Part shown: piece after piece, positions 1-25,777 of the stretch | Layout of the letters: the number at the start of each line of letters is the position of its first letter | How positions within the stretch are numbered: position 1 is the first letter of the stretch | UHGV virus genome: UHGV-1341054 | Length of the DNA stretch: 25,777 nt | Origin: a virus | Reading direction: 5' to 3' (one strand) | Translations under genes and position numbers: made by a program | Notes under the pieces: model-generated | The model's database searches: none | What the model was told of the DNA's origin: nothing | What the model saw: only the letters and a program-made list of their open reading frames with translations

Positions 1-915
1 GGCAGCAGGACCGTTTGAGCAGGCGTTCTTGGAATGTAGATTTTCGTTTTTCTCCAGCAATACCTTACGCCGTGCAGCCCGATCGCATTCGTCACGACCA
101 AGCAAATAGCCATTAATCTCTCTAGGGAACTGACCAAGCACCTTAACCATGTACTCAATGGAATCGCGCCCACCATATTCCAGGAGTTTCTGCCTGATAA
201 ATTGTGGCGTAACAAACGGAGATTCTTCTGAGTTAAGAACAATTGCGGTCCAGATCCCTTTCGGATTACCCGGAGTCTTTGCAAGAGAATGGTGCGAGTC
301 GTAGAAATAACCACTTGGTCTGGTTGGCTGGGAAAGCATAAGCATCCGGTTATCTTCTTCTGTCAAAGCCCCGGTCATTACCCCGATCGCTTTATCAGAT
401 ATACCTGATGCTTCATCCAGAATTAGAAGCAAATGTGCCGCGTGCTCCCCCGCCAGCGCTTCTTCGTTACCGAGTCGATAACCTTTGCAGAGAACTTCCC
501 AGATCCCTTTGCGGGAACGCTCATAAAACATGGTGTCAGATAAGACAAAGTAAGTCTGTAGCCACCCATGACGCTTTACTGCGTTCGCCCAATACTGTTT
601 AACGTATTTGAATACGCCTGTTTTTACCTGGCCTATTTTGTTTGCGACGATGATGACACGGGCATCCGGGAAGAGAATCAGATAAATCAGCAACAACATT
701 GCCGTTAACGATGATTTCCCCGTACCGTGACCAGAAGTAACGGTGGTCCTACTCCCCTTTTGCTGTACAGACTGGATGATCTCCTGCTGCTGGTGGGATG
801 GAAACATGCCGAAAATATCAACAACAGCCTGGGTAAAGTTGTAGCGATATTTAATAACCATGTCGCGCCAGCGTGGATCACTGGTGACGCACTTAATCTT
901 ACGACTGCGCGCCAT
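1..915 (-). CDS. pacB: Terminase large subunit, N-terminal 305 codons (PacB-like); 3' end lies beyond the window start
   Basis: Minus-strand frame is open from ATG at 915..913 to position 1 (absent from the ORF track because it runs off the edge). Translation [29 protein letters not shown]... contains a Walker A P-loop ([11 protein letters not shown]) as expected for a terminase ATPase. Start overlaps the stop of the upstream gene (TAATG). Confidence 0.75.
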
Positions 916-2279
916 TAATCGGCCTCTGGCGATTCTATGGCGATTTCATCATATCCGCCGTCATACTCTGTATCTGACGCGTCGTAATCGCCGTAAATTT
1001 CAGCCGTTGCGGAGGGGTCTATATCCAATTCATCATCGTTGGACTCGAATTCACCTGCCTTACGCTCACCATTTTGGTCATAATCACCACACCCCAGGTC
1101 TTCAACTATTGTTGCCACATCGGCACGGCGATCTGCCAACCACTGCGGATGGTTAGCCTGGAGTGAGGCGAACTCCCGCGCTTCTTTGTCCAGTTGTTCA
1201 TCATCAACATCATTGCTGTCAGAAATTGGCGGTTCCAGAAGCGTGATGGCTTTCGCCGCACGCGCAGCCAGGATTGCAGGAACACTTACCCCTTGCCGCT
1301 CGATGTATTCCGCAACACCTATATCGTCCAGTTCCTCGCGCTCGCGCATACGTATAGCGGTTGCGATAACCCTGGCGGCGCGTGCATCAGCGCCAAGACG
1401 ATAGTCAATCTCTTTGCTACGTTGCTCTGCCTGTAGGCGTGCAATGTCCAGTTTTTCTCTGGCCTCAGCCTCTTTAAATGCCTGCTGCCGCGCCCCCTGA
1501 ATCAGTTTTTCCTGGCCTTGCTGGAGTTTTTGCTCTGTCTGATAAATGGCTGCGAGGCGGCTGATGAAGTCGTTCATGTAATAGGCGGCATCCTGCATGA
1601 GGCCGCAGAGACGCTGGGCCGGGTGCATCCCTTCCGGCTCGCCATCGCCTAAAATATCAATTTCTTTACGTAGCCGTGCCGCCTCCATGTCTACAATTGA
1701 CTGGTATTCTATGGCGCGTTCCTGAGCCATCAGTATGGCCTTACGCAGATGTTCAGCTGCACCGTTCTGCATCATTTCACGGGCGACATTTTTCGACGGC
1801 AAGGTGGCACATTGTGCTGATTCGCCAGGGATCATTTGCAATGATCCCTGACTTGAAGATGCCTTTTTATCCTTTTCTGGGATCATTTTTGCTTTTTTAT
1901 CGGCAAATGATCCCTTTGATAAATCCACTAACTCACTGTTATCAAAGGGCTTATCAGCATGATCCTCGTTACGCTTGCGCGGCATCTCCCTGAATTGACT
2001 TGTCGCTGGCCTATTGTCAGTTTTTGTAAATTCTGATTCTTTTCCGCTCGCTCGTTGTTGTCTTTTTGTCCCACCAGCACGGGGTTGCTGGCGTGTTCTG
2101 GCGCGGTTCTTTGATGGTTTAACTTTGGCCTGCACCTCATTTTTTTTCATATTGAGATGCTTTCTGGCAGTGTTGAAACTAAGGCCATTTTGTTCACAGT
2201 ATTCCTTTACCGTGATCCCTTTTTCCTCTTTCAACGCCAGAAACCGGGCACGATGCTCTTCCCAATTAACCAGTGTCAT
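915..2279 (-). CDS. pacA: Terminase small subunit (PacA-like), 454 aa
   Basis: ORF immediately upstream of and coupled to the large subunit. N-terminus [42 protein letters not shown] looks like a terminase small-subunit HTH. The gene contains a GATC-rich repeat cluster (1828-1914), as the P1 pac site lies inside pacA. Start overlaps the upstream gene stop (ATGA). Confidence 0.65.
1828..1914. other. Candidate pac (packaging initiation) site: four copies of a GATC-containing 9-mer as two inverted pairs
   Basis: GGGATCATT at 1828-1836 and 1879-1887; reverse complement AATGATCCC at 1840-1848 and 1906-1914. Each carries a Dam GATC site. Analogous to the clustered TGATCA/G hexamers of the P1 pac site, but not the same sequence. 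Confidence 0.45.
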
Positions 2280-2668
2280 ACAGCAACACCACGGCGTTTA
2301 ATGGCTTCATTCCACAATCGGTTAGCCATGTTCACCAGTTCACGGCGTTCCGTCTGATTCTTGCCAAAGATAAATCGGTTGGAATTCTTTACAAGCAGGC
2401 GGTCAAACTGCGGTGTACGTCCGCGTACCTTAAACTGATACCCGTCAAGGCCATGAAGCCAGTATTTGCGCGGGTATACGCGGTCATCGCGCTCACAAAT
2501 AGCCCTGCTCGAACGAACAAAGTGACGGATGATATTGTTAACATTGACACGTGACACGTGAAGATGAGGATATTTATCTTTGGCGAGGGTGGTTATCTCA
2601 GTGACTGTAAGATAACAGTCTTTCCTGATCATGATATCCGCTATTTCGGCACTGCTGATTTTATCCAT
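2276..2668 (-). CDS. Hypothetical protein, 130 aa; by position could be a late-gene regulator, unverified
   Basis: ATG at 2668..2666; stop overlaps the pacA start (ATGA). In P1 the gene upstream of pacA is lpa, but the match here is positional only. Confidence 0.55.
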   Translation of the reverse strand: MDKISSAEIADIMIRKDCYLTVTEITTLAKDKYPHLHVSRVNVNNIIRHFVRSSRAICERDDRVYPRKYWLHGLDGYQFKVRGRTPQFDRLLVKNSNRFIFGKNQTERRELVNMANRLWNEAIKRRGVAV

Positions 2669-2748
2669 TAAGTCCCCCGGGCAGAGAATGACCGAGGGGT
2701 ATATTAATCAGTATGTTAATTGTTTATAGACTGTCTAAAGGTGAGTAA

Positions 2749-2779
2749 TGTTAGAAATTACAGGTTTTATTTCTAACAC
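2749..2779. promoter_or_regulatory. Inverted pair of the recurring motif (TGTTAGAAATT ... ATTTCTAACAC), candidate operator or promoter element
   Basis: TGTTAGAAA at 2749-2757 and TTTCTAACA at 2771-2779 form a perfect 9-bp inverted repeat with a 13-bp spacer, in the 110-bp intergenic region upstream of the 2276..2668 gene. Confidence 0.35.
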
Positions 2780-3174
2780 TACCATCTGCTTAAACGAACA
2801 ATATGTCTTACTTTTGCGGACCACTTCCCTTTGGTTTTGTTGACTACCGCCTGCGCCAGCCTTAACTCGCTTTCATAATCAGCCTTGCGCCCATCGTTTT
2901 CCGACAGCAAATAGCCTTCAACTTGTGGTACGGTCAGATAGTCCTGATCAACATTAAGTGGTCCTGTGGGTGCTCTGAACGGCGTTAGTTGCTTTGCGTT
3001 CCAGTTAAATCGAATACGTACGTCACGAACGGCAAGGGTTGCATACCCATGCACGGTACTTTCGTAACCTAGTTTTGTTTCACCTGCATGACATGACGTG
3101 ATTTTGCAGTCAAGCAACGTCCAGTCCATTTCCTTAGCTTGTTCAACTGTTAGCTTCTGCTCTTCGTACATCAA
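2779..3174 (-). CDS. Hypothetical protein, about 130 aa
   Basis: ORF-track TTG start at 3174; a more likely ATG at 3171..3169 overlaps the stop of the upstream gene (translational coupling). Confidence 0.55.
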   Translation of the reverse strand: MMYEEQKLTVEQAKEMDWTLLDCKITSCHAGETKLGYESTVHGYATLAVRDVRIRFNWNAKQLTPFRAPTGPLNVDQDYLTVPQVEGYLLSENDGRKADYESELRLAQAVVNKTKGKWSAKVRHIVRLSRW

Positions 3175-3746
3175 AATGCCTCCCAGTCAGTTGCCATAAT
3201 GTCTACGCTGCTGGCAAACCAGTCAGAACGTGCTTGCAAAGCACCATCCATCATTACCAGACGTGGAAGAATGGAGACTTTGACGCCCTTTTGCACGTTG
3301 AATATTCCTTCCGGAAGAAAGCTAACCATCTTGTCCTTACTTTCAATGCAGCCGGGTTCGAGTGATATGTACTGTCCTTTAGGCCAGGATTTTCGGCGTG
3401 CGTCTAATCCGTTCATTAACCAGTGGATTGCGACAGAAAAAGGAATGTTTGCTTTGGCAATGGAAAGTCCACCAGCGACAGCCTGTTTATGAAACTTGAG
3501 GAGTTTTACAGCGGCCTCGGCAAGCGCAACATAAGGTTCGGGATGGACTTCGGTAAGGCTGCATCCACGAACTGTTACTGTCACAGCATGGGAATCGCCT
3601 TTTGACGCCGTTTCGATGTTGACCCCTTTGTTTGACAGTGCGTGATACAAAGCGTCACCCATGCATGACCAGCGTTCATTGCGTCCAATGAACTCACTCA
3701 AGATGCGGTCCTGCTCTGTATACGTTGCATTAGCCAAAACAGTCAT
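3171..3746 (-). CDS. Hypothetical protein, 191 aa
   Basis: ATG at 3746 preceded by a strong SD (AGGAGAGG, 4 nt spacer); contiguous with and coupled to the downstream gene. Confidence 0.65.
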   Translation of the reverse strand: MTVLANATYTEQDRILSEFIGRNERWSCMGDALYHALSNKGVNIETASKGDSHAVTVTVRGCSLTEVHPEPYVALAEAAVKLLKFHKQAVAGGLSIAKANIPFSVAIHWLMNGLDARRKSWPKGQYISLEPGCIESKDKMVSFLPEGIFNVQKGVKVSILPRLVMMDGALQARSDWFASSVDIMATDWEAF

Positions 3747-3984
3747 AACCTCTCCTTTCCTACAGACGTAACTATTCCCCGGATACCCGGTAGTGTGTGT
3801 CTTGTTTCGTATTAGTATGAGATACAGCCTTAGCGACTATATGATGGGTTGAGATAGGGTTGTGGCGGTGGTGCCTCCACCTGCCAGGACAGCCACCCCT
3901 GGCGACGACACTTACCAGAACGATTTTGTTTATACAAAAAAGTTGAAGAAAATGGCTTCGTCACGTGCGCATAGCCGCAATTAC

Positions 3985-4095
3985 CACAACGGTAAGGATG
4001 TTCATTGCATCGACCGTCAAGGGCTGCTTTTCGATGATGACTCTACTTCGCAAGCGATAATGACGCGCTAATCAAACACCCTTACCTGTTATGTG
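3985..4095. repeat. Conserved-arm hairpin E1 (CACAACGGTAAGG ... CCTTACCTGTTATGTG)
   Basis: Left arm 3985-3997, right arm 4079-4095. Arms are reverse complements apart from one extra T in the right arm; about 81-nt loop. Confidence 0.4.
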
Positions 4096-4275
4096 CCGTG
4101 CTCTTCCGGCTGTCACACCGAATCGCCAGGATGGTGAGTCCTCGGTCCGACGATATGAACGGGGCTTGCACATTCCGGCTACCTGATGTGCCCATACAGT
4201 GTTAGTAAAAGGTACCTAACAGCTACACCAGACCGCTATCGACGCATGTGCCATACGCCGTGTTACAACCAAATA

Positions 4276-4351
4276 TGGTGGCCCCTACCGGACTTGAACC
4301 GATGACCGTGCGATTATGAGTCGCCAGCTCTAACCACTGAGCTAAGGGGCC
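4276..4351 (-). tRNA. tRNA with anticodon CAU, most like tRNA-Ile2 (lysidine type); Met not excluded
   Basis: Minus-strand 76 nt GGCCCCTTAGCTCAGTGGTTAGAGCTGGCGACTCATAATCGCACGGTCATCGGTTCAAGTCCGGTAGGGGCCACCA. 7-bp acceptor stem, D and T arms, anticodon loop CTCATAA, encoded CCA. Closely resembles E. coli ileX as recalled from memory. Confidence 0.85.
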
Positions 4352-4357
4352 GGATTA

Positions 4358-4462
4358 CTATTTACTAAGTGCTTCAATGGCGCTAACAATGCCGCCTACA
4401 ACTATGGCAACAATAATAATGAGAACAATTGGATACTTGTCAGCAAAATCCCAGAATCCCAT
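4358..4462 (-). CDS. Small hydrophobic peptide, 34 aa (MGFWDFADKYPIVLIIIVAIVVGGIVSAIEALSK)
   Basis: ATG at 4462..4460 preceded by SD GAAGGA (6 nt spacer). One predicted TM helix. Stop TAG at 4358-4360 lies 6 nt before the tRNA-Ile 5' end. Start overlaps the stop of the upstream small ORF (TGATG). Not in the ORF track (under 60 aa). Confidence 0.4.
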   Translation of the reverse strand: MGFWDFADKYPIVLIIIVAIVVGGIVSAIEALSK

Positions 4463-4665
4463 CACTGATCCTTCGAAGCTATTTTAAATATCGGCCATAC
4501 CAATGTTACGGCTACTGCCACCAACGCCCCGTCCGATAAAACCGACAGGATTGTGCTGGTGAAATCCACCAGCACGGACAGCTTGAGCACCATGCTCCCT
4601 ACTCTCCAATTGTTGTGGTTACCGGTACTGATCTCCGGCTTAGCGACCCCGGCTACTGACTGCAT
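4462..4665 (-). CDS. Small membrane protein, 67 aa from ATG 4665, or 43 aa from internal ATG 4593
   Basis: Hydrophobic C-terminal half (ALVAVAVTLVWPIF). Internal ATG at 4593 has SD GGAGAG; the 4665 start has a weak RBS. Coupled to the downstream 34-aa ORF. Confidence 0.3.
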   Translation of the reverse strand: MQSVAGVAKPEISTGNHNNWRVGSMVLKLSVLVDFTSTILSVLSDGALVAVAVTLVWPIFKIASKDQ

Positions 4666-4733
4666 TGCAGTGTGTGAACTCGCCTCGTGTGTCGCTGGGG
4701 CATTTCTTTCCGCGCATCAGTCTGCGCATCAAC

Positions 4734-4809
4734 CACAACGGAAAGAGCATTGGCTAACCAGGCTCGCCGACTCTTCACGATTATCGGCTCAATGCTCTTA
4801 CCTGTTGTG
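4734..4809. repeat. Conserved-arm hairpin E2 (CACAACGGAAAGAGCATTG ... CAATGCTCTTACCTGTTGTG)
   Basis: Left arm 4734-4752, right arm 4790-4809, about 19 bp with mismatches and one extra T in the right arm. The 37-nt loop holds an inner hairpin GCCGA...TCGGC. Confidence 0.4.
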
Positions 4810-4987
4810 CGCTCCGTTTCGTGGAGCTAACGGCGGGTGATCGGGCCGCACCAGACTGGACTTATTTCAGCGTTATGCTCATGCCAGAGAATCAAACTGT
4901 GATGGTCGGTGCTGAACTCCGACACAGGGTTGTAGCAAGCCCCGCAAAGCGCGCACTACTGTAGTTGCGGCACATCAGCCTGTGCAT

Positions 4988-5088
4988 TCACCACAATGTT
5001 GAGAACACTGGTTGTCACGCTGCAACGCAACATTTATTCGTAAATTGGGATATGACCCCGTTACGACAGTGTTCTCAACGTTGTAGTG
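4988..5088. repeat. Long hairpin E3, 14-bp perfect core stem with CACAA/TTGTG-type base
   Basis: TGTTGAGAACACTG (4997-5010) pairs with CAGTGTTCTCAACG (5067-5080); the flanking CACCACAA and TTGTAGTG extend the stem imperfectly; 56-nt loop. Confidence 0.35.
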
Positions 5089-5224
5089 CCGGTTACGGTT
5101 CCGGCCAGGTCTCTTCCTCAACGGGGTGTTCTCCATACGGGCTACCGTTTATTGGTCGTTCCTGCGGTTTATGTTGTGAAGCCAGATGCTTATCTTCTGG
5201 TTGCTTCTAAGAGCTGCACTTCAT

Positions 5225-5311
5225 CACAACGGTAAGGGTACTTCGTAGGGATTCGAACCCTCTGCCAAGCACGGCGATCTCCGACGTCGCAAAATACCCT
5301 TACCTGTTGTG
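5225..5311 (-). ncRNA. tRNA-like fragment (T-arm mimic) enclosed by conserved-arm hairpin E4, directly 3' of tRNA-Thr
   Basis: Arms CACAACGGTAAGGGTA (5225-5240) and TACCCTTACCTGTTGTG (5295-5311). Interior contains GGGTTCGAATCCC (T-stem-loop with TTCGAAT) but no matching D or anticodon arms and no CCA. Right arm ends 1 nt from the tRNA-Thr 3' end. Confidence 0.35.
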
Positions 5312-5312
5312 T

Positions 5313-5388
5313 TGGGGCCGATTAACGGACTCGAACCGCTGACATCCTGCTTACAAGGCAGGCGCTCTACCAACTGAGCTAAATCGGC
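5313..5388 (-). tRNA. tRNA-Thr (anticodon UGU)
   Basis: Minus-strand 76 nt GCCGATTTAGCTCAGTTGGTAGAGCGCCTGCCTTGTAAGCAGGATGTCAGCGGTTCGAGTCCGTTAATCGGCCCCA. Canonical cloverleaf, anticodon loop CTTGTAA, encoded CCA. Confidence 0.9.
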
Positions 5389-5390
5389 AC

Positions 5391-5465
5391 TGGCGATGGT
5401 GAGTGGATTCGAACCACCGACCAGTTGGTTAACAGCCAACTGCTCTACCGCTGAGCTACACCATC
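5391..5465 (-). tRNA. tRNA-Asn (anticodon GUU)
   Basis: Minus-strand 75 nt GATGGTGTAGCTCAGCGGTAGAGCAGTTGGCTGTTAACCAACTGGTCGGTGGTTCGAATCCACTCACCATCGCCA. Canonical cloverleaf, anticodon loop CTGTTAA, encoded CCA. Lies 2 nt upstream of tRNA-Thr. Confidence 0.9.
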
Positions 5466-5662
5466 AATTACCGGGTACGTCTCCGGCAAGGGCTTCCACC
5501 TTCGTATGCTTTTCGGCGCACCGCGCCCTGGCTGCAATTCGGTAACAGGGAGTGCATGACCCTGGCTTCCGGCGTAGTTAGCGCCTTCCGCATGACGGGA
5601 TATACCCGCTTAGGTTTGGAACTGTCCAAATGCTGTTAAGCACCGGCTGCTGCGCGAGTTGC

Positions 5663-5745
5663 CACAACAGATAAGGACGCTGCCAAGAAAGACCTGACCC
5701 TTCTCATTCATCTGGTTAATCACACCAGCGCCCTTACCTGTTATG
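5663..5745. repeat. Conserved-arm hairpin E5 (CACAACAGATAAGGACGC ... GCGCCCTTACCTGTTATG)
   Basis: Left arm 5663-5680, right arm 5728-5745, 15 of 18 complementary; lies upstream (in minus sense) of the tRNA-Asn/Thr pair. Confidence 0.4.
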
Positions 5746-5926
5746 ACTCCCCGTTCTTTAATACACAGACGGGAAAACTCTGCGGTCGATTTCTTGACGG
5801 GGGGCGACTCATACCCCGTGGCGTCAGGCTTCTTAGGCCGCTACCATCATCAGATCATCGTTTGCATTTACTTTAATGGTCGGTTTCTAAACCGCCGCAA
5901 AGTCGCTAACCATGACGAAAACACTG

Positions 5927-5951
5927 AAAAAAAGCCCACCCGGAGATGGGC
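5927..5951 (-). terminator. Candidate rho-independent terminator (minus strand)
   Basis: In minus sense: GCCCA-TCTCCGGG-TGGGC followed by TTTTTTT (A-run 5927-5933 on the plus strand). Confidence 0.45.
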
Positions 5952-5970
5952 AAATACGCTACATCTCACA

Positions 5971-6049
5971 CAAGAAAGAAGCCGACTGCCTGAGCTGGAT
6001 CCACTTTCAAATGCCCGCAGAAAGGGATCACAAGTCGGCTTCTTTCTTG
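5971..6049 (-). ncRNA. Large hairpin (17-bp perfect stem plus inner inverted repeat), candidate structured sRNA ending at the 5927-5951 terminator
   Basis: CAAGAAAGAAGCCGACT (5971-5987) pairs perfectly with AGTCGGCTTCTTTCTTG (6033-6049). Inner arms GATCCACTTTC and GAAAGGGATC. The overlapping ORFs on both strands look spurious. Confidence 0.3.
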
Positions 6050-6265
6050 ATGCGGCACTCTCTCCGCCCGTCACCGCTCTGTCTCGGTTGTCGCGTTTGC
6101 CACGCCAGCCGTAACGAGGTTTAAAGTCTTTGCACGTTTCCATCACTCGACTGCCGTCTGTGGCTGTTCGTTGCGGCGGGGGTGCCTCCCCCTGGGGATA
6201 TCCCCGGCCTTACCCCATTCTTTCAAGACACAATGCAAGGCCACATCCGCATAGGTGCATTACCG

Positions 6266-6331
6266 CAACATTAAGGAGACTCAGGGCAAAAGATACTCGC
6301 CACAAAAAATCCCTATGCCTCCTTAATGTTG
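6266..6331. repeat. Hairpin with 13-bp perfect stem (CAACATTAAGGAG ... CTCCTTAATGTTG)
   Basis: Perfect reverse-complement arms at 6266-6278 and 6319-6331 with a 40-nt loop; no adjacent T-run. Confidence 0.35.
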
Positions 6332-6552
6332 AGGATGTGCATTGATGATGACCCGAAGCAGCCTGGCCCACTAAGCACGTTTCTCTGCCAGATCATCATC
6401 ACTGCACGCCCTGAATGCATTGCCATCCGTGGCGTTGAGGTCGCTTGTTGTTTACTCCGCAAAATGCACTTTTGGAGAACACTTTATGGAGCATCATCAG
6501 TTCCTGCTGACCTGTTCTTGCCATTTGCACGGGCGCCTGGCTTACGCATTAT

Positions 6553-6579
6553 ATTTCTAACATTTTCATTTGTTAGAAG
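6553..6579. promoter_or_regulatory. Inverted pair of the recurring motif (ATTTCTAACA ... TGTTAGAAG)
   Basis: TTCTAACA and TGTTAGAA form an 8-bp inverted repeat with an 8-bp spacer. In minus sense the sequence reads ATGTTAGAAATATAATG, which contains a TATAAT -10-like hexamer. Confidence 0.35.
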
Positions 6580-6714
6580 TGCTGGTGGGTTAAGATTTGG
6601 CGAAAAAGAGTGACGCTCTACCTGCTGCAAGCCGTGTTGAGATATCACCCCACCAGCACGAAAAATTTTAGGACAACCACACAAAACAATCAATGTGTTA
6701 TTTTGTTCAACTCA

Positions 6715-6726
6715 AATTTCTAACAC
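6715..6726. promoter_or_regulatory. Recurring motif copy AATTTCTAACAC
   Basis: Exact copy of the 12-mer also found at 9140-9151; lies just downstream of the 6743 gene stop at the head of the noncoding region. Confidence 0.3.
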
Positions 6727-6742
6727 ATTAATTTAATGCCAA

Positions 6743-8063
6743 TCATCTCCCGTACAAATCTTCAACACCGCCGTTCTTTTTATCCCACTCATTCGCCCAT
6801 ACCCGACAGGAATCAATGATTTCCTGTCGGCAGTCGCCCTGCATGAATGGCAACTCGTCATGAAAGTTGCTTGGGATGCAGGCCACACTGAAAACAGTAT
6901 CAAATCCGGCGTCCTTGATGCCTTCCATCGTCTCAGGGCGCATTTTTAACTCGTCAACCGGGGCATCTTTGGCATCCATAATGCGTCGATGCAAGCGAGG
7001 ATAATCCTCTTCAAGGTACGCCATAATCTTATTGTGAAGGCATTCGTCGATGTCGTTGTTCCAGTCTTTGGCAAACTCAGGCATTCGGTAATAAAGTGGC
7101 GTTCCCCAAACTGACGGGATCACATCCATTGTCAGCAAACGGTTTGTTCTAATTTGCAGGTGATAGTTAGCAGTAAGTAATGATTCTCCCCGCTGTCCGG
7201 TTTCCATCTCAAGAAAGTCGTTTTTTTCCGCATGAATAAAATCTGNNNNNNNNNNGGCCATGTGGGTATTCGTGAATATAAGCAACCGCATCCCTGCCAT
7301 CGTACATGAGCGGGAAAGATTCCGGGCGTTCTGGCATACCGCAGGCGCGATTCAGATCATACCCAAGCTGAGAACATTCACTCTTTAACTTCTCGATGAT
7401 AGCCTGAGCAGAAGCAAGTTTCTTACGCAGGCTTACGTTCTCGCCCTGGTATTTAATGCTCACTTTGTTCAGTTCGGATACACGCTCTTTAAGTTCGCGG
7501 CGTTCTCTTTTAAGGGAACGGTTATCTCTCTCGCTGTCATCCAGGCGTTTTGCCAGGCTGGACGGGAAGTCTTTCTTATAGCGCCGTAAATCTGACTCTG
7601 CCGCTGCGCGTAGCGTGTTGGCCTGCTGGAGACTGGCTTCAAGTGTACCGATCTCTCTTTTATGCTGTTCTGCATACTCAGTAATGATTTCACCCAGCGT
7701 CTCCGCCGTGGCGCTCATACCGGTAGCATGGGAAAAACTGATCAGGCTGGCGTTAACGACACGCTGAAATTCTTCGAACTGATCAACCAGGGCGTTGTAG
7801 TCTGATGCACCCGCATCCAGTAGCTGATTGATGTCATTTACAAGGTTATCTGCTGTGGCAAGAGTGCTTTCAAAAAGGCGTTTTGACAGGTCATCTCCGG
7901 CAGTCCGCTTTTGTAACAACTGTATCTGGCTGCGGAGTGTATCGATATCCGCAGAAATGATGTCTTCNNNNNNNNNNATCAAGGACAAGGCAGAGTCAAT
8001 GGGTTGGAAAGAAGGTCAGAAATGATGTCTTCGGTGGAGGAGGTTACTGCTTGCTGACTCATG
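6743..8063 (-). CDS. Hypothetical protein, about 440 aa, N-terminal coiled-coil region; reading frame broken by two 10-N gaps
   Basis: ORF-track pieces 7209..7988 and 6743..7300 are protein-like only on opposite sides of the N run at 7246-7255, consistent with one gene and an arbitrary gap length. The likely true start is ATG at 8063 (SD AAGGA): MSQQAVTSSTEDIIS, whose EDIIS is encoded by a 16-mer duplicated either side of the N run at 7968-7977. Confidence 0.5.
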
Positions 8064-8089
8064 GAGGTTCCTTTTGAAACTTGAATTTA

Positions 8090-8101
8090 ATTTTCTAACA
8101 T
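8090..8101. promoter_or_regulatory. Recurring motif copy (ATTTTCTAACAT) about 30 nt upstream of the 8063 start
   Basis: Minus sense reads ATGTTAGAAAAT, between the upstream terminator (8143-8164) and the ATG at 8063; a TGnTAnAAA extended -10-like arrangement is possible. Confidence 0.35.
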
Positions 8102-8142
8102 ATTTTATTAGTAATTAAGTTTCTTTGGAATACCCATAAGTC

Positions 8143-8164
8143 AAAAAACCCGCCATTGGGCGGG
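8143..8164 (-). terminator. Rho-independent terminator (minus strand)
   Basis: In minus sense: CCCGCC-CAAT-GGCGGG followed by TTTTTT; 14 nt downstream of the stop of the 8178..8498 gene. Confidence 0.55.
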
Positions 8165-8177
8165 TATCAGAGGTTAA

Positions 8178-8498
8178 TCAAGGATGTATTACGGACCATA
8201 ACCAGATTGAGGCAAGGGCTAAAAGCAAGATAAGGATTGCAGCCAGCAACCATTTCATTCGCAAGAAACCTGGCTGATTAACGCCATTGGCGTATTCTGG
8301 ATCGGACATCTTTCCCATCCAGCACGCAGAAAGCAGCGTGGCATTTTCATTCATATCAAGTTCGTTCAGGGCTTCCCTGATGAGCGGGGCAGTAACCGCT
8401 TTGCGGGCGCTCTTCATAACGATGCTTCGCGTTCTGCCTGCGTCATCTGCGAATGCCAGACTGACGTAGTGACTTCTCAGCAAGGCGCGCACTCCCAA
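8178..8498 (-). CDS. Small tail-anchored membrane protein, 106 aa (C-terminal TM helix WLLAAILILLLALASIWLW)
   Basis: ORF with a single hydrophobic helix at the extreme C-terminus, followed by a terminator; function not assignable from sequence. Confidence 0.5.
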   Translation of the reverse strand: MGVRALLRSHYVSLAFADDAGRTRSIVMKSARKAVTAPLIREALNELDMNENATLLSACWMGKMSDPEYANGVNQPGFLRMKWLLAAILILLLALASIWLWSVIHP

Positions 8499-8680
8499 TC
8501 ATCAGCTAAAGAACTGTCCGGCGTGATATGGACTTTTTCGCCAGTAAAAAGGTTTGTGTAATCCACGTTCCCATTCACTTGCTTTTCAATTCCGATGCAC
8601 ATGGAAGGACTCCAACCACTGCGACGGGCAACAACACAAACTCCAGCGGGAACAAGTTCAGCCACGGTACTTAAATGCAA
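8477..8680 (-). CDS. Possible small protein, 67 aa, TTG start
   Basis: TTG start with GGAG about 10 nt upstream, 13 nt after the VRR-NUC stop; overlaps the next gene by 22 nt. Weak support. Confidence 0.25.
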   Translation of the reverse strand: MHLSTVAELVPAGVCVVARRSGWSPSMCIGIEKQVNGNVDYTNLFTGEKVHITPDSSLADDWECAPC

Positions 8681-8693
8681 AACATTTTCTCCG

Positions 8694-9167
8694 TTAAGTT
8701 AGATCAACATATTCCGTGATAGCTTTGATGGCTTCATCGGCACTTCGCGCCTCAAAGCAGTAGTAACCTGCTTCTGTGAGGCGTGTCATCCAGACGATTT
8801 GTTCGGGAGTTAGACGATTATTCCCTTGCTTCATCTCGATGCGCATTCCGTGATAACCGCCACGCGCAAGATCAATCGAAAGGTCTGGATAACCTTTCTT
8901 TTGCCCCTCAGCGACCATTTTGATAGCTGTCCTTATTCCACGAAGTCCTCCGTTCGGGGTGGCGTGTGTATGTTCGTACACATATCGCATGTGGCGATAG
9001 AGCCAATCCAGAACGCGAACCTGCTCGTAGTGTTCATGGTTCCCTTTGATTAGTTCGGGGTTATTTGCAAGCTCTAGAAGAGCGGCTGCGTGCAGGGTTT
9101 TTGCTTCAAATCCGTAATGGCGTCTTTTTGTTCGATTGTAATTTCTAACACATGTTATAGCTTTCAT
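8694..9167 (-). CDS. VRR-NUC domain nuclease (PD-(D/E)xK superfamily), 157 aa
   Basis: Motifs EHYEQVRVLDWL ... GYPDLSIDLARGGYHGMRIEMKQG ... LTPEQIVWMTRL match the VRR-NUC pattern (E...Q...WL, PDL, hExK). The N-terminal ~44 aa extension and exact start are uncertain; the AATTTCTAACAC motif lies inside codons 5-10. Confidence 0.7.
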   Translation of the reverse strand: MKAITCVRNYNRTKRRHYGFEAKTLHAAALLELANNPELIKGNHEHYEQVRVLDWLYRHMRYVYEHTHATPNGGLRGIRTAIKMVAEGQKKGYPDLSIDLARGGYHGMRIEMKQGNNRLTPEQIVWMTRLTEAGYYCFEARSADEAIKAITEYVDLT

Positions 9168-9326
9168 TAGCTGAAATTAACAACAAAATGATTAAAATGC
9201 CAAAACCATGCTAAATACTACTCAAGGGAGGTAGATATGCAACTGCTCGGACCTGCTTTAAGTTCAATGGATGACATGCATCAAAGAACTGGGTAAATCG
9301 CATTAAATCTACCCAGCATATTATTT

Positions 9327-9593
9327 TCAATAGTTTATCTTATCCTGTTCGGTAATACTGCTAATTGTCTTATCAATGGCTACTTTCCACCCATCAAAGT
9401 TTAAATTATCAATACGCTCGACCAATTTATCCTCAGTATGAGGATAATAAATCCAACTCCATTCATTAGGACTATCAATCTTTATCAGTGTAAAAACACG
9501 CTTATAACGATGAAAGTCAAGTTCGTATCCCTTTGACAATGCGTAATCTTTTAGATCATCAATCGTGAAAAGCCGATTCTTTCGCATAATCAC
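9327..9593 (-). CDS. Hypothetical protein, 88 aa, in a visibly AT-rich segment (moron-like)
   Basis: ORF coupled to the upstream gene (ATGA overlap at 9590-9593); base composition looks more AT-rich than neighbours by eye. Confidence 0.5.
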   Translation of the reverse strand: MIMRKNRLFTIDDLKDYALSKGYELDFHRYKRVFTLIKIDSPNEWSWIYYPHTEDKLVERIDNLNFDGWKVAIDKTISSITEQDKINY

Positions 9594-10024
9594 CCCGCCA
9601 TGCTGTATTTTTCTATAGATTCGTCATAACTGGTGTACAGATACGGTTCTGTATCATCAGCATAGCTTGCGACTTCAAGTTGGTGGACCTGATTGTAAAC
9701 CGCATCGTTTTCCAGACGTTCTGCCGAATACAAATGCGCCGCGAGAAGAGTCAATGCCGGGCGACTCATGCTATAGATAGTTGCCACATCGCCATCCACA
9801 ATCTGACCAAAGTCAGTAATTCCGCGCTCCAGCAATTGCGTTTTGATAGCAGGCCACCACGGACCATACAGCCGGTACAATAACGGTTCTTTTTTCAACC
9901 TTTCGACCATTACGCCAAGATAGGCATCCAGGTATTCACCTTCTCCCCTGCCAACAAGTGCCTGTGGCAAAATTTCTTCAAGGTAAGATTCCGTTGGTTT
10001 TACTGTGTCGATCAATGTTGTCAT
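9590..10024 (-). CDS. Hypothetical protein, 144 aa, acidic C-terminus; immediately downstream of the DarB-like gene
   Basis: ATG at 10024, 36 nt after the giant gene stop; C-terminal third is rich in D/E/Y (EVASYADDTEPYLYTSYDESIEKY). Confidence 0.6.
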   Translation of the reverse strand: MTTLIDTVKPTESYLEEILPQALVGRGEGEYLDAYLGVMVERLKKEPLLYRLYGPWWPAIKTQLLERGITDFGQIVDGDVATIYSMSRPALTLLAAHLYSAERLENDAVYNQVHQLEVASYADDTEPYLYTSYDESIEKYSMAG

Positions 10025-10060
10025 TTTAATTCGGCCTCTTTCGAGGCCGCTCCATATCTG

Positions 10061-13000
10061 TTAAGCCGCCGCTTCAATGATTTTACGCACTTCATCAATT
10101 GAATAGCGCGTCGATACCATCCAGGCCGGACGGTCAAAGTCCACATCGGCAACCGGGTTAACTTCGAAGTTCCAGAAACGCCCACCGATTTTCTTGATGG
10201 CATCTTTTGCGTTGCGAATAGATGAAGATCCGGGCATATCTGCAATGAGATAAACAGCACCAGCGTCTTCACTTACGCTCCACCAGCGACCGCGTACACG
10301 TGCTTTGGCGCGAATAGGCTTATCGTTTACCACGATAATGTAATCATCATTCGCTACCTCGTCAGCCTTGATCTCAGCTACATCAGCCTGTTCTTCCCGT
10401 TCAGTCTTAGCCGCCGCAAGACGTTCAGCAATCTCTGACTCCGTAGCGCCACCATTTTTAAGCGACACAAAGTCATCCCACGTTGCAGATTTCAGAGCAT
10501 CAGGCAAATCTTCCACATACCCGCCCGCTTTTAAGGCGTTAGCATGGCGTATAGCCATCCCGACAAGACGATTCAAGCTATATGCATCTGCGAAATCATC
10601 ACGGGTAATGCTTTTATCCTCAAATGCATGAATTAACGCCCCCGCTTTAATCCAGACTGTTGCAGATGTTTCAAGCGGATTATCGGCATTAGAAATGCTT
10701 AGTTGCGCACTGTAAACTGACTGATCTGCCAACGAGGCAAGTGACGCCCAACCATCTGCATCACTTTGCATTTTGTACTGATCAAACAGCGCATCACGCC
10801 ATGCATTTAGCGCCATGCGTGTTTTCTCAATTTTGGTTGTGATTTTGGACGTTCGCAGTTGTTCGAACATCTGCGAAATCTCCGAACCATTGGTGAAGGC
10901 TTTCATGCGCCCCTGGAAATCGCGGAAAGAAAGCACGCCTCGCCAGTACGTTTCCAGGCCTTCTCCATTTGGCTTGCGGAACAAGCTGCGGACATCTTCC
11001 TGAGTCACTTTTTCAAGTGAACGCCCGGAGAGATCGCGCCCTGCCATCCAGCCATCGAACGCCTTGACCACATCATCCATAGTGGCCTGAGCGCCCCATG
11101 CCTCCATACCTTGCTCATAATCGAAGCCAAACAATGCACGGAGAAAACCTTCTGCCTCTGAAATACGAAGTGGGTTATCACCTGTCTGGATTTTCGCGAC
11201 TTCGCGTTTTAATGCTTCGTCGTTTACATCAGGATAAATCCATTGTTCAGGTGCTATCTCGTCACTTCCAGATGCGCTAATTTTTTGACCAATCATCCCG
11301 CCATAGGTAAAGGCCATTTGAATCTGACCATTGGCGTTACGATAAGCCCAATAGTTTACATCCGGTGCTCCTTGCCAACCGCCACGATCTTTCCCGGTTA
11401 CCCGCATAACACCGCTACGAATAGCGTCATAGAATTGATCGCGAGAAAGAGAGGTTGAAAGCTGGTGGCTTTGAACACCACGTGCCGCTATTTCTCGTGA
11501 TTCAGCCACCCCCTCTTCAAATGTTACCGCTTCAACCACTGAGTCAAACGGTAATGTCATGGTTGAGCCAGGAGAACGAGAGTAGCGACTTGCTCTATCC
11601 AGCCAGGCGACGCGGCAGGTGTATTGCGCTTTTTCGCCCTCAATTTGTGTCACGCGCACAACCGCCGTTGTCTCGTGTTCAGCATCAATGACTGCACGGT
11701 AGTAACTACCTTTATGCAACAGGATGTTCTTGCCAGTGCGCATATACTCCTGCGGGTTCTGAATAACATCGATACTGATATCCAGCACACCAGACTTAAT
11801 AGCACGCTCCACATCACCACGAGAGCGTTTCATAACAGTATCCGCGTCCTTCGCCCTGGTGATTGCAAATCGCAATTCACGCACTCTTTTTTTAGCTTTG
11901 CTTAGTGCTGAAAGCGTATATTTCTGTCCGTTTTTGTTGGTGCCGCTCTTAATCAGTCCATCCAGATCACTCTGGTATCGTTGCGCCTGCTCCATCGCGC
12001 TTTTCAGTTCTGCCTCCATCATGCCGATATCCTTCCCGGCAGCATTCGCCGCTTTCAGGTAGTTATCGAGAGCATTATTGGCTTCGCGTTGCGCTTTAAG
12101 TCGCAGGCGTTCCTCACGTTCTTTCGACTGACGAGCCATAATTGCGCGTCGTTCTTCCGGATTTGCCGCCAGCATAATGGCGCGCTCATCAGCGTCATCC
12201 GCATCACCATTGGCGATCTCTGACATATCGGAGGTCATCACCATCTTGATCCAGTCTTTCTTACGTTTAAGCGTATCCAGACGGAAGTCATCGAATGTGC
12301 CTTTGCCACAATAATAGTGAACATTAACCTTCTCTTGCGGAGAACCTACGCGCGCACCGCGCCCATTTCGTTGGTCGATACTGGCTGGAGTCCAGGGTAG
12401 TGTCAGGTGGTGAATATCGGTCGTTCCAATATGCAGGTTGATACCTACTTCGGCTTTCTTGTTACAGATAATGATCCGCGTGCGCCCTTCGTTATAGTCG
12501 GCAGCAATACCTTCCATCCCCTCAAGGCCAGCATCATTTTTAGCAGAGAGATAATCCTCATATTGGGCCAGTTTACTGTAGTAGGTTTCCCATGCGCCTT
12601 CTTTGTATTCACCGTCTTTGTTTGGCGTCGGTTCGGTCGGTTTTTTGACCTTTTTCAGCTTAACACCACCAGCCTGGCTAACAGTCGTAGCATTGATAAT
12701 GCCTATCTCCTGCTCTGACATTTGCAACGCACTGGCAATGATGCGACGTAGTTTCTGGTGCTGGGCTTTCTCGTCGATAAAGATAATTTGCTTACCGTTC
12801 TTAAGCCCTTCACGCAGGTTCTCGATAAGTGCGGCATACTTAGGCGGGATCGGGTGTGACACCTGTTTCATGTCGATGCCTGCATCAGCAATTGCCTTGA
12901 GTATTTCAGCCTCCAGGTCAATGCTGGCACGCAATTCGACATGATTTGGATGCTCACTAAATGTTGTAGCTACAACCTTGCTGGTACGGGTACTGACCAG

Positions 13001-16000
13001 GCCTCCGGTCGCATCCTCCTCTGCTTCTTCTGCATCGTCTGCCGCTTTCCCACCAGCTACTTTTGGTAGGTTATTAGCTATAGACTTCACCTGTTCAGTA
13101 AGCTCTACAGGGAACTGGAATGTGATAGCGCTGGCGTAAAGATCCGGGTCGATAGCGACCTTATCCATGTCGCGAATGATAGAGAAAATGAAATCATCCG
13201 GTTTCCCGCGAGTGATATTGCCTTCATCATCGACAGTGACGTCATCACCACGACTTAACTCCTGCGCGCGTTTACGAAGCTCTTCATAAGCTGCTTGCTG
13301 CTCTGGAGTCATTGGGATCTGCAAGGTGTTTTCGACGATATCCGGGATTTTTACCGTTGCACCAACATCGGAAGCCGTTTTAAGCGTTGTCCAGCGGTGG
13401 AAAATGCCACGCAGACCATCAAGGTTCTGGAAGCCCACCAGCCCCTGTTTCTCTTCCACTTCGCCAGAAATTTTCTGGACCTGAACAGTGGCTGTTTTAC
13501 CGAACACTCGCACAAAGTCGTCAGGGGTAATAATCCCCATGTGCATCCACTCGTGCTGAGGGATCACCGTTGACAGCATGTTGAAGGCGTCAATAGGGCT
13601 ATTAACCAGCGGAGTTGCTGTCAGCATTACGACGCCGCGCCCATTGTGACGTTTCATCATGTACGCAGCTTTTACAGCCATGTCACGGGCCATTTTGGAT
13701 ACCGCCGGATTAGGTAAATATGCCAGTTGCCCCGCTTCACGCCCGGCACCAAAGGAGTTGCGGTAGTTGTGCCCTTCGTCGGCAATTACGCTATCGAAGT
13801 TCATATCCTCAAAGTACGGGATATTCTGCTTCTTCGCTGTACCGGTATTCGCGGCCTGGTCCTTAATCTTGTTCTTCTTCTGCGCATCACGGTGCTTGCC
13901 TGACGCCAGGTCAAGACGCCCCATTTCGGCGGCATTAAAGACAGCCTGCTGTGAGTTTTCTCCGATGGTTTCATCGCGCAACGGGATAGATGCGAACTGC
14001 TCTTTTGTCATGATGACCGTTCGCCAGTTCGACGATGGGATCATGTTCATGCGTTGAGCGATAACGGCACTGGCGGATTCTTTAACAACATTACGGGTGA
14101 TCGGATTGCCGTCGTTATCAAGTCGCGGGGTGCCGTCCTGGTCGAGCACTGGGGCAGTCTGAATATTTCCGTCACCATCGCGCACTTCGTCCAGACCGAT
14201 AAACATCATATTGGCGAAGGCATCTGCACTGTAGAAGCTCTGTGCCTCGTGATACCAGTTCTGGTATACGGCCTTTGGAACAACGATACAGGTACGTTTG
14301 GTTCGCCCGGTTTCAAAGTTATAGGCTTCCAGTGCCAGCGCGGTCGTCGTTTTACCCAAACCAGTTCCGAATCCCATAATCCCGCGCCCATCTTCCGACA
14401 GACGACGAACTTCTTCGTTCTGGTAAGAAAGCGGTATACGTTTCCCGCTGATGCCTTCAAGCCCCAGGGGTGCGTCTGAATGGGTAAATGGAATATAACC
14501 GTTAAAGGCGTCGTTATAATCGCGGGCGATCTGATCTGCCTGCGGGTGAGTTCTTAACCAGTCGTTAAAACTCGTCTCAAGCTGGGCGATTTTGTCCAGG
14601 TACTCGTTAGCGTTCTGTCCGCGCGGTTTAACACCGTTCAGGTAGTTCTCAAGCTGATTCAGGAAGCCATCTTTGTTATTCGCTTTCTTGAACTCGTTCC
14701 CGTTTTTGCCGTTTACGGTTCGTAGCTGGTAGCCAGTAAATACCCCGTCCTTACCTTCGTAATCGTCCGGGGATACCAGAATGCCGTTCTCAACCTTAAG
14801 GTCGGGTTCTGTATACTTAAACTCGTCATAGCCCTGCTCTGCCAGGAACTCTTTTATCAGGCGGCGATCCAACCACCGTGCGTTAAGGTTTACCGTGACT
14901 TTGTTCAGCGGTGTAAACGTGCGTTTCTCTTCGATTTTTGAAAGCTGGCGCTCAAAGTTGGCCTTCCGCTCTCCTGTGGACGCGTCTCGCCAGCCCACCA
15001 GCAGTGCCACTTTTGATTTAATATCACCGCTAGTGGCACGGCCCATCGGTAGCAGGCAACCATATCCATCAATAGCGATATCGTCGAATTTCGCCAGGTA
15101 TTCCAGTGCTTCATCGTCGTCTTCGGGCAGTTCGCCTTTAAACGCCTCGCGGAAGTCATCAAGATTGATAGGATTAAGGGCAACATCGCTGAAAAGGTGT
15201 GTCACAACCTGTTCCGGACGAGTGAAATCAATACCAGCAGCCCCTTTGCTAACATCAAGCCGTCCGGACAGCAGATCGGATGCTTCACCGTCCTGATTGA
15301 CGTTCCCGGTGAATGTCAGCCAGTTCTTCGCGCCCGCTTCGGTAATATCGTTTAGCTTAATAGCGTGTGGTGGGCCATATTTAGCAACTTCGGCAGCCGT
15401 CAGACGTGCGGCATCAGCCAGTTCATCATCGACGTTTTCACCAAGGTTACGCTTATCCAGCGCTTTATTGATAAGTTGTCCGATCAGCGCACCGCGCATA
15501 ATGCGCTCACGGTCTTTTTCGCGTTGTTTCCCAGCAAAGCGAATCATTGCCGCTACTTCATCACTGATAACCGATGGATAGTCGGAAGCGATCGCGGATA
15601 TCTGCCCCCATGACAGAGCCAGAATGCCGTTTGTTGATTGGAACGTTGTTTGCAGATCACCGAATGTCGAAACACCATATCGGCTTACATCAAGTACGGA
15701 GGATTTGGTTGTCGCATCTTTAACCCATTTCAGGCCATCAAACTCGTGCCAGATGCCACCTACAAGGCGCTTATCTCCTACTTTGGCACCCTGCCATGCC
15801 TGAGTAGTTACGCCAAGCAAATCCCAATTAATGCGGCTTTCAAAGCGGCGCGATAGAGCGGTTTTCATCGACTCATTGGATACACGACCGTCCTTTTTCA
15901 CCACCAGGGTGTTGCGGAAGCTGGTGCGTTCCATGTCGCCGTAAACGAATCGCTTCCCTTCGGTTGTAAACCACTTGCCTTTCAGAAAGGTATCCCAAAG

Positions 16001-16903
16001 GACATTTGCCGATTTTAGCGTCGCATCATCCGTATCGGGGATCATCTCCAGGAAGGCTTCCGGGTGTTTACGCAATACCCATACGTCCACAACTGTATCT
16101 GTACCGGATTCGCTGAACGTACCGGAAGGCATACGATGTGCGCCCAGAAATTCCGCTTTACGACTAACCTTGTCACGCAGTTTCTTGTATTTAGTGCCGT
16201 CGGTCATGCCGTTAGGCACCACCAGCACGATCAGTCCGCCAGGTTTAACCTTGTCAATGGTACGAAGCACAAAGTAGTTACCTACGTTCTTTTCGTTCGC
16301 ATAGGCAGGATCTAATCCAGCCACACCGGAACGACCTTCCCCGAACGGCACATTACCCACCGCGTGGTCATACATTGCGTCTTTGGCTGCAAGCGACTCA
16401 AACGCTCCGATATTCACATCATCTTCCGGGTGCAATAACTGGTTAATTCGACCAGAAATCGGAGACAATTCGGCGCTCGTCATTATCATTCCCTGCCGCT
16501 TCGTCTCCTGGAAAATTCCCGTACCCGCTGACGGTTCAAGAACATGACCGCTATCAATGCCGTAATCCGAAAATAAATCCCAGATACCTTCTGCCATAAA
16601 TTGCGGCGTGTAATACTCGTACTGACTTCCTTCGCCATCCGTCAGACCACCTTCCCCGGTGTATCCTGCAAGGATCTGACGCTGTTCGTCTGTCAACTGA
16701 GAGCCATCGAAACCGGGAGGCAAAGCGTTAAGAAGATTGACTGCCGCGTTATTAGCTGCCCGGCGAGTCTTCTGAATGCTGACGCCATCTACCTTCTTAA
16801 CGCCGAAGGCGGCGATTGCACGTGGTTTATGTAACCGACTGATAAGGTCAATCAGTCCACCAATGCTGGTGGCTGCATTGATTGAATTGAGTAATTTGTC
16901 CAA
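10061..16903 (-). CDS. darB: Giant 2280-aa protein: N-terminal N6-adenine methyltransferase domain plus SF2 helicase, DarB-like antirestriction protein
   Basis: Single uninterrupted 6.8-kb ORF. MTase motif I VLEPSAGTGIF and motif IV GNVPFG near the N-terminus; helicase Walker A GFGTGLGKTT, motif II VIADEGHNY, motif III LTATPLVN, motif VI QRNGRGARVG. Size and architecture match P1 DarB (2255 aa) as recalled. Plus-strand ORFs inside are antisense shadows. Confidence 0.8.
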   Translation of the reverse strand: MDKLLNSINAATSIGGLIDLISRLHKPRAIAAFGVKKVDGVSIQKTRRAANNAAVNLLNALPPGFDGSQLTDEQRQILAGYTGEGGLTDGEGSQYEYYTPQFMAEGIWDLFSDYGIDSGHVLEPSAGTGIFQETKRQGMIMTSAELSPISGRINQLLHPEDDVNIGAFESLAAKDAMYDHAVGNVPFGEGRSGVAGLDPAYANEKNVGNYFVLRTIDKVKPGGLIVLVVPNGMTDGTKYKKLRDKVSRKAEFLGAHRMPSGTFSESGTDTVVDVWVLRKHPEAFLEMIPDTDDATLKSANVLWDTFLKGKWFTTEGKRFVYGDMERTSFRNTLVVKKDGRVSNESMKTALSRRFESRINWDLLGVTTQAWQGAKVGDKRLVGGIWHEFDGLKWVKDATTKSSVLDVSRYGVSTFGDLQTTFQSTNGILALSWGQISAIASDYPSVISDEVAAMIRFAGKQREKDRERIMRGALIGQLINKALDKRNLGENVDDELADAARLTAAEVAKYGPPHAIKLNDITEAGAKNWLTFTGNVNQDGEASDLLSGRLDVSKGAAGIDFTRPEQVVTHLFSDVALNPINLDDFREAFKGELPEDDDEALEYLAKFDDIAIDGYGCLLPMGRATSGDIKSKVALLVGWRDASTGERKANFERQLSKIEEKRTFTPLNKVTVNLNARWLDRRLIKEFLAEQGYDEFKYTEPDLKVENGILVSPDDYEGKDGVFTGYQLRTVNGKNGNEFKKANNKDGFLNQLENYLNGVKPRGQNANEYLDKIAQLETSFNDWLRTHPQADQIARDYNDAFNGYIPFTHSDAPLGLEGISGKRIPLSYQNEEVRRLSEDGRGIMGFGTGLGKTTTALALEAYNFETGRTKRTCIVVPKAVYQNWYHEAQSFYSADAFANMMFIGLDEVRDGDGNIQTAPVLDQDGTPRLDNDGNPITRNVVKESASAVIAQRMNMIPSSNWRTVIMTKEQFASIPLRDETIGENSQQAVFNAAEMGRLDLASGKHRDAQKKNKIKDQAANTGTAKKQNIPYFEDMNFDSVIADEGHNYRNSFGAGREAGQLAYLPNPAVSKMARDMAVKAAYMMKRHNGRGVVMLTATPLVNSPIDAFNMLSTVIPQHEWMHMGIITPDDFVRVFGKTATVQVQKISGEVEEKQGLVGFQNLDGLRGIFHRWTTLKTASDVGATVKIPDIVENTLQIPMTPEQQAAYEELRKRAQELSRGDDVTVDDEGNITRGKPDDFIFSIIRDMDKVAIDPDLYASAITFQFPVELTEQVKSIANNLPKVAGGKAADDAEEAEEDATGGLVSTRTSKVVATTFSEHPNHVELRASIDLEAEILKAIADAGIDMKQVSHPIPPKYAALIENLREGLKNGKQIIFIDEKAQHQKLRRIIASALQMSEQEIGIINATTVSQAGGVKLKKVKKPTEPTPNKDGEYKEGAWETYYSKLAQYEDYLSAKNDAGLEGMEGIAADYNEGRTRIIICNKKAEVGINLHIGTTDIHHLTLPWTPASIDQRNGRGARVGSPQEKVNVHYYCGKGTFDDFRLDTLKRKKDWIKMVMTSDMSEIANGDADDADERAIMLAANPEERRAIMARQSKEREERLRLKAQREANNALDNYLKAANAAGKDIGMMEAELKSAMEQAQRYQSDLDGLIKSGTNKNGQKYTLSALSKAKKRVRELRFAITRAKDADTVMKRSRGDVERAIKSGVLDISIDVIQNPQEYMRTGKNILLHKGSYYRAVIDAEHETTAVVRVTQIEGEKAQYTCRVAWLDRASRYSRSPGSTMTLPFDSVVEAVTFEEGVAESREIAARGVQSHQLSTSLSRDQFYDAIRSGVMRVTGKDRGGWQGAPDVNYWAYRNANGQIQMAFTYGGMIGQKISASGSDEIAPEQWIYPDVNDEALKREVAKIQTGDNPLRISEAEGFLRALFGFDYEQGMEAWGAQATMDDVVKAFDGWMAGRDLSGRSLEKVTQEDVRSLFRKPNGEGLETYWRGVLSFRDFQGRMKAFTNGSEISQMFEQLRTSKITTKIEKTRMALNAWRDALFDQYKMQSDADGWASLASLADQSVYSAQLSISNADNPLETSATVWIKAGALIHAFEDKSITRDDFADAYSLNRLVGMAIRHANALKAGGYVEDLPDALKSATWDDFVSLKNGGATESEIAERLAAAKTEREEQADVAEIKADEVANDDYIIVVNDKPIRAKARVRGRWWSVSEDAGAVYLIADMPGSSSIRNAKDAIKKIGGRFWNFEVNPVADVDFDRPAWMVSTRYSIDEVRKIIEAAA

Positions 16904-16977
16904 AGGAGATCCCCTTCAAAGCCGTGAACTCCGCACATTGCGGTACGGCTTGAAAGGGTATGGAGTGTGTTAATTTG

Positions 16978-17057
16978 GGATAACAAAGTTGGCACCCAAA
17001 ACCGCCATTCATTAATGGAGTAGGTTTTAGCGTGCCCGGATAACAAATATGGCTGCC
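16978..17057. promoter_or_regulatory. Divergent control region: two direct repeats GGATAACAAAnnTGGC 60 bp apart flanking a short palindrome
   Basis: GGATAACAAAGTTGGCACCC (16978-16997) and GGATAACAAATATGGCTGCC (17038-17057); between them AAAACC ... CCATTCATTAATGG ... GGTTTT. Lies between the divergent starts at 16903 (minus) and 17114 (plus). Confidence 0.3.
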
Positions 17058-17113
17058 ATGAAAATCACACACTCCCCATAGTTTATGTTCGTTTGTTAAC
17101 CAGAGGAGTAGTT

Positions 17114-17599
17114 ATGGTGAGTACCGATCCTCGTTGGCTGATGGAAGCCCGTAAACATATTGGCCTGACAGAAATCAAAGGGGCTAAACACAATCCTGAA
17201 ATCGTCCAGTTCTGGCGAGACATCAAGCGCGGCGGCATTAAAGATGATGAAACGCCGTGGTGCGCGGCCTTTGTTGGCGCAATGTTAGAGCGTGTTGGTA
17301 TCCGTTCCAGCCGCTTCGAGTCAGCAAAATCCTACCTGACATGGGGTGAGGCGCTCGATACGCCAGCGTATGGATGTATTGCTGTATTTACTCGCGTGGG
17401 CGGCGGGCATGTCGGCTTTGTCGTTGGTCGCCGGGCGAATGGTGATTTGCTCATTCTTGGGGGCAACCAGGGCGATGCCGTGAATATCCGCGCTTTCCCA
17501 ACATCGCGCGTTTCAGGTTATCGCTGGCCTACTGGAGAACCACGGAATACTGCCTTACTTCCTAATGGTGAGGCCGCCACATCCACCAGCGAAGCGTGA
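17114..17599 (+). CDS. TIGR02594-type (NlpC/P60- or CHAP-like) putative peptidoglycan hydrolase, 161 aa
   Basis: Preferred start ATG 17114 with SD GAGGAG (ORF track gives TTG at 17093). Motifs DDETPWCAAFVGAML, GGGHVGFVVG and LGGNQGDAV fit the conserved Cys/His hydrolase pattern of this family. Only clear plus-strand gene in the window. Confidence 0.7.
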   Translation: MVSTDPRWLMEARKHIGLTEIKGAKHNPEIVQFWRDIKRGGIKDDETPWCAAFVGAMLERVGIRSSRFESAKSYLTWGEALDTPAYGCIAVFTRVGGGHVGFVVGRRANGDLLILGGNQGDAVNIRAFPTSRVSGYRWPTGEPRNTALLPNGEAATSTSEA

Positions 17600-17606
17600 C
17601 TCCACA

Positions 17607-17634
17607 CCCCGGTACAGGCCGGGGTTTCTGTATT
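17607..17634 (+). terminator. Rho-independent terminator for the plus-strand hydrolase gene
   Basis: CCCCGG-TACAGG-CCGGGG followed by TTTCTGTATT, 8 nt after the stop; sits between convergent genes. Confidence 0.5.
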
Positions 17635-17656
17635 AAGCTGTCATAATTTACCCACA

Positions 17657-18619
17657 TCATCCTCGGAATCCAGCAGGGATACGCCACTCACGATCATCAA
17701 ACTCAGTTTTGGTGCCTCGTTGTTTCATGAGCTTTAACGCCTCGTCAACGGTCTGGCAGCCCTGATAGGCCGAATAATCCATTGAAAAATCCAGCCCGTT
17801 GGCAGTCTTATTGGCCTTTCCCGCATTCCCTGTCCCGCGAATCCAGGCAATTTTATGAGCTAACTTTTCAGCAGCCCGATGTAGTGACAGACGTTTCGCG
17901 TGGCGGTCGTCAGCCTGACGTTTAGCGGATCGCGCTTTTGCAGCAGCTATGCGGCTGTTTATCTGCTCTTCGCTAACAACATGCGCTTCACTCAGAAAGT
18001 CTGGATTTAACTGAGTGGACACCGCCTGGGAAGCCTTTGGCTGAACCTGGCATGATCTTTCTCTTTTTTTGGTTACGGTTTTATTCTTCTTTTCTATTGG
18101 TTGTTCATCATGAACACGGGGGGAGTTGTTCATTTTGAACAGGGGGGCATTGACCTCAAAAAAAGAACGTACCTTTGAAATCAGTTGCTTAACCAGTTTC
18201 GTGGCATTAACAATTTTGACGCCCTGCTTACGTCCAGTCTCCAAAACGATGGAAATAAACTGGAGGAAATCAGGGGTGAAGCGGTAGACATTACAAACCT
18301 GAGCATTGTTACTGCCAATCTGATGTTGCTTGGTGAGCATTCCACATTTAACAGCCTCAGAAAATGCACGGCGAACGGTGGAGACGCTACGGCCCAGAAT
18401 GGCAGCCATATCAGCATAAGAGCGACGGATTATGTATTCGTCAGTTGACCCTGCCAGGTTGGAAAATTCGGCAATGATCGAACCGTGTGTTGGCGACAGG
18501 AATCCACTGTGCCGGGCAAAGAAACTTAGCTGGTGGCCTTTGATATGCTTATGGTACTCAGCGTTGCCTTTCCGCTCAAAAATGTTGAAAGTGATGGCAT
18601 CTGAATTTAAAATATCCAT
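17657..18619 (-). CDS. HTH-containing protein, possible replication initiator (Rep-like), about 320 aa
   Basis: Preferred start ATG 18619 with SD AAGGA (ORF track start 18652 lacks an RBS). Segment YADMAAILGRSVSTVRRAFSEAVKCGML is a typical winged-HTH; C-terminal region is basic and K/R-rich. Function is inferred. Confidence 0.55.
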   Translation of the reverse strand: MDILNSDAITFNIFERKGNAEYHKHIKGHQLSFFARHSGFLSPTHGSIIAEFSNLAGSTDEYIIRRSYADMAAILGRSVSTVRRAFSEAVKCGMLTKQHQIGSNNAQVCNVYRFTPDFLQFISIVLETGRKQGVKIVNATKLVKQLISKVRSFFEVNAPLFKMNNSPRVHDEQPIEKKNKTVTKKRERSCQVQPKASQAVSTQLNPDFLSEAHVVSEEQINSRIAAAKARSAKRQADDRHAKRLSLHRAAEKLAHKIAWIRGTGNAGKANKTANGLDFSMDYSAYQGCQTVDEALKLMKQRGTKTEFDDREWRIPAGFRG

Positions 18620-18725
18620 CTGTAATCCTTGATATATCAATGCGAGTTCCAAGTTTTGGTATATCAGCGTGGGTGTCTAAGACCTACGCCTCTGATAAAT
18701 CTACTCAAATAGATTTATCGCCCTC

Positions 18726-18749
18726 AAAAGCCGCCCCCCAGCGGCTTTT
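18726..18749. terminator. Bidirectional rho-independent terminator
   Basis: AAAAGCCGC-CCCCCA-GCGGCTTTT, with A/T runs on both sides; downstream of the 18866..19861 gene. Confidence 0.55.
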
Positions 18750-18815
18750 GTTCTTTCTACGCCCATCAAACTGAGCAACGAACGCGATCCTACCCGAAAC
18801 ATTAATCACTAATCA

Positions 18816-18848
18816 ACAGTGTATATTAATACACTGTGTTAGAAATTT
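18816..18848. promoter_or_regulatory. Perfect 22-bp palindrome abutting a copy of the recurring motif (GTGTTAGAAATTT), candidate operator or origin-proximal site
   Basis: ACAGTGTAT-ATTA-ATACACTGT (9-bp arms, 18816-18837), immediately followed by GTGTTAGAAATTT (18836-18848), upstream of the Rep-like gene. Confidence 0.4.
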
Positions 18849-18865
18849 AATTTAATCAAAAAGAC

Positions 18866-19861
18866 CTAACGTCGCGAAACAAAGATCAACGGGCTTACAT
18901 TCTTGTTGTTTTGAGATAGTGCTTGCTGCTTCTCTCCTTTCGTAACAGGCAGGCCATACGTTGCATTTACCCCCAGAGACTCAAGCATCGCTGCCACAAT
19001 TCGGGCGTCATCTTCTGACTGCATCCGACATAATGCACGGCGTTGCTCTGCACTGATGAATACAGGCATTTCCTGGATAGCGTCACGCAGGATACGACGG
19101 CATTTCTTCGCATCTTCACCCTGGCTTTCCATCATTGCTGTCTGAGCGCGTAGCTTGTCGCGAAGCTGCATGTTTTCCACTTCAAGGAGCATCAATTCTG
19201 ATTCCAGGGCTTCACGCTGTACTGATTCGAGCATGGCTTGCTGACTCTTCATTGCTGAGAAGTGATGCACAAGATCGGTGGCAGCATTATCTGTAAAGCC
19301 CTGAGCAATAAGCGCCGCGTGAATTGCAGCCTCTCTCTCCTCTGCTGACTCAAGCATCAGGCTTTTCTTGTCAAGGCTGATATAGTTAGGCACCGTCACA
19401 TAATCGAAACCATGAAACGACTTCACCATGGAGACTGAGGAATCCGGTCCAGATGTCGCCCATGACCACCCACCAGCACCTGAATTAATCATCCCCTGCA
19501 CTATACGCCCGGTATCGGTATCCAGAATTTCCTGTGTATGCGTAACAACACCATTGTCATCAACTGAAATATCAATCGTCCTGTTAGATGGTACGTTTTC
19601 AAGAACTACAGGCTTTCCATCCACCATGACGACTGAAACTTCTGGCAAATTAAGACTTTTGGTTTTGTCGTAATGCATTGCGCGGCGACCGTGGCCGTAA
19701 TAGCCATACATTTCACCGAGCGCAATCCTCTCTTTCGTCTCAGGATAATTCAATGTCTCCCGCACCGACTGAATAACGTAATTTCGGTTGTTTTGCGGCG
19801 TATGCTTACGAATTTTCTCGACCAAAGAGAAGCGATCCGTAACGGTGTTCAGTGATTGCAT
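18866..19861 (-). CDS. Hypothetical protein, 331 aa, coiled-coil C-terminal half; possible head morphogenesis protein
   Basis: ATG at 19861 with strong SD GGAGGG; tightly linked to the upstream 560-aa gene (13-nt spacer); followed by a terminator. Confidence 0.65.
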   Translation of the reverse strand: MQSLNTVTDRFSLVEKIRKHTPQNNRNYVIQSVRETLNYPETKERIALGEMYGYYGHGRRAMHYDKTKSLNLPEVSVVMVDGKPVVLENVPSNRTIDISVDDNGVVTHTQEILDTDTGRIVQGMINSGAGGWSWATSGPDSSVSMVKSFHGFDYVTVPNYISLDKKSLMLESAEEREAAIHAALIAQGFTDNAATDLVHHFSAMKSQQAMLESVQREALESELMLLEVENMQLRDKLRAQTAMMESQGEDAKKCRRILRDAIQEMPVFISAEQRRALCRMQSEDDARIVAAMLESLGVNATYGLPVTKGEKQQALSQNNKNVSPLIFVSRR

Positions 19862-19874
19862 TCATTCCCTCCGG

Positions 19875-21557
19875 TTAATTGCTCATCACGAATTTTGCGA
19901 AGTTAATCAACTGTTCTGGTGTCCAGTTTTCCGGGTTATCACCAGACGAGGCTGGCGCGGACTCATACATTCCATGCTCATTATTCGAGTCGGATTCGTT
20001 TTCCTTAAACTCCTTGAGCATGGTATTCAGCGTGTCGCTATCGATATGCAACTGTTCGGTAAACAGGTAACGCATAAAGGCTTCGCTGCCTGCCAGCTTT
20101 GGATTGTTCTGGATTTGATCCATGATTTGAGAAATGACGGCGACAAAGTTAGCGCGGGCATCCAGTTCTCTGTTTTCCTCTTCCTGAATAGCCGTATTCA
20201 TCGAGTTGAATTGCACGGCATAGGGACGATTGGCTTCGGTGTATACCTTGCCGTACTTGTACGCGAGATGAATATCCGACAGGCGGTAAATGGTTCTCTG
20301 TGCCGCCTGCCGTATCCAGTTAGCACGAAGCGCCGCCTGGATAGCGGTCTGTTGCCAACCTCCTTCTCCAAGCCCGCCGCTCATTTGATCGGCCCAACCG
20401 AGCATCGTAGCGTCAATACCTAAGCTGGCGGATAACTGACGAAGGTGAAACATAACGTCTTCGATGCCACTGATATCTGCGGGGATAGACTGCGTATCAA
20501 TAGTGATTCCGTTCTTCCCATCGCCCATGACCGGGATCAGATGGTTAAGCACGGTCGGGATGGCGTTGGCATTTATTGATCGCTGCGCCAGCATGTCACT
20601 GTGGCGCTTTAATGCCTGACTGACGCCTCGCGTATAGTTCGCGGCATTGACAGGATCGAGCGTATTAGTCGTCAGGGCGATAAGCCTGTCAATTTTTGCA
20701 GCGTTATTACGCGTAGATTTCAGCGCGGCAAGGGCAGCACATAGATTCAGGAATGGTTCGTAACTGTATTCCAGAAAAGACGTGCCATAGTTCTGTGTTT
20801 CAGTGAGCGGTTTGTCTTTCTGATCGCTCAACAGGGAATATCCCTTCGCCCCATAAGTCACGGGCATTAATTTATGCTGCGGTGTCCAGTATGGGTTTTT
20901 CATCGCAACCAGGTTCCACGGTTCTGTGATCACCCGGCGCATACTTTCAGAATCCAGGATGTAATCACCCCCAAAGCCAACAAACTGGCTCCCCCGATAG
21001 AACTCCTGGATGAAGTGAGGCAATGTGTAATAACTCGACTCGATGCCCGTAATCCCTTTCCCCTGCTCGGCATAGGGACGAACATACGACACACCAAAAA
21101 TAGCCATAATCATGGCCCATGACGGCAGGCCATCATTAATCATTGCCCCTAAATCGGCTGTTAACTCTTCACACCTTTTGACGGATTCAGTATCTGCCCC
21201 GTCTTTTGGCGCAAGCATAAACGCAAGCCCCGTTTTTTTTGACGGTGCCAGAGCGTGCGCAATGTGAATATTTAAGGCTGTGGAGATGGTTGGGCTTTTC
21301 GCCATCGTTTCCAGGATGTTGTACTTTTGCAGGCGGTCGCCGGGCAGTTCTGCCGAAATTGATACTGTATCTGCCGCGCTTGTCATGCCATCGCTATTGC
21401 CACCCAGGATACCCGGACGTAAAGCAGACAGGCCAGAACGCGCAACGACACTATGCCCGCTTGTAAAAACGACCGGATCAGCAGGCGTGACATCGCCACT
21501 GTTGAAGGCCTTCTTCAATGCCGACAGAAAGCCTTTGTTTTTATCTTTCGTTGCCAT
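19875..21557 (-). CDS. Hypothetical protein, 560 aa; possible portal or other virion structural protein
   Basis: Long ORF with ATG at 21557; no catalytic motifs recognised by eye. Plus-strand ORFs 19788..20423 and others overlap it and are rejected. Confidence 0.65.
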   Translation of the reverse strand: MATKDKNKGFLSALKKAFNSGDVTPADPVVFTSGHSVVARSGLSALRPGILGGNSDGMTSAADTVSISAELPGDRLQKYNILETMAKSPTISTALNIHIAHALAPSKKTGLAFMLAPKDGADTESVKRCEELTADLGAMINDGLPSWAMIMAIFGVSYVRPYAEQGKGITGIESSYYTLPHFIQEFYRGSQFVGFGGDYILDSESMRRVITEPWNLVAMKNPYWTPQHKLMPVTYGAKGYSLLSDQKDKPLTETQNYGTSFLEYSYEPFLNLCAALAALKSTRNNAAKIDRLIALTTNTLDPVNAANYTRGVSQALKRHSDMLAQRSINANAIPTVLNHLIPVMGDGKNGITIDTQSIPADISGIEDVMFHLRQLSASLGIDATMLGWADQMSGGLGEGGWQQTAIQAALRANWIRQAAQRTIYRLSDIHLAYKYGKVYTEANRPYAVQFNSMNTAIQEEENRELDARANFVAVISQIMDQIQNNPKLAGSEAFMRYLFTEQLHIDSDTLNTMLKEFKENESDSNNEHGMYESAPASSGDNPENWTPEQLINFAKFVMSN

Positions 21558-21628
21558 GAGTCACCGCGAAATGGTTTCCAGTTTCGCGGCAGCATAATCA
21601 GTGTGTTATTTCAGGGGGGTGAGAATCT

Positions 21629-22990
21629 TTACCTATGACTATTTTCGAACATCGAAAGACTCAATCCTTTCCCTTCACCAAATTCAGTTTCAATCTCATC
21701 GGAAACGGCAGACAAAATGCTACGCAGATCGACATCTCCGCCGCCGAACATATCGCCTAACGCTTGTTGCTGGTGAATAAGCTCATCGTTAATTTTTTGC
21801 GCCAGTTTCTTGAAAGCGGCCCCCATACGCTTAGCGCTTCTGTTGTTGGCAACAATAAACAGAGCAAGCGCTTCCGCTTCCGGAGTGCTATCTCCAAACA
21901 ATCCGCGCTGTGCGATCACCTCTTCTACTGCCTGACCGTTATCTTTTGCTTCACGAACAAGGTTAATTGCTTCCTGTAGCGCGGCAATAGCCTGTTTATC
22001 CAGACCATTCAATTGCTCTATGCCGTCTACCAGTCCGGTTACCGTGTCATGGTGAACATCGCCTGAAAGTGACTGCATTTGCGCAAAATCGCTGGCTGCC
22101 GTATTTAATGCGGTAAGGATGTTACGCATTTCCGGATCTGGCTCTTCCGCCACCAGCCGAACAAGCCTTTCATCCTTGTACGCTTTGGCAAAAATTGCAT
22201 TCTGGATGCGGTCGATAAGTTGTTTCGTTGGACGCCCATCGGCAGTAAGCAAACCTGCCGTCGCCGTATCACCTATTTCGCGCAAAAACGCACGAATAAA
22301 CGCATCATTGGACCGCGCCAGTAGATTTCCATCATCTGAAGGATTAAATAGCGCCATGACGCTCTCAGTGAGAAATTGCGCATCCGCATACGCTTTTTCA
22401 CTTGCAGCCATCTCTTGCAGATCGCTGATGTTTGAATCGCGGGCAAATTGTGCGCGGTCTACATCTGTGAGTCTTTCTCGCACCAATACGGGCATAGACA
22501 TTTGTGAAATGTCGTCAGGATTCAGACCAAACTCTTTTGCATGATCGATCAGGTACTGGCGATATTCATCCGCCTGCCCTTGCTCATAGGCACGCCAGAT
22601 ACCCATGCTCCTTCCGTTGCCGGATTCAACAACGTTGTCCGGACCAACTATCGGCGCTCCGTGGCTGCTCATGCCGGAATCCGTTAATTGTGCCGGGCGT
22701 AAATTGGAGGCAATACGGTTAACCTGGAGTTTGCTTGATAGCCGTGTACGGTCACGTGGCTGGAGTTCTTCCGGGAAGGCCGGATTAATCGTACCGTCAA
22801 GGTTGTTCGAAATGATCAGACTGCTGGCATCAACGACCTTAAAAGCCGTCTTTACCTCTGCCCCTTTACTGGTGACTACGTAACTACTGCGCCCCTGGCG
22901 TGTTTCTCGCCTCTCTAATGAAGAAACCAGCGCAATAACACTGTTAATGTCTGCTGCTTCGGATAGCGCGGAAGTAACTGACTTGTTCAA
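21629..22990 (-). CDS. Hypothetical protein, 453 aa (TTG start)
   Basis: TTG start at 22990 preceded by SD-like AAGGGGAG; no in-frame ATG nearby; function unknown. Confidence 0.55.
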   Translation of the reverse strand: MNKSVTSALSEAADINSVIALVSSLERRETRQGRSSYVVTSKGAEVKTAFKVVDASSLIISNNLDGTINPAFPEELQPRDRTRLSSKLQVNRIASNLRPAQLTDSGMSSHGAPIVGPDNVVESGNGRSMGIWRAYEQGQADEYRQYLIDHAKEFGLNPDDISQMSMPVLVRERLTDVDRAQFARDSNISDLQEMAASEKAYADAQFLTESVMALFNPSDDGNLLARSNDAFIRAFLREIGDTATAGLLTADGRPTKQLIDRIQNAIFAKAYKDERLVRLVAEEPDPEMRNILTALNTAASDFAQMQSLSGDVHHDTVTGLVDGIEQLNGLDKQAIAALQEAINLVREAKDNGQAVEEVIAQRGLFGDSTPEAEALALFIVANNRSAKRMGAAFKKLAQKINDELIHQQQALGDMFGGGDVDLRSILSAVSDEIETEFGEGKGLSLSMFENSHR

Positions 22991-23059
22991 AATACACTCC
23001 CCTTACATAGAAAGCAGGAAGTGTAAAAAGTGTGTGATTTATGGACTTACACGAAAGTG

Positions 23060-23081
23060 AAAGGGGCATTTCAGCCCCTTT
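23060..23081 (-). terminator. Candidate terminator or stable hairpin after the 122-aa gene
   Basis: AAAGGGGC-ATTTCA-GCCCCTTT, 3 nt downstream of the stop at 23084, with a short T-rich tail. Confidence 0.4.
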
Positions 23082-23083
23082 GA

Positions 23084-23452
23084 TTACCCTGCATAACCGT
23101 TGGCTTTCACCCAGCTTATGGTCTGCTCTTTAGCCTGTTCCAACGTAAGGAACTCGCCTACATAGTTTGAGATCCCACGTAGCGCATCAATAAATTCCAT
23201 TTGCGTGGACTTTGTGAATGCACCTCCAAGGAAGTCTGTCACTATCTTAGGAATGTCACCTGCAACAGTATCTGGCTGCGCCTGCGGATCCGATACTGAT
23301 TGGGCCGCAGCCCCAAGCCCCAGTTTAAGCATCACATCAACAATCTGCTTACCAATTGAGACGCGTTGCAATACTGGCGCGGTTTTCTGCGCCTGCATTA
23401 GATCTGATAGCTCTTTACCTAATTTCAGGCGTTCTAAAACAGAGATAGCCAT
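23084..23452 (-). CDS. Hypothetical protein, 122 aa
   Basis: ORF whose start overlaps the stop of the upstream 645-aa gene at 23452. Confidence 0.55.
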   Translation of the reverse strand: MAISVLERLKLGKELSDLMQAQKTAPVLQRVSIGKQIVDVMLKLGLGAAAQSVSDPQAQPDTVAGDIPKIVTDFLGGAFTKSTQMEFIDALRGISNYVGEFLTLEQAKEQTISWVKANGYAG

Positions 23453-25389
23453 TAAGCACCTCCCTGCTGAATTTCAGCCAGAATATTGATCAGGTAGTCA
23501 ACGGCTGCACCTACAGTTGCTTCGTTCTCGTCATATCGACCAGCACTGATAAGAGCGTTTGCAGCTTCCTGCACATGATCAAGTTCAGCACTTATGACCG
23601 TCAGATCGCGGGATGTGAACTGCTCCGGAACGGATTTCAGGTACTCAAGCGCTTTATCTGCTTCCTGGTCAGCTTCGCTTGCTGATTCACCCGCTTCTTC
23701 TGGCTCCGGCTCCTGTTCTGGTGCTGGTTGCGATTCTCGCTCAACTACAGGATCTGTTTTTACTTCGCTTGAATGATTTTGAAGGGCGTTATACACGTCC
23801 ATAATGAAAAGGTTCTCCCCATCACCAAGTGGATATGCCACGTTCGGGAACGCTTTGCGGAAAAGAATTTTAACTTGCGCCTTGAATGTTTTCAGGTCTC
23901 TTCCAAACAGATCTACATAGCCATCAATATGTTTTACCATGCTGGACGCAACCAGCTCGTTCGCCATCCCCTTCAGTTCATCGTCATCAGGCAGATAGCG
24001 TAATTCATACTGGCTGACTTCTTTATCTGTCAGTTTTCGGTCATAAGTAATTATCCCGTGACGAGCATATTCGTAATACGGATCCGCCTGGTCAGGACGG
24101 TCAAGTACGCCTTTATTTCCTTCCGGTACCGCACCTACAGCCGCCGGACGGGATTGCAGTGCATAGCGATATTTACCTACATCCTGAGTCTCTGGCTGTG
24201 ATACTGATTGCGGCCCAGGTTGTGGTTCTGGATCTGGTTGTAGTTCCGGCTGAACGGATGGCTCTGGCTGGCCTGGCAACACATCCACTTTGTATTGTTC
24301 AGCTTTATGTTCGCGATAGGCTTTCAGTAGTTTTGTTGCGGCATCAGCCTTGCTCTGACCATTAACGTCGCTTGCTTTAATGCTGTAGTTGCCTTCTGGT
24401 GCTGCTATGGTGACATAATTATCAGCACCAGTGCTGACGTACATAACCTCGGCTCCATTATCAAGCGTCGCTCGACCTTCGGTAGAAAGATTGCTTTTCA
24501 CCCGGCGCAACTGGTCGTTGAACGCTCGTTCCGGTTTCACCTTTTCTTTTGCTGATTTAAGTTGATCACGTTTGGCCTGCAACTGTGCATTAAGTGCTTT
24601 CTGGTCATCTAATTTTTTTTGCAGTTCGACAAGGCTTTCTCGCTTTTCAGCTAAACCTTGTTGCGCTGTATCTACCTGGCCAATCAATACAGAACGCTCT
24701 TCTGCCAATTTGTCGGCTTCATTTAGATAACCGTCAATATCTGCCTTCATTTTGTCCTGACGGGCTTTAGCTTTTTTGAACTTTTCACTATTGCGCTCAA
24801 TCAGGTTCGATAGCGCCTGGCATACCTGACTCAATGAAACATCTCGTCCGCCGATGGGGGCTACTACATGAGTTACATTGCGTTTATTAAGCAGGAACTG
24901 GAAAGCCACCAGTTCATCGCTGCTTTTAATCTTTGCACTGTCTGCCGTGGGGGAATGGAAGATAATGCTGGTGGTCTGACCGTCAGTAAGCGGGATAAGT
25001 GCCGTTAATACCGGAATGTTTGCTACCCGACGAACACGACCGATTATCGCTCCACCAATGCTGTTTCGCCCATTCTCATCTTCGCCAACTTCATCAGTAC
25101 CGGCAGATATATTTGTACCGTTGAGGCCTCGGTTTAGTGAGCGGACAAATGCCCGCATGGTCTGCGCAAGCCTGATCCTCGTCGTTGTGATGGATTCAAA
25201 CATCGCCTCATCGCTTTCAACGAGAATTTCATTACCCATATAGGCGAGTTCGATGTCTTCAAGCGTAGCGGCTTCGAGGAGAAGGTCATCATCAGTAAGC
25301 TCTTCACGACTCCATCTTCCTGGGACGTACCCCGTCAACGTGTCAGCAAAGGTGGACTGAATATTTATACGAATAGGATTTTTAATCAT
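23452..25389 (-). CDS. Hypothetical protein, 645 aa, with central coiled coil and P/E/Q-rich linkers
   Basis: Long ORF; coiled-coil stretch around KLAEERSVLIGQ...LQAKRDQLKS; linkers PGQPEPSVQPELQPDPEPQPGPQ and ESQPAPEQEPEPEE; start overlaps the stop of the upstream gene (ATGA). Confidence 0.65.
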   Translation of the reverse strand: MIKNPIRINIQSTFADTLTGYVPGRWSREELTDDDLLLEAATLEDIELAYMGNEILVESDEAMFESITTTRIRLAQTMRAFVRSLNRGLNGTNISAGTDEVGEDENGRNSIGGAIIGRVRRVANIPVLTALIPLTDGQTTSIIFHSPTADSAKIKSSDELVAFQFLLNKRNVTHVVAPIGGRDVSLSQVCQALSNLIERNSEKFKKAKARQDKMKADIDGYLNEADKLAEERSVLIGQVDTAQQGLAEKRESLVELQKKLDDQKALNAQLQAKRDQLKSAKEKVKPERAFNDQLRRVKSNLSTEGRATLDNGAEVMYVSTGADNYVTIAAPEGNYSIKASDVNGQSKADAATKLLKAYREHKAEQYKVDVLPGQPEPSVQPELQPDPEPQPGPQSVSQPETQDVGKYRYALQSRPAAVGAVPEGNKGVLDRPDQADPYYEYARHGIITYDRKLTDKEVSQYELRYLPDDDELKGMANELVASSMVKHIDGYVDLFGRDLKTFKAQVKILFRKAFPNVAYPLGDGENLFIMDVYNALQNHSSEVKTDPVVERESQPAPEQEPEPEEAGESASEADQEADKALEYLKSVPEQFTSRDLTVISAELDHVQEAANALISAGRYDENEATVGAAVDYLINILAEIQQGGA

Positions 25390-25664
25390 GCTTCATCCTC
25401 CAGCCGTGCTATCTCTTCTTTCAGCGAGCGTGTTTGGGCTTGCTCTTGTGCCAAAGCAGCTTTGACATTTCCAATCTCCTGGGTGGTTTTATCGGAGTTG
25501 CCCTGTACCTGCGTCAGTTTTTCTTTCGCCTGCGCTATATCCTCCTGGATTGAATCACGCGCCTGTTTTGCTTCCGCAAGTTTCTGTGAATTCGATTTCA
25601 CACCCTGACGTTTTTTGTTGTCGTCATCAATATTCTTCGCGGCTCTGGCGAGTTTACGTGCCAA
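25386..25664 (-). CDS. Coiled-coil protein, at least 92 aa (TTG start as given; true start uncertain)
   Basis: K/E/Q/A-rich heptad-like sequence. Protein-like translation continues upstream of the TTG to an in-frame TAG at 25755-25757 with no intervening start codon. Confidence 0.4.
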   Translation of the reverse strand: MARKLARAAKNIDDDNKKRQGVKSNSQKLAEAKQARDSIQEDIAQAKEKLTQVQGNSDKTTQEIGNVKAALAQEQAQTRSLKEEIARLEDEA

Positions 25665-25777
25665 CGTTTTTTGGAATGATGTTGCGCCACGATTGAATAA
25701 CCCAGCGATTGACTGGCCTAATGCAGCCAGGGTTTTGACTGGTTTGAACGGAACTATTTTCCCGTTAAGTTTGATAC

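Follow-up and report, generated by a model that had tools for sequence, protein, structure and literature searches.

A cluster of GATC-centred heptamers in the pacA gene of a D6-like phage-plasmid as a candidate pac site related to that of P1

In headful phages of the P22, SPP1, and Sf6 type, the pac site is embedded in the coding sequence of terS itself; to our knowledge, these sites contain no Dam-site repeats, and we know of no methylation gating at them. The pac site of phage P1 is textbook knowledge, and P1 packages its DNA from pac towards lox. This site spans 161 bp (161–162 bp by other counts) inside pacA, in the order HEX4, IHF site and cleavage region, HEX3, and holds seven TGATCA/G hexamers with Dam sites (PMC10028697). 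Hemimethylated pac DNA is bound and further methylation promotes cleavage, a reaction that needs PacA, PacB, IHF, and HU; synonymous recoding of the hexamers, which leaves the protein unchanged, abolishes packaging (PMC10028697). In the annotated P1 genome, four hexamers lie at pacA nt 195–229 and three at nt 325–348, with an extra TGATCG at nt 376. The IHF site and the mapped cleavage positions are found between the two arrays, at pacA nt ~256–285, with the cut at about 275–285.

Here we describe a cluster of GATC-containing repeats in the pacA-like gene of a distant P1 relative, found in a 25.8-kb stretch of viral DNA (virus genome UHGV-1341054; "the window" below means this whole stretch, as analysed). 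We consider it likely that the five heptamers at 1828–1966 are the recognition part of the pac site of a D6-like phage-plasmid. Four observations form the basis of this reading: the cluster is unique in the genome, selection has preserved its DNA sequence, every PacA-family gene examined has its counterpart, and its position is equivalent to that of the P1 site. The coordinates of the features discussed are collected in Table 1.

Table 1. Genes of the packaging locus and elements of the repeat cluster (window positions; strand of the gene or of the repeat).
Feature	Position	Strand	Description
pacA, terminase small (recognition) subunit	915–2279	−	454 aa; phrog_1711, similarity to D6 PacA
pacB 5' part, terminase large subunit	1–915	−	cut by window start; 93% over 302 aa to D6 PacB
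lpa, late promoter activator	2276–2668	−	Pfam PF25716 BPP1_LPA, E = 6e-48; directly upstream of pacA
Site 1	1960–1966	−	coding strand AGGATCA, gene nt 314–320, forward, encodes Asp-His
Site 2	1906–1914	−	coding strand GGGATCATT, gene nt 366–374, forward, encodes Gly-Ser-Phe
Site 3	1879–1887	+	coding strand AATGATCCC, gene nt 393–401, reverse, encodes Met-Ile-Pro
Site 4	1840–1848	−	coding strand GGGATCATT, gene nt 432–440, forward; most variable of the sites
Site 5	1828–1836	+	coding strand AATGATCCC, gene nt 444–452, reverse, encodes Met-Ile-Pro
Isolated copy	2212–2219	−	coding strand GGGATCAC, gene nt 61–68, HTH-coding part
Spacer between sites 3 and 4	1849–1878		30 bp, A-tract-rich; candidate cut place

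The gene that carries the cluster matches the "terminase" family phrog_1711 over aa 4–448 of its product (E = 3e-150), and aa 1–104 match the small-terminase families phrog_370 and phrog_51. Identity is 73% to the PacA of phage D6 and 20% to that of P1 (E = 4e-7). Judged by this full-length similarity, the predicted product belongs to the PacA family of small terminases. An HTH-like domain at the N-terminus is followed by a basic, hypervariable linker (roughly aa 45–160) and by a C-terminal part that is conserved—all five clustered repeats sit in the linker-coding part, at nt 314–452 of the 1365-nt gene. The start of pacB overlaps the stop of pacA, and the adjacency of lpa and pacA is the same as in P1 and D6.

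The window is 99.1–99.3% identical to ~80-kb Shigella dysenteriae plasmids and ~77% identical to many ~90-kb plasmids of E. coli, Shigella, and Salmonella; in all, 38 plasmid records from these hosts matched. It is also syntenic with the first 30 kb of D6 through pmgS, ulx, darB, a repL-like gene, pro, the portal gene, ddrB, ddrA, and darA. Taken together, the identity to plasmids and the synteny with D6 identify the window as part of a D6-like phage-plasmid and distant relative of P1. It was tblastn, together with the plasmid collection, that led to this identification; the phage collection gave no match when the region was compared with it by megablast, and a scan of genome contigs with PacA peptides yielded zero confirmed relatives. 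The pmgS-like gene is split in the window. The ~45 nt of pacB sequence that adjoin the window edge diverge from relatives, and the first 46 nt of the window have no match in the plasmid collection. Because of the split gene and the divergence of pacB, the copy of the element in the window may be defective, and the pac candidate here is possibly a relic; such a defect leaves the family-level reading of the site unaffected.

An earlier note on this DNA had described four copies of a 9-mer within 1828–1914, in a PacA-like coding sequence, and exact matches to GGGATCATT are indeed present at these four positions (sites 2 to 5). No other copy occurs in the 25.8-kb window, where chance alone would produce ~0.2 exact copies, counting both strands. 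Individual repeats extend to 10–13 nt: AGGGATCATTTGC at 1827–1839 forms a 13-nt perfect inverted repeat with its complement at 1903–1915, the arms CAGGGATCATT and AATGATCCCTG form an 11-nt palindrome with a 3-nt centre at 1826–1850, and there are two direct repeats of 10 nt, spaced 51 and 66 nt. A fifth copy of the core, site 1, lies beyond 1828–1914 and is conserved equally; it can be read as ATGATCC at 1959–1965 or as TGATCCT at 1960–1966, with its GATC at 1961–1964. Sites 1 to 5 are separated by spacers of 45, 18, 30, and 3 bp and make up a single block of ~140 bp, with site 5 bordering the conserved C-terminal domain of PacA. In one isolate assembly, two contigs break directly after site 1, overlapping by 10 nt, a hint that cleavage may take place here. 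A sixth, isolated copy (GTGATCCC in the window orientation) lies 253 bp nearer the 5' end of pacA than the fifth.

The density of GATC alone is unremarkable: the window holds 98 GATC against ~102 expected, and 15% of Markov-1 simulations contained 5 GATC within 140 bp. Because plain GATC density was not significant, the extended motif was used in its place as the enrichment statistic; none of 500 simulations placed five TGATCC, or five ATGATCC, within 140 bp. A scan for 5 or more GATC per 150 bp, applied to the window, the complete 91-kb D6 genome, and 50 kb of the Shigella plasmid, picked out the pacA cluster alone.

These statistics bear on one alternative to a pac site. Clustered GATC are typical targets of SeqA and Dam, and GATC repeats are known from plasmid origins too, P1 oriR among them; the cluster might then be a Dam- or SeqA-responsive element with another job, either in the regulation of late genes or pacB or as a replication or segregation signal, and an element that encodes its own Dam-type methylase would suit such a role. 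We nevertheless regard it as improbable. It is the oriented heptamer alone that is enriched, plain GATC density being ordinary; no sigma-70-like promoter was predicted by a promoter scan in 1600–2100; and the replication genes (repL-like and RepB-type) are far away. Moreover, the cluster is tied to pacA in all relatives, including P1, where its position is that of the mapped pac site.

Conservation was assessed in 26 unique pacA genes: that of the window and 25 relatives, taken from IMG/VR except for D6 itself. They form three main clades at 72–75% nucleotide identity. A cluster of truncated, 326-aa "PacA" sequences (P0011), considered as genes or contigs starting at the site, reflects the annotator's choice of start codon; the gene is intact. 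The GATC at gene nt 63, 316, 368, 396, 434, and 447 are retained in nearly all 26 genes, with no intervening indels. One GATC is missing in each of L018, L030, and P0004, from which it follows that the sites are redundant and that none is individually essential. Across four clade representatives, over gene nt 281–480, 31 of 35 motif columns are invariant compared with 67 of 165 others (Fisher P = 1e-7), and in 20,000 permutations no random placement of five 7-mers equalled the invariance of the motifs. The same is seen at third codon positions, invariant in 11 of 12 cases within the motifs and in 16 of 55 elsewhere. By these column counts it is the DNA sequence of the motif cluster that is conserved, although the linker it encodes evolves fast, and its copies stand as islands of identity within a hypervariable segment.

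The individual sites differ in how much of the repeat is kept. At site 1, the GATC at nt 316 is present in 26 of 26 D6-clade genes, and the G that precedes it is retained across Glu, Ser, and Ala codons. At site 2, which is absent from the single genomes L018 and P0004, GATCATT is retained although the peptide is Gly-Ser-Phe (GSF) in some genes and Arg-Ser-Leu (RSL) in others. The A that precedes sites 3 and 5 is kept across Lys/Glu and Gln/Ala codon changes, respectively, and AATGATCCC is present at site 5 in all clades. Site 4 always contains GATC, but the D6 clade has GGGATCTTC there, and the nearest relatives, including the 99.2%-identical Shigella plasmid, have GAGATCATC. Since the Shigella plasmid and D6 both depart from the 9-mer at site 4, the conserved unit, as read from these alignments, is the heptamer GGGATCA/TGATCCC and not the 9-mer. 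The length of the spacer between sites 3 and 4 is constant across the D6, window, and L024 clades.

More distant relatives extend this picture. A protein search returned PacA homologues at 83–87%, 52–56% (Klebsiella, Raoultella, Enterobacter), 43%, and 33–36% identity, and every one of those compared as DNA has clusters of GGGATCA or TGATCCC in the same region of pacA, at gene nt ~150–500. In relatives of 33–56% identity (Klebsiella, Enterobacter, and metagenomes), four to six GGGATC/GATCCC fall in gene nt 141–520, compared with one to four in the remaining 2.5–4 kb of the locus (Poisson P 5e-5 to 5e-8). Within these clusters forward copies come first and reverse copies follow—a convergent arrangement—and reverse sites occupy positions equivalent to site 5 in all distant relatives. 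Small terminases that share the N-terminal HTH only (L082–L087), which served as a negative control, have no GATC cluster.

The distant relatives carry two clusters 100–200 bp apart, as P1 does; the window, D6, and L024 clades are without the upstream cluster and have the single copy at nt 61–68 instead. Other relatives encode the same Gly-Ile-Thr at the equivalent of nt 61–68 in codons without GATC. The isolated copy may belong to the site as an outlying arm, or its presence may be fortuitous.

A further explanation would place selection on the protein. The two inverted pairs encode KGSF...KMIP and QGSL.QMIP, and when the family proteins are aligned, I133 and P134, encoded at site 3, are the sole linker positions without variation; the DNA repeats could thus have no role as a DNA site and be the by-product of selection on a duplicated peptide module of the PacA linker (Gly-Ser...Met-Ile-Pro), or of a duplication that took place recently. 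Within close clades some of the conservation could be protein-level, because the sites encode recurrent GS and MIP peptides. Across the relatives, however, the heptamer occurs in all three reading frames: forward copies encode Gly-Asp-His (GDH), Gly-Ser, Gly-Ile (GI), and Trp-Asp-Gln (WDQ), and reverse copies encode Met-Ile-Pro, Asn-Asp-Pro (NDP), Lys-Ile-Pro (KIP), and Arg-Ser-Pro (RSP), which places the selection on the DNA and not on a peptide motif. Third-position and neighbouring-codon bases are constant where the amino acids differ, and within the motifs Ile is always ATC and Ser always TCA or TCT while the remaining linker is hypervariable. A peptide module as the source of the repeats is accordingly very improbable in our estimate.

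Equally, we give very little credence to the inverted repeats acting as a hairpin or cruciform, for example as an mRNA structure tuning pacA translation, mRNA stability, or pacB expression: a strong fold is predicted for the coding-strand RNA of 1820–1925, at −35.9 kcal/mol (z = −6.0 relative to shuffled sequences), and includes a 13-bp hairpin from sites 4 and 5, but pairing partners vary by clade (site 2 of D6 pairs with site 5), the changes at site 4 in D6 and in the nearest relatives are uncompensated in site 5, and copies in distant relatives lie up to 60–170 nt apart, some with neighbours in the same orientation, so that the motif is retained while the pairing is not and the reading is rejected.

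Among described elements, D6 is one of the closest points of comparison for the pac-site reading. D6 (MF356679, AY753669) and D6-like plasmid prophages of E. coli, Shigella, and Salmonella share the gene order of the window, and D6 has five GATC at the same gene coordinates (316, 368, 396, 434, and 447). Sites 2 (GAGATCA) and 4 (GGGATCT) of D6 are degenerate, whereas all four 9-mers of the window are perfect, as is the 11-nt palindrome that its sites 4 and 5 form. Neither of the two D6 GenBank records annotates a pac site. Full-text searches of the literature found no description of a D6-type pac site, with a coverage limited enough that an earlier description is possible.

In comparison with P1, the likenesses concern position and general build. 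Both sites lie in the 5' third of pacA within the lpa-pacA-pacB operon, with lpa upstream and pacB, c1, and a recombination site downstream; the order lpa-pacA-pacB-c1-rox/dre of D6 equals lpa-pacA-pacB-c1-lox/cre of P1. Both fall in the non-conserved, linker-coding part of pacA (P1 pac at nt ~190–380), both consist of several short repeats, each with a Dam site and with a TGATC core in common, and both element families encode a Dam-family methylase. More distant relatives in the D6 superfamily retain the two-array layout with a gap of 100–170 bp. When the family proteins are aligned, site 3 falls opposite the P1 hexamer at nt 348 (DVIT), in a low-complexity segment where the alignment is fragile.

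The differences concern the recognition unit and its arrangement. The heptamer, a variant of the P1 repeat, is asymmetric, used in both orientations with forward copies followed by reverse ones, and one base longer, whereas the P1 hexamer is palindromic or nearly so. The two-array (4+3) layout of P1, with its ~90-bp spacer, is absent from the window and D6 clades, which have one five-site block with spacers of at most 45 bp. A consensus-only scan for IHF sites (WATCAANNNNTTR, at most one mismatch) found none in the first 600 nt of the window pacA; the same scan recovered the annotated P1 IHF site.

The earlier note had taken the repeats for a P1-type, methylation-sensitive pac candidate. Comparison with the pacA-pac region of P1 puts the mapped P1 site at an equivalent position, and the proposal is supported; the details have to be amended, however, since the unit has 7 nt and not 9, the sites number five and not four, and they form a single block in place of 4+3. 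Its suggestion that the repeat differs from the P1 hexamers and has a related but distinct specificity is consistent with GGGATCA as against TGATCA/G, the TGATC core being common to both. Conservation of the GATC cluster in homologous pacA genes, on which the note had made its reading depend, was found in nearly all of the 26 genes and in the relatives of 33–56% identity as well.

With respect to methylation, D6 encodes a dmt-like adenine methylase that resembles P1 Dmt in the C-terminal half of the latter. A methylase domain of the D12 class (Dam family; PF02086, E = 1e-56) is encoded by an intact ORF of 301 aa in the ~99%-identical Shigella plasmid, in a region beyond the window. Known hosts are Dam-positive enterobacteria. 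Given the GATC core of every unit and the Dam-type methylase that this family of elements has of its own, it seems moderately probable, by analogy, that cleavage at the site is gated by full Dam methylation, as in P1.

As a pac site, the cluster would be bound by the PacA/PacB terminase on concatemeric DNA, and the cut that opens a series of headful packaging events would be made there. A PacA oligomer would bind the oriented heptamers through its N-terminal HTH-like domain, and the convergent orientation of the heptamers would give rise to dimer-like units; the spacers, of fixed length and A-tract-rich on the coding strand, or host bending proteins, would bend or wrap the DNA. PacB would then cut within or beside the five-site block, and cutting would be restricted to fully methylated sites. 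By analogy with P1, where the cut lies between the hexamer arrays, we would guess at either the 30-bp spacer that separates sites 3 and 4 or the 45-bp spacer at 1915–1959. Packaging would run the same way as pacA transcription, with pacB, c1, and rox lying ahead, and rox would fall in the terminal redundancy of the first headful, like lox in P1.

A related site in a relative of P1 is to be expected, and nothing established is overturned; what differs is the recognition unit, its convergent, oriented use, the compact block in this clade, and the missing IHF consensus. We also entertain, without quite favouring it, a scheme in which the pac units of the PacA family diverged alongside their terminases, to TGATCA/G in the P1 group and to oriented GGGATCA in the D6 superfamily, and in which the two-array site collapsed to a compact block in D6 and the window. 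If this is true, the geometry of terminase assembly and cutting would be different and packaging specificity would be orthogonal to that of P1, which could be put to use in a second, independent phagemid or transduction system for Enterobacteriaceae; it would also be a natural case of a DNA signal maintained in three frames of a fast-evolving linker.

The candidate site would supply a defined packaging signal for the widespread D6-type phage-plasmids of E. coli, Shigella, and Salmonella; such a signal is needed for predicting their transduction behaviour and for building P1-orthogonal phagemids. It would illustrate clearly how a DNA signal can share its sequence with a gene, the protein varying freely there and the signal not. 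Packaging control based on Dam sites would then be a trait of the whole PacA family and not a peculiarity of P1.

Even between close relatives, the sequences flanking the candidate pac repeats of pacA may evolve fast. The window's pacA and that of a 99.2%-identical Shigella plasmid (L047 20433-21797) are separated by 11 nucleotide differences, five of which (gene nt 314, 334, 433, 440 and 453) fall within the 140-nt repeat block—a clustering for which a post-hoc binomial estimate gives ~0.003. Most of these five differences flank sites 1, 4 and 5 among the five GATC-containing heptamers, and none falls in any GATC. The block also holds a degenerate repeat copy, which pairs with site 2 as a 16-nt inverted repeat (88%) and lacks a GATC; this copy is absent from the D6 clade.

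Contig ends occur in the same region. Two IMG/VR contigs of one isolate genome, 2537562191_000026 and 2537562191_000021, break within the candidate pac region: one (L081) stops at pacA nt 329 and the other (L029/L073) starts at nt 320, corresponding to window ~1951-1960, and they share a 10-nt overlap, ATGAAAATAA, immediately past the GGATC of site 1. The break after site 1 could be an accident of assembly, or it could point to physical ends of the DNA at this place.

This copy of the phage-plasmid may also be defective. The first ~45 nt (window 1-46) are wholly divergent from pacB of both D6 and the 99%-identical Shigella plasmid, with the divergence setting in at about pacB codon 290 and continuing to the window edge, and no match to this segment was found in the plasmid collection. 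The segment may mark the junction of an insertion or of a rearrangement, or else the edge of a mosaic block, and this copy's pacB may not be intact. Additionally, the pmgS-like gene is divided between a pair of overlapping ORFs, covering the C- and N-terminal parts of phrog_1660, whereas D6 and Shigella plasmid NZ_CP026808 each carry it undivided; the split would be accounted for by a frameshift, as in a defective prophage, or by an error in sequencing. Conversely, the darB and portal genes are split in NZ_CP026808 but intact in the window.

Features of the window outside the heptamer sites
Feature	Position	Strand	Remarks
Degenerate repeat copy and flank	1939-1954		TTATCAAAGGGCTTAT vs TTATCAAAGGGATCAT, the perfect complement of 1907-1922
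Tad2-like (Thoeris anti-defence 2) domain protein, 191 aa	3171-3746	(-)	PF11195, E=7e-11
tRNA Met-CAT	4276-4351	(-)	
tRNA Thr-TGT	5313-5388	(-)	
tRNA Asn-GTT	5391-5465	(-)	
pmgS-like head morphogenesis gene, split	6743-7300 and 7209-7988	(-)	both match phrog_1660
Ulx-like	9590-10024	(-)	
DarB-like, 2280 aa	10061-16903	(-)	N6-methylase and SNF2 helicase domains
CHAP-domain peptidoglycan hydrolase	17093-17599	opposite to anti-restriction block	
ddrB-ParB domain protein	21629-22990	(-)	
DarA	23452-25389	(-)	

The Tad2-like gene lies two genes upstream of lpa, a position shared by several relatives (L033, L035 and L036); its Shigella copy carries the RefSeq label 'MW1434 family type I TA system toxin'. 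The three tRNA genes share the strand of pacA, whereas in D6 the tRNAs of the corresponding region—Ser(UGA?), Thr and Asn—are annotated on the other strand from its pacA. A large anti-restriction block, made up of the Ulx-like, DarB-like, ddrB-ParB domain and DarA entries of the table, occupies 9590-25389 (-), as is likewise found in P1 and D6.

In L037, a P0021 relative (43% identical), AAACAATGTGTTA lies at gene nt 342-354, between its two heptamer arrays, and closely resembles the annotated IHF site of P1, AAACAAAGAGTTA. Judging from this resemblance, some members of the D6 superfamily may have retained an IHF site, unlike the clade of the window.

Follow-up and report, generated by a model that had tools for sequence, protein, structure and literature searches.

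What does a short sequence that recurs between the genes of a phage-plasmid mark, and which protein would read it? By sequence comparison, the stretch of DNA analysed here (25,777 nucleotides, hereafter the window) is a P1-related plasmid prophage of the D6 type: it shares 99.5% identity with plasmids of Shigella dysenteriae and 82% with phage D6, a relative of P1. Phage-plasmids of this type are common among E. coli, Shigella and Salmonella, and the window matches hundreds of plasmid records. Their annotation in public records covers the protein level and little else, and the GenBank record of D6 holds no operator or promoter features. An element of the kind described below is itself expected in such a prophage; its operator sequence seems to have gone unannotated so far.

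All eight copies of TGTTAGAAAT noted earlier are present in the window, each at most 1 nt from where it had been placed. The core lies on the plus strand at 2749-2758 and 18837-18846, with a variant, TTGTTAGAAG, at 6570-6579, and on the minus strand at 2769-2778, 6553-6562, 6716-6725 and 9141-9150, the minus-strand copy at 8091-8100 reading TGTTAGAAAA. The repetition is real. Matches to the 11-mer with at most one mismatch number 8 against 0.64 expected, and none of 100 shuffles yielded 8 or more. A ninth one-mismatch match, at 1217-1227 inside pacA, is probably due to chance. The exact 8-mer TGTTAGAA occurs eight times, always in non-coding DNA (binomial p = 2.7e-7), which makes up 15% of the window and in which base composition predicts about 0.14 copies. 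A prior-free k-mer ranking of the non-coding DNA in the window puts the core first among 8-, 9- and 10-mers, and a 20-nt weight matrix finds seven sites of 19-30 bits, all non-coding, where 50 shuffles gave a mean of 1.2 matches at 9 bits or above. Beyond the window, the complete 80-kb plasmid carries 17 core copies (2.8 expected), 16 between annotated genes (p = 1e-12) and the other at the start of pmgM; phage D6 carries 12 exact copies, 11 between annotated genes and one again at the pmgM start. In P1, no copy of the core was found in the 94.8 kb scanned. The earlier note had placed almost all copies in gaps between genes, and this stands; the comparison of intergenic with coding sequence, named beforehand as a refutation point, shows enrichment both in the window and in the complete plasmid.

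The core belongs to a longer, asymmetric site of about 20 bp that extends some 10 nt past it, with the consensus a-T-G-TGTTAGAAA-W-Y-TAA-w-t-T and an information content of 21.7 bits over the 20-nt profile. Most sites are single; the others form tail-to-tail inverted pairs of the type TGTTAGAAAT-N10-ATTTCTAACA, and orientation toward the downstream gene is mixed, both directions being found. Three such pairs in the complete plasmid (at lpa, ref and ppp|DUF968) share the same 20-bp offset. Two inverted pairs had been claimed for the window, of which the one at 2749-2778 is robust and the only one to hold, whereas the supposed partner at 6570-6579 does not reach 9 bits and lacks conservation among relatives. 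The step from pairs to a dimeric regulator is a weak one because most sites are single, asymmetric and found in either orientation.

Where do these putative operators lie? Throughout seven D6-like genomes the core is invariant, in intergenic flanks that are just 72-75% identical. Upstream of lpa, the late-promoter activator gene (2276-2668, minus strand; Pfam BPP1_LPA, E = 6e-48), the inverted pair consists of a promoter-proximal half (2746-2765, plus strand, core 2749-2758; 19.1 bits), whose core is largely kept in the seven genomes, the D6 group reading TATTAGAAA, and a distal half (2762-2781, minus strand, core 2769-2778; 19.2 bits), which is degenerate in the D6 group. The pair occupies the place that Olpa/Op94 has in P1, and its target is presumed to be lpa. 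Just downstream of it, a consensus scan predicts a candidate sigma-70 promoter of lpa, TAGACA-16-CATACT (2710-2737, minus strand; 9/12), at which relatives read TTGCCA/TTACCA-16-CATTCT. This is the sole promoter predicted there, and the pair lies upstream of it at roughly -46 to -75, as estimated from the consensus match. Such a place is unusual for simple occlusion and counts against reading the pair as a repressor operator.

Two further sites precede an operon of non-coding RNAs and tRNAs, whose content includes a DicF-like RNA, a region with a tmRNA-tag-like reading frame and the tRNAs. Operator B (6546-6565, minus strand, core 6553-6562; 22.9 bits), conserved in seven genomes, lies upstream of the operon, between the two hexamers of the strongest predicted promoter, a sigma-70-like CTAACA-17-TATAAT (6548-6576, minus strand) that agrees at 10/12 positions and is the best match within 2600-9400; this overlap favours the repressor reading. 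The genes for tRNA-Asn, -Thr and -Met follow it on the same strand, and in P1 the positional counterpart of operator B, Obanab/Op72ab, likewise lies upstream of tRNA-Asn/Thr. The weak copy TTGTTAGAAG (6570-6579, plus strand), which stays under 9 bits with the weight matrix, falls on the -35 hexamer of this promoter; relatives read (C/T)TAACA there without the full core, and the copy is probably no independent operator. Operator A (6709-6728, minus strand, core 6716-6725; 25.1 bits) is found 17 nt past the pmgS stop codon, upstream of another promoter-like site, TTGATT-17-TAAAAT (6665-6693, minus strand; 9/12), both hexamers of which are kept in relatives. The order of operator A, TTGATT-17-TARAAT, an inverted Chi pair and operator B is preserved in seven genomes.

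The remaining sites are found at pmgS, pmgM and repL. After the pmgR terminator, an operator at 8084-8103 (minus strand, core 8091-8100; 29.8 bits) has its core 28 nt from the pmgS ATG (8062-8060), which agrees with the roughly 30 nt upstream of a start codon reported earlier for the copy at 8090-8101. Here ACTAATAAAATRTGTTAGAAAAYTAA is the invariant block, the rest of the spacer having diverged, and the matching region of P1 contains OpmgRa/b (Op86). The site at 9134-9153 (minus strand, core 9141-9150; 23.6 bits) occupies the 5' edge of a pmgM-like (VRR-NUC) gene, its core falling inside the first codons of the longest reading frame, the true start of which is uncertain; GTGTTAGAAA is invariant across six aligned genomes with differing flanks, and P1 carries O26/Oppp (Op82/83) flanking pmgL-pmgM. 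Between pro and repL, upstream of this lytic replication gene, lies the operator at 18834-18853 (plus strand, core 18837-18846; 28.2 bits), the positional counterpart of P1 OrepL/Op53, with the block AAATTTCTAACA kept in seven genomes; no convincing promoter was found at repL, another point against the repressor reading. In the complete plasmid or in D6, further sites are found 19 nt before c1, on both sides of ref, upstream of icd and 17 nt before rdgC/hrdC, corresponding in P1 to Oc1, Oref, Oc4 and Odmt, respectively.

The c1 gene itself lies outside the window, about 0.6 kb past its left end and adjoining pacB (L005 4240-5277 in the complete plasmid). Its product matches the NCBIfam family phage_rep_C1 weakly over the full length (E = 3.3e-7, far below the equivalog cut-off) and P1 C1 with 22% identity over 238 aa (tblastn, E = 3e-5); homologues 44-52% identical to it carry a precomputed assignment to Pfam Phage_P7_repressor_C1. 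Among the four loci that encode these homologues, TGTTAGAAA ranks first of all exact non-coding 9-mers at three and is present at the fourth; each of the four has a copy immediately upstream of c1 and a second, inverted one some 110 nt upstream. The motif thus very probably represents the operators of the prophage immunity repressor, a distant homologue of P1 C1. What the sequences show directly is the enrichment of the motif, its placement and conservation, and a C1-family gene in the same genome; from position and analogy we infer that C1 binds the sites and that this binding is repressive. The earlier proposal, that a P1 C1-like repressor binds here, is in this way supported by position, architecture and conservation, although not by the sequence resemblance it had invoked.

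Could another protein bind the motif? The core is unchanged across C1 proteins of 44-100% identity and does not co-vary with their divergence; therefore, co-variation cannot single out C1 over another conserved factor. That a different regulator recognises the sites, either a phage protein (anti-repressor-linked or Cro-like) or a host nucleoid protein, would fit a core that stays constant while C1 diverges to 44%, as the recognising protein could be more conserved, and would also fit a sequence unlike the P1 operator. It is nevertheless improbable, given that the sites agree one by one with the C1 regulon annotated in P1, autoregulatory c1 sites included, and given the precedent of P1 and P7 for an operator conserved across a subfamily. 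Moreover, the motif is absent from P1 and therefore phage-group specific, no site for a host factor.

A second possibility dispenses with a dedicated binding protein and takes the motif for an intrinsic early sigma-70 promoter element, similar to a -35 or an extended -10. The core does hold CTAACA, a 4/6 match to the -35 hexamer that is used by the best predicted promoter, and in the other direction TGtTAGAAA resembles an extended -10. Yet the copies face downstream genes in both orientations, some lie 16-19 nt before start codons, too near for a -35, and the conserved block of about 20 nt and 21.7 bits goes well past a hexamer; inverted pairs of fixed spacing are no promoter property either. 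This explanation is highly improbable.

Hardly tenable is the idea, raised in the earlier note as the alternative, that the motif is part of phage-specific late promoters; Lpa would then assist recognition, and the motif would do in D6 what the -22 box does in P1. The motif is AT-rich, precedes several minus-strand genes, sometimes by about 30 nt from the start codon, and at 6553-6562 abuts TATAAT, but its orientation toward downstream genes is mixed, it is absent before prt, ddrB, lydA, R/S, sit, gene 7 and pacA, and it precedes lpa and c1, neither of them late genes. The one copy near the major capsid gene, in the gap that separates it from a divergent ORF, is 16 nt from the latter and 133 nt from where the capsid gene starts, and the late operons of this phage group share a distinct, conserved AAATMACA-N7-TANNNT in place of TGTTAGAAAT. 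The late-promoter alternative was accordingly rejected for its mixed orientation, its absence from late operons and the separate late motif. A looser form of the AAATMACA-N7-TANNNT pattern occurs three times in the window (0.11 expected) and about 11 times per genome, at positions that correspond to LPpro, LPdar, LPs, LPsit, LP23 and LPmat of P1. The P1 late box, AAGTNACTT-N4-TANNNT with up to two mismatches, is unenriched in the window (6 matches, 5.1 expected).

If the sites are C1 operators, how might the circuit run? In the lysogen, the repressor would sit at or next to promoters of early and lytic-control units: lpa, the non-coding RNA/tRNA operon, pmgS, pmgM and repL in the window, and c1 itself, ref, icd, hrdC/rdgC and others elsewhere in the genome. 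Occupancy of the operators would block RNA polymerase and keep early lytic genes off. Once the repressor is inactivated, lpa and repL would be expressed and the late operons would be turned on via their different promoter box. A broader proposal, about as likely as not, is that TGTTAGAAA is the shared recognition core of a second C1 specificity class, the D6 group, kept despite C1 divergence to 44%. In that case, all these Enterobacterales phage-plasmids would share a single immC-type operator code and differ in immunity only via other modules, like P1 and P7. Together, TGTTAGAAA and AAATMACA-N7-TANNNT would then form a complete regulatory map for the group, so far unannotated, that takes in C1 control of an operon mainly of non-coding RNAs. 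With operator and late-promoter box known, the repressor regulon, the lysis-lysogeny circuit and likely co-immune elements may be predicted, and reporters or virulent mutants designed. No new principle is involved; the C1/Lpa scheme of P1 would be carried to a sister group with other DNA words.

The closest known systems are the C1 operators of P1 and P7, which share C1/operator specificity though the two phages are heteroimmune. Like the D6-type sites, they are numerous, dispersed and asymmetric (about 17-20 bp), occur in either orientation as monovalent or bivalent (closely spaced inverted) forms and have cognate repressors of the same protein family; the genes concerned are also those of P1, namely lpa, the ban/tRNA operon, repL, pmgR/S, pmgL/M, ref, c4-icd, hrdC-dmt and c1. 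The inverted pair differs, measuring 30 bp here (10 bp between cores, 20-bp offset) and 28 bp in P1, where 17-bp sites overlap by 6 with an 11-bp offset. The D6-type repressor, at 345 aa, is only about 22% identical to P1 C1, and P1 has the co-repressor gene lxc, whereas the ORF at the syntenic position here has no similarity to Lxc and no homologue was detected there, which also weighs against the C1 assignment. Sequence separates the two as well: the window holds no match to the P1/P7 consensus ATTGCTCTAATAAATTT with up to three mismatches, and when the two consensus sequences are aligned, the best score (10/16) is reached by 46% of shuffles, so that the likeness to the P1 operator proposed earlier is at chance level. 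Because the match is missing and the similarity does not exceed that of shuffles, the element, while working like a C1 operator, would belong to a different specificity class. P1 late promoters, composed of the -22 box AAGTNACTT, 4 nt and a -10 hexamer, resemble the present case in that a short motif is repeated upstream of phage operons and the window encodes a homologue of Lpa, and differ from it in sequence, orientation behaviour and gene set. Lambdoid CI/Cro operators, too, are repressor sites overlapping early promoters in a lysis-lysogeny switch; they bind dimers through symmetric 17-bp sequences and cluster at two control regions, whereas the D6-type sites lack such symmetry and are spread over more than 10 transcription units.

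The short motif repeated between the genes of the window very probably marks operators of a homologue of C1, the immunity repressor of the P1 family. Binding and repression are inferred by analogy with P1, on the basis of the motif's observed enrichment, placement and conservation and of the presence of the repressor family. The sequence of the 25.8-kb window places it within a D6-like plasmid prophage related to P1. Shigella dysenteriae plasmids of 80 kb (e.g., NZ_CP026818) match 99% of the window at 99.5% identity, and phage D6 matches 78% of it at 82%. The minus-strand gene order matches D6 and P1: pacB (partial), pacA, lpa (encoding the late-promoter activator; Pfam BPP1_LPA, E = 6e-48), two small ORFs, tRNA-Met, tRNA-Thr, tRNA-Asn, pmgS, pmgR, a pmgM-like gene, ulx, darB, repL, pro, prt, ddrB, ddrA and darA. 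Two runs of 10 N (7246-7255 and 7968-7977), with small extra or duplicated flanks, split pmgS into two ORFs; since the 99.5%-identical Shigella plasmid has an unbroken pmgS, a true split was rejected as an assembly or scaffolding artefact of the N runs. The D6 records put the tRNA genes (L001 7145-7850) on the plus strand, whereas ARAGORN and Rfam place their window homologues tRNA-Thr and tRNA-Asn (4276-5465) on the minus strand, co-directional with a putatively operator-controlled promoter; the strand annotation in the D6 records may be wrong.

All eight motif copies listed in an earlier note on this DNA were recovered, shifted by at most 1 nt. With up to one mismatch, the 11-mer has eight matches in the window (0.64 expected), a count that no shuffle reached. 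The exact core TGTTAGAA occurs eight times, always in non-coding DNA, which makes up 15% of the window (p = 2.7e-7), and a prior-free search returns the core as the commonest non-coding 8-, 9- and 10-mer. The complete 80,213-bp Shigella plasmid, which carries the window together with c1, contains 17 core copies, where base composition predicts 2.8. Of these, 16 lie between annotated genes, in a plasmid that is 85% coding (p = 1e-12), and the seventeenth falls at the 5' edge of the pmgM-like gene. In D6 the exact core is found 12 times, similarly distributed, and a scan of the 94.8 kb of P1 found none. The preference for non-coding over coding DNA, which the earlier note had made the test of its own reading, was therefore found in both window and plasmid. 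A 20-nt weight matrix (21.7 bits), derived from complete-plasmid and D6 sites, detects seven sites in the window at 19-30 bits, all non-coding; the eighth copy (6570-6579, TTGTTAGAAG) falls under the threshold.

All C1 operators and late promoters of P1 are annotated in its record AF234172, and the motif sites map on these C1 operators almost one for one. The pair at 2749-2778, upstream of lpa, has Olpa (Op94) as its counterpart. Operator B (6553-6562), upstream of tRNA-Asn/Thr and after a DicF-like region common with P1, corresponds to the bivalent Obanab (Op72ab), which heads the same RNA genes. The site at 8091-8100, which had been described as lying close before a start codon and indeed ends 28 nt from the pmgS ATG, corresponds to OpmgRa,b (Op86), that at 9141-9150, at pmgM, to O26/Oppp (Op82/83), and that at 18837-18846, before repL, to OrepL (Op53). 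Elsewhere in the complete plasmid and D6, sites precede the start codon of c1 by 19 nt (Oc1), flank ref on both sides (Oref), and lie upstream of icd (Oc4) and 17 nt before rdgC/hrdC (Odmt). The correspondence is looser for the sites between ppp and the next gene and beside cre, with Oppp and Oc1e near ppp and cre in P1.

In the complete plasmid, c1 adjoins pacB, ~0.6 kb past the left end of the window; its coordinates in NZ_CP026818 are 46240-47277. Its product (345 aa) has no match in the local Pfam copy, a full-length match to NCBIfam phage_rep_C1 that is far below the equivalog cut-off (E = 3.3e-7), and 22% identity to P1 c1 over 238 aa (tblastn, E = 3e-5). Similarity and syntenic position identify it as a distant C1 homologue, so that a different operator sequence is unsurprising. 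The P1 operator consensus is absent from the window, and the likeness of the motif to that consensus, suggested in the earlier note, is no better than chance. In P1, lxc (bof) encodes a C1 co-repressor. The 88-aa ORF at 9327-9593 (minus strand), downstream of ulx in the lxc position, has no Pfam match, and it was rejected as an Lxc/Bof co-repressor because no similarity to P1 Lxc was detected.

Across five further D6-like plasmids and D6, intergenic identity to the window is just 72-75%, and the core is invariant at pmgS, pmgM, repL and both sites between pmgS and the tRNA genes; the lpa core carries one change (TATTAGAAA). Four more distant loci were fetched, with C1 proteins 44-52% identical to that of the plasmid and assigned to the precomputed Pfam family Phage_P7_repressor_C1. 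Among exact non-coding 9-mers, TGTTAGAAA ranks first in three of them, and it also occurs in the fourth. All four have the core ~20-30 nt before c1 and a second, inverted copy ~110 nt upstream. When operator and repressor were examined for co-variation across these loci, the core was unchanged, a result that does not discriminate on specificity, and the sites at c1 were conserved.

The consensus of 30 aligned sites is asymmetric and ~20 nt long, a-T-G-TGTTAGAAA-W-Y-TAA-w-t-T. Three tail-to-tail pairs (lpa, ref and ppp/DUF968) share an identical 20-bp offset, TGTTAGAAAT-N10-ATTTCTAACA, forming a 30-bp near-palindrome. Of two inverted pairs proposed for the window, the lpa pair (2749-2778) holds; that at 6553-6579 is head-to-head and its second member is not conserved, being merely a -35 hexamer, (C/T)TAACA, in relatives. 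The best sigma-70 match in 2600-9400 is the predicted promoter CTAACA-17-TATAAT (6576-6548, minus strand), and operator B occupies its predicted spacer, a classic layout for occlusion. Downstream of operator A (6716-6725) comes another conserved promoter-like site, TTGATT-17-TAAAAT (6693-6665). At pmgS, the operator block comes after a conserved terminator, with the ribosome-binding site just downstream of the block. For lpa, the sole predicted promoter (TAGACA-16-CATACT, 2737-2710) is just downstream of the operator pair, recalling the P1 arrangement, in which Olpa directly adjoins the -35 on its upstream side; how the pair would repress lpa from this position is uncertain. No convincing promoter was found for repL. 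A palindrome, CAGTGTAT-ATTA-ATACACTG (18817-18836), directly abuts the repL operator core and is invariant in seven genomes except for its spacer. Another protein may bind it, or it may belong to the control or origin region of repL.

Could the motif instead belong to phage late promoters, as was also suggested? This reading was rejected. The sole core copy near a capsid gene is 133 nt from the capsid start and 16 nt from a divergent ORF, and no copy of TGTTAGAAAT precedes prt, ddrB, lydA, R/S, sit, gene 7 or pacA. Sites read toward the gene at pmgS, pmgM, the tRNA operon and c1 and away from it at repL, rdgC, icd and others; this mixed orientation argues against a promoter element and fits P1 operators. 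The P1 late-promoter pattern (AAGTNACTT-N4-TANNNT) is not enriched in the window, with six matches at up to two mismatches (5.1 expected), none at a motif site. The D6 late operons share another box, AAAT(C/A)ACA, with a TANNNT-like -10 hexamer ~7 nt further on. This AAATMACA motif occurs ~11 times per genome in D6 and the complete plasmid, before almost every late operon (lydA, R, prt, ddrB, gene 23, pmgB/sit, gene 7, upfC and mat), at counterparts of the P1 late-promoter positions. The window has three copies (0.11 expected), before prt (21591-21611, minus strand), ddrB (23020-23040, minus strand) and a CHAP-domain gene (17062-17082, plus strand). This motif, distinct from the P1 late box AAGTNACTT, is probably the Lpa-dependent late promoter of the D6 type.

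The non-coding regions hold other elements. Chi (GCTGGTGG) is very strongly over-represented in the window, with 19 sites (e.g., 789-796, 6581-6588, 6650-6657 and 16865-16872) where 0.74 would be expected; 13 lie on the minus strand. At 6577-6661 (minus strand), an 11-bp inverted repeat, GTGCTGGTGGG ... CCCACCAGCAC, is a pair of inverted Chi sites; the ~57 nt that it brackets lie between the promoter of operator B on one side and operator A and its promoter on the other, an arrangement kept in seven genomes. As RNA, this segment folds with z = -4.0; only the outer 11-bp stem is conserved, compensatory changes are absent and Rfam gives no match. A structured RNA between the operators was not sustained; both an RNA and a DNA-level site are possible. 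The ~0.5 kb between the DicF-like terminator and tRNA-Asn (5466-5960, minus strand), especially 5833-5940, is non-coding and highly conserved with P1 (~68.9-69.35 kb; matches at ~90% of the aligned positions), whose record has no annotation there. A tmRNA-tag-like reading frame (GCAAACGATGATCTGATGATGGTAGCGGCCTAA, ANDDLMMVAA-stop) lies within it, and Rfam tmRNA_permuted matches it under the gathering score (24 bits, E = 0.015). The element recurs at 583 E. coli plasmid and 152 chromosomal places, most without annotation, and one lambdoid prophage carries it between the Q antiterminator and holin genes. A 21-nt direct repeat (minus sense ACAYAACAGGTAAGGGY) has four copies in the non-coding RNA/tRNA region, at 4074-4094, 4790-4810, 5292-5312 and 5726-5746, one directly after tRNA-Thr; they might serve as processing signals or be left over from duplicated units.

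By analogy with P1 immC, the C1 homologue would bind as one molecule per asymmetric site and two per pair. In the lysogen, the bound repressor would silence lpa, repL, the RNA operon and the pmg genes and would autoregulate c1. Loss of repressor activity would release lpa, and Lpa would then activate AAATMACA-type late promoters. The operator sequence is unannotated in the D6 GenBank records, and a full-text literature search for the motif returned unrelated primer sequences only; the D6 genome paper lay outside that search, and an earlier description is possible. The D6-type pairs follow the same principle as the bivalent operators of P1, but the P1 offset is 11 bp. Operators of this kind are already well known, and the D6-type sequence is a new member of that kind.

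Follow-up and report, generated by a model that had tools for sequence, protein, structure and literature searches.

The window is a stretch of 25,777 nucleotides (virus genome UHGV-1341054) and is a P1/D6-like phage-plasmid. Positions 3750 to 6700 form a minus-strand leader of about 3 kb that is mostly untranslated and densely structured, and that holds three tRNA genes and six related hairpins. A polycistronic minus-strand transcript would run from about 6600 to 3750 and then on into the downstream genes, with tRNA-Asn, tRNA-Thr, small tciB/C-like ORFs and tRNA-Met(CAU) as its probable cargo. All three tRNA genes lie on the minus strand and were identified by both ARAGORN and the Rfam tRNA model: tRNA-Asn(GUU) at 5391-5465 (73.6 bits with the Rfam model), tRNA-Thr(UGU) at 5313-5388, and a tRNA with the anticodon CAU at 4276-4351, which ARAGORN called as Met and whose P1 orthologue is annotated as tRNA-Ile2. 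A truncated tRNA-Ser is found at 4577-4642. The hairpins are sited between the tRNAs, the small ORFs and segments of the leader.

A sequence-only reading of this DNA had described at least five inverted repeats here, with unrelated loops. The five are present, at 3985-4095, 4734-4809, 4988-5088, 5225-5311 and 5663-5745, and a sixth, more divergent member was found at 6256-6341; we refer to them in this order as el1 to el6, all on the minus strand. As minus-strand RNA the six copies fold with energies of -31 to -47 kcal/mol (z -3.6 to -8.2), and their stems, G-U pairs included, are 18-22 bp long rather than the 13-19 bp first proposed. The loops are indeed unrelated to one another, but several contain sub-hairpins of their own. 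The right-arm motif CCTTACCTGTTRTG occurred five times with up to two mismatches, every time within 3985-5745, which is above chance: shuffled sequences would be expected to contain it 0.22 times, and none of 100 shuffles reached five. A motif-anchored hairpin search on both strands of the remaining ~22 kb gave no further copy.

The individual hairpins differ in length, loop and neighbourhood. In the transcript, el1 (3985-4095, delimited on the minus strand as 3985-4093) comes ~180 nt after tRNA-Met(CAU); it has a 20-bp stem with the clamp CAUAAC-A-GGUAAGGG / CCUUACC-GUUGUG, a bulged A and an apical domain of ~68 nt; its minus strand folds at -35.6 kcal/mol (z -3.6) versus -23.7 for the plus strand. 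El2 (4734-4809; -31.1 kcal/mol, z -4.8) is a lambda-type copy that combines the clamp and bulged A with a U.U mismatch, below an apical domain of 37 nt. El3 (4988-5088, delimited on the minus strand as 4989-5088; -47.2 kcal/mol, z -8.2) has the base CACUACAAC/GUUGUGGUG and a covarying upper stem, CGUUGAGAACACUG / CAGUGUUCUCAACA, in a duplex of 21-22 bp. It is kept in P1, D6, P7, Ro157 and 813R1; its upper arms are different from those of the other reported copies, with which it has the stem base ACAAC/GUUGU in common. El4 (5225-5311; 21 bp with a bulged A; -39.7 kcal/mol, z -5.3) begins 1 nt past the 3' CCA of tRNA-Thr, and its apical domain includes a T-arm-like stem-loop, AGGG-UUCGAAU-CCCU. 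El5 (5663-5745), ~200 nt upstream of tRNA-Asn, has an unbroken 20-bp stem with three G-U pairs, the "bulge" A being paired with U. It folds at -39.0 kcal/mol on the minus strand (z -6.3) versus -23.3 on the plus strand, and has orthologues in P1, D6, P7 and SJ46. El6 (6256-6341; -37.3 kcal/mol, z -5.7), with the arms CAACAUUAAGGAGG / CCUCCUUAAUGUUG (CAACAUUAAGGAGG...CUCCUUAAUGUUG), is found in D6 too.

The conserved part of these hairpins is a clamp of ~13 bp, CAYAAC-A-GGUAAGG / CCUUACC-GUURUG, usually with the bulged A; its conservation is imposed in part by the search patterns used. Above the clamp come a variable upper stem and then an unrelated apical domain of 29-82 nt. When compared with the family pattern, a stem base CAYAAC/GUURUG followed by GGUAAGRG/CYCUUWCC, el1, el2, el4 and el5 fitted fully, and these are the four copies for which common arms had been claimed. 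El3 and el6 have the family stem base, with covariation above it. The additional T noted earlier in three right arms (those of 3985-4095, 4734-4809 and 5225-5311) was confirmed and corresponds, on the minus strand, to the bulged A after CACAAC.

The hairpins are strand-specific RNA structures. Minus-strand RNA was more stable than plus-strand RNA in all six window copies, reflecting G-U pairs. Of 20 family members whose orientation is independently known, 17 folded better as the sense strand, the difference averaging -6.1 kcal/mol (Wilcoxon p=1.7e-4), and in all 10 such members examined for it the bulged A lay on the 5' arm of the sense RNA. Across 41 distinct stems, in an alignment that was extracted with pairing as a guide and is for that reason biased towards structure, 94% of pairs were canonical and double changes were present at 15 of 19 pairs (72 such cells). 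None of 500 shuffles scored as high, and slid registers were 35-60% paired.

We found the family in the related phages P1, D6, P7, SJ46, Ro157 and 813R1 and also in lambda, with four copies in P1 and one in lambda. In P1, P7, SJ46, Ro157 and 813R1 the sites lie in the untranslated dmt-to-ban leader; in lambda, Klebsiella prophages and other Enterobacterales they lie between Q and the holin gene, and related copies stand behind Q antiterminators of three different families in ~25 Enterobacterales genera. The lambda copy, at 44787-44862, is 7 nt past the U-tract of tR' and is the longest imperfect duplex of the lambda late leader. El2 is identical to it at 74 of 76 nt (97%). The earlier statement that no described element matches has to be withdrawn on this account, and also because the RNase III sites of T7 are an established repeated family.

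In four distinct pairings of tRNA and hairpin, a family member starts 1-2 nt past the CCA of a tRNA-Thr or tRNA-Ser. Co-occurrence with tRNA genes is nevertheless not constant: lambda has the hairpin and lacks tRNA genes, so release of tRNAs is not the sole role of the family. The Stx2 phage 933W has no family member between Q and S; the family is therefore neither universal in lambdoid phages nor tied to every phage tRNA cluster. Separately, 21 matches in unrelated taxa from the genome-wide scan were rejected as lambda DNA contamination.

P1 and lambda have been studied as closely as almost any phage, yet the hairpin family is missing from their annotations and from Rfam. GenBank J02459 and NC_001416 have no annotated feature at the lambda hairpin site. 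When the window was compared with Rfam at gathering and permissive thresholds, only tRNA passed, and the sub-threshold matches over the hairpins were miRNA-model noise. In the literature open to full-text searching, neither the hairpin nor its sequence was found described. The six hairpins belong to an RNA hairpin family that is widespread in temperate enterobacterial phages and has gone uncatalogued. Its recognition accounts for the 3-kb tRNA region of P1-like phage-plasmids, otherwise a puzzling "non-coding" stretch, and annotated ORFs that overlap hairpins, such as P1 plp, become doubtful.

Generic terminators had been rejected at the outset, and our results agree. No U-tract follows any copy, so the hairpins are not intrinsic terminators, and the only candidates in a terminator scan were at 5951-5934 (minus strand), 4682-4701 (plus strand) and 6429-6444 (plus strand, 88 nt beyond el6), none of them at a family hairpin. 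In a ~3 kb leader with so little translation and such dense structure, the hairpins could instead guard the RNA by blocking Rho loading or exonucleases, or could attenuate or antiterminate in the manner of boxA or put elements, in each case without endonucleolytic cleavage. The 3' arm of lambda-type copies contains UGCUCUUU, with which the rrn boxA sequence opens (8 nt), but this stretch is buried in the duplex and is missing from el1, el4 and el5. A search of 3700-6900 for a boxA 13-mer (UGCUCUUUAACAA-like, up to three mismatches) gave no match. The lambda hairpin lies past tR' and past the modification of polymerase by Q, so an antitermination role is unnecessary there, and generic protection would not keep a specific clamp sequence. 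We regard protection or attenuation as very improbable.

The tRNA-like features of some copies raise the question of decay from tRNA genes or tRNA fragments without a function of their own. Besides its T-arm-like stem-loop, el4 has acceptor-like and D-arm-like stems, the sequence 5' of el3 is similar to the end of tRNA-Thr at its 3' side, and the leader includes the truncated tRNA-Ser. However, el4 has no anticodon arm, none of the six hairpins is accepted by ARAGORN or the Rfam tRNA model, which call only the three true tRNAs even at E<=5, and most apical domains are without tRNA features. The lambda copy has no tRNA neighbour, and the clamp is far more conserved, and covaries far more, than would be expected of a pseudogene in decay. 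This origin is largely refuted for the whole family, and we find it scarcely credible.

Like the R-sites of T7 and the metY-nusA site, the hairpins are probably RNase III-type processing sites that punctuate a mixed tRNA/mRNA transcript. The sequence-only reading had favoured sequence-specific recognition of the arms, which is upheld. The role it listed as processing signals in the tRNA precursor fits best, given strand-specific RNA, covariation and one copy so close to the CCA of tRNA-Thr. On the transcribed strand the stems span roughly two turns of helix (around 20 bp), the duplex length of an RNase III substrate. Host RNase III, the presumed enzyme, would cut this duplex. Precursors of the tRNAs would thereby come free of the adjoining stretches of mRNA and leader, the stable hairpin that might otherwise obstruct trimming of tRNA-Thr at its 3' side would be lost, and the resulting ends would be structured and defined. 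Judged by register with the T7 sites, the cut may fall opposite the bulged A. Processing of this kind offers a testable model for the release of phage tRNAs embedded in mRNA operons.

The T7 RNase III sites (R0.3, R0.5, R1, R1.1, R1.3, R4.7, R18.5 and others) are repeated hairpins of one family, in which the stem AAGG.../...CCUUUAUGAU is conserved and is accompanied by an asymmetric internal loop. Like the window hairpins, they are repeated within one genome, combine a conserved stem and an asymmetry (internal loop or bulge) with variable tops, and are placed between functional units of a polycistronic RNA. The AAGG/CCUU element, with AAGG paired to CCUU, is common to the stems of both, and beyond it there is no sequence homology. 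The T7 sites differ in having ~10-12 bp above the internal loop and loops of 4-5 nt, whereas the window hairpins have the longer stems and apical domains given above.

RNase III sites in the lambda late leader were reportedly mapped by Daniels et al. in 1988, and these sites may lie in the lambda copy of the hairpin. The lambda hairpin has the clamp, bulged A and U.U mismatch in common with el2 and is a member of one sequence family with the window hairpins; both lie in the untranslated leader of a long polycistronic phage operon, but lambda has a single copy, whereas in the window six copies are interleaved with three tRNAs. RNase III is usually held to require little positive sequence information. 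Against this enzyme, the clamp is near-identical across genera while flanks and apical domains are replaced, which may indicate another sequence-specific reader or recombinational homogenisation. In vivo, RNase III substrates show a specific base-pair pattern (PMC6212723). From the metY-nusA transcript, a tRNA is reportedly freed by RNase III (Regnier and Grunberg-Manago 1989). The site downstream of metY in the E. coli metY-nusA-infB operon and the RNase III stems in rRNA operons that contain spacer tRNAs resemble the window in having a duplex that adjoins a tRNA in a mixed transcript, where cleavage frees the tRNA precursor. Unlike the window hairpins, they are single, unrelated host-chromosome sequences and have no multi-copy family, shared clamp or exchangeable tops.

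Mosaic breakpoints and swaps of apical domains are located at the clamp, which thus doubles as a recombination joint; it is a short homology patch because it is the sole sequence common to otherwise unrelated segments. At the el2 position P1 and the window match in clamp and flanks and differ solely in the apical domain, and copies that follow an identical Q and tR' keep the clamp but vary in apical domain and 3' flank. Homology with P1 and D6 breaks at arms, at 3995, 4066, 4091, 4791 and 4973. Alignment ends near arms numbered 30 versus 14.5 expected (~2-fold), in a test that is non-independent, inflated in part by cross-hits between copies, and supportive only. Through the clamp patch, apical domains and inter-hairpin cassettes are exchanged among P1-like and lambdoid phages. 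The joint pinpoints a short conserved sequence where cassettes (tRNAs, morons and apical domains) swap between unrelated temperate phages, including the region from Q to the lysis genes, a common insertion place of toxin genes and tRNAs.

The same observations would be expected if the hairpins were DNA-level recombination linkers or small mobile palindromes, attC- or MITE-like, with arms recognised as folded single strands or used in cassette exchange and with RNA structure incidental. An attC site is likewise palindromic, though imperfectly so: AAC...GTT is conserved at its foot, one base is extrahelical and the centre (50-140 nt) is highly variable. Such sites, too, bound exchangeable cassettes. 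The attC consensus is RYYYAAC / GTTRRRY, however, and CCACAAC and GTTGTGG, around the core CACAAC/GTTGTG of the hairpins, each break two of its four degenerate positions. No integron-type integrase (IntI) is known in P1-type or lambda phages. Comparison with MITE/REP palindromes also failed: the ends have neither target-site duplications nor flanking direct repeats, and 10 of 10 members have one orientation to transcription. Unlike attC, the window hairpins have a strand bias and G-U pairs that follow transcription, favouring the sense strand, and an RNA-type stem covariation whose compensatory changes keep pairing, which plain homology patches do not need. Folded single-strand recombination sites, as earlier suggested, are consequently not supported as a mechanism, although the arms are where mosaic joints and swapped loops concentrate; we consider a primarily DNA-level role quite unlikely.

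Exchange of apical domains could also mean that these domains are a functional payload and the leader an array of small-RNA precursors among tRNAs. The clamp would then be an excision cassette from which RNase III or another nuclease frees the apical domains, some of them tRNA-like, as stable small RNAs, which we rate as possible but unlikely. At least 36 unrelated apical-domain clusters share the one clamp. A "type C" apical domain recurs near-unchanged in different settings, next to tRNA-Thr in P7 and Ro157 but behind tR' in lambda-Q phages, the T-loop motif GTTCGAnTC occurs in four clusters versus ~0.03 expected by chance, and a dicF-like region is annotated in the same leader of P1. RNase III-dependent biogenesis of small RNAs is documented (PMC8687705). 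Most apical domains are singletons without sign of conservation, however, and no Rfam small-RNA family matched. At the el1 position D6 has an identical clamp carrying a loop of only 7 nt, so a payload is not required.

A broader version combines excision with exchange: the clamp would be a universal cassette from which RNase III frees diverse phage small RNAs, and recombination at the clamp would shuffle payloads and tRNA/moron cassettes among lambdoid and P1-like phages. We put this forward tentatively, as an unlikely proposal. If true, it would be the bacterial counterpart of a clustered pri-miRNA array, with integron-like exchange but without a dedicated integrase.

Two of the window hairpins are followed by smaller ones on the minus strand, read from the sequence. 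The conserved 3' flank of el2 contains GCGCA-GACUGA-UGCGC (4712-4727), and the 3' flank of el3 contains GCACA-GGCUGA-UGUGC (4970-4985), which shows a compensatory change relative to the first. The flank GUGAAUGCGCAGGC, 3' of el2, reappears behind many family members.

All five inverted repeats that a sequence-only reading had placed between 3985 and 5745 were present (el1, 3985-4093; el2, 4734-4809; el3, 4989-5088; el4, 5225-5311; el5, 5663-5745). The shared arm motif was likewise borne out, its right-arm form occurring five times at ≤2 mismatches versus 0.22 expected and being confined to the hairpin region. The extra T noted in three right arms is real and corresponds, on the transcribed strand, to a bulged A directly after CACAAC; in el5, the A at this position pairs with U. 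A sixth, more divergent copy was found at 6256-6341 (el6), and a motif-anchored hairpin search detected no similar hairpin elsewhere in the window. No U-tract follows any copy, in agreement with the view that these are not generic terminators.

P1-type plasmid prophages matched window 3700-6400 by megablast, with D6 closest, followed by P1, P7, SJ46 and RCS47. The homologous P1 stretch lies between dmt and ban, and its annotation includes Pban with C1 operators, a 'dicF-like region', tRNA-Asn, tRNA-Thr, tciA/B/C, trnI and ban, with upl/plp on the opposite strand. As the genes for tRNA-Asn (5391-5465), tRNA-Thr (5313-5388) and a tRNA with a CAU anticodon (4276-4351), the downstream genes (D6 orf6, orf5 and lpa; 3746-3171 and beyond) and the only promoter-like sites directed into the region (6576-6548 and 6693-6665) are all on the minus strand, ~6600-3750 is a long, mostly untranslated leader of a minus-strand transcript. 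A repeated ATTTCTAACA motif (6553-6571 and 6716-6734, with inverted copies at 6565-6578 and 6718-6731) overlaps both promoter-like sites and may be the operator of a D6-type repressor controlling the leader.

The conserved part of the stem, here termed the clamp, begins with a ladder of C-G, A-U, C/U-G, A-U, A-U and C-G pairs. Above this base come an optional A, bulged or paired with U, then a G-C pair and a semi-conserved GGUAAGG/CCUUACC block. The block is swapped, with compensation, for CGUUGAG/CUCAACG in el3 and Cyrano, for GCAGGGC/GCCCUGC in locus L087, and for GAUAAUCGG/CCGAUUAUC. A U.U mismatch is retained in lambda-type copies (23/41 stems). The upper stem and the apical domain that it carries are unrelated from copy to copy, with at least 36 apical-domain clusters on one clamp among the loci fetched. 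A T-loop motif, GTTCGAnTC in a 4-6 bp stem, occurs far above chance among the apical domains, in four hairpin clusters unrelated to one another (el4 and loci L008, L162, L168, L183 and L034). It lies on the 3' side in el4, adjoining an acceptor-like stem, and on the 5' side in L008, L162 and L168, as though the sequence between the arms had been inverted.

Folding and covariance analyses make it very likely that the family elements are RNA-level, strand-specific structures. All six minus-strand RNAs folded stably (z-scores of -3.6 to -8.2), with energies on the minus versus plus strand of -35.6 versus -23.7 (el1), -31.1 versus -30.8 (el2), -47.2 versus -42.8 (el3), -39.7 versus -34.3 (el4), -39.0 versus -23.3 (el5) and -37.3 versus -30.7 kcal/mol (el6). 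This advantage arises because G-U pairs become C-A mismatches on the other strand. The sense strand, as set by neighbouring tRNAs or genes, was more stable in 17/20 family members, not all of them independent (mean difference -6.1 kcal/mol, Wilcoxon p=1.7e-4), and the bulged A was on the sense 5' arm in 10/10. Among 41 distinct stems, in an alignment (A2) whose extraction was guided by pairing and from which the optional A/U position was taken out, canonical pairs filled 94.1% of cells and two-sided changes occurred at 15/19 stem pairs (72 cells). None of the covariation measures was reached by any of 500 shuffles, and slid registers paired at just 35-60%.

The earlier statement that no described element matches did not hold, as el2 is identical to lambda 44787-44862 at 74/76 positions. 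The lambda copy starts 7 nt past the U-tract of tR', the 6S RNA terminator, between Q and S. Scanning a single genome from each species with a two-arm pattern, which fixed 12+9 arm nucleotides and so imposed the conservation at these positions, recovered lambda-type copies in about 25 Enterobacterales genera, including Serratia, Klebsiella, Pectobacterium, Pantoea, Rahnella, Kluyvera, Citrobacter, Erwinia, Enterobacter, Brenneria and Kosakonia. The apical domain was different in every one of these copies, and many lay directly 3' of a U-tract. The ORF immediately upstream encoded a Q-type antiterminator in 8/8 tested, representing three different Q families, and the one downstream ORF tested encoded a holin. 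In an unbiased sample, contigs picked solely for a lambda-identical Q, one clamp follows an identical tR' with lambda, 'type C' (a recurrent form) or other apical domains; the 3' flanks are the same or different, and some contigs have tRNA genes instead of the hairpin. In lambdoid prophages of Klebsiella, the interval between Q and the lysis genes holds an el2-like copy, which lies ~85-100 nt downstream of tRNA genes. No family member was found between Q and S of 933W, and the family is not universal. The exact 76-nt lambda hairpin was also present in 21 genome assemblies (L136, L137, L145, L147, L150, L154 and 15 others), among them Pseudomonas, Bradyrhizobium, Kitasatospora, Oceanobacillus and Algoriphagus; several of the contigs were short or low-coverage and some were about 48.5 kb, which looks like lambda DNA contamination.

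P1 has four members, comprising orthologues of el3, el4 and el5 and a fourth that occupies the el2 position and bears a different apical domain; between two and five are present in each of D6, P7, SJ46, Ro157 and 813R1. El4 starts 1 nt past the CCA of tRNA-Thr, a position occupied by a type C hairpin in P7 and Ro157 and by yet another member in contig L008. The CCA of tRNA-Ser is followed after 1-2 nt by a member in D6 and Cyrano. El5 precedes tRNA-Asn by ~200 nt, and el1 follows tRNA-Met(CAU) at a distance of ~180 nt. The sequence-only reading had asked whether the motif always accompanies tRNA genes; the association is frequent but not obligatory, lambda having none. The P1 CDS plp (L001 3853-4230; window 4965-5342, plus strand) is antisense to el3, el4 and tRNA-Thr, as upl probably is. 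The plp frame contains an in-frame stop in the window and Ro157, and in P7 and 813R1 exchanged hairpins disrupt it; plp probably does not represent a true gene, its conservation being due to the RNA elements. The minus strand at 4577-4642 retains the 5' part of a tRNA-Ser(UGA) gene (GGAGAGUAGGGAGCAUGGUGCUCAAGC), matching the tRNA-Ser that D6, P7 and Cyrano carry intact. This fragment is truncated and joined to the start of a tciB-like ORF, and the N-terminus of the 67-aa ORF at 4462-4665 is therefore spurious.

Homology of P1 with the window begins at 4091 and 4791, and that of D6 stops at 3995 and restarts at 4066 and again at 4973, all in or beside arms. Across seven P1-like leaders, 30/125 alignment ends fell near arms versus 14.5 expected, although this test is not independent and is partly inflated by cross-matches between copies. 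Taken with the apical-domain swaps, these comparisons show the clamp to be an exchange joint. Short-homology recombination between copies would be the simplest mechanism. A dedicated attC- or MITE-like mechanism, and with it the DNA-level recombination site once suggested for the hairpins, is disfavoured by the core sequence, fixed orientation, RNA-type covariation and lack of target duplications. The D6 hairpin after tRNA-Ser (L002 ~3905-4016) has as its apical domain the lambda sequence immediately 3' of the hairpin (lambda 44863-44930; L127 1064-1131). Flank and loop sequences can therefore trade places, and no simple rearrangement explains this exchange. The 933W terminator upstream of stx2 (L194 3386-3420) shares TTTTTTATATCTGC with lambda tR' (L127 975-990), and the two sequences part exactly at the lambda hairpin start, another mosaic joint at a hairpin edge.

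The alternative suggestion of a processing signal fared better, and on balance we favour RNase III-type processing as the role of the hairpins. The classical RNase III substrate is an 18-22 bp RNA duplex within a polycistronic transcript, and three precedents, from lambda, T7 and metY-nusA, agree with this reading. In the lambda late leader, which spans ~600 nt, no duplex is more extended than the family hairpin. The RNase III sites of T7 form a family of repeated hairpins in which the stem is conserved and the cut falls in an asymmetric internal loop; AAGG paired with CCUU is common to T7 stems and the clamp. Aligning the 3' strands on GUGnnCUU would put the T7 cut opposite the bulged A, a weak and speculative correspondence. 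RNase III sites in the lambda late leader were reportedly described by Daniels et al. in 1988, and we infer that these lie in the family hairpin. The tRNA of the metY-nusA transcript is reported to be released by RNase III. In vivo RNase III substrates carry a specific base-pair pattern (PMC6212723), which could explain why some of the sequence is conserved. With a stable hairpin only 1 nt past CCA, the 3' exonucleases responsible for tRNA end maturation would be obstructed, and for this reason the predicted endonucleolytic cut in the stem would be a plausible requirement for tRNA 3' finishing.

RNase III-type punctuation hairpins of phage transcripts are an already known kind. We lean towards placing the present elements among them, as a sequence family that includes the lambda element and is uncatalogued as a family; Rfam contained no family matching the hairpins. 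New, as far as we found, are the multi-copy array of hairpins set among the tRNAs of P1-like phages, the clamp as a carrier of exchangeable apical domains, and its coincidence with mosaic joints.

Inside the region that P1 annotation calls 'dicF-like', a 21-bp hairpin with a perfect 17-bp core (6054-5967, minus strand) is followed by a terminator-like stem and U7 (5951-5934, minus strand). The Rfam DicF model did not match this hairpin region (5934-6054), which may encode a terminated small RNA or serve as an attenuator ahead of the tRNAs. Within a 25-nt direct repeat (3859-3883 and 6170-6194; 88% identical), a small G+C-rich hairpin (GGUGGAGGCACCACC / GGGGGAGGCACCCCC) precedes CCGCCACAAC / CCGCCGCAAC. 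The two repeat copies enclose the three tRNAs, the dicF-like hairpin and el1 to el5, leaving el6 outside.

Follow-up and report, generated by a model that had tools for sequence, protein, structure and literature searches.

The distal end of the P1 tciABC cassette in a P1-like phage-plasmid: an intact tciC and a probable remnant of tciB next to tRNA-Ile2

In the genome record of phage P1, the genes tciA, tciB and tciC are followed by the tRNA gene trnI and by ban, and adjacent genes share one-base overlaps. The tciA product is TerB-like, intact TciB (P1_gp075; DUF3927/PF13064; phrog_1470) is normally a protein of 54 amino acids with two hydrophobic segments, and TciC (P1_gp076; phrog_23152) is a peptide of 35 amino acids. 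The cassette occupies the ban-operon region of P1-like phage-plasmids, with tRNA-Asn/Thr(/Ser) genes on one side and tRNA-Ile2 on the other. It is known from annotation as a functionally uncharacterised accessory cassette, and an exclusion or defence-type role is a guess that already stands in the P1 annotation. In P1, tciABC is non-essential by CRISPRi, the knock-down of tciB or tciC having no fitness effect (PMC10695390). The cassette is also listed among eight variable regions and has been lost from about half of the P1 subgroup-1 elements (PMC9603915). [quoted passage not shown] In contrast to the ter operons, tciABC has no demonstrated tellurite, colicin or phage phenotype, and within the DNA analysed here the TerB gene is deleted, so that no TerB ORF is left, and no other ter gene (terZACDE) is found.

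Here we report the analysis of a copy of this locus in a stretch of 25,777 nt (the window), which is a P1-like phage-plasmid with 99.8% identity to Shigella dysenteriae plasmids. Four S. dysenteriae plasmids of ~80 kb match at 99.8% identity across 449 bp spanning the two ORFs under study, and P1 is 86-93% identical to the flanks of the locus. Two runs of the window are masked as N (7246-7255 and 7968-7977). A first-pass annotation had described two small hydrophobic ORFs with a TGATG overlap, a GAAGGA Shine-Dalgarno (SD) sequence for the second of them, and a distance of 6 nt from its end to a tRNA-Ile gene; all of these elements are present, on the minus strand. The ORFs, which had been left unnamed, can now be named from their matches to PF13064, phrog_1470 and phrog_23152 together with the P1 gene order, and on this evidence we assign the upstream ORF to P1 tciB and the downstream ORF to P1 tciC, both of them genes already known and annotated since the P1 genome record. 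The window copy of the cassette is decayed. The best overall explanation, to which we give a probability of about 0.8, is that the locus represents the distal remnant of tciABC, with tciC intact, tciB truncated at its 5' end, and a proposed TerB-tethering membrane assembly lost. The neighbours of the unit in the window are tRNA genes, a Tad2-like gene, an Lpa-like gene and ban, and the unit itself consists of the following features.

4462-4593, minus strand: tciB' in its 43-aa form, with ATG at 4593-4591, an alternative GTG at 4590-4588, and stop codon TGA at 4464-4462
4358-4462, minus strand: tciC, encoding a single-pass peptide of 34 aa, with ATG at 4462-4460 and stop codon TAG at 4360-4358
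4469-4474, minus strand: Shine-Dalgarno sequence GAAGGA of tciC, 6 nt 5' of its ATG and within the 3' end of tciB
4581-4607, minus strand: stump of tRNA-Ser(UGA), the first 27 nt of the gene (31 nt with one mismatch, to 4577)
4577-4582, minus strand: deletion junction, where nucleotide 27 of trnS meets codon 15 of tciB
4276-4351, minus strand: tRNA-Ile2 (anticodon CAT, ileX-like; P1 trnI), beginning 6 nt after the tciC stop codon

The product of tciC is MGFWDFADKYPIVLIIIVAIVVGGIVSAIEALSK, or 35 aa if read from the GTG at 4465. It matches phrog_23152 over its full length (E value 2.9e-23, residues 2-35 on profile positions 1-34) and is 74% identical to P1 TciC, with which it shares the N-terminal motif MGFWDFADK(H/Y)P, a single transmembrane helix, the overlap with the tciB stop codon, tRNA-Ile2 as the next gene, and the length class (34 aa in the window, 35 aa in P1). 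A 19-residue stretch (residues 11-29) has a Kyte-Doolittle mean of 2.98, so that the single transmembrane segment is assigned by hydropathy only. The window peptide differs from that of P1 by conservative I/V/A/G/S exchanges in the helix and is of the 'Y10/IIIV' allele, whose distribution does not follow the tciA type. It is also one residue shorter, a CAG-to-TAG change having placed a stop codon ahead of the ancestral TAA (4357-4355); the six nucleotides TAATCC (4357-4352) now lie between this TAG and the 5' end of the tRNA. The gap from the tciC stop codon to the tRNA is thus 6 nt in the window; it measures 3 nt in the majority of P1-like loci and 9 nt in D6-type loci.

At the same place, D6-type loci encode a diverged 36-aa peptide (MDFWTYIDKNPGW...) whose gene overlaps tciB in the same way, is preceded by an AGGA at identical spacing, and has tRNA-Ile2 behind it. 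The AGGA core is held at this spacing in the P1-type and D6-type loci despite differences in the TciB residues that it overlaps. The D6-type peptide matches phrog_23152 weakly (E value 0.15), and BLASTP detects no similarity between it and TciC; since the sequence similarity is marginal, we treat this peptide as a positional counterpart, and its homology to TciC is not proven. Further searches with TciC returned P1 and P7 relatives only (tblastn against phages, with poor E-values due to the low-complexity filter) and its own cluster only (phmmer against 1.84 billion representatives), and neither TciB nor TciC has a match among the defence profiles of PADLOC or in NCBIfam. The remark of the first-pass annotation that the 34-aa ORF is easily missed is borne out by its absence from the partial gene table of the matching Shigella plasmids.

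ORFs as short as these arise by chance, so the real evidence that they are genes lies in the conservation of both reading frames in ~80 related loci. The comparison set comprised 80 IMG/VR loci and two genome loci, all of them encoding DUF3927. The tciC frame is intact and preceded by the TGATG overlap, in which the A is shared by the tciB stop codon TGA and the tciC start codon ATG, in all of the loci that carry the gene (70/70; 70 of 81 loci). Variable sites in the tciB core of the P1-like loci are distributed over the three codon positions as 2/2/14, and 36 of the 54 TciB protein columns are invariant. In tciC the corresponding distribution is 7/6/11, with a dN/dS of 0.4-0.8 and amino acid changes that are conservative exchanges inside the helix; tciC is under weaker constraint than tciB and evolves fairly fast. 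The conservation that the first-pass annotation had proposed to look for in related phages is thus found for both frames, and judged from these comparative data both ORFs are genuine, conserved genes for predicted small membrane proteins.

The state of tciB in the window is different from that of tciC. TciB' scores well above the Pfam gathering threshold for PF13064 (75 bits with a cutoff of 25; E value 4.5e-21) and also matches phrog_1470 ('TciB-like'; E value 8e-16), with the PF13064 match covering only profile positions 13-53 of 53. Full-length two-segment architecture is therefore not found in TciB', the first segment of which is without its N-terminal part, LILALVFLV / IAIAIGFLL; the 43-aa form has a GRAVY value of 1.25. 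Like P1 TciB, it lies right before tciC and trnI with the identical TGATG overlap, and the C-terminal 39 residues are 92% identical (36/39). Unlike P1 tciB, it lacks the first 14 codons and the native start codon, takes its start from a fragment of tRNA-Ser, and has no tciA upstream. The frame remains open further upstream to an ATG at 4665 (67 aa), which has no SD sequence, and codons 1-24 of this longer reading are tRNA-spacer and tRNA sequence, that is, non-coding.

The origin of this structure can be read from the related locus L018, which matches the window at 99.5% identity on both flanks and carries the intact order trnS(UGA)-tciA-tciB-tciC-trnI. Relative to L018, ~800 bp are missing from the window, including the 3' two-thirds of trnS, the spacer, all of tciA, which encodes a TerB-domain protein of 141-144 aa, and codons 1-14 of tciB; the deletion takes the N-terminal half of the first and most hydrophobic TciB segment. 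At the junction we found a GC microhomology within an imperfect match of 8 of 11 positions. The stump was identified by alignment with two intact trnS genes, those of L018 (1713-1799) and phage CMS-2020a. An intact tRNA-Ser(UGA) gene is located at the same place in L018, in D6-type elements and in CMS-2020a/SSU5-like elements, and E. coli plasmid matches to the stump carry a tRNA-Ser annotation. The homology to ~600 plasmids and to P1 breaks off at 4582, inside tciB. None of 5,426 complete E. coli genomes contains the junction; it is present in the four S. dysenteriae plasmids and in one slightly diverged ENA contig (protein P0001). As a separate observation, the tRNA set of the region (Asn, Thr, Tyr, Ser, Ile2) differs among the relatives.

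The apparent translation signals of the 43-aa ORF, namely GGAGAG, GGGAG and the ATG/GTG start codons, are the acceptor and D-arm sequences of the tRNA-Ser stump. The distance to the ATG is 10 nt from GGAG and 1 nt from GGGAG, and the distance to the GTG is 4 nt. The ATG of the stump, and with it the GTG, has come into frame with tciB by a one-in-three chance, so that an ORF of 43 or 67 aa still appears. What had been described as a 43-67 aa membrane protein thus turns out, from the L018 alignment, to be a 5'-truncated tciB with its start in a tRNA-Ser fragment and with tciA deleted. The same correction applies to the Shigella plasmids, in which PGAP labels the 43-aa form as 'DUF3927 family protein': this annotated protein is the product of a truncated gene that starts within a tRNA fragment. 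We conclude that tciB' is most likely a remnant that is weakly translated or untranslated. Its open frame, with ATG and GTG codons after GGAGAG and GGGAG, may nevertheless permit translation and some activity.

The composition of the cassette in other lineages provides the basis for a proposal about what has been lost. All 82 of the 82 DUF3927 loci have a TerB-like ORF of 141-146 aa directly upstream, ending at the tciB start; these ORFs were called TerB by similarity to Pfam-verified TerB proteins. In the window no such upstream TerB ORF with a stop/start overlap is present, tciA having been deleted. We observed the TerB and DUF3927 pair in P1, P7-like, D6 and SSU5-like (~110-kb) elements and in an Aeromonadaceae MAG, and a published survey lists it in pSLy3-type phage-plasmids too (PMC9600943). 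The combination of tciC and the tRNA gene occurs in the P1 and D6 types only. Since TerB and DUF3927 are found together in all lineages sampled and tciC in P1/D6 only, the cassette is best described as an invariant core with TciC as a P1/D6-specific add-on, which tightens the hypothesis on the P1 cassette. Some database variants of tciB (P0007, P0009-P0012) have frameshifted C-termini, and one of them is a 90-aa TciB-TciC fusion; these variants indicate frequent decay or sequencing errors at the locus.

In intact cassettes, the three genes would be translated in a coupled manner, because each stop codon overlaps the next start codon. Their products may come together at the inner membrane in a small assembly, with TciB, joined by TciC in the P1/D6-type elements, as the tether or partner of the soluble TerB-like protein TciA. 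This model of a membrane partner of TerB is based on gene order, overlapping stop and start codons, and hydrophobicity only. A possible parallel for the tethering is DjlA, in which a TerB domain is attached to a membrane anchor, the match of TciA to DjlA being weak and far below the cutoff. The cassette would then be a dispensable accessory ('moron') function, possibly related to stress, exclusion or division. In the window the TerB-dependent function would have been lost, and tciC is probably still made from its own SD sequence. Regarding control of the unit, the P1 C1 operator consensus ATTGCTCTAATAAATTT has no match in the whole window, even with 3 mismatches, and C1 control of the tciB'-tciC unit can therefore not be claimed here. 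A promoter and terminator scan found nothing above chance apart from a dicF-like terminator, and no promoter for the unit.

A remnant with an intact distal gene is not the only reading of these data. The deletion allele could instead encode a functional membrane module of TciB' (43 aa) and TciC (34 aa) that works without TciA and is kept by selection; this small pair might, for example, serve in exclusion, perturb the membrane or inhibit division. Such a module would explain that the truncated ORF still has an in-frame start codon and an SD-like sequence, that TciC is intact, and that the same allele is found in the four plasmids and in the slightly diverged ENA contig; a 35-aa TciC-like peptide with 46% identity in an unrelated phage that has neither TerB nor DUF3927 also agrees with it. 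However, an in-frame junction arises in one of three cases by chance, the SD spacing to the ATG is poor (10 or 1 nt), the most hydrophobic segment of TciB has lost half of its length, TerB lies upstream of the other DUF3927 genes in 82/82 cases, and the four plasmids are one near-identical lineage that says little on selection, so we regard a selected TciB'-TciC pair as improbable. A further possibility, that one or both frames are fortuitous and lie in non-coding tRNA-spacer DNA, draws on the frequency with which ORFs of 34-67 codons occur by chance and on the position of the start codon and 5' 24 codons of the 67-aa ORF in tRNA-spacer and tRNA sequence. It is contradicted for the homologous parts by the 2/2/14 codon-position pattern of tciB, by profile E values of 1e-16 to 1e-23, and by the conserved overlap and SD sequence together with the diverged D6-type tciC at the same place; this explanation holds for codons 1-24 of the 67-aa reading only, and for the unit as a whole it is very improbable.

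Two further readings follow from likenesses pointed out in the first-pass annotation, and neither likeness is sustained. In size and in their single hydrophobic helix, the peptides recall Hok, Ldr, Ibs and TisB as well as small phage exclusion and lysis peptides, and the locus could accordingly be a type I toxin-antitoxin-like system with one or two hydrophobic peptides under an antisense RNA. The tci products have no sequence relationship to those peptides, no antisense RNA and no promoter of their own, and are encoded by operon-internal coupled genes, with overlapping stop and start codons and a tRNA gene 6 nt further on. No toxin family in Pfam, NCBIfam or PADLOC and no Rfam antitoxin RNA is matched; a consensus scan, which is a weak method, found no promoter-like site on the plus strand in 3900-6400, the antisense signal not exceeding chance, and none above chance on the sense strand; and the knock-down of tciB or tciC in P1 is without fitness effect, all of which leaves a type I system with very little probability. 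For a holin/antiholin or other lysis-timing pair, one could cite two small membrane proteins translated together and the GTG-ATG start of tciC, which superficially recalls dual-start holins. This pairing is the least credible of the alternatives: no holin family is matched, no endolysin or spanin is adjacent, the SD spacing to the tciC GTG is 3 nt only, and in P1 the genes are non-essential and sit in the C1-controlled early ban operon, the P1 lysis genes lydA, lydB and lyz being located elsewhere.

A distal remnant of tciABC leaves room for a different view of its intact gene, in which TciC would belong to an autonomous family of 35-aa single-pass membrane peptides, with an FWDFADKH N-terminal motif and a basic C-terminal tail, and would not be a subunit of a TerB/DUF3927 assembly. 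The survival of an intact tciC after the destruction of tciA and tciB fits this view, as does the independent assortment of tciC alleles and tciA types. A search with a 7-residue pattern found a further locus (L273, IMGVR_UViG_3300034818_000017), in which positions 1501-1608 of the plus strand encode a 35-aa peptide, MTFWDFADKHSLDVVFGLLLICGAFVGCIEAWRSR, that shares 46% identity with P1 TciC from end to end. Its gene is part of an early operon, with a Cro-like HTH gene, in an unrelated phage of high GC content; it is next to an ERF recombinase gene and has no TerB, DUF3927 or tRNA gene beside it. By this similarity and setting, the peptide hints at an autonomous TciC, although the phmmer search with TciC found no relatives outside its own cluster. 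The absence of tciC from most DUF3927 lineages may likewise place it outside the TerB module altogether. We consider an autonomous TciC unlikely; if true, TciC would act alone on a host membrane target, and the 3' end of its mRNA in P1-like elements would be set by RNase P cleavage at the abutting tRNA-Ile2.

The tRNA gene that follows tciC is labelled tRNA-Met(CAT) by ARAGORN and tRNA-Ile by PGAP and in the P1 record, and is 89.5% identical to chromosomal copies. The presence of this tRNA-Ile2(CAT) gene a few nucleotides downstream, together with the overlap of the tciC start and tciB stop codons, assigns the window peptide to TciC by position as well. RNase P cleaves tRNA precursors at their 5' ends as part of established tRNA processing, and the corresponding cut at tRNA-Ile would create an mRNA 3' end 6 nt after the tciC stop codon.

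Several other features of the window were noted. Between tRNA-Ile and ban, a 191-aa ORF (3171-3746, minus strand) has a C-terminal Tad2-like domain (Thoeris anti-defence 2-like, PF11195; E value 7e-11) and matches phrog_7362; the identical Shigella plasmid protein is labelled 'MW1434 family type I TA system toxin' by PGAP, and going by the domain match this ORF is a possible anti-defence gene. Directly upstream of ban, on the side of the tRNA-Ile region, a 130-aa ORF (2276-2668, minus strand) matches the P1 late promoter-activating protein family PF25716 (E value 6e-48); in P1, lpa lies at another location. A strong intrinsic terminator, GCCCATCTCCGGGTGGGC followed by T7, is found at 5927-5954 (minus strand), at the end of the P1 'dicF-like' region, and just 3' of it (5781-5940, minus strand) there are sub-threshold Rfam matches to permuted and alpha tmRNA (24 and 12 bits). 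The P1 upl and plp ORFs correspond to 4773-5342 on the plus strand, antisense to hairpins and tRNA-Thr; in the window upl is without its start and the plp frame is interrupted by a stop at codon 82, although the DNA is ~93% conserved, and the two are probably not protein genes.

There is nothing surprising about tciB' and tciC themselves. In our view, the more interesting lead is a widespread hairpin whose stem is constant and whose interior varies, common to P1-like tRNA regions and lambdoid late leaders. One copy had been placed by the first-pass annotation in the putative leader of the ORFs as E2; this structure is real and lies 5' of both ORFs (X3 below). X0 and X3 flank the tciB'-tciC-trnI unit on either side.

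4733-4809, minus strand: hairpin X3 (E2 of the first-pass annotation), ~140 nt 5' of tciB', MFE -43 kcal/mol, z -3.2
~4722-4705, minus strand: small hairpin after X3
3984-4093, minus strand: hairpin X0, 3' of tRNA-Ile, MFE -38.2 kcal/mol, z -2.4
5745-5663, 5311-5224 and ~5090-4985, minus strand: other long hairpins

The five long hairpins have fold z-scores of -2.4 to -6.7, and four of them share the consensus arms CACAACAGGTAAGAGCATTG ... CAGTGCTCTTTCCGTTGTG of ~20 bp, the one at ~5090-4985 having variant arms. A pattern scan of IMG/VR yielded at least 120 stretches with at least 86 distinct sequences. Among the matches listed, the seven stem positions that the pattern left free form pairs in 81-86 of the 86 sequences, and compensatory changes occur there. 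The interiors are 45-65 nt long, hypervariable and divided among at least 41 unrelated groups, and a T-loop-like GTTCGAATC is present in 26 of the 86 interiors listed (~30%). X3 is 97% identical to phage lambda late-leader DNA, starting 8 nt after the tR' U-tract, and in lambdoid phages the element is located between Q and the holin gene, in the company of three unrelated Q-antiterminator families and three holin families. No Rfam family matches the hairpin, and no copy was found in the quuD-essD region of the K-12 prophage DLP12. RNase III processing sites in lambda late RNA were reportedly described by Daniels et al. in 1988, a study cited in PMC7547250. As a lead, the hairpins may act as processing stems for RNase III or represent a small-RNA cassette. 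The window also differs from L018 by 470 nt bounded by CAC(n)ACAAC motifs, and because of these boundaries the hairpin arms may in addition serve as recombination points that shuffle units of tRNA and small genes.

Follow-up and report, generated by a model that had tools for sequence, protein, structure and literature searches.

A stalked hairpin with a tRNA-like apical domain in the ban operon leader of a P1/D6-like phage

The eukaryotic mascRNA of MALAT1/MEN-beta (RF01684), excised from a longer non-coding transcript in which it is embedded, resembles a small cloverleaf whose T-arm is good and whose anticodon arm is reduced. The bacterial Y-RNA-like YrlA (RF02553) reportedly joins a long stem to a tRNA-like domain, and YrlA-type RNAs have also been reported in phages. 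The C4 antisense RNA of P1 and P7 is said to be a phage regulatory RNA processed by RNase P, and the M3 RNA of phi80 is cleaved by RNase P. Around 16S and 23S rRNA and at the early and late sites of T7, RNase III stalks (helices of at least 20 bp) flank structured RNA within polycistronic transcripts. Here we analysed a 25,777-nt stretch of a virus genome (UHGV-1341054), called the window below, in which an element, E4, had been predicted from the sequence to be a degenerate tRNA-like minihelix enclosed in a hairpin repeat.

The window belongs to a P1/D6-like phage, and E4 is located in the untranslated leader of the ban operon, which shows 91-92.5% identity between the window and both P1 and D6. 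In P1, this region carries on one strand a promoter, a C1 operator, the dicF-like region, tRNA-Asn, tRNA-Thr, tciABC, tRNA-Ile, and ban. The C1 operator consensus had no match in the window at up to three mismatches. An intrinsic-terminator-like hairpin upstream of the hairpin array corresponds to the end of the P1 dicF-like region and occupies a position equivalent to that of tR' in lambdoid leaders. ARAGORN called only three tRNAs in the whole window. Of a tRNA-Ser-like gene, the window retains just 27 nt. The tight packing claimed by the original prediction was confirmed by the coinciding ARAGORN and Rfam coordinates, with 2 nt between tRNA-Asn and tRNA-Thr and 1 nt between the 3' end of tRNA-Thr and the E4 stalk. 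The features are listed in Table 1.

Table 1. Coordinates of E4, its parts and neighbouring features in the window
Feature	Position	Strand	Remarks
E4, whole hairpin	5311..5225	minus	same strand as the tRNAs
E4 stalk, 5' arm CACAAC-A-GGUAAGGGUAUUUUG	5290..5311	minus	bulged A at 5305; from fold and covariation
E4 D-loop-like hairpin CGA-CGUCGGAGA-UCG	5275..5289	minus	loop of 4 nt, GG, and 3 nt ending in A
E4 stub GCC/GGC, 3 bp, 6-nt loop	5264..5275	minus	where an anticodon arm would be; varies most within the cargo
E4 T stem-loop GAGGG-UUCGAAU-CCCUA	5246..5262	minus	G53, U54, U55, C56, A58, and C61 present; first pair G.A
E4 stalk, 3' arm CGAAGUACCCUUACCGUUGUG	5225..5245	minus	first 7 nt at the position of the acceptor 3' strand beside the T-arm
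tRNA-Thr (UGU), CCA encoded	5313..5388	minus	ARAGORN; Rfam 72.6 bits
tRNA-Asn (GUU)	5391..5465	minus	first leader tRNA; ARAGORN; Rfam RF00005 73.6 bits
Leader module GUUAGCGACUUUGCGG...AAAUGCAAACGAUGA	5855..5910	minus	conserved; array start in P1-like and lambdoid phages
Intrinsic-terminator-like hairpin and U run	5934..5951	minus	upstream of array
Family hairpin, diverged stalk CUCAACAUUAAGGAGGC.../GUCUCCUUAAUGUUGCG	6264..6333	minus	
Family hairpin, cargo start GCGCUGGUGUGAUUAACCAG	5663..5745	minus	commonest cargo class in arrays
Family hairpin, 94-nt class, with GGGGUCAUAUCCC	4989..5088	minus	Y-shaped
Family hairpin, cargo start CAUUGAGCCGAUAAUCGUGAAGAG	4734..4809	minus	
Family hairpin, 109 nt	3985..4093	minus	downstream of tRNA-Ile(CAU)

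The arms of E4, CACAAC(A)GGUAAGGGUA and UACCCUUACCGUUGUG, pair with one bulged A. Beyond 16 bp, the stalk extends through UAUUUUG/CGAAGUA, including two G.U pairs, until it reaches the T-stem, giving a total length of 21 bp (6 + 15 bp, interrupted by the single bulged A). The hairpin folds with -39.7 kcal/mol (z = -5.3), a stability attained by none of 200 shuffled sequences, and the arm-plus-gap pattern had no match in 100 shuffles. Sequence and fold thus agree with the original prediction of a T stem-loop within a conserved-arm hairpin next to tRNA-Thr, while the accompanying statement that the T-arm has no acceptor partner did not hold, as the stalk is not 16 bp long and meets the T-stem at the acceptor position. 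In the stalk alignment (A1), 13 of the 21 pairs had changed on both sides, and none of 500 shuffles matched the observed values; 90% of the stalk was paired in the alignment versus 29-55% when the partner was slid. The cargo of a Klebsiella P1-like phage (locus L004) and the T-arm cargo of locus L148 were excluded from this test because neither gave a convincing alignment with the core of E4. The sequences flanking the E4 core form a mostly Watson-Crick duplex of at least 20 bp, as expected of an RNase III stalk.

E4 is not an isolated tRNA remnant but one of many related hairpins on stalks. The family has the conserved base CAYAAC-A-GGUAAGRGC / GCYCUUWCC-GUUGYG and is represented by six hairpins in the window, all on the minus strand, with z scores of -3.5 to -8.2. 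Each family hairpin has conserved small flanking hairpins, for example GCUCCACGAAACGGAGC before and GGUUGAUGCGCAGACUGAUGCGC after the one at 4734..4809. A scan of viral contigs detected the family at 120 or more loci. We found 84 distinct family hairpins, and at least 15 classes of apical domains (cargoes) across 135 related arrays; individual cargo classes are conserved across many phages. In lambdoid prophages the same arrays fill the late leader from Q to holin, in the gene order Q-like protein, array, holin, lysozyme, Rz. Full-text literature searches on tciA and the ban operon of P1, on the D6 genome, on lambdoid tRNA-like RNAs, and on the P1 transcriptome yielded no description of E4 or the family hairpins; an anti-sRNA paper and a Pas sRNA preprint deal with other RNAs from the same neighbourhood.

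The hairpins could instead act at the level of DNA, as a MITE, a recombination site (attC-like or of another kind), or a cruciform serving module exchange between phages; they do have terminal inverted repeats, variable interiors, and many copies in unrelated phage types. Recombination within or between copies is indicated by hybrid arms at two loci (L130 and L149) and by the replacement of cargo in a fixed slot, and the outer bases CAYAAC...GUUGYG bear a loose resemblance to the R''/R' boxes of attC. However, ACACAAC and GTTGTGA are each 2 positions off the attC consensus (RYYYAAC/GTTRRRY), target-site duplications were not visible at the flanks of the copies that we read, and neither an integron integrase nor a transposase was seen beside the arrays read; the annotated neighbourhoods in P1 and D6 likewise showed no integrase. 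The polarity of the family also speaks against a DNA element. All family hairpins are in the sense orientation, and the 31 bulged copies have one orientation relative to transcription, with the single-nucleotide bulge being an A on the 5' arm in every case and absent from the 3' arm. With symmetric detection, the sense strand contained 104 G.U-type but only 39 A.C-type pairs, a bias that a DNA hairpin would not favour. We consider a DNA-level element highly improbable and E4 probably a selected RNA-level module of the stalked-hairpin family.

A protein-coding role is scarcely conceivable. P1 records annotate the gene plp ('putative lipoprotein') on the opposite strand over E4 and 30 nt of tRNA-Thr, and E4 could accordingly contribute the C-terminal part of plp. 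However, the homologous open reading frame in the window ends at 5210, short of E4, the sequence is replaced in P7-type phages, and Plp and Upl had no match to an NCBIfam family. Such a reading frame would also run antisense to three structured hairpins and one tRNA, and PGAP left E4 unannotated in a sample of 40 records listed among the 473 from E. coli that match it. A short reading frame from a GUG after GGAG within the cargo was also rejected, as P1 reads GAG at this position.

The cargo of E4 comprises 45 nt. Its T-arm has the full set of conserved tRNA positions (G53, U54, U55, C56, a purine at 57, A58, and C61), is identical in all homologues, and adjoins the stalk exactly where an acceptor stem would stack. 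The homologues include 11 that were retrieved with an anchor made of the D side and the T-loop only, which left the T-stem free. The sequence GGTTCGAATCC occurred, at up to one mismatch, only in the two tRNAs and E4, with 0.41 chance matches expected. A second small hairpin, CGA-CGUC GG AGA-UCG, is a candidate D-arm. Except for two loop positions it is invariant in 12 of 12 distinct homologues, and its loop sequence UCGGA is complementary to UUCGA of the T-loop; the complementarity is conserved, and the pairing of the two loops shows up as a competing minimum free energy structure. The stub and the D-like helix share G5275 and are therefore mutually exclusive at this nucleotide. In the RNAalifold consensus, the G37-C/U49 pair of the stub is GC in 7 and GU in 5 sequences, and the other two pairs are present in 11-12 of the 12.

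In the alignment of 12 sequences, about three quarters of the 45 cargo columns are constant, the stems of the T-arm and the D-like hairpin are invariant, and variation is restricted to two D-loop positions and the stub loop. With all three inner helices invariant, the cloverleaf has no covariation support. RNAalifold favoured another 2-bp helix over the D-like arm, and the thermodynamic minimum free energy structure of E4 breaks the T-arm, which has a probability of 0.25 and costs 1.1 kcal/mol above the minimum. The original prediction had denied E4 both a D arm and an anticodon arm. A candidate D-like hairpin is present, although this invariant helix shares the want of covariation; a true anticodon arm is indeed missing, and the 3-bp stub, whose variable loop has 6-7 nt, stands in its place.

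Models of tRNA did not recognize E4. The tRNA model RF00005 gave no match at E ≤ 10 to 5225-5311, either in a 2.8-kb or in a 106-nt search, so that the pseudogene-style detection suggested with the original prediction returned nothing. At gathering score, the Rfam search of the whole window reported only the three tRNAs, and at E ≤ 10 (positions 3800-6600, and E4 alone) only chance-level matches were added, with the best E4 scores being 14.2 bits for mascRNA and 14 bits for tRNA-Sec. E4 is not a mascRNA-menRNA, because 14.2 bits (E = 1.2 in the 106-nt search) compares with a gathering score of 42.5. YrlA did not match E4, and its sole match (19.5 bits, E = 0.92) spanned 5363-5423, within the genuine tRNAs. 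For C4 antisense RNA, the Rfam model had no match in the window at the gathering threshold or in 3800-6600 at E ≤ 10. The anatomy of E4 also differs from a four-arm cloverleaf, as it lacks a 5-bp anticodon stem with a 7-nt loop, and only 27 nt separate the acceptor-like strand from the T-stem, compared with 41 in a tRNA. Instead of a 7-bp acceptor stem with a free discriminator-CCA 3' end, the helix runs for 21 bp, and the would-be positions 73-76 are paired and vary among homologues (CCCU, CUCU, and UCCU), with no conserved CCA.

The failure of the tRNA models would suit a neutral relic, that is, a former tRNA gene from which an internal deletion removed the D and anticodon regions and whose remainder decays without function inside a hairpin repeat. 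Deletion derivatives of the neighbouring tRNAs do occur at this locus in relatives, namely an Asn/Thr chimera (L043) and a 41-nt mini 'tRNA' in which the acceptor and D region come from Asn and the T-arm from Thr (L063), along with the tRNA-Ser-like remnant in the window, and P7-type phages do without the E4 cargo. Decay is, however, difficult to reconcile with a 45-nt cargo that varies at so few sites and recurs with hardly a change at five or more array positions and in three phage types, on a stalk of which 13 of the 21 pairs have diverged. E4 matched 464 of 5426 complete E. coli genomes (about 8.6%), with 95-100% identity in their P1-like plasmids. Arrays with the E4 cargo also exist away from tRNA genes; in the loci scanned no tRNA gene was called except for a tRNA-Ala about 9 kb away in L134. 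We regard a neutral relic as quite improbable. The original interpretation stands in part: a cargo that looks tRNA-derived, within a repeated conserved-arm hairpin, is supported, whereas a decayed third gene of the tRNA cluster is not. Relatives with an intact tRNA and no hairpin arms at this position, which would have indicated simple decay, were not found, and P7 and Ro157c2YLVW keep the stalk.

Two other origins were considered and rejected. An attP-type tRNA fragment does not fit the distribution of E4, which is confined to the 464 genomes and lies nearly always on plasmids; E4 therefore does not reproduce the 3' terminus of a core tRNA gene of E. coli. Nor does E4 appear to be the M3 RNA of phi80: visual inspection of 501 nt of the phi80 late leader revealed neither E4 nor a family hairpin.

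The E4 cargo is mobile. It occurs after tRNA-Thr, immediately behind a tR'-like terminator, behind the leader module, and in hairpins further along the arrays, and it is also present in the podovirus BUCT554. Conversely, the slot 1 nt after tRNA-Thr can hold the E4 cargo, a P7-type cargo, or a class-E cargo. In P7 and Ro157c2YLVW this slot is taken by the same stalk bearing an unrelated 43-nt cargo, and the cargo of the Klebsiella P1-like phage is related and its T-loop degenerate. Ro157c2YLVW contains an extra tRNA (Tyr) between tRNA-Asn and tRNA-Thr, outside the E4 slot. A scan of genome contigs with the 3' half of E4 added no diversity, because it returned a single species representative, an Escherichia P1-like contig.

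The constancy of the stalk and of the 1-nt spacing to tRNA-Thr in relatives with other cargoes raises the possibility that only the stalk matters. The hairpins would then be generic punctuation of the leader, acting as signals for tRNA 3' processing, by holding up RNase E or exonucleases, or by blocking Rho loading, and the cargoes, the T-arm among them, would have no significance of their own. This would be in keeping with a leader dense in hairpins, with conserved small flanking hairpins and no conserved reading frame across E4. It would not account for an E4 cargo that is better conserved than the stalk beneath it, or for the conservation of each cargo class across phages, and we think it rather unlikely. 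The near-identity of the cargo copies could, in part, stem from recent recombinational spread and not from selection.

How does E4 compare with the described systems? With tRNA genes and pseudogenes it shares the full set of conserved T-loop bases, a stacked helix, and a D-loop-like GG, and it lies beside true tRNAs; it lacks an anticodon arm, a U8/N9 linker, and a tRNA 3' end, and neither RF00005 nor ARAGORN detects it at permissive thresholds. Its resemblance to mascRNA lies in the small cloverleaf-like shape and the setting inside a longer transcript, but in E4 the acceptor-like helix is prolonged to a stalk of 21 bp whose base is conserved, and free ends are absent. YrlA and E4 are both built of two modules, a long helix of the 5' and 3' parts and an apical domain mimicking the T- and D-arms of tRNA. 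The long stem of YrlA departs at the position of the anticodon stem and binds Rsr/Ro60, whereas the E4 stalk extends the acceptor position. We know of no P1-like phage that carries rsr, and the P1 and D6 annotations near the locus do not contain this Ro60 orthologue. C4 and E4 are small structured RNAs of the same phage group, with excision by the host tRNA machinery only proposed for E4; C4, however, is encoded at a separate locus (immI), has another fold, and works by antisense pairing. Like the RNase III sites of T7, the family hairpins are repeated along a transcript with related sequences, but they belong to another sequence family and enclose a swappable putative product of 45-80 nt.

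We propose that E4 is a modular stalk-and-cargo cassette in which an RNase III-type stalk presents a cargo that mimics the acceptor, T-arm, and elbow of tRNA, a reading to which we give an even chance. The cassette would consist of a roughly 21-bp stalk, conserved at its base and with an A bulging from the 5' arm, topped by interchangeable apical cargoes, and would be transcribed together with the tRNAs in a long untranslated leader, that of the ban operon in P1-like phages and a Q-dependent late leader in lambdoids. The E4 cargo itself would be a tRNA-derived mini-cloverleaf whose T stem-loop stacks on the stalk to create an acceptor-like geometry, while the D-like loop may pair with the T-loop to form an elbow. 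With only a 3-bp stub for an anticodon arm, the cargo is unable to decode.

By analogy with the stalks around 16S and 23S rRNA, the E4 stalk may serve for processing of the RNase III type, which its anatomy makes plausible, at somewhat less than an even chance. Cutting the stalk would open the 3' side of tRNA-Thr to exonucleases, which would trim it to CCA, and would set the cargo loose as a small, stable RNA species. The freed cargo could then offer its acceptor/T-arm/elbow surface to a factor that reads tRNA surfaces, with RNase P, the CCA-adding enzyme, TruB/TrmA, or a tRNA-directed host defence protein as candidate partners. That mimicry of the tRNA surface is the function of E4 seems doubtful, though possible. 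An involvement of RNase P would be suggested by anatomy. A tRNA-like substrate of this enzyme has a coaxial stack of acceptor and T-stem, about 12 bp long, under an elbow of T-loop and D-loop; E4 has the T-stem (5 positions, one of them G.A), a helix that continues it, and the conserved loop complementarity, with the helix extended and the 3' RCC paired. E4 has no free 3' end, which counts against the stalk-and-cargo explanation, as does the fact that its cargo is dispensable at the slot after tRNA-Thr, where P7 and Ro157c2YLVW carry another.

The wider form of this proposal is an undescribed RNA system in ban and late leaders, common to P1-like phage-plasmids, lambdoid prophages, and Uetakevirus, in which the E4 cargo would be a tRNA mimic that titrates or diverts a host factor. 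It is a speculation that we hold to be unlikely as a whole. Processing stalks would allow small RNAs to be expressed, excised, and shuffled from phage to phage by recombination within the stalk, and the diverted factor could be a tRNA-directed defence nuclease or an enzyme of tRNA maturation during phage development.

Few genetic systems have been studied as well as P1 and the lambdoid phages; even there, E4 has escaped annotation in the RefSeq sample of E. coli records given above. Should the stalked hairpins prove to be processed, the leaders of the ban and late operons would be arrays that produce sRNAs and not mere spacers, and among the phage-encoded RNAs of pathogenic E. coli they would form a new class beside the Pas, AgvB, and StxS sRNAs known from nearby. 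A non-decoding tRNA mimic next to phage tRNAs would bear on the carriage of tRNAs by phages and on antiphage defence that targets tRNA.

E4, a hairpin whose conserved basal helix (stalk) encloses a T stem-loop beside tRNA-Thr, lies on the minus strand, as do all three tRNA genes of the window. The gene coordinates bear out the predicted spacers of 2 nt between tRNA-Asn and tRNA-Thr and 1 nt between tRNA-Thr and E4. The hairpin folds at -39.7 kcal/mol, compared with -23.1 +/- 3.1 kcal/mol for shuffled sequences (z = -5.3; none of 200 shuffles was equally stable), and its fold is 5 kcal/mol better on the minus strand than on the opposite strand. Its arm pattern had no match in any of 100 shuffles, and GGTTCGAATCC (at most one mismatch) occurs in the window solely in E4, tRNA-Asn and tRNA-Thr. 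On the strength of the fold z-score, the arm-pattern shuffles and the GGTTCGAATCC matches, we consider the observation real. The stalked T-arm hairpin of the original prediction thus stands, but its stalk does not end at 16 conserved pairs; it extends via UAUUUUG/CGAAGUA to 21 bp and abuts the T-stem directly, in the manner of an acceptor stem.

Features of the window around E4
Feature	Position	Strand	Remarks
Family hairpins (six)	3985-6341	minus	
Conserved stretch, ~160 nt	4095-4250	minus	
tRNA with CAU anticodon	4351..4276	minus	ARAGORN (called Met) and Rfam; counterpart is P1 trnI, annotated tRNA-Ile2 (CAU, ileX-like)
ORF with TciB variant	4462-4665	minus	ATG within tRNA-Ser-like remnant opens a 43-aa variant
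tRNA-Ser(UGA)-like remnant	4581-4607	minus	First 27 of 87 nt
plp-homologous ORF	4965..5210	plus	Ends short of E4
Hairpin of another cargo class	4989-5088	minus	T-loop-like
E4	5311..5225	minus	CACAACAGGUAAGGGUAUUUUGCGACGUCGGAGAUCGCCGUGCUUGGCAGAGGGUUCGAAUCCCUACGAAGUACCCUUACCGUUGUG
tRNA-Thr	5388..5313	minus	ARAGORN and Rfam; CCA encoded
tRNA-Asn	5465..5391	minus	ARAGORN and Rfam
Leader module	5855-5910	minus	GUUAGCGACUUUGCGG..AAAUGCAAACGAUGA
Counterpart of P1 'dicF-like region'	5934-6049	minus	Position matches tR' in lambdoid late leaders
Intrinsic-terminator-like hairpin	5951..5934	minus	
Perfect inverted repeat, 17 bp	5971-5987 / 6033-6049	minus	Followed by terminator-like hairpin

The stalk is under structural selection. 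In an alignment of 12 distinct E4-type elements (A1), 13 of its 21 pairs showed changes on both sides and 90% of the stalk cells were paired, against 29-55% with slid partners; none of 500 shuffles reached any of these measures. The T-stem, the D-like stem (CGA/UCG) and the stub (CC/GG) are invariant, so covariation is silent on these inner helices. Independently, RNAalifold recovered from A1 the stalk and T-arm together with a stub of 3 bp, in which 7 sequences have G-C and 5 have G.U as the third pair. The cargo, the apical part carried by the stalk, is under sequence conservation: it is far more conserved than its own stalk and changes solely at two D-like-loop positions and in the stub loop. 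Because most homologues had been located by anchors inside the cargo, we rescanned with the T-stem left free, using just the T-loop and the sequence of the D side as fixed anchors. In each of the 11 new hairpin contexts the T-stem and flanks were identical, and the remaining matches were unrelated sequences without hairpin context. The D-like loop is arranged as in a tRNA (4 nt, GG, 3 nt with A last). It contains UCGGA, the complement of UUCGA in the T-loop, and this pairing is the thermodynamic minimum of E4; the T-arm fold lies 1.1 kcal/mol higher and is itself the minimum in two phage loci (L128, L133).

The six family hairpins share the base CAYAAC-(A)-GGUAAGRG ... CYCUUWCC-GUUGYG, and each folds far more stably than its own shuffles; none matched an Rfam family at E<=10. 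Many are flanked by GCUCCACGAAACGGAGC on the 5' side and GGUGAAUGCGCAGGCUGAUGCGC on the 3' side. Scanning viral contigs for the shared base found at least 120 loci, with 84 distinct hairpins among those listed, and anchoring on the leader module, which is independent of the hairpin base, gave 135 arrays, whose 79 distinct hairpins fall into 15 cargo classes. This module is present in at least 120 viral contigs, marks the array start in P1-like and lambdoid phages, and overlaps a weak match (24 bits, E = 0.03) to the permuted-tmRNA model, under its gathering score. With G.U and A.C treated symmetrically in detection, the sense strand of the family hairpins had 104 G.U-type and 39 A.C-type positions, and the single-nucleotide bulge was an A in the 5' arm in 31 of 31 cases. 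The G.U excess and the one-sided bulge argue that the hairpins work as RNA, read in the direction of transcription. Both also count against a cruciform in DNA and against a transposable element inserting either way, and we regard a recombination or mobile element acting at the DNA level as an improbable account of E4.

The region shares 92.5% identity with phage D6 and 91% with P1. P1 is annotated, on a single strand, with the P1ban promoter and C1 operator, the 'dicF-like region', tRNA-Asn, tRNA-Thr, tciA/B/C, tRNA-Ile(CAU) and ban, an order that places E4 within the ban operon's untranslated leader. P1 carries E4 at 96.9% identity (131-nt query including flanks), beneath the opposite-strand ORF plp (L002 2853-3230), which is antisense to three hairpins of the family and to 30 nt of tRNA-Thr. 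Since plp matches no protein family and its homologue in the window is truncated before E4, plp is probably not a gene and the ORF is unlikely to be real; that E4 is plp coding sequence is scarcely credible. Of 5426 complete E. coli genomes, 464 contain E4 at >=95% identity, 466 of 475 matching places being on plasmids, and none of 40 E. coli records listed has a feature annotated there.

The terminator-like hairpin puts the tRNAs and ban downstream of a terminator. The tRNA-Ser(UGA)-like gene is whole in D6 (L001 2860..2774) and called by ARAGORN in several arrays; its remnant in the window is joined to mid-tciB, so a deletion has removed tciA, one hairpin of the family and the 5' portion of tciB. 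The ~160-nt stretch 3' of tRNA-Ile(CAU) (GGCACAUGYGUCG..GGUAGCCGGAAUGUGCAAG..GGUGUGACA..GGAAGAG; L005 1345-1500) looks like another structured RNA. It has no Rfam match and recurs in the unrelated podovirus BUCT554, there 5' of an E4-type hairpin.

The cargo is exchangeable and mobile between stalks, and the stalk-tRNA spacing is fixed. In P7 and Ro157c2YLVW, the slot 1 nt past tRNA-Thr has the same stalk and downstream flank with an unrelated 43-nt cargo (CAUUCUCCCUUAUGGGGCUUGGCUUAAAUGCAUCGAGUG); a third cargo in this slot, in other P1-like contigs, contains GUAGAG-UUCGACU-CUCUAC. A Klebsiella P1-like phage has a cargo related to that of E4, with a degenerate T-loop, directly 3' of tRNA-Asn. 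We find it rather doubtful that the hairpin has a purely structural role and carries its cargo only incidentally. An intact, armless tRNA at this place in relatives would have gone against the original prediction by pointing to simple decay of a gene. None of the relatives compared has an intact tRNA in the slot, and Ro157c2YLVW carries its additional tRNA-Tyr between the Asn and Thr genes, so the original prediction withstands this check. A decayed third gene of the Asn-Thr cluster is not supported, and a neutral tRNA relic is an unlikely explanation of the cargo.

The tRNA set 5' of the slot varies in P1-like contigs (L009, L008, L031, L028), being Asn-Thr, Asn-Tyr-Thr, Arg-Tyr-Thr or Arg-Thr. 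Other P1-like contigs (L096, array 527-660; L043, 449-527; L063, ~445-490) have rearranged tRNA genes: a tRNA-Thr with a ~60-nt anticodon-region insertion, an Asn/Thr chimera, and a 41-nt mini-tRNA composed of the acceptor and D region of tRNA-Asn and the T-arm of tRNA-Thr.

The cargo core, CGAYGYCGGAGAUCGCC plus 6-7 variable nt plus GG(C/U)AGAGGGUUCGAAUCCCUAC, lies 3' of tRNA-Thr in P1-like phages; elsewhere it is found immediately 3' of a tR'-like terminator (L157, L190, L228, L233), 3' of the leader module on a diverged stalk CCCACCAAUGAGAGC.../...GCUCUCAUUCGUGGG (L128, L131, L132, L134, L203), in later CAYAAC hairpins (L194, L184, L207, L208), and in the Uetakevirus BUCT554. Six of seven non-P1 loci scanned gave no tRNA gene call, and the sole tRNA, a tRNA-Ala in L134, is ~9 kb from the E4-type element. 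In L130 the array is flanked on one side by a gene for a Q-like antiterminator (phrog_753, 1e-68) with its promoter and terminator, and on the other by holin, lysozyme and Rz, which makes it the leader of a late operon in a lambdoid prophage. The tRNAs that P22-like phages such as L and Sf6 carry at precisely this late-leader site are Asn/Leu or Asn/Thr (PMC8022706), and Pas sRNAs, TerB, Q and holin share the same neighbourhood (2026 preprint, 10.64898/2026.05.13.724894). From these contexts, the P1-like ban leader is homologous to a modular array of non-coding elements in lambdoid late operons.

Hybrid E4-type hairpins with arms of different stalk types (L130 2940-3040; L149 ~5260-5350) are direct evidence of a recombination or deletion end-point inside cargo or stalk. 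T-loop-like hairpins also occur in other cargo classes, in the window and in P1 (L002 ~2651, minus strand), L008, L009 and L148. GGGKUCAUAUCCC of one such class is non-canonical at position 58, GUAGAG-UUCGACU-CUCUAC is placed on the 5' side of its cargo, and GAGGG-UUCGAGU-CCCGC of L148 adjoins the 3' arm. L162 has a long-arm tRNA-like sequence without an ARAGORN call.

E4 is neither a tRNA nor a detectable pseudogene: it has the T-arm feature and lacks a tRNA model score, an anticodon arm and a free acceptor end. Just two tRNA-like models touch it, mascRNA (14.2 bits; gathering score 42.5) and tRNA-Sec (14 bits); the YrlA and C4 RNA models gave no match. In YrlA the long stem departs from the anticodon side, unlike the acceptor-like stalk of E4. 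E4 does not fit the definitions of a MITE or an attC site, given its orientation, target duplications and consensus. With RNase III processing stalks E4 shares a covarying duplex of at least 20 bp flanking a structured product, and cleavage is predicted. RNase III would cut the stalk, which may open the tRNA-Thr trailer to 3' exonucleases and free the cargo. The cargo could display an acceptor/T-arm/elbow surface without an anticodon, and would therefore act on a reader of tRNA shape such as RNase P, the CCA-adding enzyme, TruB/TrmA or a tRNA-directed defence factor. As a module conserved at the RNA level on the sense strand, E4 is a real finding, with a putative function, and is probably more than a decayed tRNA: a tRNA-like RNA, itself of a known type, within a previously undescribed family of cassettes.

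Follow-up and report, generated by a model that had tools for sequence, protein, structure and literature searches.

A putative structured RNA leader in front of the tRNA genes of a D6-like plasmid prophage

What is encoded in a stretch of phage DNA where open reading frames overlap on both strands and run through long perfect inverted repeats? The question is raised by positions 5927-6331 of the window, by which we mean the whole 25,777-nt stretch of the UHGV virus genome UHGV-1341054 that was analysed. An earlier note, made from the sequence, had read these positions as noncoding and as candidate small RNA genes co-transcribed with the tRNA genes. We estimate at about 50% the probability that the stretch belongs to the minus-strand untranslated 5′ leader of an early operon in a D6-type plasmid prophage, the counterpart of the C1-repressed ban/tRNA operon of phage P1, and works as an attenuated and processed RNA in the way proposed below. 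P1-type plasmid prophages are present in about one tenth of complete E. coli genomes, and their annotation is blank over ~2 kb, from the repressor-controlled promoter to the first protein gene of the operon. The blank is filled with dense conserved RNA structures, including leader modules, a common terminator, an RNA with a tag frame, and tRNAs, and the leader reading provides a testable model of how a phage may gate and process a stable-RNA operon.

Probable position of the stretch in a P1-type operon

By alignment, the window belongs to the phage P1 family as a D6-like plasmid prophage. D6 aligns with the window over positions 5404-6349 with 92% identity, and P1 and P7 align over positions 5404-5954 with 88% identity, the latter similarity ending at the terminator described below (terminator E). 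The order in P1 is Pban/Op72, a "dicF-like region", ~450 nt, trnA and trnT, and further on ban. In the window, a leader of ~620 nt (621 nt in our folding) would start at a repressor-operator-type promoter at ~6548-6576, and its transcription unit would continue through a large RNA to tRNA-Asn (5391-5465, minus strand) and then tRNA-Thr (5313-5388, minus strand). The leader and the tRNAs probably share this transcription unit, because the synteny with the P1 ban operon is maintained and because no other sigma-70-like promoter was found on the minus strand between position 6548 and tRNA-Asn. The co-transcription with the tRNAs that the earlier note had proposed is therefore supported.

The presumed start of the leader transcript is a sigma-70-like promoter (CTAACA-17-TATAAT, 6548-6576, minus strand) with 10 of 12 matches to the consensus. 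This block is kept while its flanks diverge by ~25%, and its position is that of Pban in P1. An inverted pair of operator-like half-sites TGTTAGAA overlaps the promoter (6551-6582, both strands; minus-strand half-site 6555-6562, plus-strand half-site 6571-6578). The 8-mer TGTTAGAA occurs 8 times in the window, compared with 0.75 expected, and resembles the P1 operator core (ATTT.TTAGA); a second inverted pair is located at 2749/2771, upstream of an lpa homologue. By analogy with Op72ab of P1, the pair at the promoter may be a D6-type operator to which a C1 repressor would bind. The motif scan also gave a second promoter-like site (TTGATT-17-TAAAAT, 6693-6665, minus strand) within an element spanning 6665-6728, which includes a third operator-like half-site (6714-6728) conserved in relatives.

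The closest described counterpart of the leader is the "dicF-like region" of the P1 ban operon (NC_005856, 68791-68892). Both occupy the same operon position with a C1-type operator and promoter, both are on the tRNA strand, and in both a structured untranslated leader is followed by an identical terminator E, a conserved RNA of ~450 nt, trnA(Asn), and trnT. However, the homology between P1 and the window stops at the terminator. An element of the P1 leader, module D, is missing from the window, which instead contains ~450 nt of modules named H3, H2, A, B, and C, and the operator words are of the TGTTAGAA type in the window and ATTGCTCTAATAAATTT in P1, as expected for a heteroimmune phage. As P1 has terminator E without H3, H2, A, B, or C, these D6-specific modules are dispensable for the core function. 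The leader is built as a mosaic, and its RNA modules (H3, H2, A, B, C, and E) are reshuffled among relatives. The modules appear exchangeable beyond the P1 family as well, being shared with lambdoid prophages (the Qin dicF locus and early-left leaders of Klebsiella phages). A literature search found no paper on small RNAs of the P1 ban leader, and in an RNA-seq preprint on P1vir the data do not resolve this region.

Conserved structures of the minus-strand RNA

The hairpins of the leader are real and conserved RNA structures in the minus sense. Hairpin C (5971-6049, minus strand) is a long branched hairpin identified by fold prediction and covariation. The earlier note had described a 17-bp perfect stem with a nested inverted repeat here, and its arms (5971-5987 and 6033-6049, 45 nt apart) are indeed 100% complementary, with the nested inner stem predicted. 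Above the 17-bp lower stem come an internal loop, from which a 2-bp side stem branches off, and an upper stem of 10 bp; the apical loop is conserved as UGCGGGYNUUNG. The minus-sense RNA of positions 5965-6055 folds with -45.8 kcal/mol, compared with -24.5 ± 3.1 kcal/mol in 200 shuffles (z = -6.9, 0/200 as good), and the plus-sense RNA with -41.0 kcal/mol (z = -5.9). When 31 pairs were examined in 13 variants, 95.5% of the cells were paired (88.1% in shuffles and at most 50% in slid registers), and 8 pairs showed compensatory changes. The G·U pairs of hairpin C fit only the minus-sense RNA, because the plus-sense RNA would have A·C mismatches at these places; these pairs and the lower free energy favor the minus-sense RNA. 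The earlier note had named stem covariation in relatives as a check on its reading, and besides the 8 pairs of hairpin C, hairpins H2 and H3 are kept across nine variant classes with compensatory changes. A 12-mer in the loop of hairpin C, CAAATGCCCGCA, is repeated at 25146-25157 and was considered as a pairing partner, which was rejected since both copies have the same orientation and are not complementary in minus-sense RNA. The second copy is located inside a coding region without extended similarity and is probably there by chance.

Hairpin C is followed by a single-stranded, partly AU-rich linker, UGUGAGAUGUAGCGUAUUU (5952-5970, minus strand), which sits at a site that differs among relatives and corresponds to the DicF body. 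The linker leads into terminator E (GCCCAUCUCCGGGUGGGC followed by U7; 5927-5951, minus strand), where the earlier note had correctly placed a terminator with a GC stem and seven U residues in the minus sense. Its stem (5951-5934) has 7 pairs, 5 of them G-C, and a tetraloop, and the T7 tract occupies 5933-5927. With a GC-rich hairpin directly before a U-tract and a predicted fold of -13.5 kcal/mol (z = -3.9), terminator E fits the model of an intrinsic (Rho-independent) terminator. It is common to all P1- and D6-type relatives and forms the 3′ end of the "dicF-like region" annotated in P1, and stem changes preserve pairing (G-C/G·U and U·G/C-G) in 16 sequences. We note that a U7 terminator with a 7-bp GC stem ahead of genes needing expression demands an explanation, such as leakiness or antitermination.

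On the promoter side, the leader contains two further long hairpins and a module of small ones, and the whole 621-nt RNA is unusually structured (z = -6.2). Hairpin H3 (6329-6415, minus strand; UGAUGAUGAUC.../...GGUCAUCAUCA), which the earlier note had missed, is long and imperfect, has ~25-30 pairs, and is predicted in all nine variant classes despite differing apical sequences. Hairpin H2 (6266-6331, minus strand) corresponds to the 13-bp perfect stem of the earlier note, both arms of which we located (CAACATTAAGGAG at 6266-6278 on the plus and 6319-6331 on the minus strand). H2 extends to 15+5 pairs, folds with -33.0 kcal/mol in the minus sense (z = -5.8) and -26.0 kcal/mol in the plus sense, and contains a Shine-Dalgarno (SD)-like AAGGAGG in its 5′ arm. 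Its compensatory changes in the L006 class replace A-U with G-C and GGG/CCC with GAG/CUC. In relative L027 the loop of H2 is inverted between the arms, and its sequence is therefore not critical. Module A (6175-6209, minus strand) consists of two small GC hairpins, GGGGAUAUCCCC and GGGGGAGGCACCCCC, the former being a 12-bp palindrome that the earlier note had rightly reported and placed 2 nt off, at 6192-6203: GGGGATATCCCC occurs once, at 6194-6205. On its own the palindrome is a 4-bp GC hairpin and is not significant (z = -1.0 for the surrounding 45 nt). In E. fergusonii, the first hairpin of module A keeps its GGGG/CCCC stem with a different loop, and the palindrome is kept in stem, not in sequence. 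The 3′ junction of module A, CCCCGC(C/T)GCAACG, is common to the Qin dicF locus.

Module B (6050-6172, minus strand) is a structured RNA module of ~120 nt, a cassette that is present or absent among D6-like plasmids. Short repeats, GCCGCAAC / GCCGCATC, flank module B and coincide with the module boundaries. It contains an invariant CUCGUUA and, ~30 nt downstream, a hairpin with a purine-rich GAnAGr loop and a 4-bp stem, all 4 pairs of which covary; for a lambda-type nut site, the boxA-like word and the spacing are not canonical. The same module is found in early-left leaders of at least 10 different temperate phages of ~40 kb, 430-820 nt downstream of cI-like repressor genes, and no N-like first gene was seen in these phages. 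It is absent from the closest relatives of the window (Shigella, E. fergusonii) and from P1, all of which have terminator E and the same downstream genes. A genome scan across species with the core of module B gave credible matches beyond Escherichia only in Phytobacter and Mixta, and the remaining matches, in GC-rich genomes, look like chance.

The earlier note had also suggested an Rfam/Infernal scan, which recognised no element of the stretch: at gathering thresholds, Rfam found only the three tRNAs. More permissive scans (the leader; the P1, Shigella, Pantoea, and Klebsiella-phage loci; the leader of a 40-kb phage; the region downstream of tRNA-Thr) returned noise of the microRNA type and, apart from this, only the weak tmRNA matches. 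Hairpin C and module B are new RNA motifs supported by covariation and are candidates for RNA family databases.

Proposed mechanism and competing explanations

The region is non-coding structured RNA, probably co-transcribed with the tRNAs, and its hairpins would be modules of a leader, not independent sRNA genes. The non-coding reading follows from the lack of any conserved or family-matched ORF, detailed below, together with the compensatory pairs and minus-only G·U pairs of hairpin C. We propose that, when the repressor is lost, transcription would start at the operator-covered promoter (~6548-6576), which is presumably under repressor control. As it emerges, the RNA would fold module by module (H3, H2, A, B, and C), each of them autonomous, and ~620 nt from its start it would reach the strong terminator E. 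E may halt a large share of the transcripts, in which case it would be the attenuator of the large tag-bearing RNA, tRNA-Asn, tRNA-Thr, and beyond, as well as the 3′ end of the leader RNA. Hairpins H3, H2, and C, with duplexes of 20-30 bp and internal loops, may be stems for RNase III-type processing or stabilisation. Cutting at these stems would divide the leader and release a short RNA that ends with the terminator, made of E and either hairpin C or the linker 3′ of it. This RNA would hold the place that DicF has in Qin dicBF, and the leader RNA may also act in trans. Polymerases passing E would yield the downstream RNAs, and module B with its boxB-like hairpin may help this passage.

RNase III processing hairpins are known from the T7 sites R1.1-R5, the lambda N-leader, and sib sites. 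RNase III sites typically have a nearly continuous duplex of ~20 bp or more, often with an internal loop, and such duplexes were found in hairpin C (17+2+10), H2 (15+5), and H3 (~25-30). The phage hairpins span about two helical turns or more, have an internal loop, and lie between the units of a long early transcript, and hairpin C has this shape. In contrast, there is no sequence relationship, and the conserved apical loop of hairpin C is foreign to RNase III sites.

Among the explanations that compete with a processed leader, an origin in ordinary protein-coding genes is the least credible, and we regard it as highly improbable. ORFs of 50-123 aa do overlap here on both strands, and a few deposited records call "hypothetical proteins", but no Pfam or NCBIfam match was found for ten ORFs or peptides of the region. 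In tblastn searches against relatives, no ORF was intact in all variant classes, each being truncated, interrupted, or absent in some. The ORFs also run through the 17-bp perfect hairpins and the terminator, and for nearly every one of 576 E. coli records PGAP, the NCBI annotation pipeline, has no feature at this place. The judgement of the earlier note that the overlapping ORFs look spurious and the stretch is noncoding is therefore supported. A 92-aa ORF across module B was ruled out by an in-frame TAG in the copies outside D6. A candidate of doubtful status is a hydrophobic 31-codon ORF with a TTG start, (M)WRVSFALSLLNVAVMHLCGCGLALCLERMG (6210-6305, minus strand). This ORF could be a type I toxin-like small peptide gene whose SD is sequestered by H2, the peptide being made only after processing. 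The AAGGAGG in the 5′ arm of H2 is invariant, hardly any change is seen in the 3′ half of the ORF, 7 nt separate the SD from the TTG in the L006 class, and the frame is open and hydrophobic in four variant classes with differing N-termini and differing loop sequences and lengths. The persistence of this small ORF behind H2 in several variant classes means that the leader may be translated in part. However, E. fergusonii (L005) has lost the frame through a deletion of 1 nt and L027 through the inverted loop, all starts are TTG, and the start in the window is 12 nt from the SD. No promoter-like site, and hence no antisense promoter, was predicted on the plus strand between 5900 and 6400. The peptide has no Pfam or NCBIfam match and a single partial match among 5.8 billion protein clusters, and the invariance extends to all three codon positions, which points to a constraint on the RNA; overall, a toxin gene seems quite unlikely. 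Even less likely, in our view, is that the inverted repeats act as DNA, as cruciforms, protein-binding palindromes, single-strand initiation signals, or recombination sites. The perfect arms fold in both senses, the module boundaries at module B coincide with the short repeats, and one relative has the H2 loop inverted while another has a deletion between two AACAGGTAAGGG repeats, so the repeats are recombinogenic. On the other hand, the G·U intermediates of the compensatory changes can form pairs only if the minus-sense transcript is considered, the minus-sense folds are more stable by 5-7 kcal/mol, the palindrome is conserved in its stem and not in its sequence, and the position and orientation match a transcribed leader.

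Two other explanations accept the RNA and assign it a different function. A trans-acting sRNA, in which hairpin C, the linker, and E (~125 nt) or the linker and E form a DicF-type and probably Hfq-binding RNA that would pair with host mRNAs in lytic growth, for example to block cell division, is possible but on the unlikely side. Hfq-dependent sRNAs usually end in a 3′ module of this kind, in which AU-rich sequence precedes a GC hairpin and a U-tail. Terminator E is also the terminator of the annotated "dicF-like region" of P1, and in relatives the sequence that joins the upstream structured module to E comes in four versions of 19-50 nt between conserved flanks, as an evolving seed would. The Qin dicF locus has the same layout, a structured conserved module, a short variable body, and an intrinsic terminator in a prophage early operon, with DicF released by processing. 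DicF comes from a polycistronic transcript via RNase E and via RNase III or termination (PMC5069750). Module D of P1 shares 78-92% identity with the element that directly precedes dicF in Qin, followed in both by a variable 20-50 nt and a terminator, and homologues with this range of identity are also carried by relatives L003, L005, and L006; module D is present in L009 too. However, module D is the only true homologue of the dicF locus, and it is absent from the window and from D6; the window contains no homologue of either DicF or the module upstream of it. The Rfam DicF model (RF00039) was unmatched at positions 5466-6760 up to E = 10 and in the P1, L003, L011, and L012 loci up to E = 1. 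A duplex-energy test for pairing with ftsZ (-70 to +45) had no discriminating power, as DicF itself was not separated from shuffles. The separate sRNA genes of the earlier note have no promoters of their own, and we read the hairpins instead as modules of one ~620-nt leader that are reshuffled among relatives. We consider it unlikely, and more so than a trans-acting sRNA, that the leader is mainly a processive antitermination element, in which module B, perhaps with hairpin C, acts in cis on RNA polymerase like lambda nut or HK022 put, so that the enzyme would pass E and stay resistant to Rho for ~2 kb of RNA genes that are not translated. An operon that is long and not translated has to be protected from Rho, and in the window a strong terminator is immediately downstream. 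Here as in the ~40-kb phages, module B is located in the leader of a repressor-controlled early operon, directly downstream of the promoter and upstream of terminators. Its CUCGUUA can be compared with boxA CUCUUUA, and its GAnAGr-loop hairpin with covarying stem resembles boxB (GAAGA/GACAA). The put RNAs of HK022 (putL/putR) are ~70 nt long with two stem-loops (PMC9378689). The nun-PL-cI/put region of HK022, however, gave only chance-level short matches to the leaders, and the boxA-like word departs from the consensus; a lambda-type nut site has a CGCUCUUA-like boxA and, after it, a boxB hairpin whose purine loop is GNRA-like. Further points against antitermination are that no N-like arginine-rich antiterminator was identified among the first genes of the ~40-kb phages, and that Shigella, E. 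fergusonii, and P1 dispense with module B despite the same E and downstream genes.

A large RNA with a tmRNA-type tag frame

Directly after terminator E, and thus outside the analysed stretch, is a large conserved structured RNA of 457 nt (5466-5922, minus strand). It contains a tmRNA-type tag template (5865-5833, minus strand), GCA AAC GAU GAU CUG AUG AUG GUA GCG GCC UAA, which would encode ANDDLMMVAA*. The variants found are ANDDLMMVAA, ANDDLMMAAA, ANDNLMMVAA, ANDDVVLMAA, ANDNVVLMAA, ANDDLMLMAA, and ANDDAVLMAA, all with 10 codons and UAA, and a singleton, ANDDLMMVAP, in one metagenomic contig (L209), which has 10 codons and UAA and no AA ending. Divergent copies differ within the frame by synonymous and conservative changes that leave it intact, and those at third positions are synonymous. 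The RNA was found in P1, P7, D6, Klebsiella plasmids of ~111 kb, and 561 of 5426 complete E. coli genomes, always beside phage tRNA genes and nowhere annotated.

Like tmRNA (SsrA), the large RNA has a start-less 10-codon ANDD....AA frame followed by UAA in a genuine tmRNA context (AAGUAAAU-GCAAACGA), and its stop codon is in the loop of a small hairpin, as in helix 5 of tmRNA. Unlike tmRNA, it has no tRNA-like domain, which in tmRNA comprises an acceptor stem with G3·U70, a T-arm, and a CCA end, and the rest of its fold is unrelated. ARAGORN found no tRNA-like domain in the large RNA at default, 90%, and 80% thresholds and gave nonsense at 70%, and no tmRNA-family match was found downstream of tRNA-Thr. 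The Rfam model tmRNA_permuted scored 24-25 bits, compared with a gathering score of 47 (E = 0.014 in a 1.3-kb search). In a 2014 census of tmRNAs, phage ssrA genes were found only in mycobacteriophages and Bacillus phage G (PMC4131195), and our literature search found no paper on a tmRNA-like RNA in P1.

These observations tentatively suggest, at well below even odds, that the leader is the region in which a so far undescribed phage "stable-RNA island" is controlled and processed. The first product of this island would be an RNA that either descends from the messenger part of tmRNA or imitates it, with a tag frame maintained by selection. If the large RNA is functional, P1-family phages may interfere with or re-programme ribosome rescue (trans-translation) or protein tagging and degradation in lytic growth, and the hairpin-and-terminator leader would gate its expression; this would newly connect temperate phages with ribosome rescue. 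A role of these RNAs as a CsrA sponge was rejected, because GGA is not enriched (11 in the leader with 13.5 expected, and 6 in the large RNA with 9.7 expected). More long hairpins are located between the downstream RNA genes, and they fit a heavily processed stable-RNA precursor.

Organization of the leader

The hairpin-rich stretch at 5927-6331 belongs to a region (5404-6349) with 92% identity to Escherichia phage D6, and P1, P7 and a large number of P1-like phages and plasmids match positions 5404-5954 at ~88% identity. The genes of tRNA-Asn (5391-5465), tRNA-Thr (5313-5388) and a Met/Ile2-type tRNA (4276-4351) all lie on the minus strand. In the tRNA sense, the order in P1 is the promoter Pban, which is under C1 control and has a bivalent operator (Op72), then the region annotated as 'dicF-like', a gene-free interval of ~450 nt, and trnA(Asn), trnT, tciABC, trnI and ban. 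Given this order and the strand of the tRNAs, the stretch is read on the minus strand as the leader of a D6-type counterpart of the ban operon. We note that the D6 record (NC_050154, 3358-4063) annotates the three tRNA genes opposite to the ARAGORN strand, which is probably an error of the record. A sub-threshold match to the Rfam STnc100 sRNA was found in P1 between tciA and upl (2212-2331, minus; 33 bits, E = 5.5e-4, gathering score 47). Two runs of 10 N, at 7246-7255 and 7968-7977, make the pmgS-like gene of the window look like a pair of overlapping ORFs (6743-7300 and 7209-7988), a data artefact and not a frameshift.

When 10 loci from plasmids and phages and ~30 IMG/VR contigs are compared, the leader proves to be an assembly of cassettes. 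In the transcription sense (minus), it contains hairpin H3 (6415-6329), hairpin H2 (6331-6266), a near-invariant stretch that includes a hydrophobic ORF of 31 codons, module A (6209-6175) with its two GC hairpins, module B (6172-6050), hairpin C (6049-5971), a linker of 19 nt and, as the last element, terminator E. The closest relatives, plasmids of Shigella dysenteriae and E. coli, are 99% identical outside the differing modules; they lack B and carry another C allele followed by module D, the 'dicF-like' module of P1. The E. fergusonii leader resembles those of these plasmids, one E. coli plasmid (L006) contains B, C and D together, and P1 has only D of these modules. Terminator E and all sequence downstream of it are common to every relative compared.

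A single strong sigma-70-like site, CTAACA-17-TATAAT at 6576-6548, lies on the minus strand upstream of the tRNAs; a weaker one is at 6693-6665 (minus). An inverted pair of TGTTAGAA words overlaps the stronger site, and a third copy lies nearby at 6718-6725. The window holds 8 copies of this 8-mer where 0.75 would be expected; further copies are at 2749-2778, where an inverted pair (2749/2771) lies directly upstream of the lpa homologue, and at 8093-8100, 9143-9150 and 18837-18844. In the P1 sequence, the core of the C1 operator is similar to this word, and the promoter/operator block is kept in relatives though its flanks diverge by ~25%. From their position and the analogy with Op72, we take the sites at the promoter to be operators of a D6-type C1 repressor, and the copies across the window are probably the corresponding operator set.

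Conserved hairpins

The hairpins reported in the earlier note are real. The 17-bp perfect arms are present at 5971-5987 and 6033-6049, the 13-bp arms at 6266-6278 and 6319-6331, and the terminator consists of a stem at 5951-5934 and T7 at 5933-5927. The 12-bp palindrome, the first hairpin of module A, also exists, at 6194-6205, two bases from where it had been placed; the segment by itself does not fold significantly (z = -1.0). A third long hairpin, H3 (6329-6415), had been missed. The predicted RNA folding energies are -45.8 kcal/mol for hairpin C (z = -6.9) and -33.0 kcal/mol for H2 (z = -5.8), with 0 of 200 shuffles as low in either case, and the entire 621-nt leader has a z of -6.2.

Covariation in relatives, which the earlier note had proposed as a check, was found. 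Across 13 distinct variants of hairpin C, pairing holds in 95.5% of the cells of the 31 proposed pairs, compared with 88.1 +/- 0.8% after column shuffles and at most 50% in slid registers. Both sides have changed in 8 pairs: the lower stem, for example, has GAAAGA/UCUUUC against CAUACA/UGUAUG, and the upper stem has GAUCC/GGAUC against GAUUC/GAAUC. The apical loop UGCGGGYNUUNG is conserved. Judged by its substitutions, hairpin C is a conserved RNA structure. H2 and H3 are predicted in 9 of 9 variant classes despite differing apical sequences, and H2 shows compensatory changes (A-U to G-C; GGG/CCC to GAG/CUC). An exact 12-nt copy of the C loop region (CAAATGCCCGCA, plus strand) lies in the same orientation within a 645-aa gene at 25146-25157; it is without extended similarity and probably recurs by chance.

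The minus-sense leader, which extends from a promoter/operator-type block to a canonical terminator, is shown to be non-coding and conserved in structure. The element is a new, D6-type variant of the P1 ban-operon leader and of dicF-type prophage leader RNAs, and its covariation-supported motifs are new. The overall observation in the earlier note holds, and its interpretation, structured small RNAs co-transcribed with the tRNAs, was right in part.

Alternative readings and proposed mechanism

One alternative is that the region encodes an independent DicF-like sRNA. RNase E releases DicF from a polycistronic transcript, with termination or RNase III cleavage setting the 3' end (PMC5069750). 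The 'dicF-like region' of P1 is not a homologue of DicF itself; its homology is to a ~100-nt structured element directly upstream of dicF in the E. coli prophage Qin (identity 92% for L006, 78% for P1). After this element, Qin has the 53-nt DicF and its terminator, whereas P1-type leaders continue with 20-50 variable nt and terminator E. Of the dicF-type layout, the window retains only terminator E; hairpin C replaces D, the 19-nt linker occupies the position of the DicF body, and the Rfam scan suggested earlier gave no match to the DicF model. Another alternative, processive antitermination, concerns module B. Its core was found in 64 IMG/VR contigs, ~36 of which are unrelated ~40-kb temperate phages, and in Klebsiella phage Kp4865-1, a Pantoea plasmid, and Phytobacter and Mixta genomes (loci including L011, L012 and L046-L081). 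In the ~40-kb phages (Klebsiella/Enterobacter-type), a cI-like repressor gene on the same strand precedes B by 430-820 nt, and the first early-left genes (RdgC-like, ParB-like) follow it, which places B in a PL-type leader. One B hairpin has 4 covarying pairs (ACCG/CGGU, CACG/CGUG, GCCG/CGGC) and a purine-rich GAnAGr loop, with an invariant CUCGUUA upstream. This arrangement is similar to boxB/boxA, though non-canonical; module B matched no Rfam family and showed no similarity to the HK022 put region.

Ordinary genes are a further alternative. None of 10 ORFs or peptides matched Pfam or NCBIfam, every long ORF is cut, interrupted or absent in some variant class, and, of 576 E. coli records, almost none has a PGAP annotation beneath the match; this supports the suspicion in the earlier note that the overlapping ORFs are spurious. 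A 92-aa ORF reading of module B was likewise excluded by an in-frame TAG in copies outside D6. A toxin-like peptide could come from the sole coding candidate, the hydrophobic 31-codon ORF that follows the SD-like AAGGAGG in H2. Four classes keep this ORF open and 2 break it; it has only TTG starts and gave a single partial match among 5.8 billion protein clusters; as a gene it is an unproven candidate. In one metagenomic contig (L027), the 40-nt H2 loop (equivalent to 6279-6318) is reverse-complemented between unchanged 13-bp arms, a small natural inversion that retains the hairpin and destroys the small ORF. Against a reading of the repeats as DNA-level palindromes, the minus-sense folds are more stable by 5-7 kcal/mol, and U·G and G·U pairs in some C variants would become A·C mismatches in the plus sense.

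For the leader RNA, we infer the following mechanism. The leader would be made upon derepression, and terminator E would stop many transcripts, acting as attenuator and as the end of the leader RNA. The long duplexes may be RNase III-type processing or stabilizing stems, comparable to the stems found between the units of other phage early transcripts and to those that shape DicF. Read-through, perhaps with the help of module B, would supply the downstream RNAs, for which no promoter-like site of their own was found. The leader and terminator would gate the neighbouring RNA at 5922-5466, which lies outside the stretch of the earlier note.

Repeated AACAGGUAAGGG...CCUUACCGUUG stems also occur among the downstream RNA genes, and such long hairpins between them fit a heavily processed precursor. 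AACAGGUAAGGG opens long hairpins closed by CCUUACCGUUG within the neighbouring RNA (~5730-5745, minus) and just past tRNA-Thr (~5210-5300, minus), the latter enclosing a T-arm-like GGGUUCGAAUCCC. In contig L139 (IMG/VR), a deletion between these two repeats has removed both tRNAs. A long near-perfect hairpin (ACAAUGUUGAGAACACUG ... CAGUGUUCUCAACGUUGU) lies at 4980-5099, between tRNA-Thr and the Met/Ile2-type tRNA.

The neighbouring RNA and its tag frame

The 457 nt from terminator E to tRNA-Asn (5922-5466, minus) make up a large, structured and conserved RNA, near-invariant between P1 and D6 save for one hypervariable patch. They are present in 561 of 5426 complete E. coli genomes and annotated in 0. 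In the RNAalifold prediction, 99.1% of 135 pairs are kept, a long-range 17-bp helix closes the fold, and there are 7 compensatory pairs and ~20 one-sided G-C/G·U changes; these counts are optimistic because the structure was derived from the sequences also used for counting. Substitutions in the single conserved ORF (5629-5468) are mainly non-synonymous, and RNA-level constraint is therefore the better reading.

The Rfam permuted-tmRNA model matched 5940-5833 (24 bits, E = 0.014, gathering score 47), owing to UAAAU GCA AAC GAU GAU CUG AUG AUG GUA GCG GCC UAA, a start-less, tmRNA-type tag frame of 10 codons (5865-5833, minus) that reads ANDDLMMVAA. The copies in P1, D6, and IncY and Klebsiella plasmids retain the frame, with changes that are synonymous or conservative. 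The IncY copy has GTT for GTA, ~111-kb Klebsiella plasmids encode ANDDVVLMAA and ANDNVVLMAA, and IMG/VR contigs encode ANDDLMLMAA, ANDDAVLMAA, ANDNLMMVAA and ANDDLMMAAA; only ANDDLMMVAP (L209) lacks the terminal AA. Every copy has 10 codons and UAA, and third-position changes are synonymous. Many genuine tmRNAs in IMG/VR share the AAGUAAAU-GCAAACGA word with this RNA. ARAGORN found no tRNA-like domain in it at any threshold down to 80%, and a 2014 tmRNA census found no ssrA among enterobacterial phages and plasmids (PMC4131195).

In an E. coli IncY plasmid (NZ_CP020936, L097), an insertion (171-1501) with a TnpB-family RNA-guided endonuclease gene splits the RNA between GGTTTAG and AAACTGACC, just 5' of the tag frame. 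A small hairpin whose stem covaries and whose conserved loop is T-loop-like (UGGAAGC/UGGAAUC) recurs at three places: by the tRNA genes in P1/D6 (window ~5485-5500), where the Kp4865-type phage leader ends (L056, 6733-6750), and among the clustered tRNA genes of N4-like phages (L082, ~1543-1561), where in N4 it sits before an unannotated tRNA-like sequence.

Follow-up and report, generated by a model that had tools for sequence, protein, structure and literature searches.

A split pmgS-like gene in virus genome UHGV-1341054, most probably an intact gene broken by joins between metagenome contigs

Introduction

The virus genome UHGV-1341054 (25,777 nt; this whole stretch is called the window here) contains runs of Ns inside a gene, and one of the runs is flanked by a repeated 16-mer and by sequence that fits nowhere in the gene. 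Was the gene interrupted biologically, for instance by an insertion with direct repeats, or was it broken when the sequence was put together? A sequence-only reading of positions 6743-8063 had preferred an assembly or scaffolding artefact to biology, and that preference is borne out here by the contig joins, the continuity of the gene in relatives and the foreign origin of one contig end, with an artefact larger than had been described. With a probability of about 95%, the window consists of three metagenome contigs of a D6/P1-type Escherichia/Shigella phage-plasmid joined by 10-N spacers, and the gene itself is intact.

Pieces of the scaffold

Two N runs of 10 N each were present, as already reported; they lie at 7246-7255 and 7968-7977, there are no other Ns, and the contig sequence that they separate amounts to 7245 + 712 + 17800 nt. 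Both lie inside one minus-strand gene that extends from an ATG at 8062-8060 to a stop at 6743, so the earlier view of a single gene under both gaps was right. The pieces and their parts are as follows, with u1 and u2 denoting the unmatched ends at the two joins.

1..7245: piece A, 7245 nt, D6/P1-type phage-plasmid DNA with a foreign tail at each end
1..45: left-end tail of piece A, the third foreign tail, within an otherwise pacB-like terminase gene
6743..7204, minus strand: PmgS-like gene, 3' portion encoding ETGQRGESLL...DLYGR, with the stop
7205..7245: u1, the last 41 nt of piece A, an unmatched tail (CATCTCAAGAAAGTCGTTTTTTTCCGCATGAATAAAATCTG)
7246..7255: N10 spacer joining piece A to piece B, where 8 nt of true sequence are absent
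7256..7967, minus strand: piece B, 712 nt, with clean ends, comprising the coiled-coil centre of the PmgS-like gene
7952..7967: first copy of the 16-mer, with which piece B ends
7968..7977: N10 spacer joining piece B to piece C, two pieces that truly overlap by 16 nt, with no loss
7978..25777: piece C, 17800 nt, equal to OQVL01000787.1 and to ENA ERZ1745275 NODE_787_length_17800_cov_3.61
7978..8016, plus strand: u2, 39-nt foreign tail corresponding to the 13 codons (IKDKAESMGWKEG) that end an AIPR abortive-infection gene
8017..8032: second copy of the 16-mer, where true phage sequence begins in piece C
8017..8062, minus strand: 5' part of the PmgS-like gene, MSQQAVTSSTEDIIS...
about 8069-8073: Shine-Dalgarno-like motif AAGGA upstream of the gene start

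An exact scan of the metagenome collection with u2 returned OQVL01000787.1, a contig of 17800 nt whose base 1 corresponds to window position 7978 and which was 100% identical to window 7978-12073 (4096 nt compared). A look-up of the 2280-aa DarB-like protein led to ERZ1745275 NODE_787_length_17800_cov_3.612961, the same contig under its assembler name, and this record was identical to window 7978-25777 across all 17800 nt, the u2 tail included. Because piece C is thus a public contig that starts at 7978, the N runs mark joins between contigs. No public record was recovered for piece A or for piece B; for piece A, a look-up of its cut gene products gave no record of its own.

In SPAdes, the shortest gap that is written is 10 N, and the gap closer needs a 10-nt overlap. 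The literature on 10-N gaps yielded examples of the convention and no specific assembler rule: in print, such runs stand for scaffold gaps and are also used as a concatenation convention (PMC8535929, PMC9894930).

Comparison with closed relatives

Seven closed plasmids matched window 6500-8400, each over 108 nt less than the window has there. Identity was 99.6-99.7% for four plasmids of Shigella dysenteriae, 99.0% for E. coli pHX138.33gt_1 and 91% for two plasmids of E. fergusonii. At these seven loci, one hypothetical protein gene is annotated, together with a small neighbour. The alignment to a closed related genome that the sequence-only reading had proposed as a check thus gave an uninterrupted orthologue in every closed relative compared. 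Overall, the gene was uninterrupted in 8 closed replicons (the 7 plasmids and phage D6) and in ten draft assemblies. It measured 1212 nt (403 aa) in the five closed plasmids with at least 99% identity and in the ten drafts; the orthologue in the two closed E. fergusonii plasmids was likewise uninterrupted, with 1218 nt in the one that was checked. The ten drafts are further, independent NCBI assemblies in which the intact 403-aa gene adjoins the same 79-aa neighbour. Neither an N run nor a duplicated 16-mer occurred at the gene in any of the seven closed plasmids and ten drafts, and u1 and u2 were absent from all 13 related loci searched (L001-L013). The phage collection held no near-identical DNA, the closest relative there by protein being D6 (74%).

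The whole window was colinear with the closed S. dysenteriae plasmid NZ_CP026808.1, so that the order and orientation of the pieces are true. Colinearity was broken at the two joins, at window 1-45 and at one natural mosaic segment, and the identities to NZ_CP026808.1 between these breaks were:

window 46-5970: 99.3%
window 6170-7204: 99.5%
window 7256-7967: 99.9%, with 1 mismatch
window 8017-25777: 99.6%

The mosaic segment, window 5971-6169, comprises 199 nt in the stretch from the tRNA cluster to the pmgS-like gene and is unrelated to the 194 nt found at the corresponding place in the S. dysenteriae plasmid. It was 98% identical to more than 100 closed P1-like E. coli plasmids of about 90 kb and was also present in NODE_6482, the contig described below; its presence in these plasmids and in that contig marks it, by sequence comparison, as a natural mosaic cassette and not an artefact. 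The segment contains a long near-perfect hairpin (AAGAAAGAAGCCGACT...AGTCGGCTTCTTTCTT).

The gene and its repair

At the 7968-7977 gap, the references carry the 16-mer CAGAAATGATGTCTTC once, and the window carries the 16-mer, N10, u2 and the 16-mer again. The 16-mer was present in exactly 2 copies in the window, with 0 expected (100 shuffles). The duplication had been noticed before with the first copy correctly at 7952-7967; the second lies at 8017-8032 and not at 8018-8033, and the unplaced sequence between the N run and this copy amounts to 39 nt (7978-8016), not 40 nt. At the 7246-7255 gap, the references read ...GGTTTC-TGCAACCA-GGCCATG... and the window reads GGTTTC, u1, N10, GGCCATG. Here u1 and the N10 stand in for the 8 nt TGCAACCA of the references, for a net gain of 43 nt, which agrees with the frame shift previously attributed to this gap.

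Repair of the gene by deletion of 7968-8032 and by replacement of 7205-7255 with TGCAACCA gave a 1212-nt ORF of 403 aa, which differed from the gene for WP_064198747.1 of Shigella and E. coli phage-plasmids at 0 aa and 3 nt. The last 153 codons of the gene, as they stand in the window, translate identically to those of the closed plasmids. The net extra 65 nt at one gap and 43 nt at the other explain both frame shifts. Deletion of 7968-8017, the repair suggested earlier, yielded MSQQAVTSSTEDIISEDIISADID..., with an in-frame 5-codon duplication of EDIIS, and not the protein given for it; the N-terminus proposed, MSQQAVTSSTEDIISADIDTLRSQ, can be obtained, provided that 65 nt (7968-8032) are taken out. 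The ribosome binding site seen in that reading is present as the AAGGA motif upstream of the start.

The repaired product matched phrog_1660 (PmgS-like head morphogenesis) with an E value of 3.4e-118, residues 1-401 aligning on 1-403 of 405, and was 73.9% identical to D6 orf9 (YP_009914686.1). Pfam gave coiled-coil matches in the centre of the product, all of them sub-threshold. On these homologies, the gene is a known, intact one whose 403-aa product is a PmgS-like head-morphogenesis protein, putatively a prohead scaffolding protein. The D6 orf9 product is annotated as PmgS-like, with a 'putative morphogenetic function' and as a 'putative prohead scaffolding protein', the function of the family being putative.

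As with D6 orf9, the pmgS-like gene is located between a block of darB-, ulx-, pmgM- and pmgR-like genes and the tRNA cluster, and the gene order is that of D6 (darB-like, ulx-like, small ORFs, pmgS-like, tRNA cluster). The neighbourhood in the window includes PacA/PacB, Lpa, Tad2-like, three tRNAs, DarB-like, Ulx-like, RepL and DarA-like genes and is that of a D6/P1-type phage-plasmid. The features located individually were:

about 3171-3746, minus strand: Tad2-like (anti-Thoeris) gene
4276-4351, minus strand: tRNA-Met(cat), labelled Ile by RefSeq in pHX138.33gt_1
5313-5388, minus strand: tRNA-Thr(tgt), labelled Thr by RefSeq in pHX138.33gt_1
5391-5465, minus strand: tRNA-Asn(gtt), labelled Arg by RefSeq in pHX138.33gt_1
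about 10061-16903, minus strand: DarB-like methylase-helicase ORF, intact, 2280 aa

In the annotation of the S. dysenteriae plasmid, the DarB-like ORF is divided into two CDS.

Foreign contig ends

Unplaced sequence of about 40 nt was found at both gaps, always across the Ns from the central 712-nt piece. The sequence-only reading had recorded it at one gap (u2) and had missed u1 (7205-7245) and the tail at 1-45.

The source of u2 could be traced. Window 7978-8026, that is u2 with the next 10 nt, was identical at 49 of 49 positions to 3257-3305 of OMBL01000773.1 (L015), a contig from another sample that is otherwise without similarity to the window. An ORF at 950-3304 of this contig (784 aa) matched Pfam AIPR at 1e-70, and u2 is its 3' end. 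The GC content of the contig is 35-43%, against 49% for the window. From this match, u2 was shown to derive from a predicted AIPR gene of an unrelated low-GC organism. The first 10 nt of the second 16-mer copy, CAGAAATGAT, are the only sequence common to the phage and the AIPR contig, and since nothing else is shared, the start of piece C is read from the alignment as a chimeric junction at a 10-nt microhomology. Apart from the metagenome scan, u2 gave no match: a search of the E. coli complete genomes and the PLSDB plasmids was negative, as were exact scans of the viral contigs and, with the u2 core, of the genome contigs. At 950-6106 of OMBL01000773.1, the AIPR ORF is followed directly by genes for a ResIII/SNF2 helicase that includes a WG repeat and for a cytosine methyltransferase, and the stretch looks like a defence island.

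No source for u1 was found in the E. coli genomes, the plasmids, the viral contigs (searched also with half of u1) or the genome contigs, and u1 is unlike the AY[IL]H.YP.GL.A that is conserved in homologues. Window 1-45 was unaligned to the closed plasmids and to L017, another metagenome contig of the same phage variant, both of which continue with true pacB-like sequence, and it had no match in the viral contigs, the E. coli genomes or the plasmids. As the tails lacked matches in the E. coli complete genomes and PLSDB, they stem neither from the host chromosome nor from a common IS.

A further contig of ERZ1745275, NODE_6482_length_6683_cov_2.95 (L016), was 99.985% identical to window 584-7204. 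It extends 6 nt further into the true gene before passing into an unmatched tail of 44 nt that differs from u1 (L016 1-44), and its other end carries a 12-nt unmatched tail (L016 6672-6683). Over 6621 nt, NODE_6482 departs from the window at one position only, a G/T at 5316, inside tRNA-Thr. The PacA variant of the window was found in just three contigs of a large collection, NODE_6482 among them. Piece A and NODE_6482 are most easily explained as one read set that was assembled, or output, in two ways. Another of the three, a contig of the same phage variant from a different assembly, with a MEGAHIT-style name, aligned end-to-end with the closed plasmid and had no tails, a contrast that ties the tails to the ERZ1745275 assembly. 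Foreign tails were present on five of the eight contig ends examined, a rate that is unusually high and exceeds ordinary chimera rates.

Interpretation

The arrangement can be accounted for by low-coverage metagenome contigs set in their true order and orientation with 10-N placeholders between them, the low coverage being judged from the contig names alone (cov 3.61 and 2.95). The 16-mer appears twice because the 16-nt overlap of pieces B and C was too short for the assembler to merge, and the 8 nt TGCAACCA at the other join were probably uncovered. Three ends of the two large pieces carry 39-45 nt alien to the phage, most likely from chimeric reads (template switching) or from wrongly closed graph tips, which may have been unclippable at a k-mer coverage of about 3x. 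The N10 runs were presumably written by a scaffolder that used read pairs or a reference; since the pieces follow the closed plasmids in both order and orientation, the joining appears to have drawn on linking information and not to have been random.

A real insertion close to the 5' end of the gene, such as a mobile element flanked by a 16-bp target-site duplication and with its interior hidden by the Ns, has next to no probability, even though the direct 16-nt repeat that bounds the extra sequence superficially resembles such a duplication. Only one side of the N run carries extra sequence, and an independent contig record begins directly after the run. Moreover, u2 comes from a foreign AIPR ORF, of which it is the 3' end, and is not an element end, u1 and u2 are mutually unrelated and unique in the window and have no inverted repeat between them, and the extra sequence is missing from all relatives. 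Dropping one repeat copy together with the insert gives back the exact reference protein. When a transposable element with a target-site duplication was considered as a class, element ends on both sides were not found. Almost negligible, too, is the chance that the N runs are masks laid by a data provider over real bases. Some of the collections used are said to hold masked stretches that read as N; here, however, the flanks are non-contiguous in any relative (a 16-nt duplication at one gap, 8 nt turned into 41 foreign nt and N10 at the other), and a public contig record begins exactly after one of the runs.

The tails might also be co-resident, divergent pmgS-like alleles, the assembly graph having branched at a site of strain heterogeneity or at a mosaic boundary. 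Piece A and NODE_6482 do end at most 6 nt apart, their tails both open in the frame of the gene, and the two tails are weakly alike (GCGGAAAA / 'AEK'), with 12 of 500 shuffles scoring as well. Against divergent alleles, the motif AY[IL]H.YP.GL.A stands right before the break in the homologues from E. fergusonii (96% amino-acid identity), D6 (74%) and Klebsiella michiganensis (61%) and is absent from the tails; the homologue search behind this comparison gave 3 matches and missed the 403-aa family itself, and it was used for the motif comparison only. The tails were also no better aligned to the reference upstream sequence than shuffles were (278 and 285 of 500 as good), u2 has an in-frame stop and comes from a non-homologous gene, and the normal sequence is supplied by piece B at normal identity. 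Divergent alleles are accordingly judged very unlikely. As to a hypervariable or mosaic allele as a known type, homology of the tails to family members was not found (motif absent, similarity at the level of shuffles). It is extremely unlikely that the tails are real molecules of the sample, either recombination junctions between the phage-plasmid and gut-bacterial DNA or variants broken at a hotspot at about 7204-7212 in the pmgS-like gene; the one point in favour is that two contigs stop at most 6 nt apart with different tails.

With contig joins as the preferred reading, there is no biological feature at this locus beyond the known intact gene and nothing biologically new, and the relevance is one of data hygiene only. 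Annotated as written, the window would show a false "insertion with direct repeats", a seeming frameshift and two or three spurious pieces of genes, and the phage-plasmid would be credited with about 125 nt from other organisms. It should be handled as three separate contigs, with 1-45, 7205-7245 and 7978-8016 trimmed and with pieces B and C merged on their 16-nt overlap. The contig ends of ERZ1745275 / OQVL01 are unfit as evidence for insertions or gene fusions.

Comparison with known systems

The joins resemble the 10-N gaps of short-read scaffolds and concatenated sets in having Ns at contig boundaries, an unmerged overlap that appears doubled and a few missing bases. Clean isolate assemblies, in contrast, are typically without foreign contig ends of 39-45 nt, and here the tails mimic insertions. 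The start of piece C is like the inter-genome chimeras of metagenomes that form at microhomology, with the switch falling within the shared CAGAAATGAT. Compared with chimeric contig ends of metagenomes in general, the present case differs in that only one of the tails could be assigned a source and in that the frequency of tails, 5/8, is unusually high.

Follow-up and report, generated by a model that had tools for sequence, protein, structure and literature searches.

A Conserved Gene Block between darB and pmgS in a D6-Like Phage-Plasmid, with Candidate Lxc-Like and Tad2-Like Proteins

Gene Layout and Transcription Signals

The window analyzed here, the whole 25,777-nucleotide stretch of UHGV virus genome UHGV-1341054, contains five short minus-strand genes between positions 8178 and 10024, downstream of a long darB-like gene whose counterpart is annotated in near-identical plasmids as an SNF2-related protein and carries the label "similar to P1 darB" in phage D6. 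The features of the region are listed in Table 1. All five open reading frames (ORFs) exist as originally predicted, and all are under purifying selection, with dN/dS values of 0.04-0.13 against an E. fergusonii relative (0.08 for ulx and 0.06 for the lxc-like gene). They had been described as five tightly coupled genes; they do share one direction, but a 159-nt AT-rich gap (9168-9326) divides them into two groups, namely ulx and the 88-aa ORF, which are joined to darB, and pmgM, the 67-aa ORF, and pmgR.

Table 1. Features of the Region and Its Immediate Context
Feature	Position	Strand	Basis or remark
Intrinsic terminator	8142..8165	-	Terminator scan; 7-bp GC-rich stem then six T
pmgR-like gene	8178..8483 (TTG 8483, 101 aa); ORF open to 8498 (106 aa)	-	BLASTP, PHROG
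Minimal DUF2829/Tad2-like gene, 67 aa (= D6 orf11)	8477..8680	-	Fold likeness
pmgM, 157 aa	8694..9167	-	Pfam VRR_NUC PF08774
Promoter-like blocks GTTGCATAT ... CCTTGAGTAGTAT	9215..9243	-	Upstream of pmgM; intergenic alignment
Perfect 12-bp hairpin	9288..9317	-	Terminator scan; directly after lxc-like stop
lxc-like gene	9327..9587 (ATG 9587, 86 aa) or to 9593 (GTG, 88 aa)	-	hhalign to Lxc
ulx, 144 aa	9590..10024	-	tblastn, PHROG 1629
darB-like gene, 2280 aa	10061..16903	-	ORF; first gene of upstream unit, context
AAWTMACACACT, intergenic repeat copy, putative late-promoter box	16964..16975	-	Upstream of darB, context

The ulx gene begins 36 nt after the darB-like stop codon, an arrangement shared with P1, D6, JK004, and distant loci. 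The lxc-like gene more likely starts at its ATG than at the upstream GTG; this ATG lies 2 nt past the ulx stop, and in P1 lxc overlaps ulx by 4 nt. The pmgR-like gene, which at its start overlaps the stop of the 67-aa gene, more likely uses the TTG that gives 101 aa, with a GGGAG Shine-Dalgarno sequence 8 nt upstream, than the first TTG. No Shine-Dalgarno sequence precedes the pmgM start codon. A pmgS-like gene begins approximately 116 nt downstream of the pmgR-like gene, past the terminator.

The 159-nt gap holds a stable hairpin and conserved promoter-like blocks. The hairpin, with a folding energy of -15.8 kcal/mol (z -3.9) and a sequence kept in D6-like relatives, is probably a weak terminator or RNA-stability element at the end of the darB-ulx-lxc-like unit. 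The blocks GTTGCATAT and CCTTGAGTAGTAT, which contain TTGCAT and TAGTAT separated by a 16-nt spacer, are the two best conserved in an intergenic alignment of seven relatives, and we infer a promoter role for them; a sigma-70 consensus scan did not call them, and the spacing of P1 late promoters does not fit the region upstream of pmgM. The intrinsic terminator (-13.3 kcal/mol, z -3.9; none of 200 shuffles folds as well) would close the pmgM-tad2-like-pmgR unit.

Another motif, AAWTMACACACT, occurs eight times in the window with at most one mismatch, compared with 0.31 copies expected, and none of 100 shuffles reaches eight. Four copies lie directly upstream of darB, the orf16-like gene, prt, and ddrB; the scan of the window found none upstream of pmgM or pmgS. 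Likened to P1 LP26 and LPpmgL, the motif may be a late promoter. We propose on these sequence features that the genes form two transcription units: darB-ulx-lxc-like, which would start at the putative late promoter box upstream of darB and be closed by the 12-bp hairpin, and pmgM-tad2-like-pmgR, which would be served by a separate conserved promoter-like element and end at a strong terminator.

Identity of the Element and Conservation of the Block

Judged by its sequence matches, the window is a D6-like, P1-family phage-plasmid. The 80-kb plasmids of S. dysenteriae match it at 99.8% identity, and D6-like plasmids also match. Megablast of the region against cultured phages gave no match, D6 being found solely at the protein level; its annotation reads, in order, darB, ulx, orf13, pmgM, orf11, pmgR, and pmgS.

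Conservation was assessed in 31 IMG/VR loci (L007-L037), and in 27 of these all five genes are present with order and spacing kept. Among the exceptions, L016 stops within pmgM and L037 is broken off within ulx; on a second look, L034 retains the 67-aa gene and L035 retains divergent copies. Order and spacing are the same across the D6-like loci at protein identities of 37-89%, and from L007 to L036 there are no insertions, allelic divergence being the sole variation. The order is also kept in two distant relatives (L124 and L127). Since about 30 diverged relatives share this gene order, the region is a fixed core block rather than a variable moron island.

Ulx and the Lxc-Like Protein

The 144-aa protein is acidic, as had been noted, with a computed pI of 4.4 and a net charge of -12 (-8.4 in the last 45 residues). 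Sequence comparison identifies it as a homologue of Ulx: by tblastn it is 50% identical to P1 Ulx and P7 OlxA, the P1 match covering 144 of 144 residues, and 78% identical to D6 orf14, and PHROG 1629, "Ulx-like anti-restriction," matches it at 2.2e-52. P1 Ulx is a head protein of the Dar system that aids DarB incorporation, and for P1 it is known to be required for that incorporation and for protection against EcoK and EcoB (PMC9024508, table 1; PMC12810830). By likeness to P1, the protein would be a small acidic partner that is incorporated into the head and needed for loading of DarB, which would exit the capsid with the DNA and give protection from type I restriction. The counter-defense link suggested for this protein is thus borne out by its Ulx homology and the Dar system. 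DNA mimicry, the mechanism offered with it, was rejected, nothing that we found supporting it.

The AT-richness of the 88-aa ORF is genuine. Its GC content is 34.5%, compared with a value of 48.9% for the window, and only 0.6% of 267-bp windows reach so low a figure; it falls in a low-GC tract (9020-9440, including the 159-nt intergenic gap), so that the uniform base composition named as evidence against the original prediction is not what the sequence has. The recent horizontal acquisition read from this composition was rejected: orthologues with 51-66% identity occupy the same slot across the family, GC content is lowered (36-43%) in most relatives as well, and the protein has homology to Lxc.

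A small gene of approximately 82-90 aa abutting the 3' end of ulx is a feature of Lxc, and one is present here. BLASTP found no similarity between the 88-aa ORF and Lxc. Comparison by hhalign of the 19-sequence family with Lxc gave a probability of 87% (E 3.7e-6, score 34.3), a result that depends on bridging sequences, the match being insignificant when these distant family members are left out. Column-shuffled controls had a mean score of 10.05 (sd 2.1, maximum 18.6), and none of 200 reached the real score. Three Lxc proteins rank first among 429 ORFs searched with the family HMM, and HMM searches in both directions place Lxc and the family at the top, other small families having probabilities below 0.4%. 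Word-indexed searches with the 67-aa and 88-aa proteins returned near-identical sequences only, a PDB sequence search with the 88-aa protein returned spurious matches only, and a scan of viral contigs with P1 Lxc yielded 99%-identical copies only, with no useful diversity. Taken as a whole, the profile comparisons support the 86-aa protein being a remote homologue of P1 Lxc (Bof), the C1 co-repressor.

In the P1 record Lxc modulates C1, its function being the formation of a ternary complex with C1 and operator that enhances repression. D6 orf1 is annotated as "similar to P1 C1," and the D6 C1-type repressor is 21% identical to P1 C1. A C1 homologue lies just beyond the window in the 99.8%-identical plasmid (73% and 63% identity; frameshifted in that record). 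Between P1 and D6, both C1 and Lxc have diverged to an extreme degree, whereas their neighbors are 50-57% identical, a pattern that suits two co-evolving partners. The window contains no match to the P1 C1 operator consensus; ACTCTAAAAGCA, a candidate D6-type operator, has no second copy, and TTGAGTAGTAT recurs at chance level, except for a possible relative upstream of repL. By analogy with P1, the Lxc-like protein would associate with the operator-bound C1-type repressor of the same element and make repression tighter. Members of the Lxc-like family always lie behind darB-like and ulx-like genes, even in very distant elements, and this invariant linkage could mean that immunity control is tied to Dar loading.

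The PmgM Nuclease and PmgR

The VRR-NUC assignment of the 157-aa protein was confirmed by HMM search (PF08774, 29.8 bits against a cutoff of 23.8). The protein is 57% identical to P1-type PmgM and 92% identical over the core to D6 orf12. Residues D95, E111, K113, and Q123 are invariant in seven orthologues and align with the active-site motif of psNUC, which is also the closest solved relative in a profile comparison (4QBL, E 4.8e-24). psNUC is a dimeric Holliday-junction resolvase that cleaves four-way junctions symmetrically (PMC4103454). PmgM is most likely a stand-alone VRR-NUC enzyme of the PD-(D/E)XK type acting as a dimeric resolvase of Holliday junctions or branched DNA. Its catalytic residues are intact, and it probably trims branched replication or recombination intermediates. 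In P1, pmgM is non-essential (PMC10695390).

The protein that had been described as tail-anchored is, from its sequence relationships, an orthologue of PmgR. BLASTP against the P1-type PmgR of phage JK004 gave an E value of 7e-8 (31% identity over 65 residues), PHROG 9115 (1.8e-33) and PHROG 3177 (3.3e-8) match it, D6 orf10 is annotated as "similar to P1 pmgR," and the family HMM finds orthologues in the loci L123 and L124. P1 PmgR is essential, and its deletion results in unjoined heads and tails (PMC9024508). The protein may likewise be needed for joined heads and tails, tethered here to the membrane by an added C-terminal helix. That helix is present as predicted, the best Kyte-Doolittle 19-mer scoring 2.57 at residues 86-104; the same scoring finds no transmembrane helix in P1 PmgR, a small soluble protein, a trait from which the D6-type protein departs.

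A membrane anchor on PmgR is an odd fit with a role in head completion.

The 67-aa Tad2/DUF2829-Like Protein

The top structural matches of the model of the 67-aa protein were Tad2/DUF2829 proteins in each of two libraries. The topology of the model (alpha1, beta strands, short alpha3, beta5) agrees with how Tad2 has been described (bioRxiv 10.1101/2023.05.01.538930), with the N-terminal helix, the antiparallel sheet, and the short alpha3 before the last strand of the predicted Tad2 fold all present. Foldseek found no significant match to the model in the PDB. Against Pfam PF11195 the protein scored 14.2 bits (E 0.067), below the 25-bit cutoff, and syntenic orthologues scored 31.0 (P0015, above the cutoff), 24.0, 22.4, and 15.4 bits; hhalign against two solved Tad2 sequences gave a weak signal (score 16 versus 9.3 +/- 1.8 for shuffles). 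PDB sequence searches with the 67-aa protein, the family profile, and P0015, like the one with the 88-aa protein, returned spurious matches only (de novo beta-trefoils and E6AP), and tblastn of P0015 against phages gave one insignificant match (E 0.3), which fell on a DUF2829 gene. A Pfam match of the 67-aa protein to OB_NTP_bind was rejected, being sub-threshold, confined to two members, and without support from the fold.

The ligand residues of Tad2 are W25, N26, W73, and D79 (bioRxiv 10.1101/2023.05.01.538930). When these were mapped on an ungapped C-terminal motif (SPO1/ModTad2 numbering), W25 corresponded to W23 and was kept, and N26, W73, and D79 corresponded to S24, V50, and S56; an acidic residue, D55, adjoins the D79 position. 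The orthologues L123, P0015, and P0011 retain the aromatic residue and the Asp. The Tad2/DUF2829 family includes proven anti-Thoeris sponges, a hallmark being a homotetramer that captures gcADPR or another immune signal and blocks the matching defense, and the model makes the 67-aa protein a candidate that may, as a stripped-down Tad2/DUF2829 fold, sequester a host immune signaling nucleotide. P1 and JK004 lack the gene.

A more specific proposal, which we regard as speculative and rather unlikely to hold in full, is that this class forms a distinct minimal Tad2-type sponge (64-78 aa) that has no alpha2 and whose D6-lineage members also lack the second ligand-stacking Trp, that its slot, with the PmgM resolvase on one side and PmgR on the other, is fixed in Enterobacteria phage-plasmids of the D6-like and related kinds, and that it binds a signal other than that of canonical Tad2. 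If this is true, these plasmid-prophages would have a second, signaling-directed counter-defense beside Dar.

Interpretation of the Block and Alternatives

We consider it probable that the block is a conserved core segment of a D6-like (P1-family) plasmid-prophage, organized in two transcription units with mixed functions. The homologies, the fold, the synteny, the catalytic residues, purifying selection, and the RNA hairpins are what the analysis establishes; the biochemical activities, the promoters, and the sponge role are inferred. The anti-defense or moron island originally predicted next to darB, with the AT-rich ORF as recent cargo, the acidic protein as a DNA mimic, and the nuclease serving counter-defense, now appears quite improbable. 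Its anti-defense element does stand for Ulx, a component of the Dar system (PMC12810830), and perhaps for the 67-aa protein with its Tad2-like fold; the 88-aa ORF and adjacent gap being the lowest-GC tract in the window speaks for it too, and the P1 slot after lxc holds EcoP1 res/mod and IS5, so this neighborhood can take cargo. The island itself does not stand: some 30 D6-like loci share a single gene content and order, with none of the variability in content expected of a moron island (L007-L036), the AT-rich ORF has its diverged same-slot orthologues and Lxc homology, no evidence for DNA mimicry was found, and PmgR and PmgM are core P1-family genes, PmgR having a phenotype in morphogenesis (PMC9024508). 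Antirestriction was unchanged in those P1 pmg knockouts that had no plaquing defect (PMC9024508). Homology to replication or morphogenesis functions, which would argue against an island, was found for two of the five genes, since the nearest solved relative of PmgM is a Holliday-junction resolvase and PmgR is essential for head-tail joining in P1. At the other extreme, the whole block could be a late morphogenesis operon, all five products acting in head assembly or DNA packaging, to which we give very little probability. The name "pmg" denotes a putative morphogenetic function, the block sits in the region of head and Dar genes, flanked by darB and pmgS, and, also in favor of such an operon, a junction resolvase is commonly needed before packaging, as with T4 endonuclease VII and T7 endonuclease I. 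Further points for the operon are the presence of Ulx in the head and the assembly phenotype of PmgR (PMC9024508). Against it, lxc, ulx, and pmgM are dispensable for P1 plaque formation (PMC10695390), the role of Lxc is in immunity, no copy of the repeated late-type motif lies upstream of pmgM or pmgS, and P1 pmgR and pmgS are under C1 operators rather than a late promoter.

Within the core-segment reading, two of the proteins could have functions other than those proposed above. The 86-aa protein might have Lxc ancestry without Lxc function, acting as an accessory of Dar or capsid loading with DarB and Ulx instead of as a repressor modulator. In all contexts examined, its family members come directly after darB-like and ulx-like genes, its start is 2 nt past the ulx stop, and the putative late box before darB is the sole promoter-associated motif found upstream; yet P1 Lxc has the same ulx linkage together with a defined C1 role (P1 record), it is missing from the list of P1 virion proteins (PMC9024508, table), and the joint divergence of C1 and Lxc fits a co-evolving pair, and we judge this function to be improbable. 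For the 67-aa protein, it is possible, if somewhat doubtful, that it is not a sponge at all and that it is an AcrIIA7-like anti-CRISPR, a small partner of the translationally coupled PmgR in assembly or regulation, or a protein with a ligand-independent role. Against this, all DUF2829 proteins with a demonstrated mechanism are signal sponges, with diverse ligands and varied pockets (bioRxiv 10.1101/2025.08.24.671296); the 67-aa protein keeps the Trp equivalent to W25, an acidic residue beside the D79 position, and LAxDW; and DUF2829 proteins of 65-66 aa exist in other phages.

Resistance genes can be carried by D6-like and P1-like phage-plasmids, which are common in E. coli, Shigella, and Salmonella, and the small "hypothetical" genes of these elements are largely without assignment. 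Placing D6 orf13 in the Lxc family would fill the missing co-repressor slot of the D6 immunity system, and placing D6 orf11 in the Tad2/DUF2829 fold provides a cheaply testable candidate for counter-defense by a signal sponge in these phage-plasmids and a naturally minimal Tad2 fold. The picture of the region is also corrected, from an exchangeable anti-defense island to a fixed core block. Beyond the Lxc-like and Tad2-like assignments, the region is ordinary, already described P1-family biology.

Comparison with Known Systems

Among the closest systems is phage D6 (NC_050154 / MF356679), whose orf14-orf10, flanked by darB and pmgS, agree with the five genes here in order, strand, and spacing. 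Identity to D6 is 78% for Ulx, 64% for orf13, 86-92% for PmgM (depending on the stretch), 52-54% for orf11, and 47-52% for PmgR, and the window carries a diverged allele of the block, the orf13 counterpart having 34.5% GC compared with 40% in D6. The D6 record labels orf13 and orf11 hypothetical; the Lxc-like and Tad2-like assignments are new in the present analysis.

The P1 darB-ulx-lxc operon has the same order of darB, ulx, and a small gene abutting ulx, with Ulx 50% identical. The lxc-like gene occupies the slot of P1 lxc after ulx and is homologous to it at the profile level, with no BLAST-detectable similarity. P1 has mapped lxc promoters inside ulx, and res/mod and IS5 follow lxc there; here the genes from pmgM to pmgR come next, adjoining the Lxc-like gene, whereas in P1 they are approximately 70 kb distant. 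PmgR is homologous to P1 PmgR (72 aa) over the first 70 or so residues and is directly upstream of pmgS in both, but the D6-type protein has approximately 30 extra C-terminal residues that form the predicted transmembrane helix, a feature that the P1, JK004, and L123 versions lack, and its gene lies behind the Tad2-like gene, whereas P1 pmgR lies behind pmgQ.

The match of PmgM to psNUC extends over the entire nuclease core and takes in both the GYPDL...RIE(I/M)K active-site motif and the conserved Gln; unlike psNUC, PmgM has an extra basic N-terminal region of about 40 residues that varies among lineages. Relative to Tad2/DUF2829 proteins (PF11195; SPO1 Tad2, ModTad2 9EIB, SptTad2, AcrIIA7), the 67-aa protein matches in predicted fold and topology and keeps RxGW (with the W25 equivalent) and the C-terminal LAxDW, but it is approximately 20 residues shorter, it is without the alpha2 insertion that forms the Tad2 dimer interface, and the equivalents of N26 and W73 are not conserved.

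Gene Content of the Block

The five ORFs that follow the DarB-like ORF were found, in an ORF listing, at the coordinates of the original prediction, and every gene in this part of the window is encoded on the minus strand. From start-codon context, the 88-aa ORF most likely begins at the ATG at 9587, which lies 2 nt past the ulx stop and is preceded by GGGGTG, giving a protein of 86 amino acids. The pmgR-like gene most likely begins at the TTG at 8483 (101 amino acids), which has GGGAG 8 nt upstream; within the string TTGCTGA, this start overlaps the stop codon of the gene for the 67-aa protein. Pairwise comparison with an Escherichia fergusonii relative gave dN/dS values of 0.04-0.13 in all five, which marks them as genuine protein-coding genes. 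Downstream, two 10-base runs of N (7246-7255 and 7968-7977) mask parts of the pmgS-like gene, which is for this reason listed mechanically as two ORFs.

Coordinates of genes, motif copies, and the site of genes missing relative to D6 in the window
Feature	Position	Strand
DarB-like ORF, 2280 aa	10061-16903	minus
Ulx ORF, 144 aa	9590-10024	minus
AT-rich Lxc-like ORF, 88 aa	9327-9593	minus
PmgM ORF, 157 aa	8694-9167	minus
Tad2-like ORF, 67 aa	8477-8680	minus
PmgR-like ORF, 106 aa	8178-8498	minus
AAWTMACACACT copies	2710-2721, 4669-4680, 6692-6703, 16964-16975, 21600-21611, 23029-23040	minus
AAWTMACACACT copies	11874-11885, 17062-17073	plus
tRNA-Met (CAT)	4276-4351	minus
tRNA-Thr (TGT)	5313-5388	minus
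tRNA-Asn (GTT)	5391-5465	minus
Site of missing icd/ant-like genes (D6, 19789-20917)	17599-17657	

Conservation and Rearrangement

The block, first likened to anti-defence or moron islands, is not a variable island. A search of IMG/VR with Ulx as query yielded 31 loci; all D6-like loci among them carry the five genes in the same order and with almost the same spacing, and no insertions were seen. Protein identities between these loci and the window are 55-80% for Ulx, 51-67% for the 88-aa protein, 58-87% for PmgM, 27-56% for the 67-aa protein, and 41-64% for PmgR. More distant phage-plasmids retain the backbone (e.g., the relative loci L035, from Citrobacter, L124, a 94-kb contig, and L127), in the order darB, ulx, a gene of about 90 codons, sometimes one or two tiny membrane ORFs, pmgM, a DUF2829-type gene, pmgR, and pmgS.

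In P1, pmgL to pmgS lie about 70 kb from ulx-lxc, and lxc is followed by res/mod and IS5, whereas phage JK004 holds both P1 regions in one stretch (darB-ulx-lxc-...-pmgL-pmgM-...-pmgR-pmgS); the P1 arrangement is therefore probably the rearranged one. In one relative locus (L015, 4525-6432, aligned with window 9590-11500), the DarB C-terminus is 99% identical to that of the window, whereas ulx (77%) and the genes downstream are of D6 type. The breakpoint of a recombination thus falls between these two genes, and the segment from ulx to pmgR thus behaves as a set of exchangeable alleles.

Ulx

The 144-aa protein is homologous to Ulx over its full length. It is as acidic as predicted (pI 4.4, net charge -12), and its tail, rich in Asp, Glu, and Tyr, is conserved. 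Nothing that we obtained gives any indication of the DNA mimicry once suggested for this protein, the documented role of Ulx being the loading of DarB into the head. P1 Ulx is present in virions, where it "aids DarB localization" (PMC9024508); it is among six Dar proteins ejected with the DNA and, with DarB and DdrB, gives protection from the type I restriction systems EcoK and EcoB (PMC12810830). The gene is dispensable for plaque formation in P1 (PMC10695390). In the 36 nt that separate the stop of darB from the start of ulx lies a GC-rich 6-bp hairpin (GGCCTC GAAA GAGGCC; 10030-10050, minus strand), which overlaps the ulx ribosome-binding region.

An Lxc-Like Gene

The 88-aa ORF sits in exactly the slot of P1 lxc, which encodes 82 amino acids and overlaps the ulx stop. 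BLASTP found no similarity between the two proteins, and PHROGs places them in different families. An exhaustive HMMER search yielded a wider family of 84-102-aa proteins, and locus L035 contributed an intermediate sequence. Aligned by hhalign with an Lxc alignment (P1, JK004, and one Salmonella plasmid), the widened family gave a probability of 87% (E 3.7e-6, score 34.3), with 65-77 columns collinear. Lxc alignments with shuffled columns, 200 in number, scored 10.05 +/- 2.14 (maximum 18.55), and unrelated small families reached less than 0.4% probability. When the bridging sequences were left out, the hhalign signal was insignificant. Run on 429 six-frame ORFs of P1-type loci, the family HMM ranked the three Lxc proteins 1-3 (E values 1.7e-5, 0.005, and 0.02; next ORF 0.31), and an Lxc HMM run on 776 ORFs of D6-type loci had the L035 family member as its best match. 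Homology of the 88-aa ORF to Lxc is thus probable, though not proven.

According to the P1 record, Lxc strengthens the binding of C1 to all C1 operators. The C1-type repressor of D6 is only 21% identical to P1 C1. That C1 and the putative Lxc have both diverged so extremely, when their neighbours retain 50-57% identity, is consistent with co-evolution of the pair. A D6-type C1 homologue lies just outside the left end of the window in a near-identical Shigella plasmid (L001, NZ_CP026816, 2361-3397). That copy changes frame at about 3010-3020 and is entered in the record as two separate hypothetical proteins; if the frameshift is real, the prophage would lack a working repressor, and otherwise the shift is an error of sequencing.

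The gene is indeed AT-rich (34.5% GC, against 48.9% for the window), and together with the adjoining 159-nt gap it forms the lowest-GC tract in the window (lowest 0.6% of 267-bp windows). Recent acquisition, which had been proposed on this ground, is not borne out: the gene is conserved, and most orthologues share a milder form of the low GC (D6 40%, L012 43%, L030 42.5%, and L034 36%, but L035 52%). The low GC is thus a trait of the lineage and no mark of recent import. Every family member with readable context lies directly after darB-like and ulx-like genes, so a functional tie to the Dar module is possible.

PmgM

The 157-aa protein scores above the Pfam VRR_NUC threshold, in agreement with its predicted nuclease domain, and is the orthologue of P1 PmgM (57% identity in the core). 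Its N-terminal 40 or so residues are basic and lineage-variable, and D95, E111, K113, and Q123 are invariant. The family profile has one strong match of solved structure, psNUC (4QBL), over the whole core (E 4.8e-24); psNUC is a dimer with sub-nanomolar affinity for four-way junctions, which it resolves symmetrically (PMC4103454). PmgM is most likely a resolvase of branched DNA acting on replication or recombination intermediates. Such a role belongs to DNA metabolism and is not obviously one of counter-defence. In P1, pmgM is non-essential (PMC10695390).

Transcription Units and Regulatory Motifs

Directly after the lxc-like stop, the 159-nt gap contains a perfect 12-bp hairpin (9288-9317; -15.8 kcal/mol, z -3.9), at which transcription is predicted to end. 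The best-conserved blocks of the intergenic alignment of this gap are GTTGCATAT and CCTTGAGTAGTAT, which can be read as a weak -35 and a -10 separated by a 16-nt spacer, a putative promoter upstream of pmgM at 9215-9243. The unit from pmgM to pmgR closes with a canonical terminator (8142-8165).

The motif AAWTMACACACT occurs in eight copies in the window at up to one mismatch, against 0.31 expected. Exact copies are intergenic and lie upstream of darB, the divergent orf16-like gene, prt, and ddrB; a scan of the window found none upstream of pmgM or pmgS. By comparison with the -22 box of P1 late promoters, the motif is taken as a candidate Lpa-dependent late promoter box of D6 type. In P1 itself, pmgR and pmgS have C1 operators and not a late promoter. 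Upstream of the lytic replication gene repL lies a 24-bp near-palindrome, ATAAATCTATTTGAGTAGATTTAT (18695-18718, minus strand), which could be a D6-type repressor operator; it has TTGAGTAG in common with the conserved block upstream of pmgM.

PmgR

The first 70 or so residues of the pmgR-like protein are homologous to P1-type PmgR, and the protein ends, as anticipated, in a strongly hydrophobic helix. This C-terminal transmembrane helix is present in PmgR of D6-type loci, L030, L034, L035, and L124, but not in P1, JK004, or L123, and its addition argues that D6-type PmgR does not serve solely as a structural part of the virion. PmgR of P1 was not detected in virions (PMC9024508). The RefSeq pmgR start in S. 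dysenteriae plasmids (79 aa) cuts off the conserved N-terminus, and that version is probably too short.

A Tad2/DUF2829-Like Protein

PF11195 (Tad2-like) is the only recurring Pfam match for the 67-aa protein and its positional orthologues. Against a cutoff of 25 bits, the window protein scores 14.2, the C-terminal domain of the 172-aa L124 orthologue 15.4, a 46-aa fragment from L123 22.4, and the L035/P0011 orthologue 24.0; P0015, encoded in the order darB, ulx, 92 aa, 55 aa, pmgM, P0015, pmgR, pmgS, exceeds it at 31.0. A search of 5.8 billion sequences with the 67-aa family profile retrieved P0015 (E 1.3e-7). The AF2 model, for which 14 sequences were used, has high confidence (pLDDT 89), and its order of helix, three strands, short helix, and final strand is the published Tad2 topology except that alpha2 is absent (bioRxiv 10.1101/2023.05.01.538930). 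In BFVD, the top Foldseek match to the model is a 66-aa "DUF2829 domain-containing protein" (TM 0.66), and two "Thoeris anti-defense 2-like" proteins are in the top ten; Foldseek against the PDB was negative, and hhalign against two solved Tad2 sequences was weak. On balance, a Tad2/DUF2829 fold is very probable, several lines of evidence converging on it.

Function is a more tentative matter. Ligand residues were mapped with the ModTad2 sequence and numbering: W25 is kept as W23, N26 is Ser, W73 is Val (the L123, P0015, and P0011 orthologues keep an aromatic residue here), D79 is replaced by Ser next to an Asp, and the LAxDW motif is exact. Tad2 proteins bind very different signals, namely gcADPR, His-ADPR, N7-cADPR, and cCMP/cUMP (bioRxiv 10.1101/2025.08.24.671296), so the altered pocket is compatible with a sponge. 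That the protein is an immune-signal sponge is nonetheless only a possibility, and one we consider somewhat doubtful. More distant relatives have the DUF2829-type domain at this place as the C-terminal part of a longer protein, of 172 aa in L124 (6333-6851). In L123 (6080-6654), it appears split into 145-aa and 46-aa ORFs and keeps the canonical Tad2 motif SWNPSVQDQLADNW.

Comparison with D6 and P1

The region is 99.8% identical to non-mobilizable Shigella dysenteriae plasmids of about 80 kb and 99% identical to one plasmid from E. coli. Plasmids of E. fergusonii match it at 93%, and many plasmids of about 90 kb from E. coli and Shigella do so at about 75%. Judged by its proteins, the cultured phage nearest to it is D6, a plasmid-prophage of the P1 family, whose annotated order (darB, ulx, orf13, the pmgM-like orf12, orf11, the pmgR-like orf10, pmgS) is that of the window. 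The remainder of the window also fits the D6 map: pacA, lpa, tRNAs, pmgS, the block, darB, and an orf16-like lysozyme gene, followed by repL, pro, prt, ddrB, ddrA, darA, and hdf. The two elements differ in their tRNAs, which in D6 are Ser, Thr, and Asn and have the opposite orientation relative to pmgS, whereas in the window they share its strand; this segment has therefore been rearranged between them. The window element lacks the icd/ant-like genes that D6 has between the orf16-like gene and repL (orf17-19), and orf23 and orf24 (DUF4145), between prt and ddrB, appear to be absent too.

What is new here is that two ORFs listed as hypothetical in D6 and RefSeq are assigned to families, orf13 as Lxc-like and orf11 as Tad2-like; the latter is the sole item of the block that deserves experiment. 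The descriptive part of the original prediction is confirmed, and its anti-defence reading is partly right, for Ulx, a known counter-defence accessory, and perhaps for the 67-aa protein; the block as a whole is fixed and of mixed function. With that accessory, a probable homologue of an immunity modulator, a resolvase-type nuclease, a candidate sponge, and a morphogenesis factor, arranged in two transcription units, the block is already-described core biology of P1 and D6, fixed across the family.
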